A DNA stretch of 64,000 nucleotides. Source: Hyalangium minutum. GTDB taxonomy: Bacteria; Myxococcota; Myxococcia; Myxococcales; Myxococcaceae. The translations under genes and the position numbers were made by a program. Where the stretch lies: positions 186,001 to 250,000 of the forward strand of contig NZ_JMCB01000014.1 in NCBI RefSeq assembly GCF_000737315.1, read 5' to 3'. This document shows positions 1 through 64,000 of this stretch, in pieces (position 1 is the stretch's first letter; every line of letters starts with the position of its first letter). The notes below the pieces were generated by a model. The model was not told the DNA's origin. It searched no databases and saw nothing but the letters and a program-made list of their open reading frames with translations.

Positions 1-42
1 GGCGGATACGTCCTGTCGTCTTCGCTCATGCGGCCCGCTCCC

Positions 43-1983
<1,941 letters not shown>

Positions 1984-2286
1984 GAGTGGGCTCGGATGCT
2001 ACTTCAACCTCCGACCATTCCTCCTACCGTCGACATGGCAGGTGGGCGGCTCACCCACCCGAAGGAGCACGCAACTCGGCCACGGCTTTCCTGACCTCCC
2101 GGCCTCAGTGCAGCGACGAAAGAAGCATTCAGCGTCGCTTGATTTGGCTCGGGGGCACAAGGGACACTCTGGCTCCACCGTGAGCGTTCGAGCGGACGGG
2201 CCAGCCTCTTCCGCACGGGCTTCGCGGTGGTTTTGCCCTCACCGCGGGTTTTCCCCAGCGGATCACAGCTTGGAGACAGGTGCCCC

Positions 2287-3312
<1,026 letters not shown>

Positions 3313-3318
3313 CGGGCC

Positions 3319-4335
3319 ATGACGCTCAAGGAAGCGCTGGGCAAGGTGCTGAGCCGGCGCGATCTCACCCGCGAGGAGATGGCCACCATCATGGGGCTGA
3401 TGCTCACGGGCGAGGTGACGGCGGCGCAGGTGGGCGCGCTGGCGGCGGCCTTGCGGATGAAGGGCGAGACGGAGGACGAGCTGCTCGGCGCGGCCGAGGC
3501 CTTGCAGACGCGGGCGGCGAAGCTGTCGCCCAAGGCCCAGGTGGTGCTGGACACGTGTGGCACCGGCGGCGACGGGGCGCACACGTTCAACATCTCCACG
3601 GCGGTGGCGTTCGTGGCCGCGGGGGCGGGAGCGACGGTGGCCAAGCACGGCAACCGCGCCGTCTCCAGCCGCTGCGGCAGCGCGGACGTGCTGGCGGCGC
3701 TCGGGCTGCCGATGGAGCGCTCGCACGAGGCCGTGTCGCGGGACATCGATGAGCACGGCGTGGGCTTCCTCTTCGCGCCGTCGCACCACAGCGCCCTGAA
3801 GCACGTGGCGCAGGCGCGGCGGGAGATGGGGTTCTACAGCTTCTTCAACCTGCTGGGACCGCTGACGAACCCGGCGGGGGCGCGCTACCAGTTGCTGGGC
3901 ACCTTCGCCGGAGAGCGGCTGGAGCAGACGGCGCGGGTGCTGGGGCGGCTCGGCAGCAAGCGCGCGTGGGTGGTGCACGGGCAGGACGGGCTGGACGAAG
4001 TCACACCGTGCGCCCCCACCCATGTGGCGGAGCTGCGCGAGGACGGCACGGTGCACACGTTCATCGTCACTCCGGAGGACGCGGGGCTGGAGCGGGTGCC
4101 TCGGGAGGCCATCGCCGGGGGCGACGCGGAGCACAACTCCCGGCTGCTGAAGTCCCTGCTGGAGGGCGAGCGCTCGGGAGTCCGCACAGCGGTGCTGCTC
4201 AACGCGGCGGCGGCGCTGGTGGTGGTGGGCTTGGTGGCGAACCTGCGTGAAGGTGTGAAGCGGGCGTCCGAGGCCATCGACTCGGGGGCTGCGGCACGCA
4301 AGCTGGCGGCGCTCCTTCAAGGGGCGGCCTCGTGA
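3319..4335 (+). CDS. trpD: anthranilate phosphoribosyltransferase
   Basis: DTCGTGGDG, FNIST, KHGNRAVSSRCGSADVL, FNLLGPLTNP. Confidence 0.97.
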   Translation: MTLKEALGKVLSRRDLTREEMATIMGLMLTGEVTAAQVGALAAALRMKGETEDELLGAAEALQTRAAKLSPKAQVVLDTCGTGGDGAHTFNISTAVAFVAAGAGATVAKHGNRAVSSRCGSADVLAALGLPMERSHEAVSRDIDEHGVGFLFAPSHHSALKHVAQARREMGFYSFFNLLGPLTNPAGARYQLLGTFAGERLEQTARVLGRLGSKRAWVVHGQDGLDEVTPCAPTHVAELREDGTVHTFIVTPEDAGLERVPREAIAGGDAEHNSRLLKSLLEGERSGVRTAVLLNAAAALVVVGLVANLREGVKRASEAIDSGAAARKLAALLQGAAS

Positions 4336-4338
4336 GCG

Positions 4339-4439
4339 GTGGCTCCGCGGAAAGTCCCCGCTTTCTGCCGGAGAGGCGGCTAGGGTGAGGGTGTGTCTCC
4401 TCAGCCGCCGCTGCCACTCGGGGCTCCGCCGCGGAGCCC
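4339..4439 (+). other. multi-hairpin structured intergenic element between trpD and trpC
   Basis: Pairings by eye: 4343-4354/4361-4373; 4375-4380 plus 4386-4390 with 4399-4409; 4421-4428/4432-4439; closing GTGGC 4339-4343/GCCAC 4413-4417 (4343 shared). Confidence 0.35.
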
Positions 4440-4458
4440 AGACATCGGAGAGCCCTGA

Positions 4459-5238
4459 ATGAACCTCCTCGCGGACATCTTCGACCGCAAGCGCCGGCAG
4501 CTTGCCGCGCGTGCGCCCTTCCCACCGAGGCAGCGCCCACCGGCCCGGGACTTCACAGCGGCCCTGCTCCAGCGCAAGCCCGGCGCGGGGGTGAACGTCA
4601 TCGCCGAGGTGAAGCGCCGCAGTCCCTCGGGTGGGCTCTTCCCGCATCAGGACCTGGTCCAGGTGGCCAAGGGCTACGAGGCCGGCGGCGCGAGCGCCAT
4701 CAGCATCCTCACGGATGACGTGGACTTCGGCGGCAGCCTCGCGGACCTGGAGCAGGTGCGCGCGGCGATCTCGCTGCCCGTGCTCCGCAAGGACTTCCTG
4801 GTGGCGCCTCAAGAGGTGGAGGAGAGCGCGGCGCTCGGGGCGGACGCGGTGCTGCTGATCGCCGACGCGCTGCGGGACGGGATGATGCAGGAGATGATCG
4901 CGACCGCGAAGGCCTGTGGCATCGCCGCGCTGGTCGAGGCCCACACCGAGGAGCACGCCGAGCGGGCGCTGGCGGCCGGAGCGGAGCTGGTGGGCATCAA
5001 CAACCGGGACCTGGCCACGCTGCGCACGGACGTGCACACGGCGCTGCGGGTGATGCCGCATCTGCGCTCGCGGGCCCGGGTGCTGGTGGCCGAGAGCGGC
5101 CTGAAGACCTCGGCGGACTTCGCGGCGGCGCGGGCAGCGGGAGCGGACGCGGTGCTGGTGGGTGAGTCCCTGCTGCGCGACGCGAATCCGGGCGAGGCGC
5201 TGGCGCGGCTGCTGGCCGCGAAGGACGGGCCGGCGTGA
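4459..5238 (+). CDS. trpC: indole-3-glycerol phosphate synthase
   Basis: [29 protein letters not shown] motifs. Confidence 0.96.
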
Positions 5239-5882
5239 GCGTCCACGTGAAGATCTGCGGGGTGACGCGCGTGGAGGATGCGCGGGCGGTGTGGGCGGCC
5301 GGTGCGGACGCGCTGGGGCTGAACTTCTATCCGCGCTCTCCGCGCTTCGTGCAGCCGGAGGTGGCGGCGGCGCTGGCGCGCACGCGGCCCGCGCTGGGCG
5401 CGGTGGTGGGCGTCTTCGTCAACGAGTCCCCGGACGTCATCCGGGCCCGGGTGCGCGACTGCGGGCTCACGGCGGTGCAGCTCCACGGCGACGAGCCGCC
5501 CGAGGCCTGCGCTGGCTTTGGCGTCCCAGTCATCAAGGCGCTGCGCGTGCGCGGGCCCGAGGACGTGGAGCGGGCGCGCCAGTACATGGGCGTGGGCGAC
5601 GTGGCGACGCTGCTGCTGGACGGCGCGGCGCCGGGGTACGGCGGAGGCGGCGTCACCTTCGACTGGTCGCTGGTGGCGCAGCTGGTGGACGTGGGCGTGC
5701 CCGTGCTGGTGGCGGGCGGACTGACGCCGGGGAACGTGGCGCAGGCAGTGCGCGCCACGAGGCCTTACGGGGTGGACGTGGCGAGCGGGGTGGAGACGAG
5801 CCCCGGTATCAAGGATCTCGAGGCGGTGCGGACCTTCATCCGCTCGGCCAAGACAGTGAACCTGTGGGAGCGACACACATGA
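5235..5882 (+). CDS. trpF: phosphoribosylanthranilate isomerase
   Basis: [42 protein letters not shown]; GTGA overlap with trpC. Confidence 0.96.
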
Positions 5883-7087
5883 GCATGGAGACCTCCACCG
5901 GGCGCTTCGGGCGCTACGGCGGCCGCTACGTGCCGGAGACGCTGGTCCCGGCGCTACTGGAGCTGGAGTCGGCGTACGCGGCGGCACTCGCGGACCCGGC
6001 CTTCGGCGCCGAGGTGGCACGGGTGCTGAAGGAGTTCGTGGGCCGCGAGACGCCGCTGACGCCCGCGCGCCGGCTGACGGAGTCGTGGGGCGGCGCGCAC
6101 GTGTGGCTCAAGCGCGAGGACCTGGCGCACACGGGCGCGCACAAGATCAACAACACGATTGGCCAGGTGCTGCTGGCCAGGCGCATGGGCAAGAAGCGCA
6201 TCATCGCGGAGACGGGCGCGGGCCAGCACGGCGTGGCCACGGCCACCGCGTGCGCGCTCTTCGGTTTCCCGTGCGAGGTGTACATGGGCGCACTGGACGT
6301 GGAGCGCCAGTCGCTCAACGTGTTCCGCATGCGCGCGCTGGGCGCCACGGTGCGGCCGGTGGAGGCGGGCTCGAAGACGCTGAAGGACGCGATGAACGAG
6401 GCCATCCGCACGTGGGTGGCGCAGGTGGAGGACACCCACTACGTCATCGGCAGCGCGGCGGGGCCGCACCCCTACCCCACCATCGTCCGGGACTTTCAGT
6501 CCGTCATCGGCCGCGAGGTACGGGAGCAGAGCAAAGCGGCCTTCGGGAAGCTGCCGGACGCCATCATGGCGTGCATCGGCGGAGGGTCGAACGCCATCGG
6601 CATCCTGCACCCGTTCATCGGAGATAAGGATGTGCGGCTGGTGGGCGTCGAGGCGGGTGGCCACGGGCTGAACAGTGGGCAGCACGGGGCCTCGCTGACG
6701 CTGGGCACGGAGGGCGTGCTCCACGGCACGCGCTCGCTGGTGCTGCAGGACGCGAACGGCCAGATTCAGGAGGCGCACTCCATCTCCGCAGGCCTGGACT
6801 ACCCGGGCGTGGGGCCGGAGCTGGCGTACCTGGCCAAGGAGGGCCGGTTGGACGTGCGCACCGCCACGGATGACGAGGCGCTGCGGGCCTTCTACGAGGT
6901 GGCGCGCACGGAGGGCATCCTCCCGGCGCTGGAGACGTCTCACGCGTTCGCGCGCGGGGCGGAGCTGGCGCGCGAGCTGGGCAAGGGCAAGCACCTGGTC
7001 ATCAACTGCTCGGGCCGTGGCGACAAGGATGTGGTGGCCATCGCGGCGAAGGGCATTCCGGCCATGAACCATGAGAGGAAGGCATGA
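5879..7087 (+). CDS. trpB: tryptophan synthase beta chain
   Basis: [29 protein letters not shown] (PLP Lys), [26 protein letters not shown]; ATGA overlap with trpF at 5879. Confidence 0.98.
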
Positions 7088-7875
7088 GCGGCGAGCTGGC
7101 AGCGGCCTTCGAGAAGGCCAAGGCACGAGGTGAGGGCGCGCTGGTGGCATATGCCATGGCCGGGGATCCGGACCTGGCGCGCTCGGTGGAGGTGTTCGCC
7201 GCGCTGGTGGAGGGTGGCGCGGACATCCTGGAGATCGGCGTGGCGTTCAGCGATCCCATCGCGGACGGCCCCGTCATCCAGGCCGCGTCCGAGCGGGCGC
7301 TGAAGGCGGGCGCCACGCTCCAGCGAGTGCTGGACGAAGTCGTTCCGGCGGTGCGCAAGCGCTGCCCCCAGACGCCGCTGGTGGTGATGACCTACGTCAA
7401 CATCATCATGGCGATGGGCGAGGAGCGCTACGCGAAGCTCGCGCGGGAGCGGGGCATCTCTGGGACGATCCTTCCGGACCTGCCTCCCGAGGAGAGTGAG
7501 AGCCTGCGGCGGACCTTCGACGCGGCGGGCATAGAGCTCATCCCACTGTGCGCGCCCACCACGCCTCCGGCGCGGGCGGAGGCCATTGCCCGGGATGGGC
7601 GCGGATTCGTGTACTGCGTCTCCGTGTCGGGCGTGACGGGGATGCGGGCGGAGCTGCCGAAGGACTTGTCTTCGCGCCTGGACCTGGTGCGGCGCGCCTC
7701 GAAGGTACCGATTGTGGCGGGGTTCGGCATCTCCACCGCGGAGCAGGCGCGGGTGATTGGCGCTCACGCGGACGGAGTGGTCGTGGGCAGCGCCCTGGTG
7801 CGCACGGCCCATGCGGAGGGCCCGGCGGCGGCGAAGCAGCTCTGCGCGGAGATCAAGCGCGGCCTCAAGCGCTGA
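7084..7875 (+). CDS. trpA: tryptophan synthase alpha chain
   Basis: [42 protein letters not shown]. Confidence 0.97.
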
Positions 7876-7884
7876 GGAGAACCG

Positions 7885-8475
7885 ATGAAGCCACTCTCTC
7901 CGCAGATCGTCCTGGTGCGCCACGGAGAGACAGCCTGGAGCCGGAGCGGCCAGCACACGGGCCGCACGGACATTCCGCTGCTCGAGGATGGGCAGCGGAT
8001 GGGCCGGGCGCTGGAGGCACCCTTGCGCTGTTGGAGTTTCGCGGCGGTCTGGACAAGTCCCCTTCGCCGCGCGGCGGAGACGTGTGCCCTGTCAAACCAC
8101 GGCGTCATCGCCCGGGAGAATCCGGACCTGATGGAGTGGGACTACGGCGACTACGAGGGGAAGACCTCCAAGGAGATCCGCGCCGAGGCTCCCGAGTGGA
8201 GCATCTGGAAGCACGGGCCGCTCGGGGGCGAGACGGTGGAGCAGATCGGCGCCCGGGTGGACAGGGTCATCGAAGAGGCGCGGCAGGTGCAGGGCAACGT
8301 GCTCCTCTTCTCGCATGGGCACTTCTTGAGGGTGTTCGCGGCGCGCTGGCTGGGGCTGCCTCCGCCCGAGGGGCGCCTCTTCGCGCTGAGCACCGCGTCC
8401 ATCAGCGTGCTCGGCTGGGATGGAGCCCAGCCGCAGCTCGTGAGCTGGAACGACACCACCCACCTGCGCACTTGA
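7885..8475 (+). CDS. histidine phosphatase (phosphoglycerate mutase-like) family protein
   Basis: LVRHGET, SPLRRA, EWDYG, FSHG motifs. Confidence 0.9.
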   Translation: MKPLSPQIVLVRHGETAWSRSGQHTGRTDIPLLEDGQRMGRALEAPLRCWSFAAVWTSPLRRAAETCALSNHGVIARENPDLMEWDYGDYEGKTSKEIRAEAPEWSIWKHGPLGGETVEQIGARVDRVIEEARQVQGNVLLFSHGHFLRVFAARWLGLPPPEGRLFALSTASISVLGWDGAQPQLVSWNDTTHLRT

Positions 8476-8499
8476 GCAGCCCTTTCGCCTGAGGGCTCG

Positions 8500-9270
8500 T
8501 CAGCGAGGCACCGGCTGCGCGCGGAGCAACTCCTGGGTATGCGTCAGGAGCTCCGGCCCGCCCGGGAGCCCATGGCCAGGAACCACGGTGCGCATCTGGG
8601 GAAACTGTCCCTGCGTGCGGTCGAGGCTCGCGGGCCAGGCAGCGAGGTCCGCGTCCGCCACATTGCCGAGATCCTTCGCTGAAGCGTCTTTCACGAAGCA
8701 GCCTCCGAACAGAACGCCACTGCTCGGGTGCCAGACCACGATGTTGTCCCGCGAGTGCCCCGGGCCGGGGAAGAACAGCTCGAGCGTCCCTACGCCTTGC
8801 TGCTCGGCGAAGGTGCGCGAGGGGACCTGCTTCTGAGCGGCCCCTGCGAGCCGTGCGGTCTCGTCCAAGCCATAGACGGGCAGGCCGCGAGCCAAGAGGG
8901 CTTTCATGCCTCCCAGGCGGTCCTCATGGAAGTGTGTCACCACGGCGGCGCGTACGGGGCGGCGCAGTTCGTTCTGGGCCCACGTGAGCAGACGCTCGGC
9001 TTGCTGCGGGTTCCAGCCAGCGTCCACGAGAAGAGTGCCCTCACCGTCTTCGACAATCAGTCCGTTGGCGGGGTAGCGCCCGAAGTCCTCACCGGCCAAC
9101 GTCACGTGGATCCACACGCCCGGCGCCAGGCGCCGAACACTCACGTCGTCGCTGAGGACGTACTCGCGCTGCCCCCCTGCCGAGGACTTGAGTTCACGAG
9201 AGGACGCACAAGCAGAACTCAGCGCCAGAAAGCTCCAGACGCAGCACAGGCAGCGGAGAAAAGCATTCAT
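8500..9270 (-). CDS. bla: subclass B1 metallo-beta-lactamase, probable lipoprotein
   Basis: THFHEDRLGG (HxHxD), PGPGHSRDN, FGGCFVK (Cys ligand), VVPGHG; signal ending LALSSAC; start taken at ATG 9270. Confidence 0.85.
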   Translation of the reverse strand: MNAFLRCLCCVWSFLALSSACASSRELKSSAGGQREYVLSDDVSVRRLAPGVWIHVTLAGEDFGRYPANGLIVEDGEGTLLVDAGWNPQQAERLLTWAQNELRRPVRAAVVTHFHEDRLGGMKALLARGLPVYGLDETARLAGAAQKQVPSRTFAEQQGVGTLELFFPGPGHSRDNIVVWHPSSGVLFGGCFVKDASAKDLGNVADADLAAWPASLDRTQGQFPQMRTVVPGHGLPGGPELLTHTQELLRAQPVPR

Positions 9271-9450
9271 TGCGAGACACCTCGGGTTGTGCTCGACAGC
9301 AGTCCTTGCTGCCTGCGCACAGTCAGCCAACACGTTTTCTGTTCCTGACGTATCCTGGGGGGCCCCCGCCATTGTGGGGCCTTGCCGAAGAGCGCCACCG
9401 CGACGAGCCCGTCGCGAACGCGGACGGCTGAACCCTAGCGAGACCTACAC

Positions 9451-10410
9451 ATGCGCGCCACTGCCACCCCAACCCTCTTCACGCTCGAGAGCCAACCCGC
9501 CTGGGGACGAGCGGCCTTGCTCGAAGAGAAGGACGGCAAGCTCGTCCTCTTCTTCGAGCACGGCGGGCGGCGCGTCTTCGTCAAGACCCAGGTCAAGGGG
9601 CTCCAGTCCGTCCAGCTGAGCGATGAGGAGGCCCGAACGGTGGAGGCCCGTCTGCGCGGCAAGCACCCGCTGGGCGGCGCGACGAAGAAGTCCTCCAAGG
9701 CCAAGGCCAAGGCGACGCGCCCCCTGCTCGCCGCGTTCCCATCCTTCGATGCCCAGGTGCGCTGGTTCGAGACCTTCTTCCCCGGCGGCTTCGCCGGGGA
9801 GAAGTTCGTCGCTGAGGAGCGAGGAACCGCTGAGGCCAAGGGCAAGAAGGGGTACAAGACCGGCGCCATCAAGCTTGCCCAGGAGCAGCTGTCGCCCGAG
9901 CGGCTGGCGAGCGCCACGCCGGAGGAGACCTTCTTGGTCTCGAAGAAGCTGCTGGCCTTCACCAATCTCGTCTTTCCCATCGAGGGCTCCATCCCCTTCA
10001 CCTCCATGAAAGAGGAGGACCGGGCCGGGTTCGCGGCGGCGCTGGGCGAGCTGCTGCACGGCGAGGGCGCTCACGGGCCGCGCTTCGAGAAGTTCGCGAA
10101 CGCGATCCGCATCTGGGATGCAGCGGGCCAGAGCCGCAAGGTCACCTGGCCCCTGGCCACGCTGCTGCAGGCGCTGTACGCCCCCGCGCAGCACACCTTT
10201 GTAAAGCCCACCGTCTTCGAGCAGCAGGCGCTCCTCTTGAACCTCACGGCAGACAGGCATGCGCCCGTCACCAGCACCCACTACGAGCGCTTCCTTGACG
10301 TGGCGAGGAAGACGTCGGAGCGGCTGGTGGCCGTGGGGCACCAGCCTCGCGACCTGATGGACGTCTACTCGTTCATCTGGCGCTCTCACAAGGAGCAGCC
10401 CCCCGCGTAG
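9451..10410 (+). CDS. hypothetical protein (DUF3553-like N-terminus; C-terminal W..T...P..F.KP / D.YSF.W helical domain)
   Basis: Good ORF with host-like codon usage; domain resemblance by eye only. Confidence 0.6.
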   Translation: MRATATPTLFTLESQPAWGRAALLEEKDGKLVLFFEHGGRRVFVKTQVKGLQSVQLSDEEARTVEARLRGKHPLGGATKKSSKAKAKATRPLLAAFPSFDAQVRWFETFFPGGFAGEKFVAEERGTAEAKGKKGYKTGAIKLAQEQLSPERLASATPEETFLVSKKLLAFTNLVFPIEGSIPFTSMKEEDRAGFAAALGELLHGEGAHGPRFEKFANAIRIWDAAGQSRKVTWPLATLLQALYAPAQHTFVKPTVFEQQALLLNLTADRHAPVTSTHYERFLDVARKTSERLVAVGHQPRDLMDVYSFIWRSHKEQPPA

Positions 10411-10429
10411 CCCCGTACCCTGGCCCTTG

Positions 10430-10449
10430 GGTTCCGAACAGTCGGAACC
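10430..10449. terminator. hairpin between convergent genes (possible bidirectional terminator)
   Basis: Perfect 8-bp stem GGTTCCGA/TCGGAACC with 4-nt loop; no long U tract. Confidence 0.4.
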
Positions 10450-10456
10450 TGCTGGC

Positions 10457-11016
<560 letters not shown>

Positions 11017-11020
<4 letters not shown>

Positions 11021-12510
11021 CGCCCACCTCCCTCGCGCGCAAGCTTCAGCGCCGTAGCCACGGCCCGCGCTTTGGCCTCCGTCTCATCCGCCTCCAGGCT
11101 CGGCACCGAGTCCGCCACCAGCCCCGCTCCCGCCGTCCACATCGTCCGGTCTCCGTCCACGAAGAACGTCCGCAGCGCAATGGCCACGTCCAGCGTGCCG
11201 CAGAACGACAGGTAGCCCACCGCTCCGGCGTAAGGTCCGCGCCGCATCGGCTCCAGCTCGTCGATGATCTGCATCGCGCGAATCTTGGGTGCCCCGGACA
11301 CCGTGCCCGCAGGGAACGTGCACGCCAGCGCGTCCAGCGCGTCGTACCCCGCGCCCAGCTTCCCGCGAACCTGCGAGACGATGTGCATCACGTGGCTGTA
11401 GCGCTCGATGACCATCAGGTCCTCGACGCGCACCGAGCCGGGCGCCGCCACCCGGCCCACGTCGTTGCGCCCCAGGTCCACCAGCATCATGTGCTCGGCG
11501 CGCTCCTTCTCGTCCGCCAGCAACTCCTTCTCCAGCGCCTGGTCCTCGGCCTCCGAGGCTCCACGACGGCGCGTTCCCGCGATGGGCCGCACCACCACAT
11601 CCCCATCCCGCACCTGCACCAGCAGCTCCGGCGACGCTCCCACCAGCGCCCGCGCCTCTCCCAGCTCCACCAGGAACAGGTACGGCGAGGGGTTCACCCG
11701 CCGCAGCGCGCGGTACAGGCTCAGCGGCGGAGGCGCCCCGCGCGACTCGAAGCGCCGCGCCAGCACCACCTGCATGCAGTCCCCCGCGCGGATGTACTCC
11801 TTCACCCGCTCCACCGCCGCCTCGTAGCCCGCCCGGTCCCAGTGAACCACCGTCTCCGGCTCGCCCCGCATCTTCGGCGCGGGCAGGTAGGCCTCGGGCG
11901 GCAGCGGCTTCCGCAGGCGCTCGGCCATGGCCTCCGCCCGCGTTTCCGCGTCCTTCAGCGCCTGCGCCACGCTCCCGTGCATCGAAGGCCGCGCAATCAC
12001 CGTGGCCTTCAGCGTCTGCGTCCGAGCGTCGTGCGTGACGAACTCCTCGCACAGCAGCCACTCAGAGTCCGGGAACGACACGTCATTCGGATGCCGATCC
12101 GGCACATGGCGCTCGAACCACGAGGCACAGTTGTAGCCGAGGTAGCCCACCAGCCCGCCCAGGAACGGCGCCTCGCCCGGCAGCGATGCCACCGACCACT
12201 CCTTCCACAGGGCCCGCAGCACCTCCAGCGGCTTGCCATCACGGCGCTCCTGGTGCTCACCCCGCCACACCGTGGCCCCGTTCCGGTCCAGTCGGACCCG
12301 GCCCGTCGGCGTAGTGCCCACGTGGCTGTAGCGCCCGAAGCGCTCACCCCCATGGCAGGACTCGAGGATGAAGCCCCGAGGACCTCCGCCCAGCTTGAGG
12401 TACGCCGACAGCGGCGTGTCGAGATCCGCGGGAATCTCCACCGAGACGGGCACGGCCTCGCCCTTCTCCGCGCGCTGGCGGTACGCCGCCTTCCTCTCCT
12501 GTGCGTTCAT
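11017..12510 (-). CDS. trpE: anthranilate synthase component I
   Basis: DLDTP, NPSPY, PIAGT, EHMMLVDLGRND, FPAGTVSGAPK; start moved to ATG 12510; overlaps trpG start. Confidence 0.95.
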
Positions 12511-12551
12511 GGGTGAAGTGTCCACCACCACTGGAGCCCTGAAAAGGGGGG

Positions 12552-13400
12552 CTAACGCTTCTTGGGAACCAGGGTGTAGACGCCGTCCCTCCATTGGTAC
12601 ACGCGCCGTGTCTTGACCGTCTTTCCCGGCTTCAGCTCGCCCTTGTTGCTCTCCACGGCGATCAACCGGCGCTGCTTGCGCTGGAAGGACACCTTGTGCC
12701 GCACCACGACAGGCGGGTCCACCCGCTCATGTAGGAAGAGCGACTCCATCACCGCGCCAAGCCGGTCCTTCTGATGCTCGGGCACCACGTAGCTGAGGAA
12801 GACCTTGAAGCTGCGGACGTCCGCTTCCGAGAGCGACTCCACCACCAGCAGCGCCACCCCAGCCTTCCTCGCGTCCACGTAGGAGAGCTTGGCGGTGCCT
12901 CCTGTAGCGCCCACTGTCCTCAGGTCGAGGCTCGCCACGCGCTGGTTCAGCGGGAGCGCTGGCTCCATCACCCGCACCCGGATCTTGAAGTCCGCCGTCA
13001 TCGCCACCGTGGCGAGCTCCTTCTCCCCGTCCCCATCCAGGTCCGCCTCGACGCGCAGCGGCGTAAGGAGGTTGCCGAACACCAGGCCCGTGACAGGGGG
13101 GCCGTCTTCTTGCTTCGCCTCCACCTCGTACCAAGAGTCCACACGGTCCAAGAGCCGCACCCGGGGCTCCAGGCGCCGCTTCACCGTCACGGGTGTGCCC
13201 AGCGACAGCGAGGCCAGCACCGTCGCCTGTTCATCGGGCTCCGTGCGCAAGCTCACCTGATCCACCGCGATGAAGAGCTTGTGCCCGGGCTCCCAGGTGG
13301 AGACGTCGAAGGAGGACAGCTCGTGCGGATCTCCGTGCCCGGCGTAGAGGACGATCTTGGGCTGGGCAAGCAGCAGGGTGAGCAGGAGAGCGGGCGCCAT
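12552..13400 (-). CDS. secreted SH3b-domain hypothetical protein
   Basis: Signal-like N-terminus; V.LRTEPD...VLASL.LGTPV...WYEV SH3b pattern; DLDGDG motif. Confidence 0.6.
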   Translation of the reverse strand: MAPALLLTLLLAQPKIVLYAGHGDPHELSSFDVSTWEPGHKLFIAVDQVSLRTEPDEQATVLASLSLGTPVTVKRRLEPRVRLLDRVDSWYEVEAKQEDGPPVTGLVFGNLLTPLRVEADLDGDGEKELATVAMTADFKIRVRVMEPALPLNQRVASLDLRTVGATGGTAKLSYVDARKAGVALLVVESLSEADVRSFKVFLSYVVPEHQKDRLGAVMESLFLHERVDPPVVVRHKVSFQRKQRRLIAVESNKGELKPGKTVKTRRVYQWRDGVYTLVPKKR

Positions 13401-13532
13401 GGAGGGGGGTGACTCGACGGTAACAACGGGGGGTTATCGCCTGGGATGCCCGCCTGGTCCACGAGGCAGCAGGTAACCCGTGTGCTCCCCTCGATGGCCG
13501 CCAACCCACGGCGTCGTTAATGGATAGGGACT

Positions 13533-14555
13533 TTGGGTGCCACTGCCTTCAAGGACAGACCGCCGCTGGTCTCCGTGACGCCCCAGGGCCTCTTCTGCCC
13601 GCCCGGGGGTTTCTACATCGATCCCTGGCGCCCGGTGGAGCGGGCCCTCATTACGCACGCTCATGGCGACCATGCCCGAGGCGGCAGCCAGCGCTACTTG
13701 GCGGCGCGGGCGGGCCAGGGGTTGTTGCGCAAGCGGCTCGGCCAGGACGTGGAGCTGACCACGCTGGAGTATGGCGAGCGGCTCACCGTGGGCGACGTCA
13801 CCGTCAGCTTCCACCCCGCGGGCCATGTGCTCGGCAGCGCGCAGATCCGCATCGAGCACCAGGGCGAGGTGTGGATCGTCTCCGGCGACTACAAGCGGAC
13901 GCCGGATCCCACGTGCACGCCCTTCGAGGTGGTGCGCTGCGACACCCTCATCACCGAGGCCACCTTCGGGCTCCCCATCTACCGGTGGGATGATCCGCGG
14001 CTCGTGGCCGAGGACATCCTCCGCTGGTGGGACGGCAACCGCGAGGCGGGGAAGTCCTCGGTGCTGTTCTGCTACGCGCTCGGCAAGGCCCAGCGCATCC
14101 TCGGGGAGCTGGCCCGGCTCACGGATCGGCCCGTGCTCGTGCATGGCGCTGTGAATGGCCTGGTGGCGTGCTACCGCGAGGCCGGCGTGAAGATGGTGCC
14201 CACGCAGCTCGTCTCCGAGACGGAGAAGGGCGCCTCGTTCTCGGGTGCGCTGGTGCTCGCGCCGCCGAGCGCGGGCGGCTCCACGTGGATGCGCCGCTTT
14301 GGAGATGCGGCCACCGCGTTCGCCTCGGGCTGGATGCGCGTGCGCGGCAACCGGCGGCGGCGTGGCTTCGATCGCGGCTTCGTGCTCTCGGACCACGCGG
14401 ACTGGCCGGAGCTGCTGCGCACGGTGGAGGAGACACAAGCGAGCCGTGTGCTCGTCACCCACGGCTACAGCGAGCCGCTCGCGCACTACCTGCGCGAGAA
14501 GGGGCTGGATGCCGCGCCCCTCTCCACCCCCTTCGAAGGCGAGGCGGAGGACTGA
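13533..14555 (+). CDS. ligase-associated DNA damage response exonuclease (MBL/beta-CASP fold)
   Basis: ITHAHGDHA, PAGHVLGS, SGDYK, EATFGLP, LSDHADW; sits upstream of the ligase; TTG start uncertain. Confidence 0.9.
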   Translation: MGATAFKDRPPLVSVTPQGLFCPPGGFYIDPWRPVERALITHAHGDHARGGSQRYLAARAGQGLLRKRLGQDVELTTLEYGERLTVGDVTVSFHPAGHVLGSAQIRIEHQGEVWIVSGDYKRTPDPTCTPFEVVRCDTLITEATFGLPIYRWDDPRLVAEDILRWWDGNREAGKSSVLFCYALGKAQRILGELARLTDRPVLVHGAVNGLVACYREAGVKMVPTQLVSETEKGASFSGALVLAPPSAGGSTWMRRFGDAATAFASGWMRVRGNRRRRGFDRGFVLSDHADWPELLRTVEETQASRVLVTHGYSEPLAHYLREKGLDAAPLSTPFEGEAED

Positions 14556-14556
14556 G

Positions 14557-16152
14557 ATGCGGCGCTTCGCGGACCTCTACGACGAGCTCGACTCCACCAC
14601 CTCCACCAACGCCAAGGTGGAGGCCATGGCGCGCTACTTCCGGGACGCTCCGCCCCAGGACGCGGCCTGGGCCCTGTACTTCCTCACGGGCCGGCGCCTG
14701 AAGCGGCTCCTCACCTCGAAGGTGCTGGTGCCTTGGACGCAGGAGCTCACCGGCCTCCCCGACTGGCTCTTCGCCGAGGTCTACGCCTCGGTGGGGGACC
14801 TGGCCGAAGTCATCGCCCTGCTGCTCGACCAGTACGAGCGCCCCGCTGCCCCCGAGGAGATGCCCCTGTCCTGGTGGCTCGAGCAGCGCCTGCTTCCACT
14901 GAAGGACTTGGAGCCCGCCGAGCAGCGTGAGCAGGTGCTCTCCTGGTGGAAGGTGATCCCGCGCCGCGAGCTGTTCCTCCTCAACAAGATGCTCACCGGC
15001 GAGCTGCGCGTGGGCGTCTCGGACACGCTCGTGGTGCGCGCCGTGGCCCAGGTGGCGGAGCTGCCCCCGGCCACGGTCTCTCACCGCCTCATGGGCACGT
15101 GGGCTCCCTCGCGGGCCTTCTTCGAGCAGCTCCTCTCTCCAGATGTGTCCGACGGGGACGCGTCCCGGCCCTATCCGTTCTACCTGGCTTCTCCGCTGGA
15201 GCAGCCCGTGGAGTCGCTCGGCGAGCCGAAGGACTGGCTCATCGAGTGGAAGTGGGACGGCATCCGCGGCCAGCTCATCCGCCGCCAGGGCAGCGTCTAC
15301 CTCTGGAGCCGGGGCGAGGAGCTCATCACCGAGCGCTTCCCGGAGATCACCGAGGCCTCCGAGTCCCTCCCGGATGGCACGGTGATGGACGGCGAGGTGC
15401 TCGCCTACGAGAACGGACGGCCCCTGCCCTTCAGTCTGCTTCAGCGGCGCATCGGGCGGCAGAAGCTGACAGCCAAGGTGCTCTCCGAGGCCCCCTCCTC
15501 GTTCATGGCCTATGACCTGCTGGAAGAGCGCGGTGAGGATCTGCGCGGCCTGCCTTTGCGCGAGCGCCGAGCGCGGCTGGAGGCGCTGCTGAAGGACAAA
15601 CCGGGCTTCACGGTGTCACCCGCGGTGGAGGCTGCCTCCTGGGAGGAGCTGGCGCAGCTGCGGCACGAGTCCCGCGAGCGCAACGTCGAGGGCTTCATGC
15701 TCAAGCGGCTCGAGTCCACCTACCAGCACGGCCGCAAGCGCGGAGACTGGTGGAAGTGGAAGATCGACCCGTTCACCGTGGACGCGGTGCTGCTCTACGC
15801 GCACCCGGGACATGGGCGCCGGTCCTCGCTCTACACGGACTACACCTTCGCCGTGTGGAACGGCACGGAGCTGCTGCCCGTGGCCAAGGCGTACTCGGGG
15901 CTCACGGATCAGGAGATCTCCAAGCTGGACCGGTGGATCCGCGGCCACACGCGCGAGAAGTTCGGTCCCGTGCGCTCCGTGGATCCCGAGCAGGTCTTCG
16001 AGCTGCACTTCGAGGGCATCGCCGCCTCGCCCCGCCACAAGTCCGGCATCGCGCTGCGCTTCCCGCGCATTGCCCGGTGGCGCTCGGACAAGAAACCGCA
16101 GGACGCGGATTCCCTCGCGAGTCTCCAGGAGCTGCTCCATGCCCAGCATTAA
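14557..16152 (+). CDS. ATP-dependent DNA ligase
   Basis: EWKWDGIRGQ (adenylated Lys), DGEV, EGFMLK, WWKWK, LRFPRI. Confidence 0.95.
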   Translation: MRRFADLYDELDSTTSTNAKVEAMARYFRDAPPQDAAWALYFLTGRRLKRLLTSKVLVPWTQELTGLPDWLFAEVYASVGDLAEVIALLLDQYERPAAPEEMPLSWWLEQRLLPLKDLEPAEQREQVLSWWKVIPRRELFLLNKMLTGELRVGVSDTLVVRAVAQVAELPPATVSHRLMGTWAPSRAFFEQLLSPDVSDGDASRPYPFYLASPLEQPVESLGEPKDWLIEWKWDGIRGQLIRRQGSVYLWSRGEELITERFPEITEASESLPDGTVMDGEVLAYENGRPLPFSLLQRRIGRQKLTAKVLSEAPSSFMAYDLLEERGEDLRGLPLRERRARLEALLKDKPGFTVSPAVEAASWEELAQLRHESRERNVEGFMLKRLESTYQHGRKRGDWWKWKIDPFTVDAVLLYAHPGHGRRSSLYTDYTFAVWNGTELLPVAKAYSGLTDQEISKLDRWIRGHTREKFGPVRSVDPEQVFELHFEGIAASPRHKSGIALRFPRIARWRSDKKPQDADSLASLQELLHAQH

Positions 16153-18661
16153 GCGAGGCACCCGGCGCCCCTCCCGGACGAAGAAGAAGGCCTCGGCCTC
16201 GGCGGCTCCTGCTGGGCCGCCGGACACCCGGCCCGCGCTCGACAAGCTCCGAGGGTGGTTCCAGCAGCGCGGCTGGACGCCCTACCCCTTCCAGGAGCAG
16301 GCCTGGGCGGCCTACTCGCGCGGCGAGAGCGGGCTCATCCATGTCCCCACGGGAGCTGGAAAGACCTACGCCGCCTATATCGGCCCCCTGGCCGACGTAG
16401 CCGAGGGGGGCCGCAAGGGGCTGCAAGTCCTCTATGTCACGCCGCTCCGGGCCGTTTCCCGCGACATCGAGCAGGCCCTGCTGGCTCCGCTGGAGGTGCT
16501 CTCGGCAGACGTCGCCGTGGAGAGCCGGACTGGGGACACGTCCTCCTCCGTGCGCCAGCGCCAGCGTGACCGGCTGCCCGAGGTCCTCATCACCACCCCC
16601 GAGTCCCTCTCGCTGCTGCTCGCCAACGAACGCGCCGCGGAGCTGTTCGCGGGTCTGCGCTCCATCATCGTCGACGAGTGGCACGAGCTGCTCAGCTCCA
16701 AGCGCGGCACGCAGATGGAGCTGGCCCTCGCGCGCCTGCGCCGCTTCGCCCCGGGCGTGCGCACCTGGGCGCTGTCGGCCACGCTCGCCAACCTGGACGT
16801 GGCCGCGCGCGCTGCGGTGGGCACCCAGGTCACGCCCACGCTCCTGAGTGCGGACCTTGAGCGTCCCGTCGAGGTGAGCACGCTGCTGCCGGACAACGTG
16901 GACAGCTTCCCGTGGGCGGGCCACCTGGGCTTCTCGATGCTGGAGAAGGTGGGCGCCTGGTTGGATCCGGCCCGCTCCACGCTGCTCTTCACCAACACCC
17001 GCTCCCAGGCGGAGCGCTGGTACGAGGGCCTGCGCTTCGCCCGCCCCGAGTGGGAGAAATGGATCGCCCTGCATCACGGCTCCATCGATCGCGAGGAGCG
17101 CGAGCGGGTGGAGCGGGGCTTGAAGGACGGCAGCGTCCGCATCGTGGTGTGCACCTCCTCGCTGGATCTGGGCGTGGACTTTGGCCCCGTGGAGCGCGTG
17201 GTGCAGGTGGGCAGCCCCAAGGGCATCGCCCGCTCTCTGCAGCGTGCCGGGCGCAGCGGCCACCGTCCCGGGGAGACGTGCCACCTGCTCTTCGTCCCCA
17301 CGTACGCCCTGGAGCTGGTGGAGATGGCCGCCGCGCGCGACGCCCTCCAGCGCGGCGAGGTGGAGCCACGCCTGCCGCTGCGCAAGCCCTTGGATGTGCT
17401 GGCGCAACACCTCGTCACCTGCGCGATGGGCGGCGGCTTCACCCGCGAGGCCCTGCGTGCCGAGGTCCGCGAGGCCACCAGCTACCAGGACCTCACGGAC
17501 GAGGAGTTCGAGTGGACGCTGGCGCTGGTGCGCGAGGGCAGCCCGACCCTGCGCGCCTATCCCGAGTTCCGCCGCGTCGTGGAGCACGAGGGCCGCTTCG
17601 TCATCGCGGACGCGCGTATCGGCCGGCTGCACAAGCTGAACATCGGAACCATCTCCTCGGACGCCACGGTGCAGCTCCGCTACTGGAGCGGGGGCCGGAT
17701 CGGCTCCGTGGAGGAGTCCTACGTGAGCCGCCTGCGACCCGGGGACACGTTCCTCTTCGCGGGCAAGCGCCTGGAGTTCTCCCGCTTCAAGGACATGACG
17801 GCGTATGTGAAGCCGGCCAAGGGGAAGGTATCTCAGACGCCGCGCTGGTATGGCAGCCGCCTTCCCCTGTCCGGCTCGCTGGCCGCGGCGGTGCGCCGCA
17901 CGCTGCACTCAGCGCGGCACGGGGATGTCTCCATGGAGGAGCTGGCGGCCGCGTGGCCGGTGCTGGAGGCGCAGCTGAAGCTCTCACGCATCCCCGCCGC
18001 GGACACCTGCCTAGCCGAGACGTGCCTGACGCGCGAGGGCCACCACCTCTTCCTCTATCCTTTCGAGGGCCGGCTCGTGCACGAGGGGCTGGCGGCGCTG
18101 CTGGCGCTGCGCTTCACCCGGCTGCGCAAGTCCACCTTCAGCCTCTCGGTGAATGACTACGGCATCGAGTTCCTCACCTCGGACGCCTTTCCTTATGAGG
18201 AGGCACTGCGCCCGGCCCTCTTCTCCCGCGAGCGGCTGGTGGAGGACATCCTGGAGAGCGTCAACCTGAGCGAGCTGGCCAAGCGTCAGTTCCGGGACAT
18301 CGCACGGGTGGCGGGGCTGGTGCTGCCGGGGCTGCCGGGGGCGCGCAAGTCCACGCGGCAGGTCCAGGCGAGCGCCTCGCTCATCTATGACGTCTTCCTG
18401 AAGTACGACCCGGAGAACCTGCTGCTCGTCCAGGCCCGGCGCGAGGTGCTGGAGCAGCACTTCGAGCAGAGCCGGCTCGCGAGCACCCTGGAGCGCCTGG
18501 AGCGCTCTCCTCTGGAGCTGGTCCCCGTCCGGCGGCCTACGCCGCTGGGCTTTCCCCTCGTCGTCGAGCGCATCAGCGCGAGCCTCTCCAATGAGTCCCT
18601 GTTGGAGCGGGTAGAGCGCCTCAAGGAGCGATGGCAGCGCGAAGATGCCAGGTCCGCCTGA
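16139..18661 (+). CDS. lhr: ligase-associated Lhr-core DEXH helicase
   Basis: PTGAGKT, TPLRA, TTPES, VDEWHE, HHGS, QRAGRSGH; start at ATG 16139 overlapping the ligase end. Confidence 0.92.
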   Translation: MPSIKRGTRRPSRTKKKASASAAPAGPPDTRPALDKLRGWFQQRGWTPYPFQEQAWAAYSRGESGLIHVPTGAGKTYAAYIGPLADVAEGGRKGLQVLYVTPLRAVSRDIEQALLAPLEVLSADVAVESRTGDTSSSVRQRQRDRLPEVLITTPESLSLLLANERAAELFAGLRSIIVDEWHELLSSKRGTQMELALARLRRFAPGVRTWALSATLANLDVAARAAVGTQVTPTLLSADLERPVEVSTLLPDNVDSFPWAGHLGFSMLEKVGAWLDPARSTLLFTNTRSQAERWYEGLRFARPEWEKWIALHHGSIDREERERVERGLKDGSVRIVVCTSSLDLGVDFGPVERVVQVGSPKGIARSLQRAGRSGHRPGETCHLLFVPTYALELVEMAAARDALQRGEVEPRLPLRKPLDVLAQHLVTCAMGGGFTREALRAEVREATSYQDLTDEEFEWTLALVREGSPTLRAYPEFRRVVEHEGRFVIADARIGRLHKLNIGTISSDATVQLRYWSGGRIGSVEESYVSRLRPGDTFLFAGKRLEFSRFKDMTAYVKPAKGKVSQTPRWYGSRLPLSGSLAAAVRRTLHSARHGDVSMEELAAAWPVLEAQLKLSRIPAADTCLAETCLTREGHHLFLYPFEGRLVHEGLAALLALRFTRLRKSTFSLSVNDYGIEFLTSDAFPYEEALRPALFSRERLVEDILESVNLSELAKRQFRDIARVAGLVLPGLPGARKSTRQVQASASLIYDVFLKYDPENLLLVQARREVLEQHFEQSRLASTLERLERSPLELVPVRRPTPLGFPLVVERISASLSNESLLERVERLKERWQREDARSA

Positions 18662-19281
18662 GCGGCGCGGAGGTAGAGTTCCTCCCCGAGCGTGGCCTCT
18701 ATTGGCCCGAGCGCGGCCTCTTGGCCGTGGCGGACCTGCACTGGGGCAAGCCCGAGAGCTTCCAGCAGCACGGCATTCCCCTGCCTGCGGGAGTGCTGGA
18801 GGATGATCTCGCGCGCCTCTCGCGGGCACTGCGAAGCACGGGCGCTCAGCGGCTGCTGCTCGTGGGGGATCTCATCCACTCACGGAAGGGCGTGACGCCT
18901 GCCGTCCGCGAGCGCATCGCCACATGGCGGGCGGGGCACGACGTGGAGATGGTGCTCATCCGAGGCAACCACGACCGGCACCTGAAGGAGTTGCCTCCCG
19001 AGTGGCGCTTGGACGTATGCGAGGAGCACCTCGACGAGGGCCCCTTCCGCTTCGCCCACCACCCCGAGCCCTCCACCGGGCGCTACATCTGGGCAGGCCA
19101 CCTGCACCCCGTGGTCCGGCTGTCCTCGGGGCCGGATCGGCTGCGCTTGCCCTGCTTCCACGTGGGGCCCGCCGTGGGTGTCCTCCCGGCCTTCAGCGCC
19201 TTCACTGGCGGCCTGGACATGAAACGGAAGCAGGGAGAGCGCCTCTTCGTCATCGCCGATGAAGCCGTCTTGGAGTTGTAG
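18631..19281 (+). CDS. pdeM: ligase-associated metallophosphoesterase/endonuclease
   Basis: ADLHWGK, GDLIH, RGNHD, AHHP, GHLHP, PAFS. Confidence 0.9.
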   Translation: MAARRCQVRLSGAEVEFLPERGLYWPERGLLAVADLHWGKPESFQQHGIPLPAGVLEDDLARLSRALRSTGAQRLLLVGDLIHSRKGVTPAVRERIATWRAGHDVEMVLIRGNHDRHLKELPPEWRLDVCEEHLDEGPFRFAHHPEPSTGRYIWAGHLHPVVRLSSGPDRLRLPCFHVGPAVGVLPAFSAFTGGLDMKRKQGERLFVIADEAVLEL

Positions 19282-19365
19282 GGCGCAGGTGACTCGCTGC
19301 ACACCTCACTGCTCAGCGAACACAAAGCTCAACAGGATGGCCAACTGGCTGGCTTTAACCGCAAC

Positions 19366-20289
19366 TCAAGGAAGATTCTCTACAAGAATCTGTTCTCCAA
19401 GCTTTGTGACTTCCCCATCTGTCTTCACCACAAAGCCTGACTCCACCAAGCGAGAGCCATCCTGAAAAACAGCTTTGCAATGGAAGCCTTCGCCCAGATC
19501 TTGAACTGCGATGGGATGAATCCATGCCTCCACCGCTTGTTTTCTGGCATGCAGTGACTCATCCGCCCTGTCATCAGATGCCCATCGGATGTCGTTTGAA
19601 GATTGAATCAACCACCGGTCTGGGCTCTCACAGCACGTCAAAAAGAACTGGAGATAGGACGCAGCTTGCTCTTCTTCCAGTGCTAGCTTCTTCCGCTGGT
19701 TGAGTTCCTGAATAAATTGCTTATTCTTTGGATCTCCCCGTGCCTCGAATGCGAAGATCCGATCACCTTCATCGAAATACAGAAACTGGTCAGGACGCTC
19801 GGGCCGCGCGACATCCAGCAAAAGCAATCTGGGAAGGTCTCTCGAGGCTTGTGCCAGACCTGCGTAAAAGGGGAGCCGCTGGAAGGTCAGGAAGATAAAT
19901 CTGGCACTCGCTCGCAGCAGTTTCGCGTCTTCGCTGTCCACTCTGGCGATGCGGTCTATCACCTGCTTGATCTCGGCACTGTATTCAGCGTCCTGAGCGC
20001 CCGCCTGGGAGTTCTTGAGCTCGACCTGAAGCGGTTCTTTTTGTTGATGCTTTGCCAAGTTCTGCGCCGGAGGGGAAGTCGATGAGGCCGCTGTGCTAGC
20101 TCGGGTGGGTGGGGGGGTGTATCGCCCGGAGGTATCAATCCTGTTAATCGGGTGGCGTTTGATGTCGTTCTGCCAGTTGACGCTTCGTGTTCCCGAGGAG
20201 ACGGTGTTGCCTTCGCTCCCCGGAGAGTCGATCGACGAAGAACCATTTCCCGTCTGAATCGGCAATAAAGCGCCCGCCTTAGCTGCCAT
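19366..20289 (-). CDS. hypothetical protein with Ser/Thr/Pro-rich N-terminus, visibly lower GC
   Basis: GAGGAG RBS 8 nt before ATG 20289; about 307-aa ORF; AT-richer than the flanks. Confidence 0.65.
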   Translation of the reverse strand: MAAKAGALLPIQTGNGSSSIDSPGSEGNTVSSGTRSVNWQNDIKRHPINRIDTSGRYTPPPTRASTAASSTSPPAQNLAKHQQKEPLQVELKNSQAGAQDAEYSAEIKQVIDRIARVDSEDAKLLRASARFIFLTFQRLPFYAGLAQASRDLPRLLLLDVARPERPDQFLYFDEGDRIFAFEARGDPKNKQFIQELNQRKKLALEEEQAASYLQFFLTCCESPDRWLIQSSNDIRWASDDRADESLHARKQAVEAWIHPIAVQDLGEGFHCKAVFQDGSRLVESGFVVKTDGEVTKLGEQILVENLP

Positions 20290-20796
20290 GGTCAGCACTC
20301 CTCGTCGCGTCACAGCTCATGAGTAGAGACCTTCGACGGGCCCTGCGTGTTCCCACCCGAGTGCGCCACACGCGGAGCGCACATCTGCGTAACATAGCCT
20401 GCGCAAAGCGCAATTTCCACACCTGACGCGCTGTGTCTGTGCGGCTGCACACGGTGTCGGGGCAGGCGAGCGGTAGGGTTGTTCCCTCTGGGGCAGGAGC
20501 CGGATCCGGTTCTGAAGCATGATCAATAGGGATCTTGCGAGTGAGTGTCCGCTACAGGTCTGTAACTTCCGCCACAGCCGTTCTTGAGGAAGTATCGGCG
20601 ATCCGCGTGTGTGACTTCTACCCGCGCTGTGTGCCAGCCCGATCGCGCCGGGGCCGTATTGCCGCCACCGCGCACTGCTAGAGGTAATTTTTCGGGGGAA
20701 GTCTGGCGCTCGCGCCCTTGGCAAGCTTTCTCAGACGTATGGGATTGCGTCATCCACGTGAGTCGAGAGCCCCGGCGGCGGAAGAAGCGCTCCACC

Positions 20797-22053
20797 TCAG
20801 GCCTCTCGGGAAGTCTTGGGCGCCCGGTACGCCTGCCAGCATCCGCGATAATAGTCCAGATAGGAGATCCGGCCCAGGTTGTCCCTGCGAAAGAACGCAA
20901 CCCTTTCCAGTTCGGGACTGACGCCACCCACGAAGAACTTCCCGTCCTTGAAGCCCTGGTGGACCACGCGAAACACGGCGTCGTAGACGTGACGCGCCGT
21001 CTCCTCTTCCGACAAGCCGGACCGGAGGGCTTCCTCCCCCGCCTTCTGTCTGGCTTGAGCCACCGCATGCTCCAAGGGGAACGCGGTGGAGGACAGGTTC
21101 TGCCTCAGCAGGTCGGCCCGCACCTCGTAGCGATCGACCGTCGCGTGGGCCTCCTCGCTCAGGTACCGCTCGACATAGACATCCTGGCCGTCATTCCAGA
21201 TGTCCGCGCGGATCATGCCCGGGTACCCCCGCGCGTGGCCGATCTCGTGAAGCAGGTCGAGCGCCATGTCCGAGTCGCTCTTCCGGCTGTGCAAGATGAT
21301 CAGGTTCGACTCGCCGTACCAGCTGGAAGCTCTACGCGAATCGAACTGCACCTTGATCTCCGGATGGTCCTCCAGGAACTTCACGGCCTCCACCCCCTTC
21401 TGAGAGCGGCACAGGAGGGCCTTGAGTTCCCCCAGCTTCGGCTCGTTGGCGCCTTGAAGGTACGCCGGTGCCACGGGCTTGGGAGCCTGAGCGCTGGCGA
21501 GCAGCACCCGCATGGCAAGCAGGGCCGCCGCCTTCGCCTCGGGCTCGTCACGCCCGACGTAGAAGTTGCGCTCCTGGGCGTCCCACCGGACACCGAAGCC
21601 CTCGCAGGCAACGATGCCGACGTTCCCCATGGCCTCCAGCTGCCGGGCCGCATCGGGGGAGACCTTGGCCATGGCCTCCTTGAGCTTCTGTGGCGCCATC
21701 GCCGGCGGCAGTTCCTCCAGCGCGCCGACGACCGCGGAGTCAGCGAGCACGAGCCCGGGGACCTCCCGGGAGCGCGGCTCGCCTAGGGGAAGCCCGATGC
21801 CCGGATTGACGTGAAAAGACCCCACCGGCTCGGGTCCTTTGTTCTCGGTGCTCGGGGGCCGAGGCGCCTCTCCAGTCACCCCGGCGAAGTCTCGAGAAGG
21901 ATCGTCGTAAGAGCTCAAGCTCGGATCACGGGGGCTAAGAGGGGGCGAATCCAGGGGGGGCGAAGGCTCGCTGAGAGCAGCGGACCGGGGTTCCAGGGGC
22001 TTGACGTTACCGAGGAAGTAGTTTGGCCCTCCCTCGCCGATCTTTCTGGGCAC
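20797..22053 (-). CDS. putative zinc metallopeptidase (HEXXH) with low-complexity N-terminus
   Basis: LLHEIGHARG plus downstream EEAHA; GGAGGGG RBS before GTG 22053; Ser/Pro-rich first ~100 aa. Confidence 0.65.
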   Translation of the reverse strand: MPRKIGEGGPNYFLGNVKPLEPRSAALSEPSPPLDSPPLSPRDPSLSSYDDPSRDFAGVTGEAPRPPSTENKGPEPVGSFHVNPGIGLPLGEPRSREVPGLVLADSAVVGALEELPPAMAPQKLKEAMAKVSPDAARQLEAMGNVGIVACEGFGVRWDAQERNFYVGRDEPEAKAAALLAMRVLLASAQAPKPVAPAYLQGANEPKLGELKALLCRSQKGVEAVKFLEDHPEIKVQFDSRRASSWYGESNLIILHSRKSDSDMALDLLHEIGHARGYPGMIRADIWNDGQDVYVERYLSEEAHATVDRYEVRADLLRQNLSSTAFPLEHAVAQARQKAGEEALRSGLSEEETARHVYDAVFRVVHQGFKDGKFFVGGVSPELERVAFFRRDNLGRISYLDYYRGCWQAYRAPKTSREA

Positions 22054-22650
22054 GCTCTGGTCCCCTCCGCTCGCTCATTGCGATCGCACCATCCCCCCCT
22101 GGGTTGTGGAATGGGCGGCAAGGTATCTCTCGCTGCGAGCGTGGGCAACATGCGCTACGAGTCCGTACACAAACCCTGAAAACACTGTTTCTAGGAGGTC
22201 CATCACCTGTGCCGGAGTCGAACTCACCCGCATGGAGCACGGGCGTGGCGCCCGGCCTGACAGGGCGGGTCCAGCACGAGCGACGTGTCACGTCACATGC
22301 CGCTCTGGAACACCCCTCCTCGGGTCTCTTCGCCGAAAGCGCTCGAACGAGACGAGACAGGGCGGCCCTTCGCCCCACGAGGGGCGGGCTCTGCCGACTG
22401 AACAAATGTCACCGAGTCCTTGATCGCACATCGGCCGACACAATGGCGGTCCACCCATGACGTGAAGACGGTACTCATCCACGGTCACCACGAACGGCAC
22501 AAGAAGGATCTGCCGTGCTTCCACAGAAGCAACCTCCGGCCCGCTCGACCCAGGTGGAAGCCATGACGAAACCATGACCGAAACATGGCCGCGCACCGGC
22601 CAACGCTCCACCGTACCCTCGTAGCTTGAGCGCGCGAGGAGGGACAACAC

Positions 22651-23070
22651 ATGGGAATGACCGGAGGATCAGGCGGAAGCGGGATGAAGAGTGAAATCAA
22701 CGTCACCCCGCTCGTGGATGTGGTGCTCGTGCTGCTCATCATCTTCATGGTGGTGACGCCCCTGATGCAGCGGGGCAAGGCCGTCGCACTCCCCAAAGCG
22801 TCCCACTCCAGCGAGAAGGGCGAGACCGATCCCCTCGTCGTGTCCGTGACGGTGGACGAGAAGCTCTACGTCGAGAGCGAGCTCTCTCCCGACGCCGAGC
22901 ACTTCAAGGAGCGGATGCAGGAGGAACTGCGCACCCAGCCCTCACGCCGGGTCCTCCTCAAGGCGGATCAGGCGCTCGCCTGTGCCCAGGTGCAGAAGGT
23001 GATGGCGCTCATCCGGACCTCAGGCGCCAAGACCATGGGCCTCGGTGTGGACGAGCTGAAGGCCCCCTGA
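22651..23070 (+). CDS. exbD: ExbD/TolR family biopolymer transport protein
   Basis: EINVTPLVDVVLVLLIIFMVVTP, LLKAD motifs. Confidence 0.93.
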   Translation: MGMTGGSGGSGMKSEINVTPLVDVVLVLLIIFMVVTPLMQRGKAVALPKASHSSEKGETDPLVVSVTVDEKLYVESELSPDAEHFKERMQEELRTQPSRRVLLKADQALACAQVQKVMALIRTSGAKTMGLGVDELKAP

Positions 23071-23086
23071 GCACCAGGAGGCTGCC

Positions 23087-23207
23087 ATGCACAAGAGAAG
23101 AACTTTCTCCAGTTCCCCGAGAACTCCCAGGCACCGGCAGGAGAGCCCTCTGCCGAGAACCAGGTGGTCGTGGGCATCACCGGAGAGGGGCGCTTCACCG
23201 TCTCCCG
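23087..23207 (+). pseudogene. possible remnant of a second ExbD-like gene
   Basis: AGGAGG RBS plus ATG 23087; a shifted frame reads QEKNFLQFPE...NQVVVGITGEGRFTVS, like an ExbD periplasmic segment lacking the TM helix; ends against the stop codon of the next gene. Confidence 0.35.
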
Positions 23208-24797
23208 CTACTGGCGGTACATCATCACATCCAGGGCACCGCTCGGGCCCGGAAAGACGTGGGCCTGCACCTGGATGGGAGCGATGTTGGAAGTGGAGCG
23301 GTACTCCACGTTGCTGCTCGTCTTGGCGTACAGGGATACCTTATACGTGCCAGGCCTCAGGTAGCTGTAGACGATGGGTTTGTCCGCGCAGCGATGCCAG
23401 TCGCCCAGCGCCCCGTAGATCCACTCGCCCGTCGAGGTGTCCTGGAAGTTGATGCCCACCTGCAGGTTGCCCGTCGGGTCCAACGTGTTGCAGTCGAACG
23501 TCACCGAGCCGTCCGTGAACCTCCAGGAGATGGAGGCCCCGCCAATCGCATACAGGCTGTAGGCAGCCGATACCGGGTTATACGCCTGCGTCACCAGCTC
23601 ACCGTTGAAGTAGTAGAGCGGCTTGCCTGAAGCGTCCCGCGCGATGAACTCGATGAAGTGCGAGCCCGGCGACAGGCTCGGCGTCTGCAGGCCCGGGGAC
23701 GTCTGCCCCACGTTGCAAGCGAAGTTGCGCGGCGCCAAGTCATCCAGGGTGATGTCCACCGAGGCCACACCCGCCTGCGCGCAGCTCGCGTTGCCCGGGA
23801 AGCTCCAGTTCAGGTAGGCGTACGATGCGGGGTTGCCCACGGGCGCCAGATCCACGCGCACCGTCTTGTCGCCGTTGATGGTGAAGGAGCCATTGGCCTC
23901 GAAGAGGATCTGGTTCTGGAAGTCCACCGCCTGCAGGGTGAAGTTGTACGAGCCAGGCGCGAAGTCATGCAGGGTAATTCCGTCCACCCCCGAGCTGGTA
24001 CACGCGTACCGTCCGTTGTTGCTCAGCACCTCGCCCGGGATGGTGATGTTGACGCCGTACACGTCACGCGCCTGATCGCAGCGCAGCCCGTTGAACGTCC
24101 ACAGGAACGTCACGTCGCCCAGCTGGGCGGTCAGTGCGGCCAAGGAGTAGTCGGCGGAGACCGGATCATATGCCCGCGTCGTGAGCCCTCCCCTGTATGT
24201 GTAGAGCGGCTGCCCCGACGAAGCCCGGGCAATGAGCTCGATCGAGTGCAGGCCCGGAGCGAGATACGGCGTCTGCAGACCTGGCGGGGTCTGCCCTGCG
24301 GTGCAGGGGGCGCTGTGCGGGGCCAGGCCATCCAGCAGCACCTCCACAGTGGAGACTCCGGCTTGAGCGCAGCTCATGTTCCCCGGGAAGCTCCAGCTCA
24401 AGTAGGCATACGAGCCGGGATTCCCCGTGGGCGTCAGGTCGACCACCACGGTCTTGCTGCCGTTGATGATGAAGGTGCCGCTGGCCTCGAAGAGGATCTG
24501 GTTCTGGAAGTTCACCGCCTGCAGGGTGAAGGCGTACGAGCCGGGCGCGAAGTCATGCAGGGTGATGCCGTCCACACCCGAGGTGCTGCACGCATACTTG
24601 CCGTCGTTGGCCAGCGCCTCTCCGGGGATGGTGACGTTGACCCCGTACACGTCACGCGCCTGATCGCAGCGCAAGCCACCGAAGGTCCAGAGCAAGGTCA
24701 CGTCGCCCGGCTGGGCGGGAGGAGGCTTGTCGGAGACGACGCAGCCCGTGGAGATCGACACAGCACAGAACAATGCGAACAGCAGTCTGGAGCTCAT
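23208..24797 (-). CDS. Cys-rich lipoprotein with duplicated ~196-aa beta-rich module
   Basis: Lipobox ISTGC after a hydrophobic signal; start ATG 24797; internal duplication. Confidence 0.8.
   Translation of the reverse strand: MSSRLLFALFCAVSISTGCVVSDKPPPAQPGDVTLLWTFGGLRCDQARDVYGVNVTIPGEALANDGKYACSTSGVDGITLHDFAPGSYAFTLQAVNFQNQILFEASGTFIINGSKTVVVDLTPTGNPGSYAYLSWSFPGNMSCAQAGVSTVEVLLDGLAPHSAPCTAGQTPPGLQTPYLAPGLHSIELIARASSGQPLYTYRGGLTTRAYDPVSADYSLAALTAQLGDVTFLWTFNGLRCDQARDVYGVNITIPGEVLSNNGRYACTSSGVDGITLHDFAPGSYNFTLQAVDFQNQILFEANGSFTINGDKTVRVDLAPVGNPASYAYLNWSFPGNASCAQAGVASVDITLDDLAPRNFACNVGQTSPGLQTPSLSPGSHFIEFIARDASGKPLYYFNGELVTQAYNPVSAAYSLYAIGGASISWRFTDGSVTFDCNTLDPTGNLQVGINFQDTSTGEWIYGALGDWHRCADKPIVYSYLRPGTYKVSLYAKTSSNVEYRSTSNIAPIQVQAHVFPGPSGALDVMMYRQ
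23532..24707 (-). repeat. intragenic tandem duplication, period 588 nt
   Basis: GDVT.LWTF.GLRCDQARDVYGVN begins at both 24707 and 24119; the two modules align throughout. Confidence 0.9.
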
Positions 24798-24975
24798 GGG
24801 GATATCCGCTGAGTGGGAAGAGGAACACATGGGCATCCGGCCCGGTGCGCACTCTAGCAGGCTCTTTTTCCGATGCTGTCGGCGGCACTGCATCCGCGTG
24901 CGCCCTGGGGGCACTCAACTCCTCATGGTGCGTCCGGATAATGCGCTCAACCACGCAGCACAGGGGGAGCCGCAC

Positions 24976-25890
24976 ATGTCGACCATCAAGAAGGGAAGTC
25001 CGCTGGGGAACGGGGTGAACCCGCTGAGCCAGGGCAAGCTGGCGCAGGCCTCGCCGCAGAAAGCACAGAACTCCGCGCCGCAAGCCCCCCCGCAGTCGCA
25101 GGCCCGTGCTCACCACGCACGCGACTCCTTCGAGCCCTCCTCCCAAGGGCCTCGGGTGCTCACCCACCACGGGAAGACCATCGTGGATCTCGGCTCCGGG
25201 GACAACAACGCGACCATCCACCAGACGAAGAATGGTGGGCTGCGGATCACCTCGGACGGTAAGACGGTCACGCTCACGGCACAGCAGGCTCGTAACGCCG
25301 TCATCCGAGGCGGCGCGGGCAACGACACCATCGTCGCGGACGAGAGCGTCAAGATGGGGCTGAAGATCGAGGGTGGCAGCGGCGATGACACGCTCGTGGG
25401 TGGCCGGGGCAATGACCGGATCAAGGGCGGCAGCGGCCACGACGTGCTGAGCGGCGGCAAGGGCCATGACACGCTCGATGGTGGCAAGGGCAACGACCTG
25501 CTGCTCGGCGGCAAGGGCAACGACACGCTCATGGGAGGAGGAGGCCATGACGCTCTGGCCGGTGAGCAGGGCAACGACACGCTCTCCGGTGGCAGCGGCC
25601 ACGACGTGCTCCTCGGAGACCAAGGCAACGATCGGCTCAGCGGCGGCACGGGCAACGACTACCTCAGCGGCGGCACGGGCCATGACCGCCTCGATGGCGG
25701 CAAGGGGCACGATGAGCTGTACGGGGACGGCGGCAACGACGTGCTGAAGGGCCGCGACGGCAACGACGTGCTGGACGGCGGAAGCGGCCACGACCGGCTG
25801 TACGGCGGCCGGGGCAATGACGTCCTCAGCGGCGGCCCGGGCCACGACGTGGCGAATGGCGGCCCGGGCGACGACCTCATCAGCGACTGA
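24976..25890 (+). CDS. RTX/hemolysin-type Ca-binding repeat protein
   Basis: About 20 GGxGxDxL-type nonapeptides; GGGGGAG RBS before ATG 24976. Confidence 0.9.
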   Translation: MSTIKKGSPLGNGVNPLSQGKLAQASPQKAQNSAPQAPPQSQARAHHARDSFEPSSQGPRVLTHHGKTIVDLGSGDNNATIHQTKNGGLRITSDGKTVTLTAQQARNAVIRGGAGNDTIVADESVKMGLKIEGGSGDDTLVGGRGNDRIKGGSGHDVLSGGKGHDTLDGGKGNDLLLGGKGNDTLMGGGGHDALAGEQGNDTLSGGSGHDVLLGDQGNDRLSGGTGNDYLSGGTGHDRLDGGKGHDELYGDGGNDVLKGRDGNDVLDGGSGHDRLYGGRGNDVLSGGPGHDVANGGPGDDLISD

Positions 25891-25919
25891 GCCTTCCTTC
25901 GAGGAAGAGCCCGCGCGGC

Positions 25920-26948
25920 TCAGCGCCGCCGGGCCTCGAGCAGGCTGACCATTCCTGCCTGAGCCTGAGTGATGCGCTCCAGCTCCCAGCCCGTGGCCTC
26001 CAGCAGCGCCTGGAACTCGCGGGCCGTGCGCTCCTGGCCATCCGCCATCACGAGCATGTTCAGGTCCATGAGCGGCATCGTGGAGAGCTGCCCATCCTCT
26101 GGCATCACCCGCTCCACCAGGATCAGCCTCGCCCCCTCAGGGGCTCCCTGGTGGATGTGCCGCAGGATGGTGGTCGCGGGCGCATCGGCCCAGTCGTGGA
26201 TGATGTGCTTGACCAGGTAGCACTCCGCCGCAGGGATGACAGGCTCGAAGAAACTGCCCCCCACCAGCTCGACCCGGCCAGCCAATCCCACGGACTCGAT
26301 ACGGGAGCGGGCGCCATCGATGACCTTCGGCAAGTCGAAGAGGATGCCTCGGCAGGAGGGATAAGCCCGGAGCACCGCCTCCAGCAGCACGCCCTGGCTG
26401 CCGCCCACGTCCGCCACGCGGGCGTAGCCCGAGAAGTCATGCAGGCGCGGAATCTCGTTGGCCACCATGAGAGTGAGCGCTCCCATGGTCCTGGCGAAGA
26501 GCGTGCCCTCCTCGGGGTGCTGGGAGAAGTGCTCCCAGACGTCCATGCCCAGCGCGGCCTTCGTGGTGGAGTGGTTGGTGCGAATCGCCTCCGGGAGCAG
26601 GCCCCAGGGCAGCCAGTGCGCGCGATCGCACATGCCAATGGCCATGTCGCGCATGGAGCCCGGCACGTCCGAGCGGAGGAGCTGCCCCATGGGCGTCAGC
26701 GAGAACGTGCGCGGGGAGACCTCCTGCACGAGGCCCGCGGAGATCGCTCCGCGCAGCAGGCGGTACAGTCCCTCCGGGTGGGCGCCGACTTCGGACGCCA
26801 CTTCATCACTTGGGCGGGGACCGCTCGCGAGCCGGTCCGCCACACCCAGGCGGGCGACGGCATGAATGACCTGGGAGATCCAGAATCCTCGGATACGCTC
26901 AGCGAGTTGCTCTTGGGGGGACACAGCATGCGGGACGGAGGCGCTCAT
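25920..26948 (-). CDS. SAM-dependent O-methyltransferase (family 2, with dimerisation domain)
   Basis: ADVGGSQG, FDLP, GGSFFE, KHIIHDW, DLNML...GQERT; start taken at ATG 26948. Confidence 0.92.
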   Translation of the reverse strand: MSASVPHAVSPQEQLAERIRGFWISQVIHAVARLGVADRLASGPRPSDEVASEVGAHPEGLYRLLRGAISAGLVQEVSPRTFSLTPMGQLLRSDVPGSMRDMAIGMCDRAHWLPWGLLPEAIRTNHSTTKAALGMDVWEHFSQHPEEGTLFARTMGALTLMVANEIPRLHDFSGYARVADVGGSQGVLLEAVLRAYPSCRGILFDLPKVIDGARSRIESVGLAGRVELVGGSFFEPVIPAAECYLVKHIIHDWADAPATTILRHIHQGAPEGARLILVERVMPEDGQLSTMPLMDLNMLVMADGQERTAREFQALLEATGWELERITQAQAGMVSLLEARRR

Positions 26949-27082
26949 GCCCTGCGATGTAACCAAGGGCCGCAACCGGCGCGAAGCGGCGGCGGGAGCA
27001 ACTTCAAGATAGTCCACGAAGAAACAGTCCCCACGTCAACGCACCTGGGGTCTCCAGGTACCCCCGTCCCAGCCCGGGCCGC

Positions 27083-27409
27083 TCAGACGAGCGGTCGGAG
27101 CGCCTCCTCCAGCTTCGCGCGAGGCACGGCTCCGACGATCTGCTTCACCACCCGGCCTCCCTTGAACACGAGCAGCGTGGGCGTTGCCCGGATGCCGTAC
27201 TCCTGGGCCGTCTGCTGATGATCATCCACGTTGAGCTTCGCGAACTTCATGCGCCCCTTGTACTCCGTGGCCAGCGCATCGAGGACCGGAGCGAGGATGC
27301 GGCACGGCGGGCACCACGTCGCCGTGAAGTCCACCAACACCGGCTCATTCGCCTCGAGCACCTCGCGCTGGAACTCCGCGTCCCCGAGCATCACAACGTC
27401 CCCTGCCAT
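27083..27409 (-). CDS. trxA: thioredoxin
   Basis: WCPPC active site, KLNVDD, IRATPT. Confidence 0.92.
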   Translation of the reverse strand: MAGDVVMLGDAEFQREVLEANEPVLVDFTATWCPPCRILAPVLDALATEYKGRMKFAKLNVDDHQQTAQEYGIRATPTLLVFKGGRVVKQIVGAVPRAKLEEALRPLV

Positions 27410-27535
27410 GGCATGTCCTCCTCGAGCAGCAACGGCCGTGTGGACCGCGCCTGGGTTCGCGAGAGATGTATTAACGGGAGGCTTCGCGGACGAGAGCCCG
27501 CCGGGAAACGCACTGTTCCGCTTCGGCCCCCAGGC

Positions 27536-28483
27536 TCAGCCGCGCGAGCGCGCGGGACGTGAAGCAGAGGAGACATCTCCCTCCCAAGGAACCGCGGCGC
27601 TGCGCTCCGAGAGCAAGCTCAAGAAGGCGCGCACCTTGGGCGGCAGCTGGCAGCGGCTCGGGTAGACGGCGAAGACGGGAAGCCCTGGCGGTGTCTCGGC
27701 CTCCAGGACGGGCACGAGCAGGCCCGCGCGCACGTCCTCCGTGACGAGGGCCGCTGGCAGCCGCACCACGCCCAGCCCCGCTCGCGCCGCCGCCTGACCG
27801 GCTCGGACACTGGGCACGCGCAACCGGCCGCTCACGGGCACCGTCCGAGCGCCCTTCCCTTCTCCGAAGAACCACACCTCGTCCGTGCCGGGCTCGGCCA
27901 GGAGGACACACTCGTGTCCCGGAAGCTCCTCGGGTGAGCGGAGGGGGCCGTGGCCGCTGAGGTAGGCGGGGCTGGCGTAGTAGCCCGTTCGCACGAGCCC
28001 AAGCCGGCGAGCCATCAGCGTGGAGTCCGCCAGCGGTCCGGTCCTCAGCGCGAGATCATACTCCTCGGCGATGAGGTCCACATGGGCCTCGGCGAGGGAG
28101 ACCTCCACGCGCATCCTCGGCTGGCGCAGGAGGAACTCCGCGATGAGTGGCGTGAGCAGCTCGCCGAGCAGCGAGAGGGTCGCGAGGCGCAGCGTGCCCT
28201 GGGGCGTGTCGCGGGACTCGCTCACCGCCCGGTTCACCTCCCGGGCCTCGGCAACCAGGCGGGAGCACTCGGCGTGGTACTGCCGCCCCACCTCTGTAAG
28301 CCGCAGCCTGCGCGTGTTGCGCTCGAGCAGGCGCGTTCCCAGCCGATCCTCGAGCGCTGCGAGCCGGCGGCTCACCGTCGACTTGCGCAGACCCAGGCGC
28401 TCCGCCGCGGAGGTGATGCCGCCGGCCGTCACCACCTCGGCGAAGAGCAGCATGTCATCCAGCAACGGGGGGCTCGGGGGCAC
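27536..28483 (-). CDS. LysR-family transcriptional regulator
   Basis: FAEVV..GGITSAAERLGLRKSTVSRRLAALE..LG.RLLERNTR HTH; DLIAEEYDLALR; start uncertain (GTG 28483 or ATG 28453). Confidence 0.93.
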   Translation of the reverse strand: MPPSPPLLDDMLLFAEVVTAGGITSAAERLGLRKSTVSRRLAALEDRLGTRLLERNTRRLRLTEVGRQYHAECSRLVAEAREVNRAVSESRDTPQGTLRLATLSLLGELLTPLIAEFLLRQPRMRVEVSLAEAHVDLIAEEYDLALRTGPLADSTLMARRLGLVRTGYYASPAYLSGHGPLRSPEELPGHECVLLAEPGTDEVWFFGEGKGARTVPVSGRLRVPSVRAGQAAARAGLGVVRLPAALVTEDVRAGLLVPVLEAETPPGLPVFAVYPSRCQLPPKVRAFLSLLSERSAAVPWEGDVSSASRPARSRG

Positions 28484-28622
28484 GGCTCGACAGACTATGC
28501 GCCACACATGCGGCGCGCGAGTGCTGCGGGGAACTGTGAGCCGCACCACCCGCTGCTTGTGAAGCGCATCCCATCCCTCCAGGCCTGCGTGAGTCGCGCG
28601 CTCCTCTCACCCATCCACAGGG

Positions 28623-29372
28623 CTATGACGCGGCTCGCTTGGGTCGCGCGAGCTTCACGGGCACGCGGCGAGCATTCGCCGCCAGATAGCGGCGCCTCGC
28701 CCCATAGTCCGTGAACAGCAGCAGCAGCTTGCCGTGGTCGTCTTGGTGCACGAAGACCTGTGCCTCGTGGGCCTCGCAGTAGGGCACGCGCTTCACCGCA
28801 CCCGCGGCGTCCGCCACCGCCCCCGTCCCCAGCGGGAGCGGTCCGGCCTGGAGCGTCTTCGCCTCCATCCGGCGGCTCGCGGGGACTCCACAGACGATGC
28901 ACTCGGCTGGCCAGCCTCCGTTCCAAAACACCGGGCAGGTGTAGAGCATCGCGAAGACGACATCCTCGTCCTGGAGTGCGCGCACCATCGCCTTGTGGCT
29001 CACCAGCCACTCGAAGCAGTGCGGGCACTCGAACTGCTGCTTCTCATCCCGCAGCGTCAATCCAGAGGTAAAGGTGCCGCCCAGCATCCCCTGGCAGTAC
29101 GGACACGGTGCCTGCTGGAGCGTGAACGACACCGTGCCTCCCAGCAGGAGGAACAGGCCCATGACCATGAGGCCCACCAACAGCCCCTCCTCCCCCACCA
29201 GCATCAGGCCAGCGGCCGCGAAGAAGCCTCCCAGGAACAGCCCCAGGAACACGAAGGTCCGCAGCGCGCGCAGCTTGACCGAACCGCCGGCAGGCATCTT
29301 CTTCGTAGGGCCTGCAGCCCACGGGGGATGCAAGGCCCCCTGATAGACAGGAGGGGTACTCGGCGGCGCCAT
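28623..29372 (-). CDS. hypothetical 2-TM membrane protein with CxxC zinc-ribbon motifs
   Basis: Two TM helices; CPYC, CPHC, CIVC, CEAH motifs. Confidence 0.65.
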   Translation of the reverse strand: MAPPSTPPVYQGALHPPWAAGPTKKMPAGGSVKLRALRTFVFLGLFLGGFFAAAGLMLVGEEGLLVGLMVMGLFLLLGGTVSFTLQQAPCPYCQGMLGGTFTSGLTLRDEKQQFECPHCFEWLVSHKAMVRALQDEDVVFAMLYTCPVFWNGGWPAECIVCGVPASRRMEAKTLQAGPLPLGTGAVADAAGAVKRVPYCEAHEAQVFVHQDDHGKLLLLFTDYGARRRYLAANARRVPVKLARPKRAAS

Positions 29373-29389
29373 GCGAGCACTTCGTCATA

Positions 29390-30226
29390 TCAGAAGATCG
29401 ACTTGCGCGGCGGCGCGGCCCGGGTCACCGGGCGGCACTGGAGCAGCGCGAGCCCGCGCTCCCCCAGCGCCCATTCAATATCGAGCTTCCCGCCATAGGC
29501 CTGCTCACAAGCGCTGGCCAGGCGATGGAGCTCTCCGCACTGCGCCTCCGTGAGGCAGAGCCCCGTCCGGCGGGCGGGCTCCACCTCCACCTGCCGCGTG
29601 CCGCCGTCCTCCCCGAGCTGAATCTCCACGGGCTTCTCCCCCGCCACGCGCTCGAGCAGCCGGCCCTGTCGATCCATCCGGAAGCGATCCGGTATCACCT
29701 GCCCCTGCACCACCACCTCACCCAGCCCCCAGGCCGCCTCCACCAGACGCTCGTCTCGCCCCGTCACTGGATCGCACGTGAAGAGGATGCCCGCGACGCT
29801 CGCGCGCACCATCTCCTGAACCACCACCCCCATGCGCAGGCTCGCGGACACGCCCATCCGCTGCCGGTACACGGTGGATGCACTGGCGGACCTCACCACC
29901 TCGCCCACCGCCTCCACCAAGGACACCAGCGTCCCCACTCCCAGCTGGCTCAGGTGCTGCCCCGCGAAGCTCCTCCCACGGCTGTCCTCCTCCAGACCCG
30001 AAGAGCGCACCGCCACCGGGAAGCGCAGGCCCGAGGCCTGCTGGCGCAGCCGCTCCACGGCCTCGGGGGACTTGCCCTCCACCCTCGCCGCCAGCTCCCA
30101 GCCGATCGCCAGGCCCGGAGGCACCGGCAGCCCCGCGCGCACAGCCCGCGCGAGCCCCGCCGCCTTGCCGCCAAAGTGGCCCGCCTCCACGGCGTCCTCG
30201 AGTGCCACCACGTTCTGCGCGTCCAT
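29390..30226 (-). CDS. stand-alone PEP-synthase-type ATP-binding (PEP/pyruvate-binding) domain protein
   Basis: GGKAAGL, VAVRSS..EED....SFAGQ, VVVQEMV...AGILFT.DP, EAAWGLGE.VV.G...PD, DIEWA, LQCRPVT; ATG 30226 overlaps the upstream TGA. Confidence 0.88.
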   Translation of the reverse strand: MDAQNVVALEDAVEAGHFGGKAAGLARAVRAGLPVPPGLAIGWELAARVEGKSPEAVERLRQQASGLRFPVAVRSSGLEEDSRGRSFAGQHLSQLGVGTLVSLVEAVGEVVRSASASTVYRQRMGVSASLRMGVVVQEMVRASVAGILFTCDPVTGRDERLVEAAWGLGEVVVQGQVIPDRFRMDRQGRLLERVAGEKPVEIQLGEDGGTRQVEVEPARRTGLCLTEAQCGELHRLASACEQAYGGKLDIEWALGERGLALLQCRPVTRAAPPRKSIF

Positions 30227-31947
30227 CACTCCAGCACCCGAACCTCCCCCGCCTCCCCATCCACCATCACCTGCATGCCATCCTTGATGCGGACAGTGGC
30301 CTCCCGCGTGCCGACCACTCCGGGGATGCCAAACTCCCGCGCGATGATGGCGGCGTGCGACAGCGAGCCTCCCGAATCCGTCACGAGGCCTCCCACCATC
30401 GAGAGGGCCACGTTGTAGGCCGAGGACGTCGAGTACGTCACCAGCACGTCCCCGGGGCGGACACGGTCGAGCTCTGCGGGCCCGTCCACCCGCCGCGCCG
30501 TTCCCGTGTAGCGCCCGCTGCTCACGCCGATGCCGCGCACCACCTGGCGATCCGAGGCGGCCTGGGAGTCCGCGTAGGCGCGTGCCCAGACCATGTTGAT
30601 GGCCACCATCCGCTGCAGCTCCTTGGGAATCACCGACAGCGGAGGGGGTGGCTTGGGAGCTGGGCCATACATCTCGGGCACCTCCCGGCTCAGGCGCTGT
30701 CGGTTGCGCGCCCGAGCCGCCAGCTCCTCCGCCGACGGCCCGCCCTCCCCCAAGAGGAGCGCACGCATCTCGTCCAGCTCCGCCTCCAGGAACTGGTGGG
30801 GCTCCTCCAAGAGCCCTCGCTGCACCAGCCGCGCCCCGGCATGCAGCACCGCCCGGCGAAGCACCCCGGAGCTCCACGAGTCTCCATAGAGGACGCGCTC
30901 ATCCCTCAGGCGGTAGAGCTCCCGCGCCTCGGCCAGGAGCGTGTCGAACAGGGGACGGTGCTGAGCGGGGACGCGATCACGCACCTCCGCCAGCCCGTCC
31001 TGCGCGCCCGGCTCTGGCCGCGCGGAGGACTCGAGCGCCGCACGGATGCCCACCAGCAGCAGCTGGGGCTGCTCGAAGCCCACCGGCGAGCCGATGTCGT
31101 AGCCGCCGAGCAGCCGGTAGCCCACGAAGTCCAGGTACTCGCGGGCCTCGCGCCCCACATCAGGATGCGCCATCAGCGCGTCGAGCACGTCCCGAGGCGG
31201 CTCCTGCTGGCCCAGGAGCGCCTGCGCCCCCGGCGAGGCCTTGAGCGCCTCCACCAGCACCTGCAGCTGGGGCACGCGGTTGGCGGACACGGGAGACGCA
31301 CCGCTCAGCAGCCGCTGCAGCCGCGCATCATCCAGGCCGGTCCACTCCTGGGCATGCACGATGAAGTCCCCCAGCGAGGTGAGCGCCGTCTGCGTCAGGC
31401 GGCCATGGTGATACATCGACCGGCGCAGCTGGGCGTTGCATGCCGCCACATGAGCGAAGAGCGCCGAGTCCGACAGCTCGTCGAGCTTCACTCGCAGCAG
31501 CGCCCGGTGGATGCCGATCAGCTCGGGCTTCAACTGCGTGTTCCAGTGGTGGAAGTCCTCCCGCCACGGGCGCGCCTGGAAGACCGTGCTCGCGATGCGG
31601 CGCCGCTGCACGAGGGCCGGGTGCAGGTAGAACATCAGCTTCATCACGGACTGGGGCGGATCAAACGGAGGAGGCTCTGCCGGTGCTCCCACGGGCCTGA
31701 CCTGCATGTAGACGAAGCCGTCCACCACGCACAGGTCCATGGTCTCCATCGGCGAGCCATACTTCGTGCACGTCTCCCTGAAGCCCCGGGGGAACTCCTG
31801 CACGAACGCGTCCCGGCTCAGCGGAGGCATGGGCCGAGGGAAGTGGTTGTCCAGAATCCAGGTCCCCTTAAGCACCCGCCCTTCCCGGTCTCGCACCGGC
31901 CCCGTCCGCTGCCCCTGGCCTGCCTCGTTTCCTTGATGTGCGTGCAT
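30226..31947 (-). CDS. PEP-utilising enzyme: substrate-binding domain plus phospho-His swivel domain
   Basis: C-terminal VTDSGGSLSHAAIIAREFGIPGVVGT; large helical N-terminal domain; start ATG 31947. Confidence 0.85.
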   Translation of the reverse strand: MHAHQGNEAGQGQRTGPVRDREGRVLKGTWILDNHFPRPMPPLSRDAFVQEFPRGFRETCTKYGSPMETMDLCVVDGFVYMQVRPVGAPAEPPPFDPPQSVMKLMFYLHPALVQRRRIASTVFQARPWREDFHHWNTQLKPELIGIHRALLRVKLDELSDSALFAHVAACNAQLRRSMYHHGRLTQTALTSLGDFIVHAQEWTGLDDARLQRLLSGASPVSANRVPQLQVLVEALKASPGAQALLGQQEPPRDVLDALMAHPDVGREAREYLDFVGYRLLGGYDIGSPVGFEQPQLLLVGIRAALESSARPEPGAQDGLAEVRDRVPAQHRPLFDTLLAEARELYRLRDERVLYGDSWSSGVLRRAVLHAGARLVQRGLLEEPHQFLEAELDEMRALLLGEGGPSAEELAARARNRQRLSREVPEMYGPAPKPPPPLSVIPKELQRMVAINMVWARAYADSQAASDRQVVRGIGVSSGRYTGTARRVDGPAELDRVRPGDVLVTYSTSSAYNVALSMVGGLVTDSGGSLSHAAIIAREFGIPGVVGTREATVRIKDGMQVMVDGEAGEVRVLE

Positions 31948-32046
31948 GGTGACTCCCCTTCCTCTCTCCGATCTTTTCACGAAAGAGGAAGGGGGTGGAC
32001 CCGGAAACGTCACGAATTCGTGACACGGTGTTATCACCGTTCTTGC

Positions 32047-34362
32047 TCAAAGCACCTTCAGATACTCCAGAAGATCCCTGCGCTCCTGCTCCGGCAGCTG
32101 GGTGCCATAGAGGTGTCCACTGTTGGCGTTACCCACCACGCTCGTGTCGTAGCGGAAGCCCACAGCCTCAGCCTCTGGCCCCTGAGTGACGTACCCGACG
32201 CGCTCCGGGTCGAAGACGTTGTACCCGCGGTAGAAGAGCGTGGGCCGCTGCTCGGGGGGCAACAACAAATCCCAGAGCGTGGGCACCGAGCCGTTGTGCA
32301 GGTACGGGCCACGGGCCCAGATGCCGTCGATGGGCATGTTGCTGTAGCCCTGCGTCTTCCGGTACGAGTCGAACTTGAAGGGCGGCATGTCGATCTTGTG
32401 GAAGTTGTCCACGAGGCTCTGGGTGAACGACTGGAGCCTGTGCGGGTCCGTGCCCACCTCCGCCACGGGAGTCACTCCGCCCACATCCTGGCCCTGGAAC
32501 GAGTGGCACCTCGCGCAGTTCTGTTCGTACAGCCCCTGGCCACGCTGGGCCGCATCCTTGTTGATGGGGAACGGGTAGGAGGGAGGCGCCAGGTTCAACA
32601 GGTACTGCGTCACCCGGTTGAAGCTGGGCAGCAGCACCGACTCAGGCGTGGCGCCAATGGCCATGGCCGCCGCGAAGTTGCGCTCGTGGATGTTGCCGTT
32701 GTTTCCATCCCAGTGCAGCCAGAGCTTCTCTCTCGGCTTCTGGTTCCACACCTGCGGGAGATCCGTGGTGCCAAGGCTGCCGTCATCCCCCATGAAGAAG
32801 ACGTCGATCTTGGTGGGGTTGAAGGTGTCGGTGCGGCCGCGCCCCTGCTTGGGACGGTTCTTCTGCCACGCGTACTCGCCCCGCTGGCGAAGCAGACCCG
32901 ACTGCGTCATCGGAATGATGGCGAAGCGGTAGTACAGGGACTCGATGGTCCCCATCGGGTTCTGCTTCTCAATCGCCGCCAGCACGTTGGACGCGGTGAA
33001 GCGGGGATCGGCGGCACAGTCGTAGAGGAAGCGCTGGAACCCCTCCAGGTCCAGCTCATGGGCGGGAGCGGCCGGGAGCACCCCATTCGGGCTGCTGGCC
33101 GAGGCCCGGTACGAGCCGCTGTGGCAGAGCGCGCAGTTGGGCTCCACGCTCGGGTAGCCCAGTTCCCGCCGGGCGAACCCGACAGGCAGATCCTGGTTCG
33201 GCTCCTGGATGAAGCCGAAGGAGGCCCAGCCCTGCTCCGGGAGAGGGAGCTTGTCCTTGCAGAGCACGGGCATCACCTTCCACAACCAGTAGGGAACGCG
33301 TGAGCTCATGCTCAAGCCAATGGCGCCGTACTTGTAGTGTTCCTCGTCCGTGGCGTAGCTCGCCTCGGGCTCGGCCCGCATCAGGTAGTACCAGGTGTTG
33401 TAGCCAAACAGCCCCAGCAGCACCGCCACCAGCGCCGCGGCCACCCGCTCCGGCAGCGGCCGGCCCTTCAGCACCAACACATCCCACGCTTCGGCGAGCA
33501 AGGCCTTGAGGTTGGCGCCGCTGATCCGCAGCTCGGGGGGCATGCCCGTCTGGAGGAGCACCAGCTGCACCAGGGCGAACAAGCCATCCGAGATGAAGAA
33601 CGAGGTGAACACCTGGCGATCCGGCTGGCGCATGATGCTGAACCAGAAGATCGCGGCGATGACCCGGGAGCTGACCACGATCCAGGCCGCCGCCGGGCGC
33701 CGCAGGGGATCCGCCACGGCGGGCAGATACACCAGCGACACGCCCAGGAGGACGATGCCCGCCATGGTGAGCCAGATCCCCGAGAAATCCACATACTGAG
33801 CCCCGATGGCCTTCGCGATGAGGCCCTGGGAGAACAGCGCGGGCAGGATGAAGCCGAGGTTCAACACCGAGCCCAGCCACACCACCCGCTGGAACCAGGT
33901 GAGCCCTCCCCGCTCCATCTTGACCGGACGGAAGGCCCCGGCGGCTCGCCCCAGGTTGCCCAGGCTCAGCCGAAGCTCCGGCGGCAAGCCCAGCTGCAAG
34001 AGCACCAGCGGCAGCACCGCCAGCGCTCCATCCACCACCAGCAGCGGGAGGAAGTCCTTGCCGTAGGCCGGATCCAGCACCAGCCGGAGCCAGTAAGCGG
34101 AGGCCAGCACCTTCTCCAGCACTACCAGCCAGGCCACGGGCGCGAACTTCACCGGATCCCTGGCGGTGGCGAGCATGAAGAGGCTCAGGGGAATGAGCAG
34201 CATGCCCATGTTCCCCAGCCAGACGCTGGAGAACACCACCCGCCCTGTCGCCATCATCGTGCCGAAGACATCCGGCTGGAAGATGGCCGCGGCCGCGAAC
34301 CCCACCTGCCCCACCGCGCCCACCACGGCCACCCACGCATACACTCTCAGCCAGCGGTTCAC
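32047..34362 (-). CDS. polytopic membrane protein fused to a di-heme cytochrome c (RoxA/CCP-like)
   Basis: Two similar ~4-TM modules, then CALCH and CARCH heme motifs and GPYLHNGSVPTL; GTG 34362 overlaps the upstream TGA. Confidence 0.8.
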   Translation of the reverse strand: MNRWLRVYAWVAVVGAVGQVGFAAAAIFQPDVFGTMMATGRVVFSSVWLGNMGMLLIPLSLFMLATARDPVKFAPVAWLVVLEKVLASAYWLRLVLDPAYGKDFLPLLVVDGALAVLPLVLLQLGLPPELRLSLGNLGRAAGAFRPVKMERGGLTWFQRVVWLGSVLNLGFILPALFSQGLIAKAIGAQYVDFSGIWLTMAGIVLLGVSLVYLPAVADPLRRPAAAWIVVSSRVIAAIFWFSIMRQPDRQVFTSFFISDGLFALVQLVLLQTGMPPELRISGANLKALLAEAWDVLVLKGRPLPERVAAALVAVLLGLFGYNTWYYLMRAEPEASYATDEEHYKYGAIGLSMSSRVPYWLWKVMPVLCKDKLPLPEQGWASFGFIQEPNQDLPVGFARRELGYPSVEPNCALCHSGSYRASASSPNGVLPAAPAHELDLEGFQRFLYDCAADPRFTASNVLAAIEKQNPMGTIESLYYRFAIIPMTQSGLLRQRGEYAWQKNRPKQGRGRTDTFNPTKIDVFFMGDDGSLGTTDLPQVWNQKPREKLWLHWDGNNGNIHERNFAAAMAIGATPESVLLPSFNRVTQYLLNLAPPSYPFPINKDAAQRGQGLYEQNCARCHSFQGQDVGGVTPVAEVGTDPHRLQSFTQSLVDNFHKIDMPPFKFDSYRKTQGYSNMPIDGIWARGPYLHNGSVPTLWDLLLPPEQRPTLFYRGYNVFDPERVGYVTQGPEAEAVGFRYDTSVVGNANSGHLYGTQLPEQERRDLLEYLKVL

Positions 34363-37300
34363 GCTGCACTCTCCTTCCCGGCCGGGACCTGCGCCTGATC
34401 CTTCTTCTCGGCGGCCTGGGTCTGCTCCAGGTGCTCGAGGATGCGGCCGTAGACGTCCTGGGCCGCGTTCTTGCCGAAGATGCAGTCGATGTGGCCGTAG
34501 TCCGGGATGACGACGCGGGAGTAGAGCGCCGCGCCGTTCCGCTCGCTGAGCACCTGGAGCGTCTTCTCCGTGCTCTTCGGCAGGAAGCACTGGTTGCGTT
34601 CGCCATGGATGAAGCGGATGGGGATGGCCATGCGCTCCAGGTGCGGCAGGTAGACGTTTTCGCCGTGCGCGTCCACCACATGGCCCTTGTTCACCATGGT
34701 CGCCAGTCCCTCGAGCGCCGTGATGGTCGCCTCACCGAAGAGCTCGTGCAGCGAGTCGTGCGTCAGCAGGTTGAGCTGCTCGTGCTGGTAGAGCAGCGAG
34801 TAGATGAAGCTGATGCGGTGGCACACCGCGCTGTCGCAGTGCTCGCTCTTCCCCACCGGGTAGGCGGCGAGCGCCCGGTCGTAGAGCCGCGAGAAGAGGC
34901 CCTCGCCCTTCTCGGCCTCGGTGGTGAGGGACTTGACCCCCACGAAGTCCAGGAGCTGCGGCAGGTGCAGCCCGGACTTGATCGACACCATCGTGGGCGT
35001 CTCCACGTGGGTGGAGATCTGCGAGCAGACCGCGGAGCGCACCCCCTGGAGGCCCGCCAGCATGGCCATGGTGAAGGTGGTGGAGCCGTAGCAGTGCGCG
35101 ATCACCTGGATGTCCGTGGCCCCGGTCACCTCGCGCACCTTGGCCACCGCCGTCGGCCAGTCCTGGGTGGCGATCTGATCCGCCGTGTACTGGGCCTTCG
35201 AGGCGGGCAGCAGCGTGCTGGCGCGGTAGTCCAGCAGCCACACGTCGTAGCCGTGGGCGCAGAGGTACTCGAGCAGGTTGGTGTTGATGGTGTCCGTGGA
35301 GAAGATGCGGCTGGACACGCCCAGGCCGTGCGCCAGCATCACGGGGCCCTTGCCGCCGGCCTGGTAGCGCGTGAGCACCAGGTCCACCCCGTCGGGGGTC
35401 TTGAAGCCATACAGGTGGGGCGCTGGCGCACGCAGCGGTCGCCGCTTGCGCGGGGGCGCGTTCGTGTCGACGAACTGCAGCGGCGAGAGGATGCCTCCGT
35501 AGTATTCGAACAGGACGCCCGCGAAGTACTTGCCGAACTCCAGCGACAGCTTCAGGCGCTCCGCCGCGTCCTTCGCGTTGAAGACATCCATCGTGGTGAG
35601 CTGGTGCATGAAGTCTTCCGGAGCGATCTTCAGCACGCCCCGGCCCAGCACCTTGCCCGACTCATCCTTGCCCTCGTACACGGTGATGTAGAGGGTGGTG
35701 GTGTCGTGCCACATGTTCGTGATGGACCGCTCCGTGACGACCTTGAAGCCGGTGAAGAAGAAGGTGCGGCCATCATCCGCCGTCAGCAGCATCCGGTACT
35801 TCATCCGCCGGGTATCGGCCTCGTTGGGATCCTGGACGAAGAGGTTGAACACCCCCTGGTTGGCGGTGAGCGGCTTGTCGGAGAGCGCGGGCGCGCGCAC
35901 CGTGCCCACCATCCGGGCGGAGTGGTCCGGCTGCTTCATCATCGCATCGACGTCCTCGGAGACGATGGTGAGGATGAACTCGAAGGACGAGCCCTCCTTC
36001 TCGCCGCGCGCGGCCGCCGCCACGTAGTCCGTGTCCGTGGACGGGGCGAAGAAGCCCTTCATCGTCTCGGTGAAGCGGATGCCCGGCTTGCGGTTGTTGG
36101 CCAGCAGGGGCATGGGCCCCTTCTTCGAGTAGTCGATCGTCCAGCCGCGCTCCGCCGCGAGCCGCATGGCGCAGCGCTCGGAGATCGCGGAGATGGTGAG
36201 CAGCGGGTTGACGCCCAGCGATGTGGGGACGACGGAGCCATCACACACGTACAGCCCGTCGTACGTCGCCTCGCCGGCGTTGGAGGCGAAGACCTTGTTC
36301 TCGTGGTTGACCACGCCCTGCTCGGCGCTGTCCGCCATGTTGCAGCCACCCAGCGGGTGCACGGTGATGAGGCTCTTGCCGAGCAGCTTCTCCCAGACGG
36401 GATCCCGGGTGTAGATGCCCTGGAGCGCCTGGGTGGCTCCCATCAAGCGCTTGTCCACTGTCTCGAAGATGGGCCGCTTGCCCACGCCCGCCCACTCGAT
36501 GCGCAGCCGGTCCCCCTCCAGCTTCATGGCGCCGTCGCTGCCGTCGTGGCCCATCACCAGATAGGTCTGCGTGTTCCGAACCGCGCCGTGGTAGGCGCCG
36601 AGGATCTCGCTATCGACCTTGCGCAGTTCCTGCTGCACCACCAGGCCCGGGGCCGTGTTAGAGCCCTCGAGGTCGGCGGCCGCGGCGAGCATCGCGGGCA
36701 GCACCGGAGCCAGCGCGCCCGGGATGGCGCCCTCCTCCATGATGAGGTCGTCCTCCACCTTCTCCTGGTTGCGCATGTCGATGATGCTGGTGATGGTGGG
36801 CCCCACCTCCCCCGCCTCGTGCTCGGACCGGGTCCCGAAGCCAATGCCCTGGATGGCGGACTCGTTGTTGTAGGCGAAGCCCAGCACGTCTCCGTTGCCG
36901 CTGAAGCCCTTGCCCACCTGATCCGAGACGGGCAGTCCCTGCTGCTTGGAGCGCAGGAGGATCTCGGAGGAGCCCAGCGCGCCCGCCGCCAGCACGACGA
37001 TGTCCGCCGACACGGTCAGCAGCGGGGCGTCGAACTTCTCCCGGCCGGTGTCCAGCACCTGGTAGTGGACCAGCCACTTGCCGTCCGAGCTGCGCTCGAC
37101 GTAGCGCACGCTGGTCTCGCAGTAGATCTCCGCGCCGTGCCGCTTCGCATCCGGCAGGTAGTTCATCAACACGGTGTTCTTCGCGCCGACATTGCAGCCG
37201 GAGCAGCAGTCACCGCAGTTGTTGCAGGCCTTCTGGAACACGCCGGCGGCATTCTCCCCATCCTCGAAAGTCACGTTGATGGCGGTGCGGTAGAACTTCT

Positions 37301-39155
37301 GCCCCATGGCCTCGGCGGACTTCTTCATCGCCTCCAGCTTGGGGAGCTTGGGGCGGGTATCCGGGTAGGGCTGGGGCCTCAGCATCGCCTCCGCGAGCGA
37401 GTAGCCCGCATCGAGCTCCTTGCTCTTCTCACCGCGCAGGGCCTGGGGCCAGCGCGGGTTGTCGAAGACGCGGGCCTCGGCGCGGATGGAGACGTTGGCG
37501 TTGATGAGGGAGGTGCCCCCCAGCCCGCAGCCCACCAGCACGTTGATGTCCGGGTTGCAGTGGAAATCGAACATGCCGGTGCGCGAGCCCACATGAGCCG
37601 AGGGCATGTTCAGCTGCATGTTCTCGGTGGCCTCCAATACGGTGTTGGGGAACTCACCGGGCTGGCGCTCGCGGCCGCGCTCCAGCACGCAGACGCTCTG
37701 GCCAGCGCGCGACAGGCGGGAGGCGAGGATGGCGCCACCGTAGCCAGAGCCGATGACCACAGCGGTGTAGTGGGGGCGAATTTCCTCAATGGGTGAAGCG
37801 AGACGATTCATGCGCATGGGACCAGCTCCGGGAGAAGCAACAGCGGGGGCAACAGGGACATCGACACGGGGTGAAGAGGGAATCGCGCTGCCAGGAGGCG
37901 CGCGCCGCTGCGGCTCCTTGCGCATGGCAATGCTCTTCGGAGGCGTGAGCGGCTGAGGGGCCACCTGATAGACGCCCCCTTCGTCGGTGACGTGCCGGGT
38001 GCTGATGATGAAGCGGCTCGCGGCCTCGTCGATCTCCACCTCGGTGAAGGTGCAGTAGCGACGCTTGTCGTGAGCCTTCATGTCGGGCTCGGACGGACAG
38101 CTGAACCCGCAGTTGGAGTAAAGGCTCTCCGCCATGAAGAGCTGGTGCTCGTCCTCATCGACGGGCACGTGGGTGTGCCCCATCACCACCACCGGGTACT
38201 TGAGGTCCTCTCCCAACCGCTTGGCGAAGTGGGTGATGTTGTTGAGCACGTCCACCTCGGCCAGCGCGAACTCCCCGGGGAAGGAGCCATAGACATTCTT
38301 GTTCTTGCTCGCCGTCTCCTCGTAGCTCTTGAGGATGGACGGGTAGGTCTTCACCACGTCGGAGACGCTCAACCGCGTGCCATCGAGCATCTCGAACGTC
38401 AGGTCACGCGACTGGCCGGTGACATCAAGCAGCGCGCTCAGCACCACGTCTGACAGGGAGCTCCGCCCGTGCTCCAGATCCTTGAGGAGCTCCTTCAGTG
38501 CGTCTTTGGCCAGGGGCCAACCCGTGGGATCGCCGCCTCCCGGGAGCGCGGCCGCGGTGGAGCCCGGGGGCATGTGGCTCAGCTGCTGGAGGGACCACAG
38601 CGCCGCCATGCGGGTGATGAAGTGCGCGAAGGGCAGGCCGTTGCGAGGGTTCTGGATGTAATCGGGAGCATTGAGCAGCGAGAAGTGGTGACCATGGGTG
38701 CAGACCACCTGCCCCCTGCCCGCGGGCGGCTCATACAGCAGCGAGTTCACGAACCGGGGGGAGCGGCCCTTCGAATCGCGAATGAGGGTCAGGTCCTTCG
38801 CGGTCACCGCCATGTCGTGGTTGCCGCCCACATAGGTGACACGCCCCTCGAGCGCCTCCACCGCCGCACCGAGCGCGCCGGGAACCCGCTGCCCATTCAC
38901 CACTCCACCGAACACCTGGGGATTGGCCGCAGCGATGTCCGCGAAGGACGGAGGCCTGCGCGACGGCTCGTAGGTCCACTGATCCACGAGGTCGCCCACC
39001 ACCACCAGCTCCTGAATGGAGCTCGCCTGCCGCTGGATGTACTCGAAGGCTGCGAGCAGATACGGCTCGTGGATCGAACGCTGGTACCAATTCGTCGCAG
39101 CGTTGATGCCAATGTGGAGATCGCTGAAGAGAACGATTCTTGGGTTCTGGGGCAT
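34359..39155 (-). CDS. metallophosphoesterase - GMC (cholesterol-oxidase-like) flavoprotein - alpha/beta hydrolase fusion (~1598 aa)
   Basis: SDLH, GDLVD, GNHD, THGH, GHTH; then VIGSGYGG, GCGLGGTSLINANV, TVHPLGGC, GVNPLLTI; then LAHGLG, AHCYGS, YGHIDCIFG. Confidence 0.85.
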   Translation of the reverse strand: MPQNPRIVLFSDLHIGINAATNWYQRSIHEPYLLAAFEYIQRQASSIQELVVVGDLVDQWTYEPSRRPPSFADIAAANPQVFGGVVNGQRVPGALGAAVEALEGRVTYVGGNHDMAVTAKDLTLIRDSKGRSPRFVNSLLYEPPAGRGQVVCTHGHHFSLLNAPDYIQNPRNGLPFAHFITRMAALWSLQQLSHMPPGSTAAALPGGGDPTGWPLAKDALKELLKDLEHGRSSLSDVVLSALLDVTGQSRDLTFEMLDGTRLSVSDVVKTYPSILKSYEETASKNKNVYGSFPGEFALAEVDVLNNITHFAKRLGEDLKYPVVVMGHTHVPVDEDEHQLFMAESLYSNCGFSCPSEPDMKAHDKRRYCTFTEVEIDEAASRFIISTRHVTDEGGVYQVAPQPLTPPKSIAMRKEPQRRAPPGSAIPSSPRVDVPVAPAVASPGAGPMRMNRLASPIEEIRPHYTAVVIGSGYGGAILASRLSRAGQSVCVLERGRERQPGEFPNTVLEATENMQLNMPSAHVGSRTGMFDFHCNPDINVLVGCGLGGTSLINANVSIRAEARVFDNPRWPQALRGEKSKELDAGYSLAEAMLRPQPYPDTRPKLPKLEAMKKSAEAMGQKFYRTAINVTFEDGENAAGVFQKACNNCGDCCSGCNVGAKNTVLMNYLPDAKRHGAEIYCETSVRYVERSSDGKWLVHYQVLDTGREKFDAPLLTVSADIVVLAAGALGSSEILLRSKQQGLPVSDQVGKGFSGNGDVLGFAYNNESAIQGIGFGTRSEHEAGEVGPTITSIIDMRNQEKVEDDLIMEEGAIPGALAPVLPAMLAAAADLEGSNTAPGLVVQQELRKVDSEILGAYHGAVRNTQTYLVMGHDGSDGAMKLEGDRLRIEWAGVGKRPIFETVDKRLMGATQALQGIYTRDPVWEKLLGKSLITVHPLGGCNMADSAEQGVVNHENKVFASNAGEATYDGLYVCDGSVVPTSLGVNPLLTISAISERCAMRLAAERGWTIDYSKKGPMPLLANNRKPGIRFTETMKGFFAPSTDTDYVAAAARGEKEGSSFEFILTIVSEDVDAMMKQPDHSARMVGTVRAPALSDKPLTANQGVFNLFVQDPNEADTRRMKYRMLLTADDGRTFFFTGFKVVTERSITNMWHDTTTLYITVYEGKDESGKVLGRGVLKIAPEDFMHQLTTMDVFNAKDAAERLKLSLEFGKYFAGVLFEYYGGILSPLQFVDTNAPPRKRRPLRAPAPHLYGFKTPDGVDLVLTRYQAGGKGPVMLAHGLGVSSRIFSTDTINTNLLEYLCAHGYDVWLLDYRASTLLPASKAQYTADQIATQDWPTAVAKVREVTGATDIQVIAHCYGSTTFTMAMLAGLQGVRSAVCSQISTHVETPTMVSIKSGLHLPQLLDFVGVKSLTTEAEKGEGLFSRLYDRALAAYPVGKSEHCDSAVCHRISFIYSLLYQHEQLNLLTHDSLHELFGEATITALEGLATMVNKGHVVDAHGENVYLPHLERMAIPIRFIHGERNQCFLPKSTEKTLQVLSERNGAALYSRVVIPDYGHIDCIFGKNAAQDVYGRILEHLEQTQAAEKKDQAQVPAGKESAA

Positions 39156-39412
39156 AGACAGCCTCGACTGCAAACCCATGGCCAAGAACACACGACAGAG
39201 ATCCCGAGGCAGGATGTCCCCTTGCTTCTCAAAACGTTCGTTCTGACATGTCAGAGAGGGGGGAATTGACATGCCGGGAAAGAGGACTGACACGTCGGCC
39301 TCCATCCCCCCATCTCCACAGCCCCGATCTCACTGCATCCATGGATGGGCTCTGAACTTGCAGAGGGCAAGGTCACACCCCCATGGGCCCAGACACGGGC
39401 CAGGAGTACGGC

Positions 39413-40372
39413 ATGTCCTACAGCAACCAGCAGATCATGATGACGCTCGCGGCCCTCGCGAGCACCGCGTCGAACCAGCAGATCTTCGAGTCGGTCGAGC
39501 ACCAGGAGGCGCGGGCGCTGAAGTGGATCAACAAGATCCTCGCCGAGCCGGGGCTTGCCACGGGCGGCGCCTGGCAGGCCATCTGGGTCGGGCTGAGCGC
39601 GGATCGCGCGAACCTGTCGTACATCGCGCAGAACGCGTCGAAGACCCAGTTCGCGGTCAGCATCCGCGGCACCGACTTCGCGATCAAGATCGACGTGGCC
39701 GAGGACGACGACGTGTCAGAGGTCGTGTCCTTCGCTGAGCAGGCCGGTGCGCCGGCGTGGATCTCTCAGGGCGCGATGGAGGCCTTCCAGGAAGTGACGG
39801 GCACTGTCTCCTCCCAGAGCAAGACGACGCTCGCGCAGGAGCTGCAGAAGCTGGCCAGCTACCACCCGGGCGCGCAGTTCTTCATCACCGGCCACAGCCT
39901 CGGCGGGAGCGTGGCGACCACCGTGGGGCTCTACCTGCAGAACCTGGCGAAGAGCTGGAGCACCCCGGTCTCGTTCCAGGTGTACACCTTCGCGGCGCCC
40001 ACCGCCGGCACCCAGGAGTTCGCGGCGCTCTTCGCCAAGACCTTCGCCCAGAGCTCGTGGCGCGTCTACAACCTCTTGGATGCGGTTCCCAACGCCTGGC
40101 AGACGCTGTCCAAGGTGAACGACTTCTTCCCGGGCGGGCCGAAGGCGACCCCCATCGTCCAGGATCTGATCACCAAGAAGCAGGCCTCCACCAACGGCAA
40201 CGCCTACACGCAGCCCGTCACCAAAGAGGTGCCGCTCAACCAGCAGGGGCTGCGCGACATGAACCACATCGCCAACGACACTTATGACTTCCTCCAGCAG
40301 GTAGGCTTCCAGCACGACGTCAACACGTACCTGACGCTGCTCGAGGCGCCGACGGTCACCGTCAATAAGTAA
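39413..40372 (+). CDS. lipase class 3 family protein
   Basis: IRGT, ITGHSLGG, YTFAAP, DAVP, C-terminal H; AGGAG RBS before ATG 39413. Confidence 0.9.
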   Translation: MSYSNQQIMMTLAALASTASNQQIFESVEHQEARALKWINKILAEPGLATGGAWQAIWVGLSADRANLSYIAQNASKTQFAVSIRGTDFAIKIDVAEDDDVSEVVSFAEQAGAPAWISQGAMEAFQEVTGTVSSQSKTTLAQELQKLASYHPGAQFFITGHSLGGSVATTVGLYLQNLAKSWSTPVSFQVYTFAAPTAGTQEFAALFAKTFAQSSWRVYNLLDAVPNAWQTLSKVNDFFPGGPKATPIVQDLITKKQASTNGNAYTQPVTKEVPLNQQGLRDMNHIANDTYDFLQQVGFQHDVNTYLTLLEAPTVTVNK

Positions 40373-40421
40373 GGCTGAAACCGCCCCCGGTGACGGCTCT
40401 CAGAGCGCAGGCCACCTGAGG

Positions 40422-41855
40422 TCAGTGCTGGACGTCTGACGGCCGTGGGAGCGAAGCGTTATTCCCCGTCTCGCTTCGCTCCCAGGAGGAGCCCGCACGC
40501 GGAAGCTCGAACCAGAACGTGCTTCCCTTCCCTCGCTCGGACGTGACGCCGACCCGGCCGCCATGCCCCTCGGCCAGCTTCTTGACCGTCGCGAGCCCCA
40601 GGCCGAGCCCATCGGCCCCCACGGCCTGTCCACGGAAGTAGGGCTCGAACAAGGAGGGTAGGATCTCCGAGGCAATCCCCGGTCCCGTGTCGCGGACTTC
40701 CGTTCGAATCATGCCGCCCTCCACCATGACGCGAAGGGTGACCCGCCGGACCGGCGCGTCGCCCATGTACTTGATGGCGTTGCGGACCAAGTTGCCGAGC
40801 AGACTCAGGTAGGCCCCCGTGCTGCAGGCTGCGAGAACGGGTGGAACCGGCTCGGCATGGAGCTCGATGCCGAGTTGCTCCGCTTCGGCCGAGAAGCCGC
40901 TCACCAGATCCTCAACCGCCGCGCGCGGCTCCGTGCGAGCCCCCGGATCCGGCCTGGCTCCCGAACGCGCGAAGTCCAGGAGCGCCCCGGTGATCGCATC
41001 CGCTCGCGAGAGGCTCCGGATGATGCGCTGGATGTTCCCGAGAGCCACTTCATCCGAGCTCTTTCGCACCACAATCTCAGCGGCCAGGCGGGCCGCCGAG
41101 AGCGGATTGCGGATGTCATGGGCCACGCGGCCCGCGAACTGCTCCAGCTCCGCGGCACGTGCCTCCAGAGACTTCGTGTGCGCGTCGAAGAGGACGCGAC
41201 GGGCCCGGGCCACGCGATAGAGCAACCACGCCACGGCCACGGCCAGGATGCCGCAGAACGCATTGAGTCCATTGGCGAGCCACATGGTGTGGCGGCGGGT
41301 CTCATGGATTCTCTCCGCCATCTCCCGGCCGCGGACGGCGTTGTATTCGATGGCACTTGTGATCGCCTCGAGGGTCTGCCGGCCCAGGGGCTCCACCTCG
41401 CCTTTGAACAGCGCGCTCGCCTTGGCATCTCCTTCCGCTTCCACGGCCGCGCGTGCGTCCCGGACGGCGTGGTCGAAGCGCAGCCAGGACGCCTCGGCCC
41501 CGATTCTCACGGACTGCTCACCGGGGAAGGAAGGCAGAATCAAGTACTCGCGCATCCCCTGTTCCACCTGGGCCAGCGCCGTTTCCAGGGAGCCTCCCAG
41601 CTCCGGCCGGAGCATGGGCTCGTGGATGAAGCGCGTGAGGAGCAGTTCCACCTCCAGAACGGACCTGCGGACGGATGCCAGGCGCTCGATGCTGGGAGCC
41701 GAGTTGTAGATGATGCCCTCGGAGAGCTCACCGACTGCCGCGGACGAACGCTGAACGATGAGGTTCGTCACGAGGAAGCTTCCCACGACGGCAGCAAACG
41801 CGAGGGAGAGCATCTTCCCAGACACGGCATTGCCAGGGGGCAGTGGAGGAGACAT
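40422..41855 (-). CDS. orphan membrane sensor histidine kinase
   Basis: Two TMs flanking a four-helix sensor; AHDIRNPL H-box, NLVRNAIKY, DTGPGI, GLGLGL; start uncertain (41897/41855/41813). Confidence 0.92.
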   Translation of the reverse strand: MSPPLPPGNAVSGKMLSLAFAAVVGSFLVTNLIVQRSSAAVGELSEGIIYNSAPSIERLASVRRSVLEVELLLTRFIHEPMLRPELGGSLETALAQVEQGMREYLILPSFPGEQSVRIGAEASWLRFDHAVRDARAAVEAEGDAKASALFKGEVEPLGRQTLEAITSAIEYNAVRGREMAERIHETRRHTMWLANGLNAFCGILAVAVAWLLYRVARARRVLFDAHTKSLEARAAELEQFAGRVAHDIRNPLSAARLAAEIVVRKSSDEVALGNIQRIIRSLSRADAITGALLDFARSGARPDPGARTEPRAAVEDLVSGFSAEAEQLGIELHAEPVPPVLAACSTGAYLSLLGNLVRNAIKYMGDAPVRRVTLRVMVEGGMIRTEVRDTGPGIASEILPSLFEPYFRGQAVGADGLGLGLATVKKLAEGHGGRVGVTSERGKGSTFWFELPRAGSSWERSETGNNASLPRPSDVQH

Positions 41856-41951
41856 GTCAGTTCCATGTGTCTCACGCCCTTCCAAGTCAACCTCCATGCC
41901 GATGGGCCGAGCCCTGCCCCGCTGGGCCGGTATCGCGGGCCGCTCAGTATC

Positions 41952-42401
41952 TCACAGATGGAAGTCGCCCGCCGCCTCGGGCTGGTAGAGCACCTCCATG
42001 ATGCGGAGCCTGGCACGGCGGGCCTGGGGCAAGGGCCATTCAATGGTGTCATCCACTCGGAGGCCCAGCAGCGCCAGCCCGACCGGCGCCAGGATCGAGA
42101 CCCTCGACTGCTCCATGTCCGCTTCCTCCGGGTAGACAAGCGTCGCCTCACGACGGCGGCCTGTCTCCACGTCCTCGAAGAGGATGCGCGACCGCATGGT
42201 GACGACATCGGGCGGAATCTCGCGCTGGGACACCACGACCGCGCGGTCCAGTTCCAGCTCCAATTGCTCGGCCGCGGAGGCCCGAGAGCCCTCGAGGTAC
42301 CGCTCGACAACGGTTCGCAGCTTCGCCATGTCCTCGGCGGTGATTCGCAAGGCCGGAGAGGTGGAGGTGAAGCGGGCATCGATCTTCGCGGGTGAATTCA
42401 T
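41952..42401 (-). CDS. rnk: regulator of nucleoside diphosphate kinase (GreA/GreB family)
   Basis: ELDRA.VV....IPPDVVTMRSR, LVYPEEAD....RVSILAPVG.ALLGLRV. Confidence 0.9.
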   Translation of the reverse strand: MNSPAKIDARFTSTSPALRITAEDMAKLRTVVERYLEGSRASAAEQLELELDRAVVVSQREIPPDVVTMRSRILFEDVETGRRREATLVYPEEADMEQSRVSILAPVGLALLGLRVDDTIEWPLPQARRARLRIMEVLYQPEAAGDFHL

Positions 42402-43037
42402 GATGAACCTCGGAGCCCCGGGCGCACCACGGCGGCCAGAGGCTCTTCAGCAGAGAGGGGACGGATGAGGCGGGGTGAGCTTGCGAGCAACGAAGGCGGG
42501 GTGCGCCGTCGACGGTGGGATTAACCCGTGACCGTCGAGGCGCAGAACCCAGGGCAAGGCGTCTTGCGGACGCACCTTCCCTGAGTGCCGTGCGTCGGCA
42601 TCGATGCGCTCAGGGAAAAGGTGAATCGGGACAAGACGCCTCCAGGTACCGCCCTAAGGGTATGCGTCCTCACGTTCTTCTGCAACCTACCGATGCCGGT
42701 GCCCCAGGGGGCACGCCCTGTCGTGTCCCTCAAGCCGAGTCCCGTGGGCGAGCGCTCGCCAACACGCCTCGTCAGTGTTGCAAACATGTCAGCGCACAGA
42801 CACTGCCTTGAGACTGGGGGATCATGGGGGGAGATGCGGAGCGGATTTAGGTTTCGCCATGTTGCCGAGTAGCTCGAAAAGAGAGTTTGTGCCTGGCTGA
42901 ATAACGCTTCGGCCAACGCTTGTGATTCAAGGGCTGGCTTGTTGCCACGAGCCGCCCCAGGGCTCCTCATTGCCTGAGTCCTTGCAGGGCACTGTCGGCG
43001 CAGTACCGCAGTACGTGTTGCAGTATTGCCAATCAAT

Positions 43038-43043
43038 AGGAGG
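43038..43043 (+). promoter_or_regulatory. strong Shine-Dalgarno site of the precursor peptide gene
   Basis: AGGAGG followed by 9 nt then ATG 43053. Confidence 0.8.
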
Positions 43044-43052
43044 AAACACCCA

Positions 43053-43178
43053 ATGGATAACACCCATGAGCCGCAGACGGAGCAGGACACCCAGCCAACC
43101 GATGAGGAATTGACCGACGAGCAACTGCTGCAGATGGCCGAGGGCTCCTGCACCTGGGGCGCCAACTGCGGCAAGTAG
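43053..43178 (+). CDS. RiPP precursor peptide, 41 aa: MDNTHEPQTEQDTQPTDEELTDEQLLQMAEG-SCTWGANCGK
   Basis: Translated by hand (absent from the ORF track); strong RBS; acidic leader ending ELTDEQL..MAEG like the ELSDEELxxVxGG leaders; Ser/Thr/Cys/Trp core; first gene of a LanM operon. Confidence 0.88.
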   Translation: MDNTHEPQTEQDTQPTDEELTDEQLLQMAEGSCTWGANCGK

Positions 43179-43202
43179 TGGTGGCCCTGCTCTGAAACCT
43201 CA

Positions 43203-44270
43203 ATGAAGTCCCTCACCGACGACATGGAACTCAATCTCAACACATCGTTGAAATGGGTGGAGCCGCTGCTCCCTCCATTGCTCATGTCGCCGGTGAGCTT
43301 CTCTCGCATCCAGAGAGCCGCGCGACTGCTGCCTCGGTCCGCAGCAGATTTTCTCGGCTTCGAGTGCCGTCTGGTGGAGAGCGACTCGCAGACGGACTGT
43401 GCCCTCAATCTGACAGCGGATGGAGCTCGCTACCTGGCCGGGCGCCATGAGGTGGCGCTGCCAGAGGAGTTGCGGACGGAGAGCTGGCAGCGCGTTCAGC
43501 GCTTCTATCAAGAGTGGGGAGATACCCGGGAGCCCGCCTATGTGGACGCGGGGGCAACCTGGCTGGAGTTCGACACGGCTTCCGACGAGCTCAGGCCCAA
43601 TCTCCTCTTCGGATATTGGCCCGGCAAGAAGGAGATCCGGCGCTCCCTGCCCTGGCTGGTGCAGTCCATCATTCCCATGCTGCTGGGCATGCCGATTTCA
43701 CAGGCGCTTCAGAGCAACCTGCTTCGCTGCTTCGAACTGTGTCCGCCCGGGACGGACGACTTCCAGGTCGGGCTGATGATCGCCCGCCACATCCAGGCCG
43801 TGCGGCTGTGTGTGTTTGATATTCACCCAGACGAGGCGCCTGCCTACCTCGAGAGGGTGGGATGGAAGGGCCCGATGGATGAGGTCCGCCGGACCTTGGA
43901 GGTGCTCGCGCCGCACGCCGACTTCATGGGGCTGCATCTGGACGTGGGAGAACAGCTCTATCCCCAGATCGGGATCGAGCCGGGCTTCGTCGCGGGCCCT
44001 TGGGCTCGCCAGCCTCACCTGGAGCCTCGCTGGCATCACCAGTTCGAGCAATTGGTGAACATGGGCCTGTGTACGCCCTCCAAGCGCGACGCCTTGCTGG
44101 GCTGGGTCGGCCATCAGCGATACCCGGCGGACTCGAAGGATGGAGGGCTGGTGCTGCTGCGGGGGCTGAGCCACCTGAAGATCGTTCTGCGAACGGGCGC
44201 CCCTGCCCTGGCGAAGGCCTACTTCGGTATTGCCGACCGGCCCCTGAAGGCTGGGAATGGAGTGGCTTGA
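43203..44270 (+). CDS. putative (ABBA/DMATS-like) peptide prenyltransferase
   Basis: GFECRL, WLEFD and C-terminal GLSHLKIV...AKAYFG pattern; context with a terpene cyclase and polyprenyl synthase; fold not verified. Confidence 0.5.
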   Translation: MKSLTDDMELNLNTSLKWVEPLLPPLLMSPVSFSRIQRAARLLPRSAADFLGFECRLVESDSQTDCALNLTADGARYLAGRHEVALPEELRTESWQRVQRFYQEWGDTREPAYVDAGATWLEFDTASDELRPNLLFGYWPGKKEIRRSLPWLVQSIIPMLLGMPISQALQSNLLRCFELCPPGTDDFQVGLMIARHIQAVRLCVFDIHPDEAPAYLERVGWKGPMDEVRRTLEVLAPHADFMGLHLDVGEQLYPQIGIEPGFVAGPWARQPHLEPRWHHQFEQLVNMGLCTPSKRDALLGWVGHQRYPADSKDGGLVLLRGLSHLKIVLRTGAPALAKAYFGIADRPLKAGNGVA

Positions 44271-44273
44271 GCC

Positions 44274-45329
44274 ATGGATGCAGCCATTGCCGCGGCGCTG
44301 GACTTCCTGTTGAAGGCGCAGGACGCACGAGGAGCGTGGAAGGACTTCATGCTCCCGGCCACCCAGAGCGACGTCTGGGTCAGCGGCTTCGTAGGGGAGG
44401 TGCTGGCCGGCCTGGCCGAGCCCGAGGCGCGGCGGGCCGCAGAGGCCGCCTGGCGGTACCTCGAGGACGTGGGAGTGCCGGGGGGAGGTTGGAGCTACAA
44501 CACCCGGGTCCCAGGAGATGCCGACAGCACGCTCTGGGGACTGAGGCTGGCGGGGGCGCTGGGGTTCGGAGACGCTGCTCGAGCGAAGGCTGCGAGGGAC
44601 TTCCTGGAGCGCCACCTGCGCGAGGACGGCGGCATGGCGACCTATGCGTCGGCCGAGTCCGTGCGGGATTACATCGGGTTGCCGCCGGAGGTCTCCTTCC
44701 AAGGGTGGACGGGTTCCCATGTGTGCGTGAGCGCCGCAGGCGCCAACCTCCCCGCCTACCGCGAGCGGCTGTGTGCGTACCTGCTGCGGACTCAGGATGA
44801 GCACGGGGCCTGGCCCGCCTATTGGTGGTTCGACGAGGAGTACGCCACCGCCGAGGCCGTGGCGGCCTTGGCGGCAGCCCATGAGGCCTTAGTGCCTGCG
44901 TCCGAGAGACTCTCCCGGATCGAGCGGGCCGCGCAGTGGGCGCTGGGGCGTGTGGCTCGCCACCTGGAGTCCGTAGACACGCGGCCTCCGTCGTTCGCGC
45001 TGGCGCTGGCGCTGCGGGTGCTGACTCGCGCCAAGCCCTCACCGCAGCGGCAGGAGGCCCTCGCCCGGGGCGTGTCCCAGCTCTGCGCCTGGCAGAAGCC
45101 TCAGGGCGACTGGTCTCCTTCTGCCCGGTTGCGAGTGCCACGTCCGGACGTGGTGACGCCGGAGTCGAAGGCTCCTTGGACGCTCTGGAAGGGGCTGCCT
45201 CCCGGAGTCGCCTCGGCCGAAGACATCTTGCGCCACACCTTCACCAACTACTCCCTGGATCATTACGCCGTGTACACGACAGGGACCGTGCTTCGCGCCC
45301 TGAACGAGGTGCGCGTGCTCCAGGGATGA
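44274..45329 (+). CDS. monodomain class II terpene cyclase (prenyltransferase/squalene oxidase repeat)
   Basis: QW-type repeats QDARGAW, QDEHGAW, QKPQGDW; DADST acid motif; 351 aa, i.e. a single (alpha/alpha)6 domain. Confidence 0.75.
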   Translation: MDAAIAAALDFLLKAQDARGAWKDFMLPATQSDVWVSGFVGEVLAGLAEPEARRAAEAAWRYLEDVGVPGGGWSYNTRVPGDADSTLWGLRLAGALGFGDAARAKAARDFLERHLREDGGMATYASAESVRDYIGLPPEVSFQGWTGSHVCVSAAGANLPAYRERLCAYLLRTQDEHGAWPAYWWFDEEYATAEAVAALAAAHEALVPASERLSRIERAAQWALGRVARHLESVDTRPPSFALALALRVLTRAKPSPQRQEALARGVSQLCAWQKPQGDWSPSARLRVPRPDVVTPESKAPWTLWKGLPPGVASAEDILRHTFTNYSLDHYAVYTTGTVLRALNEVRVLQG

Positions 45330-45353
45330 GCTGGACACGAGAAAGGGGGGACC

Positions 45354-46163
45354 ATGACGGGACTGCCGAAACTCCATGCAACCCAGCCGCTGGCCGAAGC
45401 CCATGCGGAAGCGCTGCGCGCTGCGGGCCACGTGCTGCTTCGAGGCGTCTTCTCTCCCGAGGAGATCGCCGCCTACCGCCCCGCGCTGCGGGACTACATC
45501 CTGGAGAAGCGGGAGCGGCTCTCCGCGGGGGAGCGCAACCTGGGTGCGAGCCCGGAGAACACGATCTTCAGCCTCGGGGATGCCCCCCAAGCCGTGGCCG
45601 ACTTCGTGACGGCGCCACGTCTGGGCGAGCTCACCGCCCGGTTGCTCGGCGTCGAGGCCGTGCGGATCCTCCACTTCTGCGGCTTCTTCAAGCCCGGGGG
45701 AGGCCCGCCCACGCCATGGCACCAGGACCTGAGCTTCATCCCGTTGGACAGTGATCGGACGATCTCCGCCTGGATCCCGCTGATGGACGTCACGCCGGAG
45801 ATGGGAAGCCTGGTCTTCGCCGAGGGTTCTCATCAGCAAGGCTATCAAGAGCCCTCCGCCGCGCACCGCTTCTGCCTGGCGCGCAACGGGGCGATGAAGG
45901 CCGGAGACGTATCGCTCCACATGGGGTGGACCCTGCATGCCGCCGGGAGGAATGAGAGCGCGAGGATGCGAGAGGCGATCGCCGTGTGTTTCTACGCGGA
46001 CGGCGCACGGGTGACTTGCGGGGAAGGATTGCCGTTCCGCCGCAGCTTGATGACGTCCTACTTCGCCGGGCTCCGCCCGGGAGACGTGGCCGCAGGTCCC
46101 ATGAACCCCGTGGTCTTCCGGCGAAGCGGCCCGCCGGCTGGCTTGGAAGGAGCGCATCCGTGA
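45354..46163 (+). CDS. PhyH-family Fe(II)/2OG dioxygenase
   Basis: KPGGG..TPWHQD, AWIPL, GSH, distal H (TLHAAG.N.S...R). Confidence 0.9.
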   Translation: MTGLPKLHATQPLAEAHAEALRAAGHVLLRGVFSPEEIAAYRPALRDYILEKRERLSAGERNLGASPENTIFSLGDAPQAVADFVTAPRLGELTARLLGVEAVRILHFCGFFKPGGGPPTPWHQDLSFIPLDSDRTISAWIPLMDVTPEMGSLVFAEGSHQQGYQEPSAAHRFCLARNGAMKAGDVSLHMGWTLHAAGRNESARMREAIAVCFYADGARVTCGEGLPFRRSLMTSYFAGLRPGDVAAGPMNPVVFRRSGPPAGLEGAHP

Positions 46164-47062
46164 CTGCACATGGTCCCCTTCCCTCCCTCGAGGAGAAGTA
46201 TGAGCTGCCGGAGGAACAGCTCGAGACGTTCCGCCGTGACGGACACGTCAAGCTGCGCGGCGTCCTGTCTCCCGCGGAGCTCGAGACATACCGCCCACAC
46301 CTGAAGCGCGTGGTGGAGTCGCACAGCGCGGAGACGCACGCCATGGAGCGCAAAGTGGCGGGCCACGGGAAGAACTGGATGTTCGTCAACAACCTGTGGA
46401 CGCAGGATGACATCACTCGCCACTTCATCCAGAGCCGGCGCCTGGCACGGCTCGCGGCGGAGCTGCTGGGGGTGGAGGGCGTCCGGCTGTTCCGGGATCA
46501 GTCGTACTTCAAGGGTCCCGGTGGCTCCAATACGCCCTGGCACCAGGACTCCCGCTTCATGCCGCTCGATACGGACAAGATCATCACCTTCTGGGTGCCG
46601 CTCACCGCCATCACCCCAGCCATGGCGCCCATGGGCTACGTGACAGGCTCTCATCAGGCCGGGTACCTGGGCACCTCGAACGGGGACGATGCATCGATGG
46701 ACCGCTTCGAGGAGGAGCTCAGCGGCAAGGGCTTCCAGATCGCCAACTACGGCTCCTTCGACGCCGGCGATATCGCGGCGCACTGGGCCAGCACGCTGCA
46801 CTCCTCGCGCACCAACACCGCGCCCATCCTTCGGGAGATCATCGTCATCGTCTATTTCGCCGATGGGGCGCGCGTCGCGCCGGAGAAGCCCCTAGAGAAG
46901 CTGGCTCCACCGTCGGAGTTCTACGCCAACATCATCCAACGAGAGAACCGGACCACCTCCTTGCCCGGGCTGAAGCCGGGAGCGCTGGCTGCCGGGCCGA
47001 TGACTCCTCTCGTCTACAGCCGCTCGTGGGATGAGCACGACGCAAGGAGCCCCATCCCATGA
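46160..47062 (+). CDS. PhyH-family Fe(II)/2OG dioxygenase (second copy)
   Basis: TPWHQD, FWVPL, GSH, TLHSS..N....R; GTG 46160 overlaps the upstream TGA. Confidence 0.9.
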   Translation: MTAHGPLPSLEEKYELPEEQLETFRRDGHVKLRGVLSPAELETYRPHLKRVVESHSAETHAMERKVAGHGKNWMFVNNLWTQDDITRHFIQSRRLARLAAELLGVEGVRLFRDQSYFKGPGGSNTPWHQDSRFMPLDTDKIITFWVPLTAITPAMAPMGYVTGSHQAGYLGTSNGDDASMDRFEEELSGKGFQIANYGSFDAGDIAAHWASTLHSSRTNTAPILREIIVIVYFADGARVAPEKPLEKLAPPSEFYANIIQRENRTTSLPGLKPGALAAGPMTPLVYSRSWDEHDARSPIP

Positions 47063-48249
47063 GCGCGGCGGAAGAACTCGGCCTCGAGGATCTGCTGGCT
47101 CCCGTCGCCCCTGAGGTCTTCTTTCGTGAGTACTGGGAGCAGAAGCCGCTGGTGACACGGGGGAGGACGGAGGACTTCTTCGCGCCCTTGTTCACCCTCC
47201 GGGACGTGGATCGGGTGATCTGCTACCAGAAGCCGGGGCCCGGGCGGTTGGATCTGGTGACGGCGGGAGGTTTCGTCCGCGACAACTTCCTCAACCTCGA
47301 CAACACCGCCAACATCAACCTCGTCTACGAGAACTATCTGAAGGGCAGCACGGTCATCCTCAGTGGTCTCGAGGAGACGTGGGAGCCGCTGGTGGTGTTC
47401 TGCCGGAAGTTGGAGGGGCAAATCAGCCACCCGGTCGCCGTGGCCGTCTACCTGACGCCACCCCATCACCATGGCGTGCAGCCTCACTTCGACACCCAGG
47501 AGAACTTCATCCTTCAGGTGGATGGGGTGAAGAACTGGAAGGTGTATGGGGCCGCGCAGGAGTTGCCGCGCGTCGAGGGCTCCTACACGCCCGTGCCCCG
47601 GGAGCGGCTCCCCGAGCTGCTGCTGGAGACGGAGCTGCACCCAGGAGACATGCTCTACGTACCTCGGGGCTTCGTGCACGAGGCGGAGGCGCGGGACAGC
47701 GCCTCGCTGCACATCACCGTGGATGTGCATGTGCGCACCTGGCGCGACTTCCTGGAGGACGCGCTGGCGGCCATGGCGGACCGTCACCCTCCGTTCCGCA
47801 GGTCCCTGCCTCCGGGGCTCCTGAACGGCTCGCTCGCGGTGGCCACGCTCGAGGAGAAGTTCCGGGAGTTGGTGGAGCTCATGCACCGCGAGGTGCGGCT
47901 CGCGGATGCACTGGGAAAGCATGCCGAGAAGCTGATCGTCTCCAAGCCGCCGCCGCCGGACGGGCACTTCGCCCTGCTGCACGCGGAGATCGGCCTGGAC
48001 ACGCCGCTGAGGAAACGGACCGCGATGCTGACTCGGCGCTTCCAGGAGGCAGCGGGGGCGGGCATCCAGTTCTCCGGCAACCAGCTCCGAGGCCCCGCGA
48101 AGATCGCTGAGGCACTGCGGTACATCGATGAGACCGAGTTCGTGGTGCCGTCTCAGCTCCCAGGGGGGCTGAGCGACAACGAGAAGCTGGTGCTCGTACG
48201 GCGGCTGGTGCGGGTGGGGCTCCTGACGCACGCTTCGGAGCGGACATGA
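47059..48249 (+). CDS. JmjC/cupin-4 (ribosomal-oxygenase-like) hydroxylase
   Basis: PHFD, FILQVDGVKNW, PGDMLYVPRGFVHEA; C-terminal winged-helix-like segment. Confidence 0.9.
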   Translation: MSAAEELGLEDLLAPVAPEVFFREYWEQKPLVTRGRTEDFFAPLFTLRDVDRVICYQKPGPGRLDLVTAGGFVRDNFLNLDNTANINLVYENYLKGSTVILSGLEETWEPLVVFCRKLEGQISHPVAVAVYLTPPHHHGVQPHFDTQENFILQVDGVKNWKVYGAAQELPRVEGSYTPVPRERLPELLLETELHPGDMLYVPRGFVHEAEARDSASLHITVDVHVRTWRDFLEDALAAMADRHPPFRRSLPPGLLNGSLAVATLEEKFRELVELMHREVRLADALGKHAEKLIVSKPPPPDGHFALLHAEIGLDTPLRKRTAMLTRRFQEAAGAGIQFSGNQLRGPAKIAEALRYIDETEFVVPSQLPGGLSDNEKLVLVRRLVRVGLLTHASERT

Positions 48250-49397
48250 GTCTGGCGAGACTGCTCCATCCCCTCGCGCCATCGGTCTTCTTCGAGGGGG
48301 CCTGGGAGCGCAAGCCCCTGGTGCTCCCTGGGCCGTCTGAGCGCTGGTCCGGACTCTTCTCCTCCCGCGATCTCGGCCGCCTGCTGGCCTATCAGCCGCC
48401 CCGGGCCATCGAGGGAATGATGCTCGTCAAGGAGGGCCGCCACTGGGATGAGAACTGGCTGAAGCCGGACGGCTCGCCACGCCTGGAGCAGGTGCAGGCC
48501 GGATGGCGCGAGGGCTACACGATCATCATCAACAAGGTGGGTCAGTTCTGGGAGCCGGTGGGCCGGTTCTGCGCCGCGGTGGAGGAGGAGCTGCACCACC
48601 CCGTGGGTGGCAACCTCTACATGACCCCCTCTGGGGCGCAGGGCTTCAAGGCCCACTTCGACATCATGGATGCCTTCGTCCTGCAGGTCGAAGGTTCCAA
48701 GGTGTGGCAGGTGCGCGGCCCACAGCTCAGGCTTCCCTTGCCGGACGAGCACGCCGCGACCTCGCCCGAGTCCCTGCCTCCCGTCATCCTGGAGCACGAG
48801 CTGAAGAGCGGAGAGGTGCTCTACATCCCCCGTGGCTTCGTCCACGAGGCCCGGACGGCGCGAACGCACTCGGTGCACCTCACCCTCGGGTTGCAGGCCG
48901 TCACCTGGAGCGATCTGTTCACAGCGGCCCTCACCGCCGCCCGGCAAGATGAGCGGTTCCGCAAGGGGCTGCCTCTTCGCTTCCTGGAGGGCTCCGCCAT
49001 GATGGAGCAGACCTTCCGGGAGCTGCTTGCGGAGCTGCCACGGTACCTGGAGTTGGGTCCTGCGCTCACCCAGCTCGCCGAGCGGCTCGTCGTCCAGAAG
49101 CCACCGCCACCCGCCGAGGATCTGCTCGAGGGGTCCGTGGAAGTGGAGGCCAGCGCCGTGCTCGCGCGGCGCCCAGGTGTGGTGCTGCGTGTCATGGAGG
49201 GCCCCGGATATGCGGGCCTGCAGTACTCTGGAGGCAAGTTCATGGGGCCCGCCAAGATTGGCCCCGCGCTGCGGCACGTTGCCCGCAACTCCGTCCTCCC
49301 CGTTCGGTCGCTGCCGGGCCTGAGTGAAAAGGAGCAGCTCGTTCTTGCGGGGCGGCTGGTCCGCAGCGGGGTGCTCGCTGTGCGGGAGGCCTCATGA
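48246..49397 (+). CDS. JmjC/cupin-4 hydroxylase (second copy)
   Basis: AHFD, FVLQVEGSKVW, GEVLYIPRGFVHEA. Confidence 0.9.
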   Translation: MSLARLLHPLAPSVFFEGAWERKPLVLPGPSERWSGLFSSRDLGRLLAYQPPRAIEGMMLVKEGRHWDENWLKPDGSPRLEQVQAGWREGYTIIINKVGQFWEPVGRFCAAVEEELHHPVGGNLYMTPSGAQGFKAHFDIMDAFVLQVEGSKVWQVRGPQLRLPLPDEHAATSPESLPPVILEHELKSGEVLYIPRGFVHEARTARTHSVHLTLGLQAVTWSDLFTAALTAARQDERFRKGLPLRFLEGSAMMEQTFRELLAELPRYLELGPALTQLAERLVVQKPPPPAEDLLEGSVEVEASAVLARRPGVVLRVMEGPGYAGLQYSGGKFMGPAKIGPALRHVARNSVLPVRSLPGLSEKEQLVLAGRLVRSGVLAVREAS

Positions 49398-52300
49398 GCC
49401 AGGAGCGCCTGGCGGAGGAAGAGGCCGTGCGCCGGATTGCGGCGCGCGCCTCGACACTCTGGGATCGCCTGGAGGGCGCCTTCGTTCCGGAGGAGGGTCC
49501 TGAGAGTGCACAGCTTGCGAGCGAGCGTCTCGCGAAGTGGCGCGCCAAGGCCGCTGGAGGCGACGAGCGGCTCTTCCAGAAGCGGCTCGAATGGCTTGGC
49601 ACCTCGCCGCAGAAGGTGCGGCCCCTCCTCGGCGATGTCCGGCTCGATGGGCCGATCCCTGCCTGGACGCGGACGTTCCAGCGGGCCATGGCGCTCCGGC
49701 GCCCGGCGGGCCCAGGAGGACAAGCTGCCCCGTTTCCCTTCGGCGAGCTGATGCTCCCTTTCGTGGAGGCAGGGAAAGAGCTGCTGGCGCCCGAGTGCCG
49801 CGCCGTGTTCACGGCGGAGGCCTTCGATCACCTGTTGGAGGATCTGGTCCACGAGCTGAGCTATGTCGCGGCACCGACCCTGCTGGCGGAGTTCACGAGC
49901 TTCCGCTCACGGCAGGGAGGCGGCGCGGAGCCCACCTCCCGCAGGCTGTACGAGGCATTCACGGCCCATCAGCTCGGGGAGGGCCTGTGGCAGCTCTTCT
50001 CCGACGCCTCTGTGCTCGCGCGGCTTCTCTCGACTGTCACCGAGCAGTGGGCTCGCCACGTCAGCGAGATTGCCCGGGCTGTGAAAGCGGATCAGCGGGA
50101 GCTGCAGCGGGTCTTCACCTCCGGAGCGCCGCTGGGGCGGATCACTTCCATCCAGCCCTCGCTCTCGGATCGGCACCAGGGTGGACGCACCGTCGCTCGC
50201 GTCACGTGCGGAGGAGGGTTGCAGCTCTTCTACAAGCCTCGCGGCCTGGGCGTGGAAGATGCGTGGTACGGCCTGCTCGAGGAGCTGAATGCACGCGGGG
50301 GAGACTTCCGCCGCCTACGGGTGCTCGACCGGGGAGATCGGAGCTGGGTGGAGCCGGCCCTCCACGCGCCATGCGCCAACACCCTGGAGGCCCGGCAGTT
50401 CTACGTCCGCGCGGGGATGCTGCTGAGCCTCTTCTACGTGCTCGAGGCCTCGGATTGCTTCTACGAGAACATCATCGCCGCCGGCGCCTTTCCCGTCCTC
50501 ATCGACACGGAGACGTTGATGCACCACGTCCCCCACCGGAGCCAGGACGGCGCCTTCCATTCCGTGATCCATGCGGGCTTTCTGCCCTCGTGGGACGTGG
50601 GGCCTCGTGGTGAGTGTTTCGACATCAGCGGACTGGGCGCCACCGCAGGCCAGGTGACTGGCTACCTGCGACGGCAGTGGCGGCACGTCAACACCGATGC
50701 CATGGCGCTGGAGCATGTGCCCATCCAGGTAGAGACGGACGAACACCTGCCCAAGCTGAACGGCGTCTCCCTGAGGGCGGCTGACTACACCGGGGAACTC
50801 ATCGAGGGCTTCTCGATGATGTACCGCCTGCTGCGCAAGCACCGGGAGGAACTGGCCCGGCCCGAGTCCCCGCTCGCGCGCCTGGGCACTCAGGATATCC
50901 GCTTCATCTTCCATGCCTCCCGCTTCTATGGGCTGCTGCTGAAGCGGTTGTGCTCCCCGCAGCACATGAAGACCGGCGTGGAGCGGAGCATCGAGACGGA
51001 CATCCTCAGCCGCTTCTATGTGGAGTCGCCGGAGAAGTCCCACTACGTGCCTCTGCTCGCGGCGGAGTTGGAGGCGCTCGAACGGCTGGACATTCCCTGC
51101 TTCAAGGCGCGTGCAGACAGCCACGCGCTCACGCTGCCCACGGGACAGGTGCTGCCCGAGGCCTTCGAACAGAGCGGCAGCGAGCGCGTGTGGCGCAAGC
51201 TCTCTGCACTGGATGAGGCGGATCTGGAGCTGCAGATGCGCTTCATCCATGGCTCGCTGAGCATGGCCAATCCCCCCCAGGGGGCCAAGACCGGTGCACG
51301 GCCCAGGCACGCGGCGGCCTCTCAGGAGACGGGGCCTTTGACGCGCGAGGAGCTTGCCGCCGAAGCCTCCTCCATCGGCGCCACGCTGCAAGAGCGGGCC
51401 CTCTTCGCGCCGGTGCGCATGGATCTGTACGGCGGGCTGGGGGGCATCGCTCTGTTCTACGCGGCCCTGGAGCACGTATCCGGGCAGGGCCGCCGGATGG
51501 CCCTCGCGGCTCTGTCCTCGCTGAGGCGGTTCGTGGCCACGGAGGACGCCCGGCGCGCGGCCCAGGAAGGCTACCCCTTGGGAGCGGCCACGGGGGTGGG
51601 GTCCTTCCTCTACGTGCTGTGCCGCTCCGCCACCCTGCTGGGTGAGCCCTCCTTGCTCGAGGATGCCACGCGGGCCGCAGGCCTCATCGCCCCGGAGGTG
51701 ATCGAGGCCGACAGCGCGTTCGATGTCATGTCAGGAGTGGCGGGCGCCATCCTTGGGCTGATGACCCTGCACCAAGCGACGGGAGCGGCAGGGGCACTCG
51801 AGAAGGCCTTGCACTGTGGGGAACACCTGCTGAAGCACCAGCTCCCCTGCGAGCCGGCGGGGGCCTCGTGGCGCACAAGGAAGGGCCGACCCCTGACCGG
51901 ATTGGCGCATGGGGCGGCGGGGATCGCCCTCGCGCTGCTGCGCCTCCATGCCGCAGTGGGGGATGCGCGGCTGCGTCAAGCGGCTGAGCAGGCATTGGCC
52001 TTCGAAGATGCCGTCTTCGTCCCCTCCGAGGGGAACTGGCCCGACTTCCGGCAGGCCCACGAGGGAACTCCCGCCTTCATGAGCGCGTGGTGTCACGGGG
52101 CGCCGGGCATTGGCCTGGCGCGCATCTCGGGACAGGCCTTGCTGGACTCGCCGCGAGTCCGACGAGACATCGAGGCTGCTGTCTCGTCCGTGAGGCAACA
52201 GGGGCTGGCGGACAAGGATGGGCTGTGCTGCGGACAGACAGGGAGAATCGAACTCCTCCTGGCCGCCGCGAGGGTGAGCGGAGATAGAGGGCTCGAGGAG

Positions 52301-52483
52301 CTGGCGCTGCGCCAGGCCTCCTCGGTGGTGAGGGGCGCCCGGGCCAGCGGCTACCGGTTCTCCGGGGTCGCGCGGGGCGGCTTCTTCGATCCGTCCTTCT
52401 TCCAGGGGCTCTCGGGCATCGGCTACCAACTGCTGCGGCTCGCATTCCCGGGGCGGCTTCCCTCGGTGCTCGTGTGGGAGTGA
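49394..52483 (+). CDS. lanM: class II lanthipeptide synthetase LanM
   Basis: SDRH.GG, YKPR, D.(F)YEN, LIDTETL dehydratase motifs; DLYGG..GIALF, GLAHGAAG, WCHGAPG, LCCG cyclase motifs. Confidence 0.9.
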   Translation: MSQERLAEEEAVRRIAARASTLWDRLEGAFVPEEGPESAQLASERLAKWRAKAAGGDERLFQKRLEWLGTSPQKVRPLLGDVRLDGPIPAWTRTFQRAMALRRPAGPGGQAAPFPFGELMLPFVEAGKELLAPECRAVFTAEAFDHLLEDLVHELSYVAAPTLLAEFTSFRSRQGGGAEPTSRRLYEAFTAHQLGEGLWQLFSDASVLARLLSTVTEQWARHVSEIARAVKADQRELQRVFTSGAPLGRITSIQPSLSDRHQGGRTVARVTCGGGLQLFYKPRGLGVEDAWYGLLEELNARGGDFRRLRVLDRGDRSWVEPALHAPCANTLEARQFYVRAGMLLSLFYVLEASDCFYENIIAAGAFPVLIDTETLMHHVPHRSQDGAFHSVIHAGFLPSWDVGPRGECFDISGLGATAGQVTGYLRRQWRHVNTDAMALEHVPIQVETDEHLPKLNGVSLRAADYTGELIEGFSMMYRLLRKHREELARPESPLARLGTQDIRFIFHASRFYGLLLKRLCSPQHMKTGVERSIETDILSRFYVESPEKSHYVPLLAAELEALERLDIPCFKARADSHALTLPTGQVLPEAFEQSGSERVWRKLSALDEADLELQMRFIHGSLSMANPPQGAKTGARPRHAAASQETGPLTREELAAEASSIGATLQERALFAPVRMDLYGGLGGIALFYAALEHVSGQGRRMALAALSSLRRFVATEDARRAAQEGYPLGAATGVGSFLYVLCRSATLLGEPSLLEDATRAAGLIAPEVIEADSAFDVMSGVAGAILGLMTLHQATGAAGALEKALHCGEHLLKHQLPCEPAGASWRTRKGRPLTGLAHGAAGIALALLRLHAAVGDARLRQAAEQALAFEDAVFVPSEGNWPDFRQAHEGTPAFMSAWCHGAPGIGLARISGQALLDSPRVRRDIEAAVSSVRQQGLADKDGLCCGQTGRIELLLAAARVSGDRGLEELALRQASSVVRGARASGYRFSGVARGGFFDPSFFQGLSGIGYQLLRLAFPGRLPSVLVWE

Positions 52484-52494
52484 GGGGAGAGCGC

Positions 52495-53952
52495 ATGGAA
52501 CGGAACGATACGCCGGAGCAGCTCTCCTCCTTTCTGGAGCGCATGAGGGCCTCGGAGCCAGAAGGCGGTGAGGCCATCATCGATCAGGCCCGCGAGCTGC
52601 TGGAGCAGGCCTATGTCCACCTGCCCGACAACCAGGCCTCGGGAGTGGATCCCCTCGGCCTGTTGGCGGCGCTTCAACGCGAGCTGCCCCGGGATCGGGT
52701 CCAGCTGTACCGCGAGCTGCTCGCGATCTTCGCACGGCTCGGGGATCGCCACACTCACTGCAGCCTGCCCGAGCCTTTCACGAGCCAGGTCGCCTTCCTC
52801 CCCTTCTTGGTGGGGGAGTTCTTCGAGCGGGGCGAGCGGTATCTCGCGGTGCTCCACTCCGCCACCCGCGAGCTGGAGCGTGGGGATGTCCTCGTCTCGT
52901 GGAATGGCGCCGCCATGGCGGAGGTGCTGGGACGCCAGCAGGAGTGGCAGCACGGCTCCCATCTCGAGGCCCGGTACGCCAAGGCAGTGCAGACGCTGAC
53001 TTTCCGTCCCCTCGCGTTGATGCCACCGCCCGAGGAGGAAACAGTCGCCTTGGAGTGCGTGTCTGCCATGGGAGCGAGGCGGACGGTGCGGATGAACTGG
53101 CGCGTGGCAGATGCCGCGTGGCTCGCGCAGCGCTTCCACTCTTTCCTGGATGGAGTCTCCGCGGCGGAGCCTGGACAGGAGCATGGCTTCTCCGCGCGCC
53201 GGGTGGAGACCTCTCACGGAACGTTTGGCTATATCCGGGTGAACTCGTTCCAGGAGCGCCCCGAGCCCTTTCTGGGACGGTTCTCGCGAGTGCTGAAGGA
53301 CATGCCCCGCAGCGGGCTGATCCTGGACATGCGGAGTTGTGAGGACGGCATCGTGCAGCTCGGGGAGCGGCTGCTCCAGCTCTTCACCCCACGGAGGATA
53401 CAACCCGAGCCCTTCCAGTTCCGGGTCACGGAGTTGACCCTGCAGCTCGTCCGCTCGGTGCCAGCGCTTGCCGGCTGGCGAGAGGCCGTCGAGCGTGCGG
53501 CGGCCCAGGGGCGGATCTACTCGGAAGCGCTGCCACTGACGACCGAGAGTGAGGCGAACGGGAGCCGCCAGAAGTACGCCGGTGCCGTCGTGCTCCTCAC
53601 GAGCGCGTTGACCTACAGCACCGCCGAGATGTTCGCCGCGGGGTTTCAGGACCACGAGATCGGCCGGGTGGTAGGGACAGCCCCGCGCACAGGGGGTGGA
53701 GGCGCCTCGCCCTGGCCGCAGAGCACCCTGTTCAAGCTCTCTGGGAGAGCCGCCTTCCGTCCCCTGCCCCGTGGCCCTTTCTTTCGCGTCGCCGTCCGAA
53801 GGTGTCGGCGCGTGCATGCGAGGGCGGGCGCTCTCCTCGAGCGTGAGGGCGTGGCCCCCGACGTGCTCCACCCGCCGACGCGGGCGGATCTCTTCCACCA
53901 TGACAGGGACCTCCTGGAAGTGGCCGGAAGAGTGCTGACAGGGATGCAGTAG
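52495..53952 (+). CDS. S41-family peptidase
   Basis: GYIRV.SF, GLILDMR, YSTAEMFA, G..T.GGGA; PDZ-like middle region; ATG 52495 behind GGGGAG. Confidence 0.8.
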   Translation: MERNDTPEQLSSFLERMRASEPEGGEAIIDQARELLEQAYVHLPDNQASGVDPLGLLAALQRELPRDRVQLYRELLAIFARLGDRHTHCSLPEPFTSQVAFLPFLVGEFFERGERYLAVLHSATRELERGDVLVSWNGAAMAEVLGRQQEWQHGSHLEARYAKAVQTLTFRPLALMPPPEEETVALECVSAMGARRTVRMNWRVADAAWLAQRFHSFLDGVSAAEPGQEHGFSARRVETSHGTFGYIRVNSFQERPEPFLGRFSRVLKDMPRSGLILDMRSCEDGIVQLGERLLQLFTPRRIQPEPFQFRVTELTLQLVRSVPALAGWREAVERAAAQGRIYSEALPLTTESEANGSRQKYAGAVVLLTSALTYSTAEMFAAGFQDHEIGRVVGTAPRTGGGGASPWPQSTLFKLSGRAAFRPLPRGPFFRVAVRRCRRVHARAGALLEREGVAPDVLHPPTRADLFHHDRDLLEVAGRVLTGMQ

Positions 53953-53973
53953 CCGGAACAACGAAGGAAGGAG

Positions 53974-54912
53974 ATGACGATGTCCTCAGCCGACCTGACA
54001 ACCAGCCCCCATGAGGGCTCGGCCCACATCGAATTCCTCCGGCGCTTGCATGAGCGGCAACAGCTCGTGACACGAGCGCTGGACGAGCACTTCCCTGCCG
54101 GAGCCGGACCCTTGATGGATGCGATCCGCGGGGCCTTGCTGGCCGATGGCAAGCGGCTGAGGCCCATTCTCTGCCTGGAGGCCTGCCAGTGGTCTGGTGG
54201 GAGCCCCCAGGCCGCGCTGCCCGCAGCCTGCGCCATCGAGATGATCCACAAGATGACGCTGGTGCACGATGACCTGCCGGCCATGGATGATGCGCAGACG
54301 CGCAACGGCCGGCCGGCGCTGCACAGGGTGCATGGCGAGGCGCTGGCCATCCTCGCCGGAGATGCACTGCTGGTGCATGCGTTCGGGCTGCTGGCGTCCA
54401 CTCGCGAGGTGCCCGCCGAACGGGTGACGGGCGCCATCACGCGCCTGTGCCAGGCGCTGGGCACCGCCGGGCTGGCCGGGGGGCAAGCCCTGGACGTGCT
54501 CTCTCAAGCCGGAGATGTGACGCCCGAGAAGCTCGATCATGTTCACACCTGGAAGACCGCGAGCCTCTTTGAGGCGGCCATCGTCATCGGCGCGGAGATG
54601 GGAGGGGCAAACGCCTCCCAGGTCGAGGCGCTCGCCCGCTATGGGATGCTGCTGGGCAGGGCGTTCCAGATCTCCGATGACCTTCAGGATGCCCAGGACA
54701 CCCAGGCGGTGACGCCGCACGAGGTGACGAACTACGTCCAGCTCCACGGGGTGGAGGGGGCCCGGCGCAAGCTGCGCGAGCTGCTGAGCCAGGCGGTCTC
54801 CGCGATCCGCTCGGTCCAGGGCGGAGACAGCCAGCTGCTGGCGGGAATCACGGAGCTGGTCTGGGAGCACTCCTGGAGCACGGGTGAGGGACACCATGGC
54901 CATCACGCCTGA
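53974..54912 (+). CDS. crtE: trans-isoprenyl diphosphate synthase, GGPP-synthase-like
   Basis: GKRLRP, HKMTLVHDDLPAMDD...RNGRP (FARM), AGGQALD, KTASLF, FQISDDLQD (SARM). Confidence 0.88.
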   Translation: MTMSSADLTTSPHEGSAHIEFLRRLHERQQLVTRALDEHFPAGAGPLMDAIRGALLADGKRLRPILCLEACQWSGGSPQAALPAACAIEMIHKMTLVHDDLPAMDDAQTRNGRPALHRVHGEALAILAGDALLVHAFGLLASTREVPAERVTGAITRLCQALGTAGLAGGQALDVLSQAGDVTPEKLDHVHTWKTASLFEAAIVIGAEMGGANASQVEALARYGMLLGRAFQISDDLQDAQDTQAVTPHEVTNYVQLHGVEGARRKLRELLSQAVSAIRSVQGGDSQLLAGITELVWEHSWSTGEGHHGHHA

Positions 54913-56896
54913 AGCGGCTCCGCCTCGGTACGACGTCTGTCTGTTGTCGATGCCATTCCCCGTGCTGAACCAGCCCTCCATGGCGCTGGGGCTGCTGAAG
55001 CCCGCCCTGACGCAAGCCGGGCTGCCGGCAAAGACGCTCTACCCCTGCCTGTGGTTCGCCGAGGAGGTGGGGCTTGATGTCTATGTCGCCATCTGTGACT
55101 CCAAGCAGGAGTTCCTCGTGGGGGAATGGATCTTCGCCGAGGCTGCCTTCCCCGGCTTCCATCCTGACCGGGACAGCTACCTGGAGCGCGTGTTGTCCGC
55201 GCCCGTATCCCGGGGGCTGCTGAGGAAGAGCCGCTTCGAGGGCGATCCGCGCGCGGCCCTGCTCGCCGCTCGCCAGGCGGCCCAGGGCTTCATCGAGAAG
55301 GTGGCCACTCGCGTCCTGGAGCTGCGGCCTCGCATCGTCGGATGCACCTCTACATTCACCCAGCACTGTGCCTCGCTGGCCGTGCTCCGGAAGATCCGCG
55401 AGCTGGCACCAGAGGTTGTCACCGTCATGGGTGGGGCCAACTGCGAGGGGGAGATGGGCGTGAGCGCGCGGCGCCACTTCCCCTGGGTGGACTTCGTGGT
55501 CTCCGGGGAGGGAGAGCTGCTGTTTCCCAAGCTCTGCCAGAGCATCCTGGAGCATGGGCGGCAGATCCCGACGCAGCACCTGCCCCAGGGTGTCATCGGA
55601 GAGGCGCAGCTGCGCCAGCCAGCAGGAGCCCCGGCGCCCAGGGCCTCGGTGTCACGCATGGACACCACGCCCGTGCCGGACTTCGATGACTACTTCGCGG
55701 AGCTCCACTCCTCGCCATTGAGGTCCTTCATCTCTCCAGGGCTCGCCATGGAGACCTCGCGGGGGTGCTGGTGGGGCAAGAAGCACCACTGCACGTTCTG
55801 TGGGCTGAACGGCGGGAACATGGACTTCCGCTCCAAGAGCGCCGGCCGCGTCATCTCGGAGCTGGCCGAGCTGTCCACGCGGTATGGCATCCGCAAGTTC
55901 AACATCGTCGACAACATCATGGACCTTGCCTACATCCAGGAACTGGCTCCACGCATCACCTCGGACACGCCCTACACGCTCTTCTTCGAGACGAAGGTCA
56001 ACCTGAAGCGCGCCCAACTGGAGCGGCTCGCCGCGGCGGGGATCCGGCGCCTCCAGCCCGGCATCGAGAGCATGCACGACGAGATCCTCCAGTTGGTGGA
56101 CAAGGGGACCACGGCGCTGCAAAACATCCAGCTTCTCAAGTGGGCGCGTGAGCTTGGCATCTTCATCACCTGGAACTTCCTGTGGGATGTGCCCGGGGAG
56201 CAGGATGCGTGGTACGCCGAGATGGCCGAGTGGCTGCCCTGGGTGAGTCATCTCCAGCCGCCCGGAGTGGATCGCATCCAGTTCCACCGCTTCAGCCCCT
56301 ACCACCAGCGGCCGGCCAGCTTCGGGCTCACGCTCGAGCCCTACCCTCTCTATGCGCACGTCTATCCGCTCACCCAGGAGGAGCTCGGGGGGCTCGCCTA
56401 CTATTTCCACGATCCGCGCCGGCGCTCCGCGAAGGAGGAGCTGGAGCGGCGGCCCCACCTGAGGCAGACGATGCGGGTGGTCGCGCAGTGGAACAAGCTG
56501 TGGAACCGCGGCGGGTTCGAGGGGACCTGGGAAACGCCCGTGCTGCGGATGTTCCACGAGGCAGAGCGCCTGCGCCTCGTGGACACGCGGCCCTGCGCCA
56601 CCGCAAGCGAGCATGTCCTGACGGGGCTGGCGGCGCAGGTCTACCTGCAGTGTGACGCGATCCAGACCCTGAAGAGCTTGCTCGAGGGCCTGGCGCAGAG
56701 CGGAGTCGAAGGAGCCTCGCCCGGGGACGTGCAGGCCATCCTGGACGACCTGGTGAAGTGCAAGCTGCTGCTACGGCAGAGGGAGCGGTTCGTCGCCCTG
56801 GCCCTGCACGAGGTGTCCCGGATTCCTGACTCGGACGAGGACTTCCCCGGCGGCTACACGGATGTGGACGCCTGGCATCAGGCCTCGGCTGTATAG
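54896..56896 (+). CDS. B12-binding RiPP maturation radical SAM protein (putative C-methyltransferase)
   Basis: SMPF, GGANC, ETSRGCWWGKKHHCTFCGLN (Cx7Cx2C), QPGIES, RFSPY; C-terminal wHTH/RRE-like region; ATG 54896. Confidence 0.88.
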   Translation: MAITPEAAPPRYDVCLLSMPFPVLNQPSMALGLLKPALTQAGLPAKTLYPCLWFAEEVGLDVYVAICDSKQEFLVGEWIFAEAAFPGFHPDRDSYLERVLSAPVSRGLLRKSRFEGDPRAALLAARQAAQGFIEKVATRVLELRPRIVGCTSTFTQHCASLAVLRKIRELAPEVVTVMGGANCEGEMGVSARRHFPWVDFVVSGEGELLFPKLCQSILEHGRQIPTQHLPQGVIGEAQLRQPAGAPAPRASVSRMDTTPVPDFDDYFAELHSSPLRSFISPGLAMETSRGCWWGKKHHCTFCGLNGGNMDFRSKSAGRVISELAELSTRYGIRKFNIVDNIMDLAYIQELAPRITSDTPYTLFFETKVNLKRAQLERLAAAGIRRLQPGIESMHDEILQLVDKGTTALQNIQLLKWARELGIFITWNFLWDVPGEQDAWYAEMAEWLPWVSHLQPPGVDRIQFHRFSPYHQRPASFGLTLEPYPLYAHVYPLTQEELGGLAYYFHDPRRRSAKEELERRPHLRQTMRVVAQWNKLWNRGGFEGTWETPVLRMFHEAERLRLVDTRPCATASEHVLTGLAAQVYLQCDAIQTLKSLLEGLAQSGVEGASPGDVQAILDDLVKCKLLLRQRERFVALALHEVSRIPDSDEDFPGGYTDVDAWHQASAV

Positions 56897-56911
56897 GCAG
56901 CGGAGCGCGGC

Positions 56912-58489
56912 ATGACCTTCTCGAAGAAGGACCCGATCGACGCCCTCTTCCGCGCCTGGGATCGCCCAGACAGCCCAGGGTGTGCGCTGGGCATCTACGA
57001 AGATGGCGAGCCTCTCTACATGAGGGGTTATGGCTGCGCGCAGCTGGAGCATGGAGTCCCCATCACCCCCACCACGGTGTTCCACGTCGCGTCCCTCTCC
57101 AAGCAGTTCACGGCCATGGCGGTGGGGCTGCTGGCCCAGTCTGGGCGGCTCTCTCTGGACGAGGACATCCGGCGCTACATCCCCGAGCTCCCCGAGGGAC
57201 CTCTCCTCACGCTCCGGCACTTCCTGCACCACCTCAGTGGCCTGCGCGATCAGTGGGACTTGTTACGCCTGGCGGGCTGGCGTCCGGCCGATCTCAGGAC
57301 GACAGGGGACATCCTGAGGCTCGTCACACGGCAGAAGGCGCAGAACTTCGCTCCCGGCACACGGTTTCAGTACATCAACACCGGCTACACGCTGCTGGGC
57401 ATCGCGATCGAACGGGTCACGGGGGTCTCCTTGCGGGAGTACACCGAGGAGCACCTCTTCAAGCCCTTGGGCATGCTGCACACGGCGTTTCAGGATGATC
57501 ATCAGCGGATCCTTCCAGGGCGTGCGCAGGCCTACTCGATGAGGCCGCGGGGCGGCTGGAAGATCAACGTCCCACCCTATGAGACGGTGGGTCCCACGGG
57601 GCTGTTCTCGACGGTCGAGGACTTCCTGCTCTGGGAGCGCAACTTCCTGCGGCCCATCGTGGGGGACGCGGCCTTCATCCAGTTGGCGATGGCGCCCGGC
57701 GCGTTCAACGATGGACGTCCGGTCAGCTATGGCTTTGGCCTCATGCTCGGGGAGTACCGGGGCCTGCCCATCGCGGAGCATTCGGGTGGAGATGCGGGCT
57801 ACCGCGCGCACTACCTGCGGTTTCCCGAGCAACGGCTCGCGGTAGCGGTGTTCGCCAATGCCTTGGAGATCCACCCCACTGTGTTGGCACGGCAAGTGGC
57901 CGACGTTCTCCTGGAAGGGCGCTTCCAGTCCGCGCCGGAGGCGGCCGCGGACAACGGGCCCTCCGGGCATGAGCTGAGCTCGAGGGTGGGCCTGTATCGT
58001 GACCAGTGGAGCGGGATCACCTCCAAGGTGGAGCTCTGGGAGGGGAGGCTCTTCCTGGTTCCGAGCACGGGCGGAGTGTACGAGTTGCTCCCAGCAGGGC
58101 CGGAGCGGTTCCGTTTCCTCAACGTGGATGCGGAGTGCCAGTTCACGTCCGCTGGGCAGATGCTGGTGAAGTACGGTGCTCAACCGACTGGACTCTGTGA
58201 GCGCGTCGCGCTGGAAGCCTGCGGGACGAAAGCCCTGGTGGGCGACTATGCCGGGACCTATCAGAGTGACGAGCTGGGAGTGCGGTGGGTCCTGGACGTC
58301 TCGGGAGAGGCGCTCGTGTTGAAACGGGAGCGGTTCCCGGATGCCCGCATCGAGTTCACCGCGGATGACGAGGGGACGACAGCCCTCGGGGATTTCCACC
58401 TCCGGTTCACTCGAGACGGCGGAGGCCGGGTCAACGGCCTCTCTCTCTGCGCCGAGCGGGTCTGGAACGTCTCCTTCGCTCGCCTTTAG
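56912..58489 (+). CDS. serine hydrolase, beta-lactamase/D-aminopeptidase-like, with C-terminal beta domains
   Basis: ASLSKQF (SxxK), YINTGY (YxN), HSGG; no signal peptide. Confidence 0.88.
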   Translation: MTFSKKDPIDALFRAWDRPDSPGCALGIYEDGEPLYMRGYGCAQLEHGVPITPTTVFHVASLSKQFTAMAVGLLAQSGRLSLDEDIRRYIPELPEGPLLTLRHFLHHLSGLRDQWDLLRLAGWRPADLRTTGDILRLVTRQKAQNFAPGTRFQYINTGYTLLGIAIERVTGVSLREYTEEHLFKPLGMLHTAFQDDHQRILPGRAQAYSMRPRGGWKINVPPYETVGPTGLFSTVEDFLLWERNFLRPIVGDAAFIQLAMAPGAFNDGRPVSYGFGLMLGEYRGLPIAEHSGGDAGYRAHYLRFPEQRLAVAVFANALEIHPTVLARQVADVLLEGRFQSAPEAAADNGPSGHELSSRVGLYRDQWSGITSKVELWEGRLFLVPSTGGVYELLPAGPERFRFLNVDAECQFTSAGQMLVKYGAQPTGLCERVALEACGTKALVGDYAGTYQSDELGVRWVLDVSGEALVLKRERFPDARIEFTADDEGTTALGDFHLRFTRDGGGRVNGLSLCAERVWNVSFARL

Positions 58490-59337
58490 GCGCTGCCGCC
58501 GCGGACCAGGTCCAGGAGCAACTGGCGAGCGATCCACGGCTCCGCAGCAGCATGAGAGACGTAATAGGGAAGGTGCGCGTGACCGAACGGCACGTAGACG
58601 CGGATCGGCACACCGAACTGGCGCGCCACCTCCAGACTTCTCCGAAGTGGATACCCGAGCAACTGCTCCAACTCGCACCGGGTTCCCGCCTCGGTGAGCC
58701 GGCGGAGCGACTCGCATGCCAGCGAGACGTTGTGGGTGGCGACCGCCACGAGCCGCGCACGGCCCGCGAGGCGCTCGATGAGCGCGAGGAACCCTTCGCG
58801 CCCGTCCTGGCCCAGCCCCGGCCCCTCCTCCCACTGTCCTTGCACGACACGGACGCGCAGCCCGCGCTCGATCGCCCAGTCCACGTCGCGCAGGCTCCGG
58901 CGCCAGCGGCCCGGCAGCGCGCACCCCAGCTCCGGATGCAGAGGCAGGACCTGGTCGATGGCGCGATGGATGGGCTCGGCCGCCTCAGGCCCCATGGCAT
59001 CGAACACCACCGGCAATCCCCGCTCCCGGGCGCGCGCTACCACCTCGCGGACCCGCTCCGGAGAGAAGGCGAGCGCTGTAGCCTTGATGGAGAGGTAGCC
59101 ATCCCCCCCCGTGTCCGCCAGCCCGTCGATCGCCTCCTGGTAGGCCCGCGAGACCTCCTCCGGGGTGTCCTCCTGATGATTCCAATAGCAGAGGGTGCTG
59201 CCCTGTCCGCGGGCGGCCACCTGATGGACGGTGCGCAGCGCATCCTCTAATCGCACCCCGGCCACGTAGTTGCGTGCCGCCCTCTGCTCCAGCCGCCGCC
59301 AGCAGCCTGACACCAGCTCGCGATAGAGCTGCCTCAT
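58486..59337 (-). CDS. proline dehydrogenase-like flavoprotein
   Basis: LSIKAT, FDAM, VATH, EQLLG, VYVPFG; ATG 59337 overlaps the GNAT stop. Confidence 0.75.
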   Translation of the reverse strand: MRQLYRELVSGCWRRLEQRAARNYVAGVRLEDALRTVHQVAARGQGSTLCYWNHQEDTPEEVSRAYQEAIDGLADTGGDGYLSIKATALAFSPERVREVVARARERGLPVVFDAMGPEAAEPIHRAIDQVLPLHPELGCALPGRWRRSLRDVDWAIERGLRVRVVQGQWEEGPGLGQDGREGFLALIERLAGRARLVAVATHNVSLACESLRRLTEAGTRCELEQLLGYPLRRSLEVARQFGVPIRVYVPFGHAHLPYYVSHAAAEPWIARQLLLDLVRGGSA

Positions 59338-60431
59338 TCGTCCGCTCCCACCAGCCTCTTCAGTCGCCGCCCCGCGACGGACACCGCATCGCGTCCCAGC
59401 GCCATCACTCCACTCGCTCCGGCCGGGTAGATCCGGATGGCGCAGGTGGGGTGCTCGTGCTGGGTCCACAGCTGCGTCCAGTGCTCTTTCCCCCCCAGGA
59501 ACTCGAAGGTCCGAAGCCCGCGCAGGGCGGCATGCCGTATCACCTGGACCAGGAGCAGCACTCCGGGCGAGCAGGAGGCGAACGCCTCGTCGTAGCCGAT
59601 CTTGAGGAGCCAGAAGCTGCCGCCGGTCTCCACCGCGAACTCCATCGCCGCGAGCCGCTCACCGATCCAGAGGAAGCACAGGCGGAGTTCCCCACGCTCC
59701 GCCGTGGCGGAAGCGTACTTCTGGAAGAAGGAGAGGCGGCTCGGATCGCGGAGGAGCGCGGTGCCCTCCCGTCCCTTCCAGCTCCGCGCCTCCACCTCCA
59801 GGGCCGCATGGAGGAGCGGCTCGAGTTCGGCCGGCGTGGGTGACAGCACCTCGCAGCGCACCGGTCCAAGCTTCTCGGCGCGGCGGAGCATTCTCCGAAG
59901 GTCGGACCGTCTGCCCGCGTTGAGCTTCGACTCCGGCTCGGCCCACCCCTCGTCGAGTGGAATGAAGGGGCAGCTGAGCAACCCCGGGGTGACCATGAGG
60001 CCGCGGAGCTGGAACGCCCGCTGGAGAGCGCCGCTCAGCGGAGAGTCCGTCAGCACGCGGCCAAGTTGCAGCGGCGCGTCCAGCCGGACCAGCGCCCGTG
60101 CCAGCACATCCAGGGCCTCGGGCTCGGAGTAGAGGAAGTCGGTGGGCTCGGAGAGCTCGTTAACACCGATCAACTCCAGCCGTGTCCTGCCGCGCCGGAT
60201 CAGCGGTGCCAGCGCCAGTGGCCGCTCCAGCTCGCCCAGGACCACCAGACTGAGCGAGTGGCCGAGGTGGAAGCTCTCCACACAGGCCCGCGCCCACGCG
60301 AAGCTCTGCATCGGGCTCGCGAAGGGCCCGCGCAGCCGCTCCCAGCCCTGCTCCAGCGGGGACAGCGCCTGGACGTCTTCGACGAGCATCACCGGGATTC
60401 CCGCTTCCATCCCTAGCAACTCCGTGTCCAT
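59334..60431 (-). CDS. CelD/BcsL-like GNAT N-acyltransferase
   Basis: PLALAPL, KIGYDEAFASCSPGVLL, FEFLGG.E.W. Confidence 0.85.
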   Translation of the reverse strand: MDTELLGMEAGIPVMLVEDVQALSPLEQGWERLRGPFASPMQSFAWARACVESFHLGHSLSLVVLGELERPLALAPLIRRGRTRLELIGVNELSEPTDFLYSEPEALDVLARALVRLDAPLQLGRVLTDSPLSGALQRAFQLRGLMVTPGLLSCPFIPLDEGWAEPESKLNAGRRSDLRRMLRRAEKLGPVRCEVLSPTPAELEPLLHAALEVEARSWKGREGTALLRDPSRLSFFQKYASATAERGELRLCFLWIGERLAAMEFAVETGGSFWLLKIGYDEAFASCSPGVLLLVQVIRHAALRGLRTFEFLGGKEHWTQLWTQHEHPTCAIRIYPAGASGVMALGRDAVSVAGRRLKRLVGADE

Positions 60432-60602
60432 CTCGCCCCGCCCTTCTCTCGGTCAAGTGCCGCCTGTGCCGACACACCCCGGCGGACTGTCCGCCAGCAT
60501 CACTCGCAGAAGATGGATTGCTTCCGCTGGAGATCAGCATGTCCGAGAGTCTCCCCCTGACGTTCAATCCGCTCCGGCAGTTGAAGGAGGAGGAGGCGCA
60601 AA

Positions 60603-60989
60603 ATGGGCAAGATTGCGTTTGGAATGACGACGTCGCTCGACGGCTACATCAACGACCGCAGGGGCGGATTCGGCTGGGGCCACGTGAGCGAGGATGTGCA
60701 CAGGTTCACCCAAACGGAGCAGGAGCGCGAAGGGCTGGCGATATACGGGCGGCGCATGTACGAGACGATGGTCTACTGGGACACCGCCGATCAGGACGAG
60801 AGTCTCGCTCCCTCCATCCGAGACTTCTCCCGCGTCTGGCAGGCTGTCGACAAGCTCGTCGTCTCGAAGAGCCTCGAAAAGGTGACGAGCAAGCGGACGC
60901 GGCTGGTCCGCGAGCTGAGCGCCGACGACCTCCGGCGCCTCAAGGCCGAAACAGATCCGGGCCGACGCTCGCCGCTTCGTACGCTATAG
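60603..60989 (+). pseudogene. 3'-truncated dihydrofolate reductase/RibD-C family gene
   Basis: M.TSLDGYI, GRRMYE, K.VVSKSL intact up to ...RLKAETD (~60956); the expected GG..LA..LIDE..L C-terminal part is absent. Confidence 0.7.
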
Positions 60990-61041
60990 GGTCCTGAGCT
61001 GAGGAAGAGAGGGTTGGCCGTACCCGCGCGGCCGAGTAAGC

Positions 61042-62091
61042 TTGCAGCGCGTGGCCTTCGACAATCGCTTGCCCAACGTGGTCGCGTTCGGTGACAGCAA
61101 CGAGTACGTATTCGGACCCGCGTTGAAGCGCTGGTTGGTCGCTGCGGGTCACTATCCGGCCGAGCAGATCGTCGTGAAGTACCGTGTGAGTTCGCGGCCG
61201 AGGAACTGGCTCGCGACCGGCGACCGCCTACACGCGGGCGACTTCGGCAATCTCTGGGGCACACGCGGGCAGTTTTCCGAGGGCCCGCCGATCGCCGAGG
61301 CGCTGTCGCCCGCGACCGTGCTGGTCGAGATCGGGCTGGGCGGCAACCTCGGACTGTCGGACACCGAGGCCCGCAGCGTGGTCGCGCTCGTCGAGCAGGT
61401 CGCGCGGCTCGCCCCCTACGCGCGCATTCTGTGGCGCGGCCTGCCGCCTGCGACAGCGAGCAACGGTGGGAAGGTCGCCACGCGTGCGACCAAGCTTGGC
61501 CGCTACAAGCGCAACGCGGCGCTCAAGCGCGCGCTCGCACCGGCCGGCTTCGCGCTCTTCGGCGCGCAACTCACCGCCGGGCACGACTCGGCCGCGTTTC
61601 GCCGCGGCTATCTTGATCTCATCGCGATGCACGCGGGCGGCCCCGCCCCGGGCGACACCGCGCACGTCGGGACCGACGCAGCGCTCGCGTACGAGCGCTC
61701 GGTGCTCGCGAGCGCGACGCGTGCGGATGCCGTCGCGGGTGAGCAGGTGATCCGCGGGCCGTGGACCGAGTACGTGCACTCGCGCGATGAGATGGAGGTC
61801 CACGTGCCGCAGGCCGCCACCGACGCGCTGGTGTCGCAGCAACTGGGCCCGCGCGGCGTCTACGGCCACACCCCACCGCCGCGCCCCACGGAGGGCTATG
61901 CCGCCGACGTCGTCGTGCACGACGCGTGGATCCGCAGCGGGCCCCCGAGCTTTCGCTGGCTGCGGCCCGGCATCATCCCGATCGGCACGCCGTTGCTCGT
62001 GCAGGACTGGCAGGGCGAGTACGCGCTCGTGCGCGGCTTCGATGGCCGCGACTGGGGTTGGACCTCGCGCGCCAACCTTCGCTTTCGCTGA
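61042..62091 (+). CDS. SGNH/GDSL hydrolase with C-terminal SH3b-like domain
   Basis: FGDSN (block I), GLGGN (block III), candidate DTAH (block V); C-terminal IPIGT.L.V......V...DG..GW; start uncertain (TTG, no clear RBS). Confidence 0.6.
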   Translation: MQRVAFDNRLPNVVAFGDSNEYVFGPALKRWLVAAGHYPAEQIVVKYRVSSRPRNWLATGDRLHAGDFGNLWGTRGQFSEGPPIAEALSPATVLVEIGLGGNLGLSDTEARSVVALVEQVARLAPYARILWRGLPPATASNGGKVATRATKLGRYKRNAALKRALAPAGFALFGAQLTAGHDSAAFRRGYLDLIAMHAGGPAPGDTAHVGTDAALAYERSVLASATRADAVAGEQVIRGPWTEYVHSRDEMEVHVPQAATDALVSQQLGPRGVYGHTPPPRPTEGYAADVVVHDAWIRSGPPSFRWLRPGIIPIGTPLLVQDWQGEYALVRGFDGRDWGWTSRANLRFR

Positions 62092-62138
62092 TGGGTTTCT
62101 GCTAAGTCGGGACGGAACGCTTCAGGGGGCCCAAGAGC

Positions 62139-63143
62139 ATGGCGACGAAGAATCGGGAACCGCAGCCCATCGACGAATACCTGGCGAGCGTAAGTGACCC
62201 GGTGGCGAGGAAGACGCTCGGGGAGCTGCGCCTGCAGCTCCGGAAGCTGCTTCCAGGGGCCGTCGAGACGATCAGCTACCGGATGCCCGCCTTCAAGGTC
62301 GATGGGGACGTCGTGGCGGGCTTCGCGTTCTTCAAGAACCACTGTGGCTACTACCCGTTCAGCGGCGGTGTGGTACCGACACTGAAATCGGAGCTGGAGG
62401 GGTACTCCACGTCGAAGAGCGGCGTCACCTTCCGGCCCGACACGCCGCTGCCGGCGAAGCTGGTGAAGCGGCTGGTGCAGGCACGGCTCGCGGAGATCGC
62501 CACAGGCGGGAAGAAGCCCTCGGCCGCGAAGAAAAAGGCGCTCATCACCGAGCGAGTGACAAACAGCGCAGTGAAGGACGCCACCGGACGGGATTGGAAG
62601 GCCTGGATGCGCGCCTTGGATGCAGCGGGGGCGGCCGAGCTGAACCACCAGCAGCTCGTCGCGCTCGTGGCCCAGGAGGTGGAATCCGGTTGGTGGCAGC
62701 AGTCCATCTCGGTGGCGTATGAGCAAGCTCACGGCAAGCGGGTGGTGGGCGAGACCGCCACGACGGGCTTCCAGGTGGGGGTGGTGCGCACGCTGCCGAT
62801 GACCGCCCCCGAGTTGTGGGACCTGCTCACGAAGCAGGAGGAGCGCTGGCTCGGCCCGGGCGCGGCGCTGAAGCTCGAGCCAGGGAAGGAATATGAGGTT
62901 CCCAAGAAGCGCGGAGCCCCCGGCGTGCGCGGAGTGCTCCGGGTGGTGAAGCCCGGGCAGCGCCTGCGCATGACGTGGCAGCCCGACGGCTGGAAGAAGC
63001 CGGCCACGTTGCAGCTCACCCTGGTGCCCAAGGCGCGGGGCGCCGCTCTCCACGTGCACATGGAGAAGCTGCCGGACGCAAAGGCTCGGGAGGCCATGCG
63101 CGAGCACTGGTCGAAGCTCCTCGTGAAGCTCGCGGCTGGGTGA
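62139..63143 (+). CDS. DUF1801/YdhG domain fused to an SRPBCC/AHSA1-like domain
   Basis: IDEYL, ETISYRMPAF, FKNHCGYYP; ATGRDW..W; PGQRLRMTW. Confidence 0.8.
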   Translation: MATKNREPQPIDEYLASVSDPVARKTLGELRLQLRKLLPGAVETISYRMPAFKVDGDVVAGFAFFKNHCGYYPFSGGVVPTLKSELEGYSTSKSGVTFRPDTPLPAKLVKRLVQARLAEIATGGKKPSAAKKKALITERVTNSAVKDATGRDWKAWMRALDAAGAAELNHQQLVALVAQEVESGWWQQSISVAYEQAHGKRVVGETATTGFQVGVVRTLPMTAPELWDLLTKQEERWLGPGAALKLEPGKEYEVPKKRGAPGVRGVLRVVKPGQRLRMTWQPDGWKKPATLQLTLVPKARGAALHVHMEKLPDAKAREAMREHWSKLLVKLAAG

Positions 63144-63173
63144 GAGGGTTCACGTCAACCTGACGGAGCTGCA

Positions 63174-64000
63174 TCAGGCGGCCTCGGTCGACCTGAGGAT
63201 GGCGAGCGCGGAGTACCAGCCCAACACGGGTCCCGCGCCCGCCCCCAACACAGGGACTGGGAAGTTTCCCAGCTCGGTGACGGCAAAGGTTGCCACGAGG
63301 TAGACAGCGAGCGCCGTCGCCACCGGCGCGCTCTCGCTGCGAGCCCTGTGCAACCACACCGAGCCGTGAACCAGGGGGACGAAGAGACATCCCACAGCCA
63401 AGAGCGCAGCGAGGAGCCACGGAAGCCCCTGTGCACTGGCCAGATGGAGGATGCGCTCGACATGGGGCACCGCGCCCAGCGGATCGGGCCGCAGCCAGGT
63501 GAGGATGGCTCCCAGACAGGTGACCATGATGCCCGCGAGCCGCCAGCCGATGGCGACGGAATGTGTCGCGACAAAGAGGGCGATGGTGCCAGCACTGAAC
63601 GCGATCGCCTGCCCCGCATCGGGCTGGGCGAAGTGGAGCACCTGAGTCACCGTGGCAACGCTGAGCGCCAGGACGGGGCGCGCTCGAGCCAGGAAGACGC
63701 CGACAGAAAGCAGGAGCCATGGCGTGACGGCTGTCGATGCGTTCAGCCGCAGGGGCCCGACGACGAGCCAGCGCTTCACTCCCTCCAGTCCGGGAAACAG
63801 GAGCGTCGCGGCGAGCAGGAGCAGGGCCACGGCGCCCGCCACCCATGACGGACGCACCTGCACTCTCGAGGAGCGGTGGCCCCACCAAGCTGCCAACATC
63901 AGACCCAGCGCGGCGGCCACGGCATTGATGGCGAAGACTTTTGGGGCGACTCCATGAGCCGAAGCCACCCTGCCGCCGACGAGGATGGCCAGGAACGGCA
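63174..64000 (-). CDS. divergent FtsW/RodA (SEDS)-like membrane protein, 5' end outside the window
   Basis: G.KRWL..GP, QPDAG, GNFPVP.LG.G motifs; frame stays open to the window edge. Confidence 0.65.
   Translation of the reverse strand, partial: PFLAILVGGRVASAHGVAPKVFAINAVAAALGLMLAAWWGHRSSRVQVRPSWVAGAVALLLLAATLLFPGLEGVKRWLVVGPLRLNASTAVTPWLLLSVGVFLARARPVLALSVATVTQVLHFAQPDAGQAIAFSAGTIALFVATHSVAIGWRLAGIMVTCLGAILTWLRPDPLGAVPHVERILHLASAQGLPWLLAALLAVGCLFVPLVHGSVWLHRARSESAPVATALAVYLVATFAVTELGNFPVPVLGAGAGPVLGWYSALAILRSTEAA

Follow-up and report, generated by a model that had tools for sequence, protein, structure and literature searches.

To our knowledge, peptides bearing a cyclised terpene were first reported in 2024, solely from fused-enzyme systems of cyanobacteria and Bacteroidota. 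In the steromaze pathway, as given in second-hand descriptions of Hubrich et al. (Chem 2024, 10:3224; via PMC13290415, PMC12715784 and PMC13647313), NctPC combines an ABBA prenyltransferase and an MstE-like cyclase in one fusion protein, which geranylgeranylates Trp and then cyclises the chain (PMC13290415), and lanthionine macrocyclisation came before prenylation (PMC12715784). ChrPC (Hubrich et al. 2024) is reported to be a trans-IDS-like prenyltransferase fused to a cyclase; it takes C10–C20 donors (PMC13290415), prenylates a peptide Trp and closes the isoprenoid through its MstE-like domain, as the enzymes presented here may also do. Its prenyltransferase domain has an isoprenoid-synthase fold, whereas gene 1 below has an ABBA barrel fold. 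MppC, from the mpp cluster of Moorena producens, is a leader-dependent ABBA prenyltransferase that modifies a Trp inside a LanM-made ring on a short core; unlike what is proposed below, it transfers geranyl (C10) instead of a C20 group, and its cluster has a Nif11 leader and is without a cyclase, oxygenases and a radical-SAM enzyme (PMC12715784). The sole structurally characterised MstE acts on geranylgeranyl-dihydroxybenzoate, a C20 chain (PMC12324236).

Organization of the operon

The window, a 64,000-nucleotide stretch of the Hyalangium minutum genome, contains 12 co-directional, tightly packed genes on the + strand between positions 43053 and 58489, headed by a 41-aa precursor gene:

43053..43178, + strand: precursor gene, 41 aa (ORF MDNTHEPQTEQDTQPTDEELTDEQLLQMAEGSCTWGANCGK), with an AGGAGG RBS 8 nt upstream of the ATG
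43203..44270, + strand: gene 1, ABBA-fold (alpha-beta-beta-alpha barrel) peptide prenyltransferase, by predicted structure and fusion homology
44274..45329, + strand: gene 2, MstE-type monodomain class II terpene cyclase, by phmmer match to MstE
45354..46163, + strand: gene 3, first PhyH Fe(II)/2-oxoglutarate oxygenase (PF05721, E 1e-25)
46160..47062, + strand: gene 4, second PhyH Fe(II)/2-oxoglutarate oxygenase (PF05721, E 3e-21)
47059..48249, + strand: gene 5, first JmjC/ribosomal-oxygenase-type 2-oxoglutarate oxygenase (JmjC_2, E 3e-25)
48246..49397, + strand: gene 6, second JmjC/ribosomal-oxygenase-type 2-oxoglutarate oxygenase (JmjC_2, E 1e-25)
49394..52483, + strand: gene 7, class II lanthipeptide synthetase LanM, ProcM-like CCG zinc-site type (TIGR03897)
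52474..53952, + strand: gene 8, S41-family (C-terminal processing type) serine peptidase (Peptidase_S41, E 5e-16)
53974..54912, + strand: gene 9, short-chain trans-prenyl diphosphate synthase (Pfam polyprenyl_synt)
54896..56896, + strand: gene 10, B12-binding radical-SAM RiPP C-methyltransferase (TIGR03975)
56912..58489, + strand: gene 11, beta-lactamase-fold three-domain D-aminopeptidase-like serine hydrolase (Pfam Beta-lactamase, DUF3471)

The spacing, in gene order, is +24, +3, +24, −4 (GTGA), −4 (ATGA) and −4 nt in the first half and −4, −10, +21, −17 and +15 nt in the second. The GTGA overlap of genes 3 and 4 assumes that gene 4 starts at 46160, where its GTG overlaps the gene 3 stop codon; the junction of genes 7 and 8 is −10 nt with GTG 52474 and +11 nt with ATG 52495, and the −17 nt overlap of genes 9 and 10 holds with ATG 54896 for gene 10. 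These coordinates and starts bear out the initial annotation, which had described 12 same-strand genes joined by ATGA/GTGA overlaps or small gaps, with a small precursor gene at the head. The LanM, four 2OG oxygenases, polyprenyl synthase and B12 radical SAM that it claimed were all recovered with Pfam/NCBIfam, and every enzyme class named in its title was found, but that list left out the S41 peptidase and the D-aminopeptidase-like hydrolase.

A promoter and terminator scan of the operon gave nothing usable, and the single transcription unit is therefore proposed from gene spacing alone. The arrangement is not due to chance, because the same gene order and a near-identical precursor recur in more than 20 loci across three phyla, in Myxococcota, Acidobacteriota and Sphingomonadales. 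Neither a transporter nor a C39 leader protease is encoded in the operon, its flanks hold no C39/ABC gene, and the LanT-type (C39 peptidase-ABC) exporter of class II lanthipeptide clusters was found in neither; the S41 and D-aminopeptidase-like peptidases are present in the operon in place of such a gene. We consider it likely that the operon directs the synthesis of a RiPP, namely a class II lanthipeptide carrying a cyclised isoprenoid.

Relation to the steromaze pathway

Judged by homology, the cluster belongs beside the cyanobacterial steromaze pathway, as an uncharacterised relative with a larger set of tailoring enzymes. A Nostoc locus that matches the NctPC/steromaze locus, as far as the latter is described second-hand, has homologues of genes 1, 2, 4 and 7 (34%, 40%, 50% and 35–40% identity), the first two being the halves of a 707-aa fusion flanked by NHLP precursors with HSWTGC, a PhyH and a CCG-type LanM. 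Within the detail that these descriptions give, the two systems would share a LanM ring, an ABBA prenyltransferase acting on Trp and an MstE-like cyclase, the steps in the window being putative; the two LanM proteins have the same CCG zinc motif, and both cores place a Trp after Ser/Thr and a few residues before Cys. The earlier statement that no known characterised pathway joins a LanM, a terpene cyclase and its own polyprenyl synthase was overstated, since NctPC/steromaze (Hubrich et al.), as summarised in those sources, already unites a LanM, a prenyltransferase and an MstE-like cyclase on a ribosomal peptide.

Set against the same second-hand descriptions, the window has split prenyltransferase and cyclase genes instead of a fusion, a leader of ~31 residues belonging to no known family instead of a ~150-residue NHLP (proteusin) leader and, unlike NctPC/steromaze, a core of about 10 residues. 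Its tailoring set is larger by a second PhyH, two JmjC oxygenases and a B12 radical-SAM methyltransferase, and further genes encode a prenyl synthase of its own, an S41 peptidase and a D-aminopeptidase-like hydrolase; the C39-ABC exporter of the steromaze cluster is missing. The hosts also differ, the window type occurring in Myxococcota, Acidobacteriota and Sphingomonadales and steromaze in cyanobacteria.

A short precursor with a near-invariant core

The leader ends in ...ELTDEQLLQMAEG and is followed by the predicted core SCTWGANCGK, whose 10-residue boundary we infer. Twenty-eight precursors from three phyla share the leader motif L[TS]D[ED]QLxxxAEG as well as the core pattern [SAM][CS][ST]WG[AT]x(x)C, with [ST]3, W4, G5 and the downstream Cys invariant (28/28), and the nearly constant core [ST]-W-G-x-x-C recurs with the cassette in these phyla. 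The core offers the Ser1, Thr3, Cys2 and Cys8 residues expected of a class II lanthipeptide precursor. NCBIfam leader models, including the NHLP model TIGR03793 that is matched by the L030 and Nostoc precursors, gave no match to the window precursor, and the leader ends in AEG, not in the GG or GA of a double-glycine-type cleavage site. For the Ser1/Cys2 pair of the core a conventional ring is impossible, which was counted against the preferred reading.

Prenyltransferase and cyclase

Pfam and NCBIfam gave no match to gene 1 at E <= 0.01, so that a prenyltransferase call cannot be read from sequence families, and the protein lies outside the curated prenyltransferase families (e.g. Pfam Trp_DMAT, cyanobactin F family). 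Its AF2 model (pLDDT 93, pTM 0.90) alternates helices with paired beta-strands, and the best 50 Foldseek matches in the PDB are all ABBA prenyltransferases, headed by the indole prenyltransferases IptA, 5-DMATS and PriB (E 6e-6 to 3e-5, TM about 0.5), with 7–13% sequence identity to the solved enzymes. Gene 1 is moreover homologous, as a separate protein, to the P domain found in prenyltransferase-cyclase fusions. In the 721-aa fusion P0212 the N-terminal half shares 42% identity with gene 1 and the C-terminal half 44% with gene 2, and the NHLP-type precursor adjoining this fusion ends in ADCSWGANCGVSA, the window core motif. Predicted structure and fusion homology thus uphold the annotation of gene 1 as a prenyltransferase. 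The ABBA prenyltransferase superfamily for which neither Pfam nor NCBIfam has a model comprises about 3,800 clusters at 50% identity.

Residues 4–343 of gene 2 (351 aa) align to residues 27–360 of MstE (E 6e-58 to 8e-58; phmmer, 6sbg/6sbb), the merosterolic acid synthase of PDB 6sbb (Moosmann et al. 2020), and Pfam SQHop_cyclase matches fall just under the cut-off. Its GDADST motif aligns with GDADTT of MstE, and D82 and D84 are invariant in 24 homologues. This full-length homology and the invariant DxD agree with the QW-repeat/DxD, MstE-type cyclase of the initial annotation, and they place gene 2 with the monodomain class II cyclases and with the MstE-like cyclases of cyclised-isoprenoid RiPPs (NctPC/ChrPC type). 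MstE and gene 2 are alike in being monodomain (beta-only) class II cyclases, and each has about 350 aa and a DxD acid motif; the substrate of MstE is a small geranylgeranylated benzoate, whereas that of gene 2 would be a prenylated peptide. The prenyltransferase and cyclase are separate genes in the window (44270/44274) and in all of the more than 20 related loci. For RiPPs of this type, fusion of the two is reportedly described as common and not as a requirement.

These two enzymes, with the prenyl synthase and the oxygenases, could instead belong to a small-molecule meroterpenoid pathway of merosterol-like type, lying beside an unrelated plain lanthipeptide pathway made up of the precursor, LanM, peptidases and radical SAM. 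ABBA prenyltransferases mostly use small aromatic substrates, PhyH enzymes are frequent terpenoid tailors, and the only MstE of known structure does not work on a peptide (PMC12324236). However, the prenyltransferase and cyclase genes directly follow the precursor in every locus, one Thermoanaerobaculia genome has precursor, prenyltransferase and cyclase only, and the fused homologues adjoin NHLP precursors with CSWGANC or SW..GC motifs. Pfam and NCBIfam found no gene for a chorismate- or polyketide-derived aromatic acceptor in the operon, and a homologous fusion is reported to modify a peptide Trp (PMC13290415). Two neighbouring pathways are therefore very improbable.

A product of the same hybrid class might also arise by other chemistry at the key steps, with a C15 or shorter donor, an acceptor other than Trp4 (e.g. 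S-prenylation of Cys2) or prenylation independent of the LanM ring; we regard this as unlikely, though less so than two separate pathways. Cys2 is kept in Myxococcota and Acidobacteriota cores, but it is replaced by Ser in alphaproteobacterial precursors while Trp4 is invariant, and the closest fold matches of gene 1 are indole prenyltransferases. As for the ring, the minimal Thermoanaerobaculia cassette has no adjacent LanM, so prenylation may not require a lanthionine ring; against this, the characterised relative NctPC, in the second-hand descriptions, places GGPP on Trp after macrocyclisation. The donor is considered with gene 9 below.

Lanthionine synthetase, prenyl synthase and tailoring enzymes

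Gene 7 scores 764 bits against TIGR03897 (cut-off 304) and contains DUF4135 (PF13575) and LANC_like (PF05147) domains, which identifies it as a LanM. Its motifs GLAHGAAG, WCHG and GLCCGQTG are conserved family-wide and in the Nostoc LanM, and it has the Cys-Cys-Cys 'CCG' zinc site in common with ProcM-type LanMs.

Gene 9 does not reach the curated GGPPS equivalog cut-off; its best NCBIfam model is CrtE GGPPS NF045685 (246 bits, cut-off 460), followed closely by FPPS (232 bits, also below cut-off), and its best solved relative is the GGPPS 6sxl (E 2e-63), with the 'FPPS' 7my6 second. Chain length in prenyl synthases follows the residues at −4/−5 before the first Asp-rich motif. In gene 9 (IHKMTLVHDDLPAMDD) Met-Thr stands at −5/−4 before the first DDxxD, with no aromatic, and 6sxl has Met-Ser (HTMSLIHDD). 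Gene 9 is most likely a GGPP synthase, by these sequence features. A C15 donor is conceivable because of the close FPPS score and because some clusters have no adjacent copy of the synthase and the acidobacterial clusters have one of a different type; the C10–C20 donor range reported for the related enzyme ChrPC (PMC13290415) points the same way. On the other side, gene 9 lacks an aromatic at −5, as in GGPPS, and MstE itself uses a C20 chain (PMC12324236).

Among the oxygenases, gene 3 has an HxD motif (WHQD), and the gene is conserved in related loci. Gene 4 shares 50% identity with the PhyH adjoining the Nostoc fusion, of which it is the likely orthologue, and 48% with the second of the PhyH proteins at locus L030. 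The closest solved structures to gene 5 are the protein hydroxylases NO66, MINA53, YxbC and YcfD, and it is predicted to hydroxylate peptide side chains; the two clusters of sphingomonad type, L001 and L023, keep gene 6 as their sole JmjC paralogue. Gene 10 matches TIGR03975 over positions 1–606 of 606 (809 bits, cut-off 282), with PF02310 and PF04055 and the radical-SAM cluster motif CWWGKKHHCTFC (CX7CX2C), and is therefore a full-length member of the family of C-methyltransferases of NHLP/Nif11 RiPPs; orthologues with 56–90% identity occur in cassette-bearing genomes. In the window the LanM and radical SAM would serve one short, near-invariant core together with terpene chemistry, whereas elsewhere such enzymes serve hypervariable prochlorosin-type or long proteusin cores.

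Gene 8 is a candidate leader peptidase; its orthologues are annotated PDZ_4, and the S41 gene comes after LanM in most related loci. Gene 11 matches Beta-lactamase (E 5e-58) and, end to end but below cut-off, the D-aminopeptidase model PRK13128 (159 bits), with PDB matches 2qmi and 1ei5. It is a candidate trimming peptidase or immunity protein. A. lutimaris, Blastocatellia and M. dinghuensis have homologues of it within the cluster or next to it, and its orthologues and those of the radical SAM co-occur with the cassette in three phyla.

Proposed pathway

For the class II lanthipeptide with a cyclised isoprenoid we infer the ring topology, Trp acceptor, C20 donor, step order, sites of oxygenases and methylase and leader-removing peptidase as follows. 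The 41-aa precursor would be bound through its conserved ELTDEQLLQMAEG leader, and the CCG-type LanM would dehydrate Thr3 (and Ser1) of SCTWGANCGK, after which addition of Cys8 to Dhb3 would give a six-residue methyllanthionine ring enclosing Trp4. With GGPP supplied by the dedicated prenyl diphosphate synthase, the ABBA prenyltransferase would alkylate the indole of the invariant Trp4, and the DxD acid of the MstE-type cyclase would protonate the distal double bond to form a polycyclic terpene. The PhyH and JmjC oxygenases may then hydroxylate the terpene and/or peptide side chains and the B12 radical-SAM enzyme may C-methylate an unactivated carbon, giving a presumably multiply hydroxylated and methylated product. 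The S41 peptidase would take off the leader, possibly measuring from the nearby C-terminus, and the D-aminopeptidase-like hydrolase may help to trim it. The hybrid pathway first read from this DNA (LanM, prenylation, cyclisation, oxygenases, methyltransferase and own synthase) holds on the points that sequence and structure can test.

Distribution and significance

Myxococcota with an orthologous cluster include Stigmatella aurantiaca DW4/3-1, and precursor, prenyltransferase and cyclase genes adjoin in every locus. We know of no product from this well-studied strain, and literature searches likewise found no report of a product of this cluster. Together with the fragmented reading frames of the Cystobacter fuscus NCWS copy (L018), this could mean that the cluster is silent or decaying in the present strain, with no product under any condition. 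We find this highly improbable: none of the 12 reading frames in the window is broken and their catalytic motifs are conserved, the proteins keep 45–70% amino-acid identity and synteny with distant phyla, which implies purifying selection, and the L018 fragmentation looks like sequencing error because it affects every gene of that assembly's locus.

The concept of a cyclised-isoprenoid RiPP is already known; the differences here are the split enzymes, short leader, five additional enzymes for tailoring or processing and dedicated synthase. The cluster follows the known logic with modular, separate enzymes, on a very short precursor and with far more tailoring functions. The analysis also brings to light an ABBA superfamily, of the size given above, that is without a family model. 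The hosts are myxobacteria that can be cultured and genetically manipulated, Stigmatella aurantiaca DW4/3-1 among them, as well as widespread Acidobacteriota and sphingomonads of soil. The 10-residue core with its stand-alone prenyltransferase and cyclase would offer an appealing minimal system in which to engineer terpene-peptide hybrids.

The invariance of the core across phyla suggests, at the level of sequence comparison, a specific conserved biological target. More tentatively, and with much less confidence than we have in the product class, the clusters may form an ancient, horizontally shared family of very heavily tailored terpenoid-lanthipeptides with undescribed RiPP chemistry. If so, the near-invariance of the core [ST]-W-G-A-N-C in Myxococcota, Acidobacteriota and Sphingomonadales would indicate a single conserved molecular target or role in signalling. 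The new chemistry would then consist of RiPP hydroxylation by enzymes of the JmjC/ribosomal-oxygenase type, methylation of a terpene-peptide hybrid by a B12 radical-SAM enzyme and leader removal by an S41 peptidase working as a 'C-terminal ruler'.

Organization of the operon

Within 43053-58489 the window (G+C ~67%) contains 12 reading frames, all on the + strand, which start with a small precursor gene preceded, 8 nt 5′ of its ATG, by an AGGAGG ribosome-binding site. With the best-supported start codons, the junctions between these genes are, in gene order, +24, +3, +24, −4 (GTGA), −4 (ATGA), −4, −4, −10, +21, −17 and +15 nt. Genes 2-11, downstream of the precursor, were assigned largely by curated profile searches, which recovered the LanM, the four 2OG oxygenases (here PhyH and JmjC types), the polyprenyl synthase and the B12 radical SAM enzyme that the initial annotation had named.

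Genes of the operon (43053-58489, + strand) and basis of assignment
Precursor, 43053-43178 (+): 41 aa, MDNTHEPQTEQDTQPTDEELTDEQLLQMAEGSCTWGANCGK; core SCTWGANCGK
Gene 1, 43203-44270 (+): ABBA prenyltransferase; structure prediction
Gene 2 (+): MstE-type cyclase; homology to MstE
Genes 3 and 4 (+): two PhyH oxygenases; profile search
Genes 5 and 6 (+): two JmjC_2 oxygenases; profile search
Gene 7 (+): LanM; TIGR03897, 764 bits
Gene 8 (+): S41 peptidase; profile search
Gene 9 (+): polyprenyl synthase; profile search
Gene 10 (+): B12 radical-SAM "RiPP maturation C-methyltransferase"; TIGR03975, 809 bits, full length
Gene 11 (+): beta-lactamase-fold protein; end-to-end alignment with the D-aminopeptidase model

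The upstream flank encodes, on the opposite strand, a GreA/Rnk-like factor and a histidine kinase, and the downstream flank convergent ProDH-like and GNAT genes. Since the genes on both sides are unrelated to the cluster, the operon boundaries initially proposed are right.

A scan of 42300-59000 for sigma-70 promoters and terminators returned no promoters, and its terminator calls did not exceed the shuffle expectation. Rfam gave no match in the entire window, and thus no cobalamin riboswitch, though a B12 enzyme is encoded there. The repeat search 5′ of the precursor returned nothing other than short matches at chance level. Three direct copies of GCAGTA[CT] (GGCGCAGTACCGCAGTACGTGTTGCAGTATTGCC) lie at 42990-43030, 20-55 nt 5′ of the ATG that opens the precursor gene; a similar GCAGTAC element precedes the Myxococcus dinghuensis precursor, and the form seen in Cystobacter and Archangium is TGCAGTACTGCA. 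It may be an operator or promoter element.

Elsewhere in the window, 32047-39305 (−) encodes a 1,648-aa multidomain protein, which combines a calcineurin-like phosphoesterase, a GMC oxidoreductase and an alpha/beta hydrolase, and an adjoining 847-aa protein whose cytochrome c domains are RoxA-like (rubber oxygenase type). At 14245-18661 (+), the genes for a LigD-like ATP-dependent DNA ligase (635 aa) and, after it, a large Lhr-type helicase (949 aa) make up a DNA repair pair not related to the cluster.

Prenyltransferase and cyclase

Gene 1 had no match in Pfam or NCBIfam scans, and its function therefore had to come from structure prediction; every one of its ~90 close homologues is annotated as "hypothetical". 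The AlphaFold2 model, built from a 37-sequence alignment, is confident (pLDDT 93, pTM 0.90) and has helices alternating with paired beta-strands; its best 50 Foldseek matches in the PDB are all ABBA prenyltransferases, with the indole prenyltransferases IptA, 5-DMATS and PriB at the top and the cyanobactin F-family enzymes lower. The prenyltransferase of the initial annotation is thereby confirmed at the level of the fold. An exhaustive profile search placed gene 1 in a superfamily that comprises, at 50% identity, 3,806 clusters (E ≤ 1e-3; 1,167 at E ≤ 1e-30), for which neither Pfam nor NCBIfam has a model, and some members of which reach ~700 aa. Among its proteins (P0212-P0357), some are fused to an MstE-like cyclase, a 2OG-Fe(II) oxygenase, a SAM methyltransferase or an FAD-binding domain, others are tandem prenyltransferase-prenyltransferase proteins, and others have unknown N-terminal domains of ~340 aa.

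Gene 2 scores only marginally with the squalene-hopene cyclase models of Pfam and is a full-length homologue of MstE, a monodomain class II cyclase (E 6e-58). Its GDADST motif corresponds in the alignment to the GDADTT of MstE, with both Asp residues invariant in 24 family members.

Other enzymes of the cluster

The zinc site of the LanM is of the ProcM-type Cys-Cys-Cys kind (WCHG ... GLCCGQTG), and the nearest kin of the JmjC proteins are the protein side-chain hydroxylases NO66, MINA53, YxbC and YcfD. For gene 9 the best solved relative is the GGPPS 6sxl, and the residues at −5/−4 before the first Asp-rich motif are Met-Thr, with no aromatic, as in GGPPS. FPPS models score nearly as high as those of GGPPS, which speaks for a C15 donor; a pathway with such a donor, with a non-Trp acceptor or with LanM-independent prenylation nevertheless seems to us rather unlikely, and GGPP is the donor that we favour. 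Gene 11 was rejected as a beta-lactam resistance gene, as it matches the three-domain D-aminopeptidase model from end to end and its score is far under every class C beta-lactamase cut-off.

Conservation of precursor and cluster across phyla

A profile scan with gene 1 over one genome per species gave 20 loci, and further loci came from exact-protein look-ups. The order precursor, prenyltransferase, cyclase, PhyH, PhyH, JmjC, (JmjC), LanM, (S41) is kept in three phyla. A dead cluster is contradicted by this cross-phylum conservation and by the intact reading frames, and we consider it very improbable.

Taxa with related loci
Myxococcota: Myxococcus dinghuensis, Archangium, Cystobacter, Sorangium
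Acidobacteriota: Blastocatellia, Pyrinomonadaceae, Terriglobia, Bryobacteraceae, Thermoanaerobaculia
Alphaproteobacteria: Sphingomonas, Alteriqipengyuania, one MAG

The closest sequenced copy is that of Stigmatella aurantiaca DW4/3-1 (CP002271, within 5.016-5.038 Mb), with proteins 78-90% identical to those of the window, which makes the source of the window a close relative. Close homologues of gene 1 and of the radical-SAM enzyme also occur in M. hansupus, where they were seen as proteins only. Related clusters also harbour orthologues of the radical-SAM enzyme, at 56-90% identity, as well as of the D-aminopeptidase-like hydrolase, and in some of them DUF6072 genes and ABC transporters are present too.

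A leader motif, L[TS]D[ED]QLxxxAEG, is common to all 28 precursors, and in their cores [ST]3, W4, G5 and a Cys 4-5 residues past the Trp are invariant, as exemplified by SCTWGANCGK, SCSWGANCNKGC, ASSWGANCNKAC, SSSWGAHCNS... and SCTWGTGRCGS. In Sphingomonas rustica and S. trueperi, which have the full enzyme cassette, no precursor was found within 1.5 kb upstream or by a leader-motif regular expression over the 21-kb loci.

The smallest cassette, in a Thermoanaerobaculia MAG (JAXDGL010000032.1, 9785-12048), consists of precursor, prenyltransferase and cyclase only, with no LanM, oxygenase or peptidase adjacent, and its core (SCSWGANCNSNC) keeps all Ser and Cys. This three-gene arrangement ties both terpene enzymes to the peptide and not to a small molecule. 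On this ground and on synteny, a small-molecule meroterpenoid pathway was rejected; both contradict the reading in which an unrelated meroterpenoid pathway lies beside a plain lanthipeptide, to which we give hardly any credence.

In some clusters a divergent paralogue, with ~29-30% identity to gene 1, provides a second ABBA prenyltransferase, as at 4886-12230 of the Blastocatellia contig_4703 and at 4906-7901 of the M. dinghuensis locus. The Blastocatellia locus also has WelO5-like, NUDIX and DUF6072 genes, an ABC transporter and, immediately 3′ of the radical-SAM gene, a second precursor. In Cystobacter fuscus NCWS (10001-20944 of the locus) each orthologous cluster gene is broken into 2-5 frame-shifted fragments, and the genes of the same cluster are intact in C. 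fuscus CP043492; sequencing error is the more likely cause of the fragmentation, rather than decay.

Fused relatives and proposed pathway

BLAST identified four prenyltransferase-cyclase fusions homologous to genes 1 and 2 (P0212, P0236, P0354 and P0338). P0212 (721 aa) shares 42% identity with gene 1 and 44% with gene 2, and in its locus (1444-5962 of a Logan SRR21290134 contig) it lies next to two PhyH genes and an NHLP-type precursor. The C-terminal end of this precursor, ADCSWGANCGVSA, is the core motif of the window on another leader class, and the comparison suggests an exchange of core and leader between systems. P0236 derives from Nostoc spp. Besides the fusion protein, its locus encodes two NHLP precursors (...AGG TDTQNHSWTGCASGQSGC...), a PhyH that shares 50% identity with gene 4, a LanM of the CCG type and a C39-ABC exporter.

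Published accounts describe NctPC as a fusion of an ABBA prenyltransferase with an MstE-like cyclase, which puts geranylgeranyl on Trp before cyclising the chain (PMC13290415), name its product steromaze (PMC13647313), and place prenylation after lanthionine macrocyclisation (PMC12715784). The architecture of the Nostoc P0236 locus fits these descriptions, and from architecture and genus it is probably "nct".

The analysis establishes the families and folds of the enzymes, their catalytic motifs, the obligatory adjacency to a conserved Trp-containing precursor and the homology to fused maturases; on this footing we infer the following pathway. The LanM would join residue 3 to the conserved Cys as a (methyl)lanthionine, so that the ring encloses Trp4. 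The prenyltransferase would alkylate this Trp with GGPP supplied by gene 9, and the cyclase would convert the chain to a polycyclic diterpene. Hydroxylation of terpene and/or peptide positions would fall to the JmjC pair and to the PhyH pair, in which one enzyme is conserved as a partner of the fusions, and the radical-SAM enzyme would C-methylate. Leader removal is assigned putatively to the S41 peptidase; as this family recognises free C-termini and the core has only ~10 residues, the enzyme may take its measure from that end. Trimming or protection may fall to the D-aminopeptidase-like enzyme.

The structural reading of the initial annotation largely stands, whereas its claim of an unprecedented combination fails, because a RiPP with LanM, prenyltransferase and class II cyclase was already published in 2024. 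In the literature searched, no paper was found that describes a cluster with these three enzymes in myxobacteria, acidobacteria or sphingomonads. Within that literature, the split-gene form appears to be new, as do the short leader without a match among known leader families, the extended set of tailoring enzymes (second PhyH, two JmjC, B12 radical SAM, dedicated prenyl synthase, S41 and D-aminopeptidase-like enzyme) and the nearly invariant core across phyla.

Follow-up and report, generated by a model that had tools for sequence, protein, structure and literature searches.

A conserved 41-residue peptide of Hyalangium minutum is the probable precursor of a lanthipeptide with a cyclised terpene

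The window analysed here, a stretch of 64,000 nucleotides of Hyalangium minutum DNA, holds a short open reading frame (43053-43178) at the head of an operon that also encodes a lanthionine synthetase. This raises the question whether the reading frame is a gene at all and, if so, into what kind of product its peptide is converted. The original prediction had described it as a peptide precursor with a strongly reduced leader. Our analysis favours, with a probability of roughly 0.8, the precursor of a lanthipeptide that carries a cyclised terpene; the corresponding cluster (~43.05-58.5 kb) would be a relative of the NctPC/steromaze systems with split enzymes and a short leader. Coordinates of all features are given in Table 1.

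Table 1. Features of the precursor gene and of the surrounding cluster, in window coordinates.
Feature	Position	Strand	Remarks
Possible sigma-54-type promoter element GGGCACTGTCGGCGCAG	42987..43003	+	GG-N10-GC spacing; ~50 nt upstream of start codon
Ribosome-binding site AGGAGG	43038..43043	+	9 nt 5' of ATG
Precursor peptide gene	43053..43178	+	41 aa + stop, MDNTHEPQTEQDTQPTDEELTDEQLLQMAEGSCTWGANCGK; ATG 43053, TAG 43176-43178
Variable acidic N-terminal leader part, residues 1-18	43053..43106	+	Homologues differ here in length and sequence
Conserved leader motif ELTDEQLLQMAEG, residues 19-31	43107..43145	+	Contains L20-x4-L25; near-invariant in 26 short-leader sequences
Proposed core SCTWGANCGK, residues 32-41	43146..43175	+	Conserved part C33-T/S34-W35-G36-A37-N38-C39; predicted leader/core boundary
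ABBA-fold prenyltransferase, 355 aa	43203..44270	+	AlphaFold2 pLDDT 92, pTM 0.90; Foldseek
Monodomain class II terpene cyclase, MstE homologue, 351 aa	44274..45329	+	phmmer E = 6e-58 to MstE (6sbb, 6sbg)
Fe(II)/2-oxoglutarate oxygenase, PhyH family, 269 aa	45354..46163	+	PF05721 E = 1e-25
Another PhyH-family oxygenase, 300 aa in the public call	46160..47062	+	PF05721; L001 13108-14010
JmjC-type oxygenase 1, 396 aa	47059..48249	+	Pfam JmjC_2 E = 3e-25
JmjC-type oxygenase 2, 383 aa	48246..49397	+	Pfam JmjC_2 E = 1e-25
Class II lanthionine synthetase LanM, 1029 aa	49394..52483	+	TIGR03897 764 bits vs cut-off 304, full model length; DUF4135 + LANC_like
S41-family serine peptidase with PDZ	52474 (GTG) or 52495 (public call)..53952	+	Pfam Peptidase_S41; PDZ_4
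Short-chain trans-polyprenyl diphosphate synthase	53974..54912	+	Pfam polyprenyl_synt; first Asp-rich motif context IHKMTLVHDDLPAMDD
B12-binding radical-SAM enzyme, 670 aa	54884..56896	+	Pfam Radical_SAM + B12-binding
Beta-lactamase-fold serine hydrolase, 525 aa	56912..58489	+	Pfam Beta-lactamase E = 5e-58

The 41-codon reading frame and its ribosome-binding site were found exactly where the original prediction had placed them. On both strands of the window, AGGAGG followed at a distance of 4-12 nt by the start codon of an open reading frame of at least 25 aa occurs in 24 combinations. Since these amount to ~20 distinct reading frames in a GC-rich window (68% GC), ribosome-binding site and reading frame are by themselves not beyond chance. 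GC3 is 0.86 for the precursor reading frame and 0.84 for LanM. A GGAGG is also present 5' of the precursor copies of Stigmatella, Archangium and Cystobacter. An alternative start at TTG 43026 (50 aa) was rejected, because AGGAGG would then fall within the extension and the homologues begin at the position equivalent to the ATG. Further upstream, the element at 42987-43003 is a possible sigma-54 promoter by its match to the consensus; in an alignment of the upstream regions it is kept in the Stigmatella (L004) and Myxococcus sp. (L011) loci. A sigma-70 scan upstream of the precursor gene found no promoter, including at 42987-43003. The only terminator-like site found is within the coding region of the prenyltransferase.

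The reality of the gene was established by comparison with its relatives. The databases hold 24 precursor homologues, and more copies were read directly from four loci (L012, L015, L052 and L056). A common block, ELTDEQL(L/Q)Q(M/L)AEG-SC(T/S)WGANC, is found in 27 relatives. Over the 22 codons of the conserved block, six independent genomes have synonymous variants at 15 codons and a residue change (Met/Leu) at 1; the mean column identity of the upstream DNA is only 50%. The precursor gene is thus genuine and under protein-level selection, as indicated by its conservation, the mostly synonymous change and the constant operon context. Each locus contains one copy, and no second copy was found in the window or in the other loci. 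In L013, a search of the 10 kb upstream of the prenyltransferase gene revealed no precursor. A metagenome scan with back-translated C(S/T)WGANCG yielded 49 stretches, three of them genuine (L033, L052, L056) and the rest chance matches in other frames or contexts. The peptide had been called unannotated, which holds for the open reading frame track only: the exact 41-aa protein is on record at NCBI, in NCBI nr and in UniRef, and is a called gene on contig JMCB01000014.1 of GCA_000737315.1. Homologues in Stigmatella aurantiaca, Myxococcus hansupus, Sorangium and others are labelled hypothetical protein.

The precursor and LanM genes share one strand and belong to a tightly packed operon, and the same layout was found in at least nine independent loci, spanning Myxococcota, Blastocatellia and one alphaproteobacterium. 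The conserved order is precursor, prenyltransferase, cyclase, two PhyH, two JmjC (one in Alteriqipengyuania) and LanM, and it occurs in Stigmatella, Sorangium, Myxococcus, Archangium, Cystobacter, metagenomic Blastocatellia and Alteriqipengyuania. In every short-leader locus that reaches past LanM, except that of Alteriqipengyuania, the S41 peptidase gene comes right after LanM. Genes for the polyprenyl synthase and the B12 radical-SAM enzyme follow the operon or lie close by. A lack of conservation in syntenic clusters had been named as the result that would speak against the original prediction; when examined, conservation was clear, and together with the homologues and the synonymous variation this synteny bears out the claim of a genuine precursor. 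A full-text search of the literature gave no paper on this cluster.

The enzyme encoded directly downstream of the peptide matched no Pfam or NCBIfam model at E <= 0.01 and no PDB sequence at E <= 10. Curated models of the ABBA type (Trp_DMAT, PTase_Orf2) are thus not matched either; the relationship to the ABBA enzymes is visible at the level of the fold only. At E <= 0.001, Foldseek aligned the model of this protein with 38 PDB chains, all of them ABBA-type aromatic prenyltransferases and mostly indole/Trp enzymes; PatF is included, and PagF and PirF follow just above the threshold (E ~1.3-1.5e-3). The TM-scores are modest (0.35-0.5), which counts against the preferred reading. The protein is part of a large family of 'hypothetical' proteins that lacks a Pfam model and counts 3,793 cluster representatives. 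The present results would give this family a probable function, that of peptide prenyltransferases. The cyclase is encoded by a gene of its own (prenyltransferase stop at 44270, cyclase start at 44274), and its GDADST aligns with GDADTT of MstE.

The remaining genes encode oxygenases, LanM and further candidate tailoring and processing enzymes. The closest solved structures of the first PhyH protein are SnoK and a leucine hydroxylase. The closest solved relatives of JmjC 1 act on protein residues, namely NO66, MINA53, YxbC ('putative asparaginyl hydroxylase') and YcfD. The S41/PDZ enzyme is a candidate leader peptidase. Enzymes of this family are absent from a 2023 review of RiPP leader proteases, where the strings 'S41' are DOIs, and this absence speaks against the preferred reading. 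The best NCBIfam match of the polyprenyl synthase is a CrtE-type GGPP synthase model (246 bits, under the cut-off); the protein is also below the FPP synthase cut-off, so that C15 and C20 products are both possible. By the features of type II GGPP synthases, it probably makes GGPP. The synthase gene is clustered in L008, L009 and L011 as well. Orthologues of the B12 radical-SAM enzyme (68-83% identity) occupy the same position in the Sorangium and Myxococcus loci; by its family, the enzyme is probably a C-methyltransferase. The beta-lactamase-fold hydrolase has relatives in or near the cluster in Stigmatella (61% identity), Blastocatellia (54%), and, more distantly related, in Sorangium and Alteriqipengyuania (29-32%), and it is a probable member of the cluster.

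The peptide has the anatomy of a class II lanthipeptide precursor, that is, a leader followed by a core with Ser, Thr and Cys. The proposed core contains a single Trp and two Cys, and in it W35, G36, A37, N38 and C39 are invariant in 28/28 sequences. Position 34 is T or S in 28/28 and position 33 is C in 27/28, with Ser in the Alteriqipengyuania copy. Thus Trp35, taken from the outset as the likely prenyl acceptor, is present in all sequences and adjoins, at the gene level, an enzyme with an indole prenyltransferase fold. Other assignments fared less well. Residue 32 is S, A or D among the relatives, and the proposed modification of Ser32 is not borne out by conservation. The two thioethers are doubtful, as one conserved dehydratable residue (Thr/Ser34) faces two Cys, which leaves Cys33 without a role. 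Among the suggested hydroxylation sites, the invariant Asn38 stays a candidate, whereas Lys41 belongs to the stretch after C39, which is variable or missing (GK, HG, G, GRG, GS, GSSKKISR, NKAC, GVSA).

The proposed leader (residues 1-31) contains 10 Asp/Glu and no Lys or Arg. Its conserved part has the L(X)4L motif as defined in PMC12715784, in the form L20-TDEQ-L25 followed by LQMAEG. L(X)4L is an enzyme-binding hotspot in MppE and SrpE (PMC12715784, PMC11791876); by analogy, ELTDEQLLQMAEG is probably the docking site for LanM and probably also for the prenyltransferase. The window peptide and four homologues had no match to an NCBIfam or Pfam leader family, even at E <= 10, which is a point against the preferred reading. 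Thus, of the supposed Nif11/NHLP character of the leader the L(X)4L resemblance stands and an assignment to a curated leader model does not. Pfam matches to the CCCH zinc finger (E = 0.006-0.015, 10-11 residues, 16 bits vs cut-off 24.6) were regarded as spurious. No double-glycine site (GG, GA, GS) is present: the leader ends A-E-G, and V-A-D in the NHLP-type relatives. A Peptidase_C39 domain was not detected in the proteins of the window cluster, nor is one listed for the genes of the related loci. With neither a Gly-Gly site nor a C39 peptidase, leader processing is left unexplained, which is a further point against the preferred reading.

Further evidence on this leader comes from relatives with fused enzymes. 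In two low-GC loci (L015, L052) prenyltransferase and cyclase form one protein of 718-721 aa with 42-46% identity to the window proteins. Fused relatives include P0116, P0144, P0242 and the L052 protein; in P0116, the N-terminal half is 42% identical to the window prenyltransferase and the C-terminal half 44% to the window cyclase. PhyH and JmjC genes come next in the fused loci, in the same order as in the window. The precursors beside the fused enzymes have a long NHLP-type leader and the core CSWGANC or CTWGANC, the same as in the window peptide. The L015 precursor reaches 47.5 bits (E = 1e-12) against TIGR03793, just below the cut-off of 50.9. In two relatives a ~70-residue NHLP-type domain stands in place of residues 1-18. 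Both leader types share a register before the core Cys, with Leu or Phe at -8 and Met at -5; the L015 copy in addition has Leu at -13, and the L052 copy has Phe at -8 and Met at -5. The sequences support the view that the window peptide retains just the last ~13 leader residues of its NHLP-type relatives, including L(X)4L. Indeed, the idea of a minimal leader gains from these long-leader relatives with their identical core and common hydrophobic register.

We infer the following chemical pathway, and with it the sequence of its steps, the residue that closes the ring, the length of the prenyl chain and the place where the leader is cut. The 13 residues of ELTDEQLLQMAEG would dock the peptide on LanM, and probably also on the prenyltransferase, with the acidic residues 1-18 as a spacer. 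LanM would dehydrate Thr34 and close a methyllanthionine ring onto Cys39, so that Trp-Gly-Ala-Asn is enclosed. The ABBA-fold prenyltransferase would then alkylate the indole of Trp35, the donor probably being geranylgeranyl diphosphate from the polyprenyl synthase of the cluster. Protonation of the terminal double bond by the MstE-like cyclase would fold the chain into a polycyclic unit. The two PhyH enzymes, the two JmjC enzymes and the B12 radical-SAM enzyme may tailor the product, with Asn38 as the best candidate for hydroxylation of the peptide. Finally, a peptidase of the cluster, most likely S41/PDZ, would cut off the leader near Gly31/Ser32.

Several other explanations were weighed against this pathway. 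The peptide could be a LanM substrate that is prenylated elsewhere than on Trp35, for instance as a thioether on Cys33 as in CaaX proteins. Cys33 occurs in 27 of the 28 sequences and has no conserved Ser/Thr partner, position 32 being variable and Thr34 adjacent, and a use other than in a lanthionine is possible. However, the Alteriqipengyuania copy has Ser in place of this Cys, whereas Trp35 is invariant, and the nearest structural relatives of the prenyltransferase are mostly indole/Trp enzymes. According to PMC13290415 and PMC12715784, both known ABBA enzymes associated with lanthipeptides, NctPC and MppC, act on Trp. We therefore consider prenylation of another residue unlikely. It is still less likely that we are dealing with the precursor of an ordinary class II lanthipeptide, whose gene just happens to lie beside those of a prenyltransferase, a cyclase and a polyprenyl synthase that make a separate meroterpenoid. 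MstE indeed has a non-peptide substrate (PMC12324236). Against such an independent pathway stand the position of the precursor directly 5' of the prenyltransferase, in an order that is kept over three phyla and in split and fused forms, and the invariant core Trp; moreover, the operon showed no gene that would supply an aromatic small molecule as acceptor.

The least probable of the alternatives, and a very improbable one, is that the reading frame encodes a small regulatory or metal-binding peptide, or that the conservation reflects an untranslated or regulatory DNA element. It could draw on the weak sub-cut-off zinc-finger matches of the C-x-W-G-x-x-C stretch and on the chance level of ribosome-binding site plus reading frame in this window. 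Nearly all substitutions are synonymous in this frame, though, which excludes a purely DNA- or RNA-level element, and the zinc-finger matches are too short and too far below the cut-off to carry weight. Size, position, acidic leader and a C-terminus rich in Ser, Thr, Cys and Trp beside LanM are standard precursor anatomy.

A wider interpretation joins three proposals, and in this combined form we hold it to be doubtful. According to it, ELTDEQLLQMAEG is a self-sufficient leader, the S41/PDZ enzyme a new kind of leader peptidase, and the product distinct and directed at one conserved target. If true, LanM, the prenyltransferase and the later tailoring enzymes would all recognise ELTDEQLLQMAEG, and the ~70-residue NHLP domain of the sister pathways would be dispensable. 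The S41/PDZ enzyme would cut at a site other than Gly-Gly, possibly measuring from the short C-terminus via its PDZ domain. The product of myxobacteria and acidobacteria would be set apart by the additional B12 radical-SAM step, with a core frozen over three phyla. Independently of this interpretation, the constancy of C(S/T)WGANC in myxobacteria, acidobacteria, an alphaproteobacterium and low-GC NHLP-type loci suggests a specific conserved target or function.

To our knowledge, the first peptides with cyclised long-chain terpenes were reported in 2024, and the number of examples is still small. The window cluster would be a compact version, with a substrate of 41 residues and a recognition element of ~13 residues. 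Because prenyltransferase and cyclase are two proteins, they can be produced and examined one at a time, and the cluster encodes its own prenyl-donor synthase. These properties make it an attractive system in which to dissect how several enzymes of one pathway recognise a leader, and from which to engineer cyclic peptides tagged with terpenes.

The precursor can be compared with those of the Nif11 and NHLP families (TIGR03798, TIGR03793), with which it has in common the acidic end of the leader, the L(X)4L motif and the small residues that precede the core. A prochlorosin leader, with its end ...LSDDELEGVAGG, would line up residue by residue with LTDEQLLQMAEG. In contrast to these families, the window leader has no structured N-terminal domain and no HMM match, Glu instead of Gly stands at -2, and no C39 peptidase-transporter was detected in the cluster. 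The cyclase resembles merosterolic acid synthase MstE (PDB 6SBB), likewise a monodomain class II cyclase of ~350 aa, over the full length and with the D-x-D aligned. MstE, however, cyclises a geranylgeranyl chain on a benzoate and not on a peptide.

Among prenylated lanthipeptides, the mpp system of Moorena producens (MppE, MppM, MppC) also belongs to class II and has a very short Trp-containing core, ACWRWSG (PMC11791876, PMC12715784). Its ABBA prenyltransferase requires the leader and the L(X)4L within it, and favours the peptide once it is cyclised; the cluster contains a terpene synthase, an oxygenase and a separate peptidase (PMC11791876, PMC12715784). The differences lie in the leader of MppE, a 77-residue Nif11 leader ending in Gly-Gly, in the C10 donor, which is attached at indole C5, in the core sequence and in the ring direction from Cys79 to Ser83 (PMC11791876, PMC12715784). 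Ring closure comes before prenylation according to PMC12715784, in which a lanthipeptide Trp prenyltransferase is leader-dependent via L(X)4L.

The closest resemblance is to NctPC and the steromazes. As described in PMC13290415, which cites Hubrich et al. 2024, NctPC combines an alpha-beta-beta-alpha prenyltransferase and an MstE-like cyclase in one fused protein, which transfers a C20 chain onto Trp and then cyclises this chain. In the accounts available for these systems (PMC13290415, PMC12715784, PMC13647313), an ABBA peptide prenyltransferase and an MstE-like cyclase jointly modify a Trp in a ribosomally made peptide, the pathway includes a lanthionine synthetase, macrocyclisation comes first and the donor is a long-chain C20 compound. 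Compared by such secondary descriptions, the fused loci L015 and L052 fit the published picture of NctPC. The window proteins have the ABBA fold and the MstE-like partner and lack the fusion: prenyltransferase and cyclase are separate genes, and the leader of ~31 residues has no NHLP domain. The hosts differ as well, with Myxococcota and Acidobacteriota for the window type against, in these descriptions, a cyanobacterium for NctPC. The window cluster is most likely a new bacterial member of this recently described product family and not a new kind of system.

The small gene encodes the 41-aa peptide MDNTHEPQTEQDTQPTDEELTDEQLLQMAEGSCTWGANCGK and ends with TAG. An AGGAGG sequence lies nine bases 5' of the ATG, and the proposed leader (residues 1-31) contains ten Asp/Glu and no Lys/Arg residues; ORF, ribosome-binding site and acidic leader of the original prediction thus match the window DNA. 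A mechanical ORF list also offered a TTG start at 43026 (50 aa). Since the Shine-Dalgarno site is located inside this extension, and the homologues start at the Met equivalent to the ATG, translation was assigned to begin at 43053. The gene had been called unannotated, which holds only for the ORF track used at that time. The exact protein is recorded in NCBI, NCBI nr and UniRef, and the gene is called on GCA_000737315.1, contig JMCB01000014.1.

On the window sequence alone, ribosome-binding site and ORF are not beyond chance; at 68% GC, the two strands of the window offer 24 combinations of AGGAGG with a following start codon that opens a frame of 25 aa or more, corresponding to some 20 different ORFs. 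GC3 of the gene is 0.86 compared to 0.84 in the neighbouring LanM gene, which agrees with a coding region, albeit as weak evidence over 42 codons. Queried with the 41-aa peptide, the protein collection yielded 24 homologues, 40-66 aa long, whose sources are many metagenomes as well as Stigmatella aurantiaca, Myxococcus hansupus, M. dinghuensis, Cystobacter fuscus, Archangium and Sorangium. Common to all of them is the block ELTDEQL(L/Q)Q(M/L)AEG-SC(T/S)WGANC; the variable parts are an N-terminal stretch of 15-35 residues and a tail of one to eight residues behind the last Cys. The DNA of this 22-codon block was compared in six independent genomes. Synonymous variants were observed in 15 of the 22 codons, Gly codons using up to all four synonyms, and a single codon (Met/Leu) changed the residue. 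For about 19 synonymous events versus one non-synonymous event we estimate a chance probability of the order of 1e-9, assuming a silent share of about one quarter to one third among random changes. Non-coding DNA upstream at the same loci has a mean column identity of 50%. Judged by this sequence conservation, the 41-codon gene is real. Each locus carries one precursor copy.

The peptide gene is followed by eleven co-oriented genes that overlap slightly or are separated by short gaps. The same gene order with the small gene first was found in Stigmatella aurantiaca DW4/3-1 (L004), Sorangium (L006, L007, L009), Myxococcus sp. (L011), Archangium and Cystobacter (L002, L003) and two Blastocatellia-type metagenome genomes of 53% GC (L008, L010). 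The small gene and its core block therefore recur at the head of syntenic operons, as the original prediction implied. The genes 5' of the peptide gene differ among genomes, and hence conservation of the unit starts, on the left, with the peptide gene. A reduced version in the alphaproteobacterium Alteriqipengyuania lutimaris (L012) has one JmjC gene, lacks the S41 peptidase and includes a DUF6072 protein and an ABC transporter. A low-GC contig (L013) carries prenyltransferase, cyclase, two PhyH, two JmjC, LanM and S41 genes. No precursor was recognisable within 10 kb upstream, so that it may be encoded at another site or diverge strongly in sequence. Prenyltransferase and S41 frames are fragmented in the assembly of Cystobacter fuscus NCWS, probably through long-read indel errors and not as pseudogenes. 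An HMG-CoA reductase gene adjoins a Sorangium cluster, which suggests a dedicated mevalonate supply.

Features of the window and of related loci
Feature	Sequence	Coordinates	Strand	Remark
Multidomain protein, 1,648 aa	window	34359-39305	-	metallophosphatase, GMC oxidoreductase, alpha/beta hydrolase
Conserved motif TTTGTGCCTGGC(T/A)GAA	window	about 42886-42905		
Sigma-54-like element GGGCACTGTCGGCGCAG	window	42987-43003		GG-N10-GC spacing
AGGAGG	window	43038-43043		
Peptide gene	window	43053-43178	+	
355-aa protein	window	43203-44270	+	no Pfam/NCBIfam match
351-aa protein	window	44274-45329	+	weak squalene-hopene-cyclase matches
PhyH oxygenase, first of two	window	45354-46163	+	
PhyH oxygenase, second of two	window	46160-47062	+	
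JmjC oxygenase, first of two	window	47059-48249	+	
JmjC oxygenase, second of two	window	48246-49397	+	
LanM	window	49394-52483	+	TIGR03897, 764 bits
S41 peptidase with PDZ domain	window	52474-53952	+	
Polyprenyl diphosphate synthase	window	53974-54912	+	
B12-binding radical-SAM enzyme	window	54884-56896	+	
Beta-lactamase-fold hydrolase	window	56912-58489	+	
Fragmented frames	Cystobacter L003	10001-11055; 19519-20944		prenyltransferase, S41
Second prenyltransferase paralogue	Stigmatella L004	4264-5163		
HMG-CoA reductase	Sorangium L009	14525-15691		
Second prenyltransferase paralogue	Blastocatellia L010	18471-19370		
Precursor	Alteriqipengyuania L012	9703-9849		
Cluster of low-GC contig	L013	1-21038		

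Upstream of the precursor, the element GGGCACTGTCGGCGCAG is spaced as in a sigma-54 promoter and is kept in Stigmatella and Myxococcus sp. The second conserved motif lies about 100 nt further 5', and no sigma-70-like promoter was found upstream of the precursor gene. Further upstream, a RoxA-like cytochrome c gene adjoins the gene of the 1,648-aa protein; both are unrelated to the cluster.

Over its full length the 351-aa protein is homologous to MstE, the monodomain class II terpene cyclase that forms merosterolic acid (E = 6e-58; PDB 6SBB, 6SBG), and its GDADST aligns to the MstE acidic motif. The 355-aa protein had no sequence match in the PDB. Its structure was predicted from 41 aligned family members (mean pLDDT 92, pTM 0.90), giving a repeated helix-helix-strand-strand pattern. 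All 38 PDB chains found by Foldseek at E <= 0.001 are ABBA-type aromatic prenyltransferases, most of them acting on indole or tryptophan (dimethylallyl-tryptophan synthases, IptA, PriB, CdpNPT, AmbP1, AmbP3); the cyanobactin enzyme PatF is included, and PagF and PirF lie just above the threshold. According to the model, the 355-aa protein is an ABBA-fold prenyltransferase, assigned by fold and not by close homology because TM-scores are a modest 0.35-0.5. Among 1.84 billion representatives searched by profile, 3,793 matched as members of the family (E <= 0.001), which has no Pfam model. Several members of about 720 aa have a C-terminal cyclase-like domain. In one of these, P0116, the first 350 residues are 42% identical to the window prenyltransferase and the last 340 residues 44% identical to the window cyclase, which identifies the two window genes, by homology, as a split version of the fused enzyme. 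In other family members (P0141, P0153, P0154, P0169, P0174) the fusion partner is a 2OG-Fe(II) oxygenase domain or an unknown N-terminal domain of some 350 aa. A second, divergent paralogue of the prenyltransferase (27-31% identity) is present in Stigmatella and one Blastocatellia genome, in both cases next to a WelO5-like 2-oxoglutarate enzyme and in Stigmatella also a sulfotransferase; the window has no such paralogue.

Directly 5' of P0116 (locus L015), a 94-aa ORF ends ...LEGSELEDMIVAD-CSWGANCGVSA and scores 47.5 bits (E = 1e-12) against the NHLP leader model TIGR03793, just under the cut-off. A pattern scan of metagenome contigs revealed another NHLP-type precursor (L052), ending ...FDDMVVAD-CTWGANCG, with genes for a 718-aa fused enzyme, three PhyH and two JmjC proteins downstream. 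When positions are numbered back from the core's first Cys, both the short-leader peptides and the L015 copy carry Leu at positions -13 and -8 and Met at position -5; in the L052 copy, position -8 is Phe and position -5 is Met. By this shared hydrophobic register, the window peptide resembles an NHLP-type precursor stripped of its structured N-terminal domain, with only the final stretch and its L(X)4L motif remaining. The proposal of a minimal leader is thereby supported. Its kinship to Nif11/NHLP leaders holds as a resemblance and not as membership of a curated model, since searches with the window peptide and four homologues, run up to E = 10, gave no match to such a leader model.

Site conservation was computed over 28 sequences. 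Trp35, Gly36, Ala37, Asn38 and Cys39 are invariant. Position 34 is dehydratable throughout (Thr in 25, Ser in 3), and position 33 is Cys in 27; the Alteriqipengyuania copy, ending ...ELSDDQLVQLAEG-ASSWGANCNKAC, has Ser there and an extra Cys four residues after Cys39. A ring from Thr/Ser34 to Cys39 around W-G-A-N is the best-supported candidate on these alignments, and Cys33 has no conserved Ser/Thr partner. Two proposed modification sites are not conserved: Ser32 is replaced by Ala or Asp among relatives, and Lys41, a suggested hydroxylation site, falls in the variable tail (GK, HG, G, GRG, GS, GSSKKISR, NKAC or GVSA). Asn38 remains a good candidate for hydroxylation because it is invariant and the JmjC proteins are closest to the protein-residue hydroxylases NO66, MINA53, YxbC and YcfD.

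With these three corrections (annotation, Ser32, Lys41) the central idea of the prediction stands, and we infer the following chemistry. The leader motif would dock the peptide on LanM, which would dehydrate Thr34 and form the thioether to Cys39. The ABBA enzyme would next alkylate Trp35 of the cyclised peptide still bearing its leader, and the MstE-like enzyme would cyclise the prenyl chain. Oxygenases and the radical-SAM enzyme would tailor the product, and the leader would be removed by a peptidase. The cluster polyprenyl synthase is nearest to CrtE-type GGPP synthases, with a score below their cut-off. It has Met at the fifth and Thr at the fourth position before the first Asp-rich motif, a pattern that we take to be closer to GGPP synthases of type II than to FPP synthases and that makes a C20 donor likelier than C15. 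The leader ends without a Gly-Gly site. The search for a C39 peptidase domain was negative for the window cluster proteins, and none is listed for related-locus genes. For leader removal, the obvious candidate is the S41/PDZ peptidase encoded immediately 3' of LanM; S41 enzymes are not mentioned in a 2023 review of RiPP leader proteases. An alternative candidate is the co-conserved beta-lactamase-fold hydrolase, which may serve the pathway as peptidase, esterase or immunity function. Its relatives in or near the clusters are 61% (Stigmatella) and 54% (Blastocatellia) identical, those of Sorangium and Alteriqipengyuania are more distant (29-32%), and its position differs among clusters.

In support of this scheme, prenylation of lanthipeptides comes after macrocyclisation, and the Trp prenyltransferase MppC depends on the leader with its L(X)4L motif (PMC12715784). 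The related mpp cluster of Moorena producens combines a 7-residue Trp-containing core with LanM, prenyltransferase, terpene synthase and a separate peptidase (PMC11791876). A full-text literature search found no description of the clusters reported here; the primary steromaze paper lay outside it and may include them. NctPC, as summarised in a paper that cites Hubrich et al. 2024, unites an alpha-beta-beta-alpha prenyltransferase and an MstE-like cyclase in one fused protein; it transfers C20 to Trp and afterwards cyclises the chain (PMC13290415). Set beside this RiPP-terpenoid (steromaze) pathway by its description, the window system would work alike. The two are very probably orthologous, because the window enzymes are homologous, and the core identical, to those of loci fitting that description. 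In contrast to NctPC, prenyltransferase and cyclase are separate genes in the window, the leader is shortened to about 31 residues, and the hosts are Myxococcota and Acidobacteriota.
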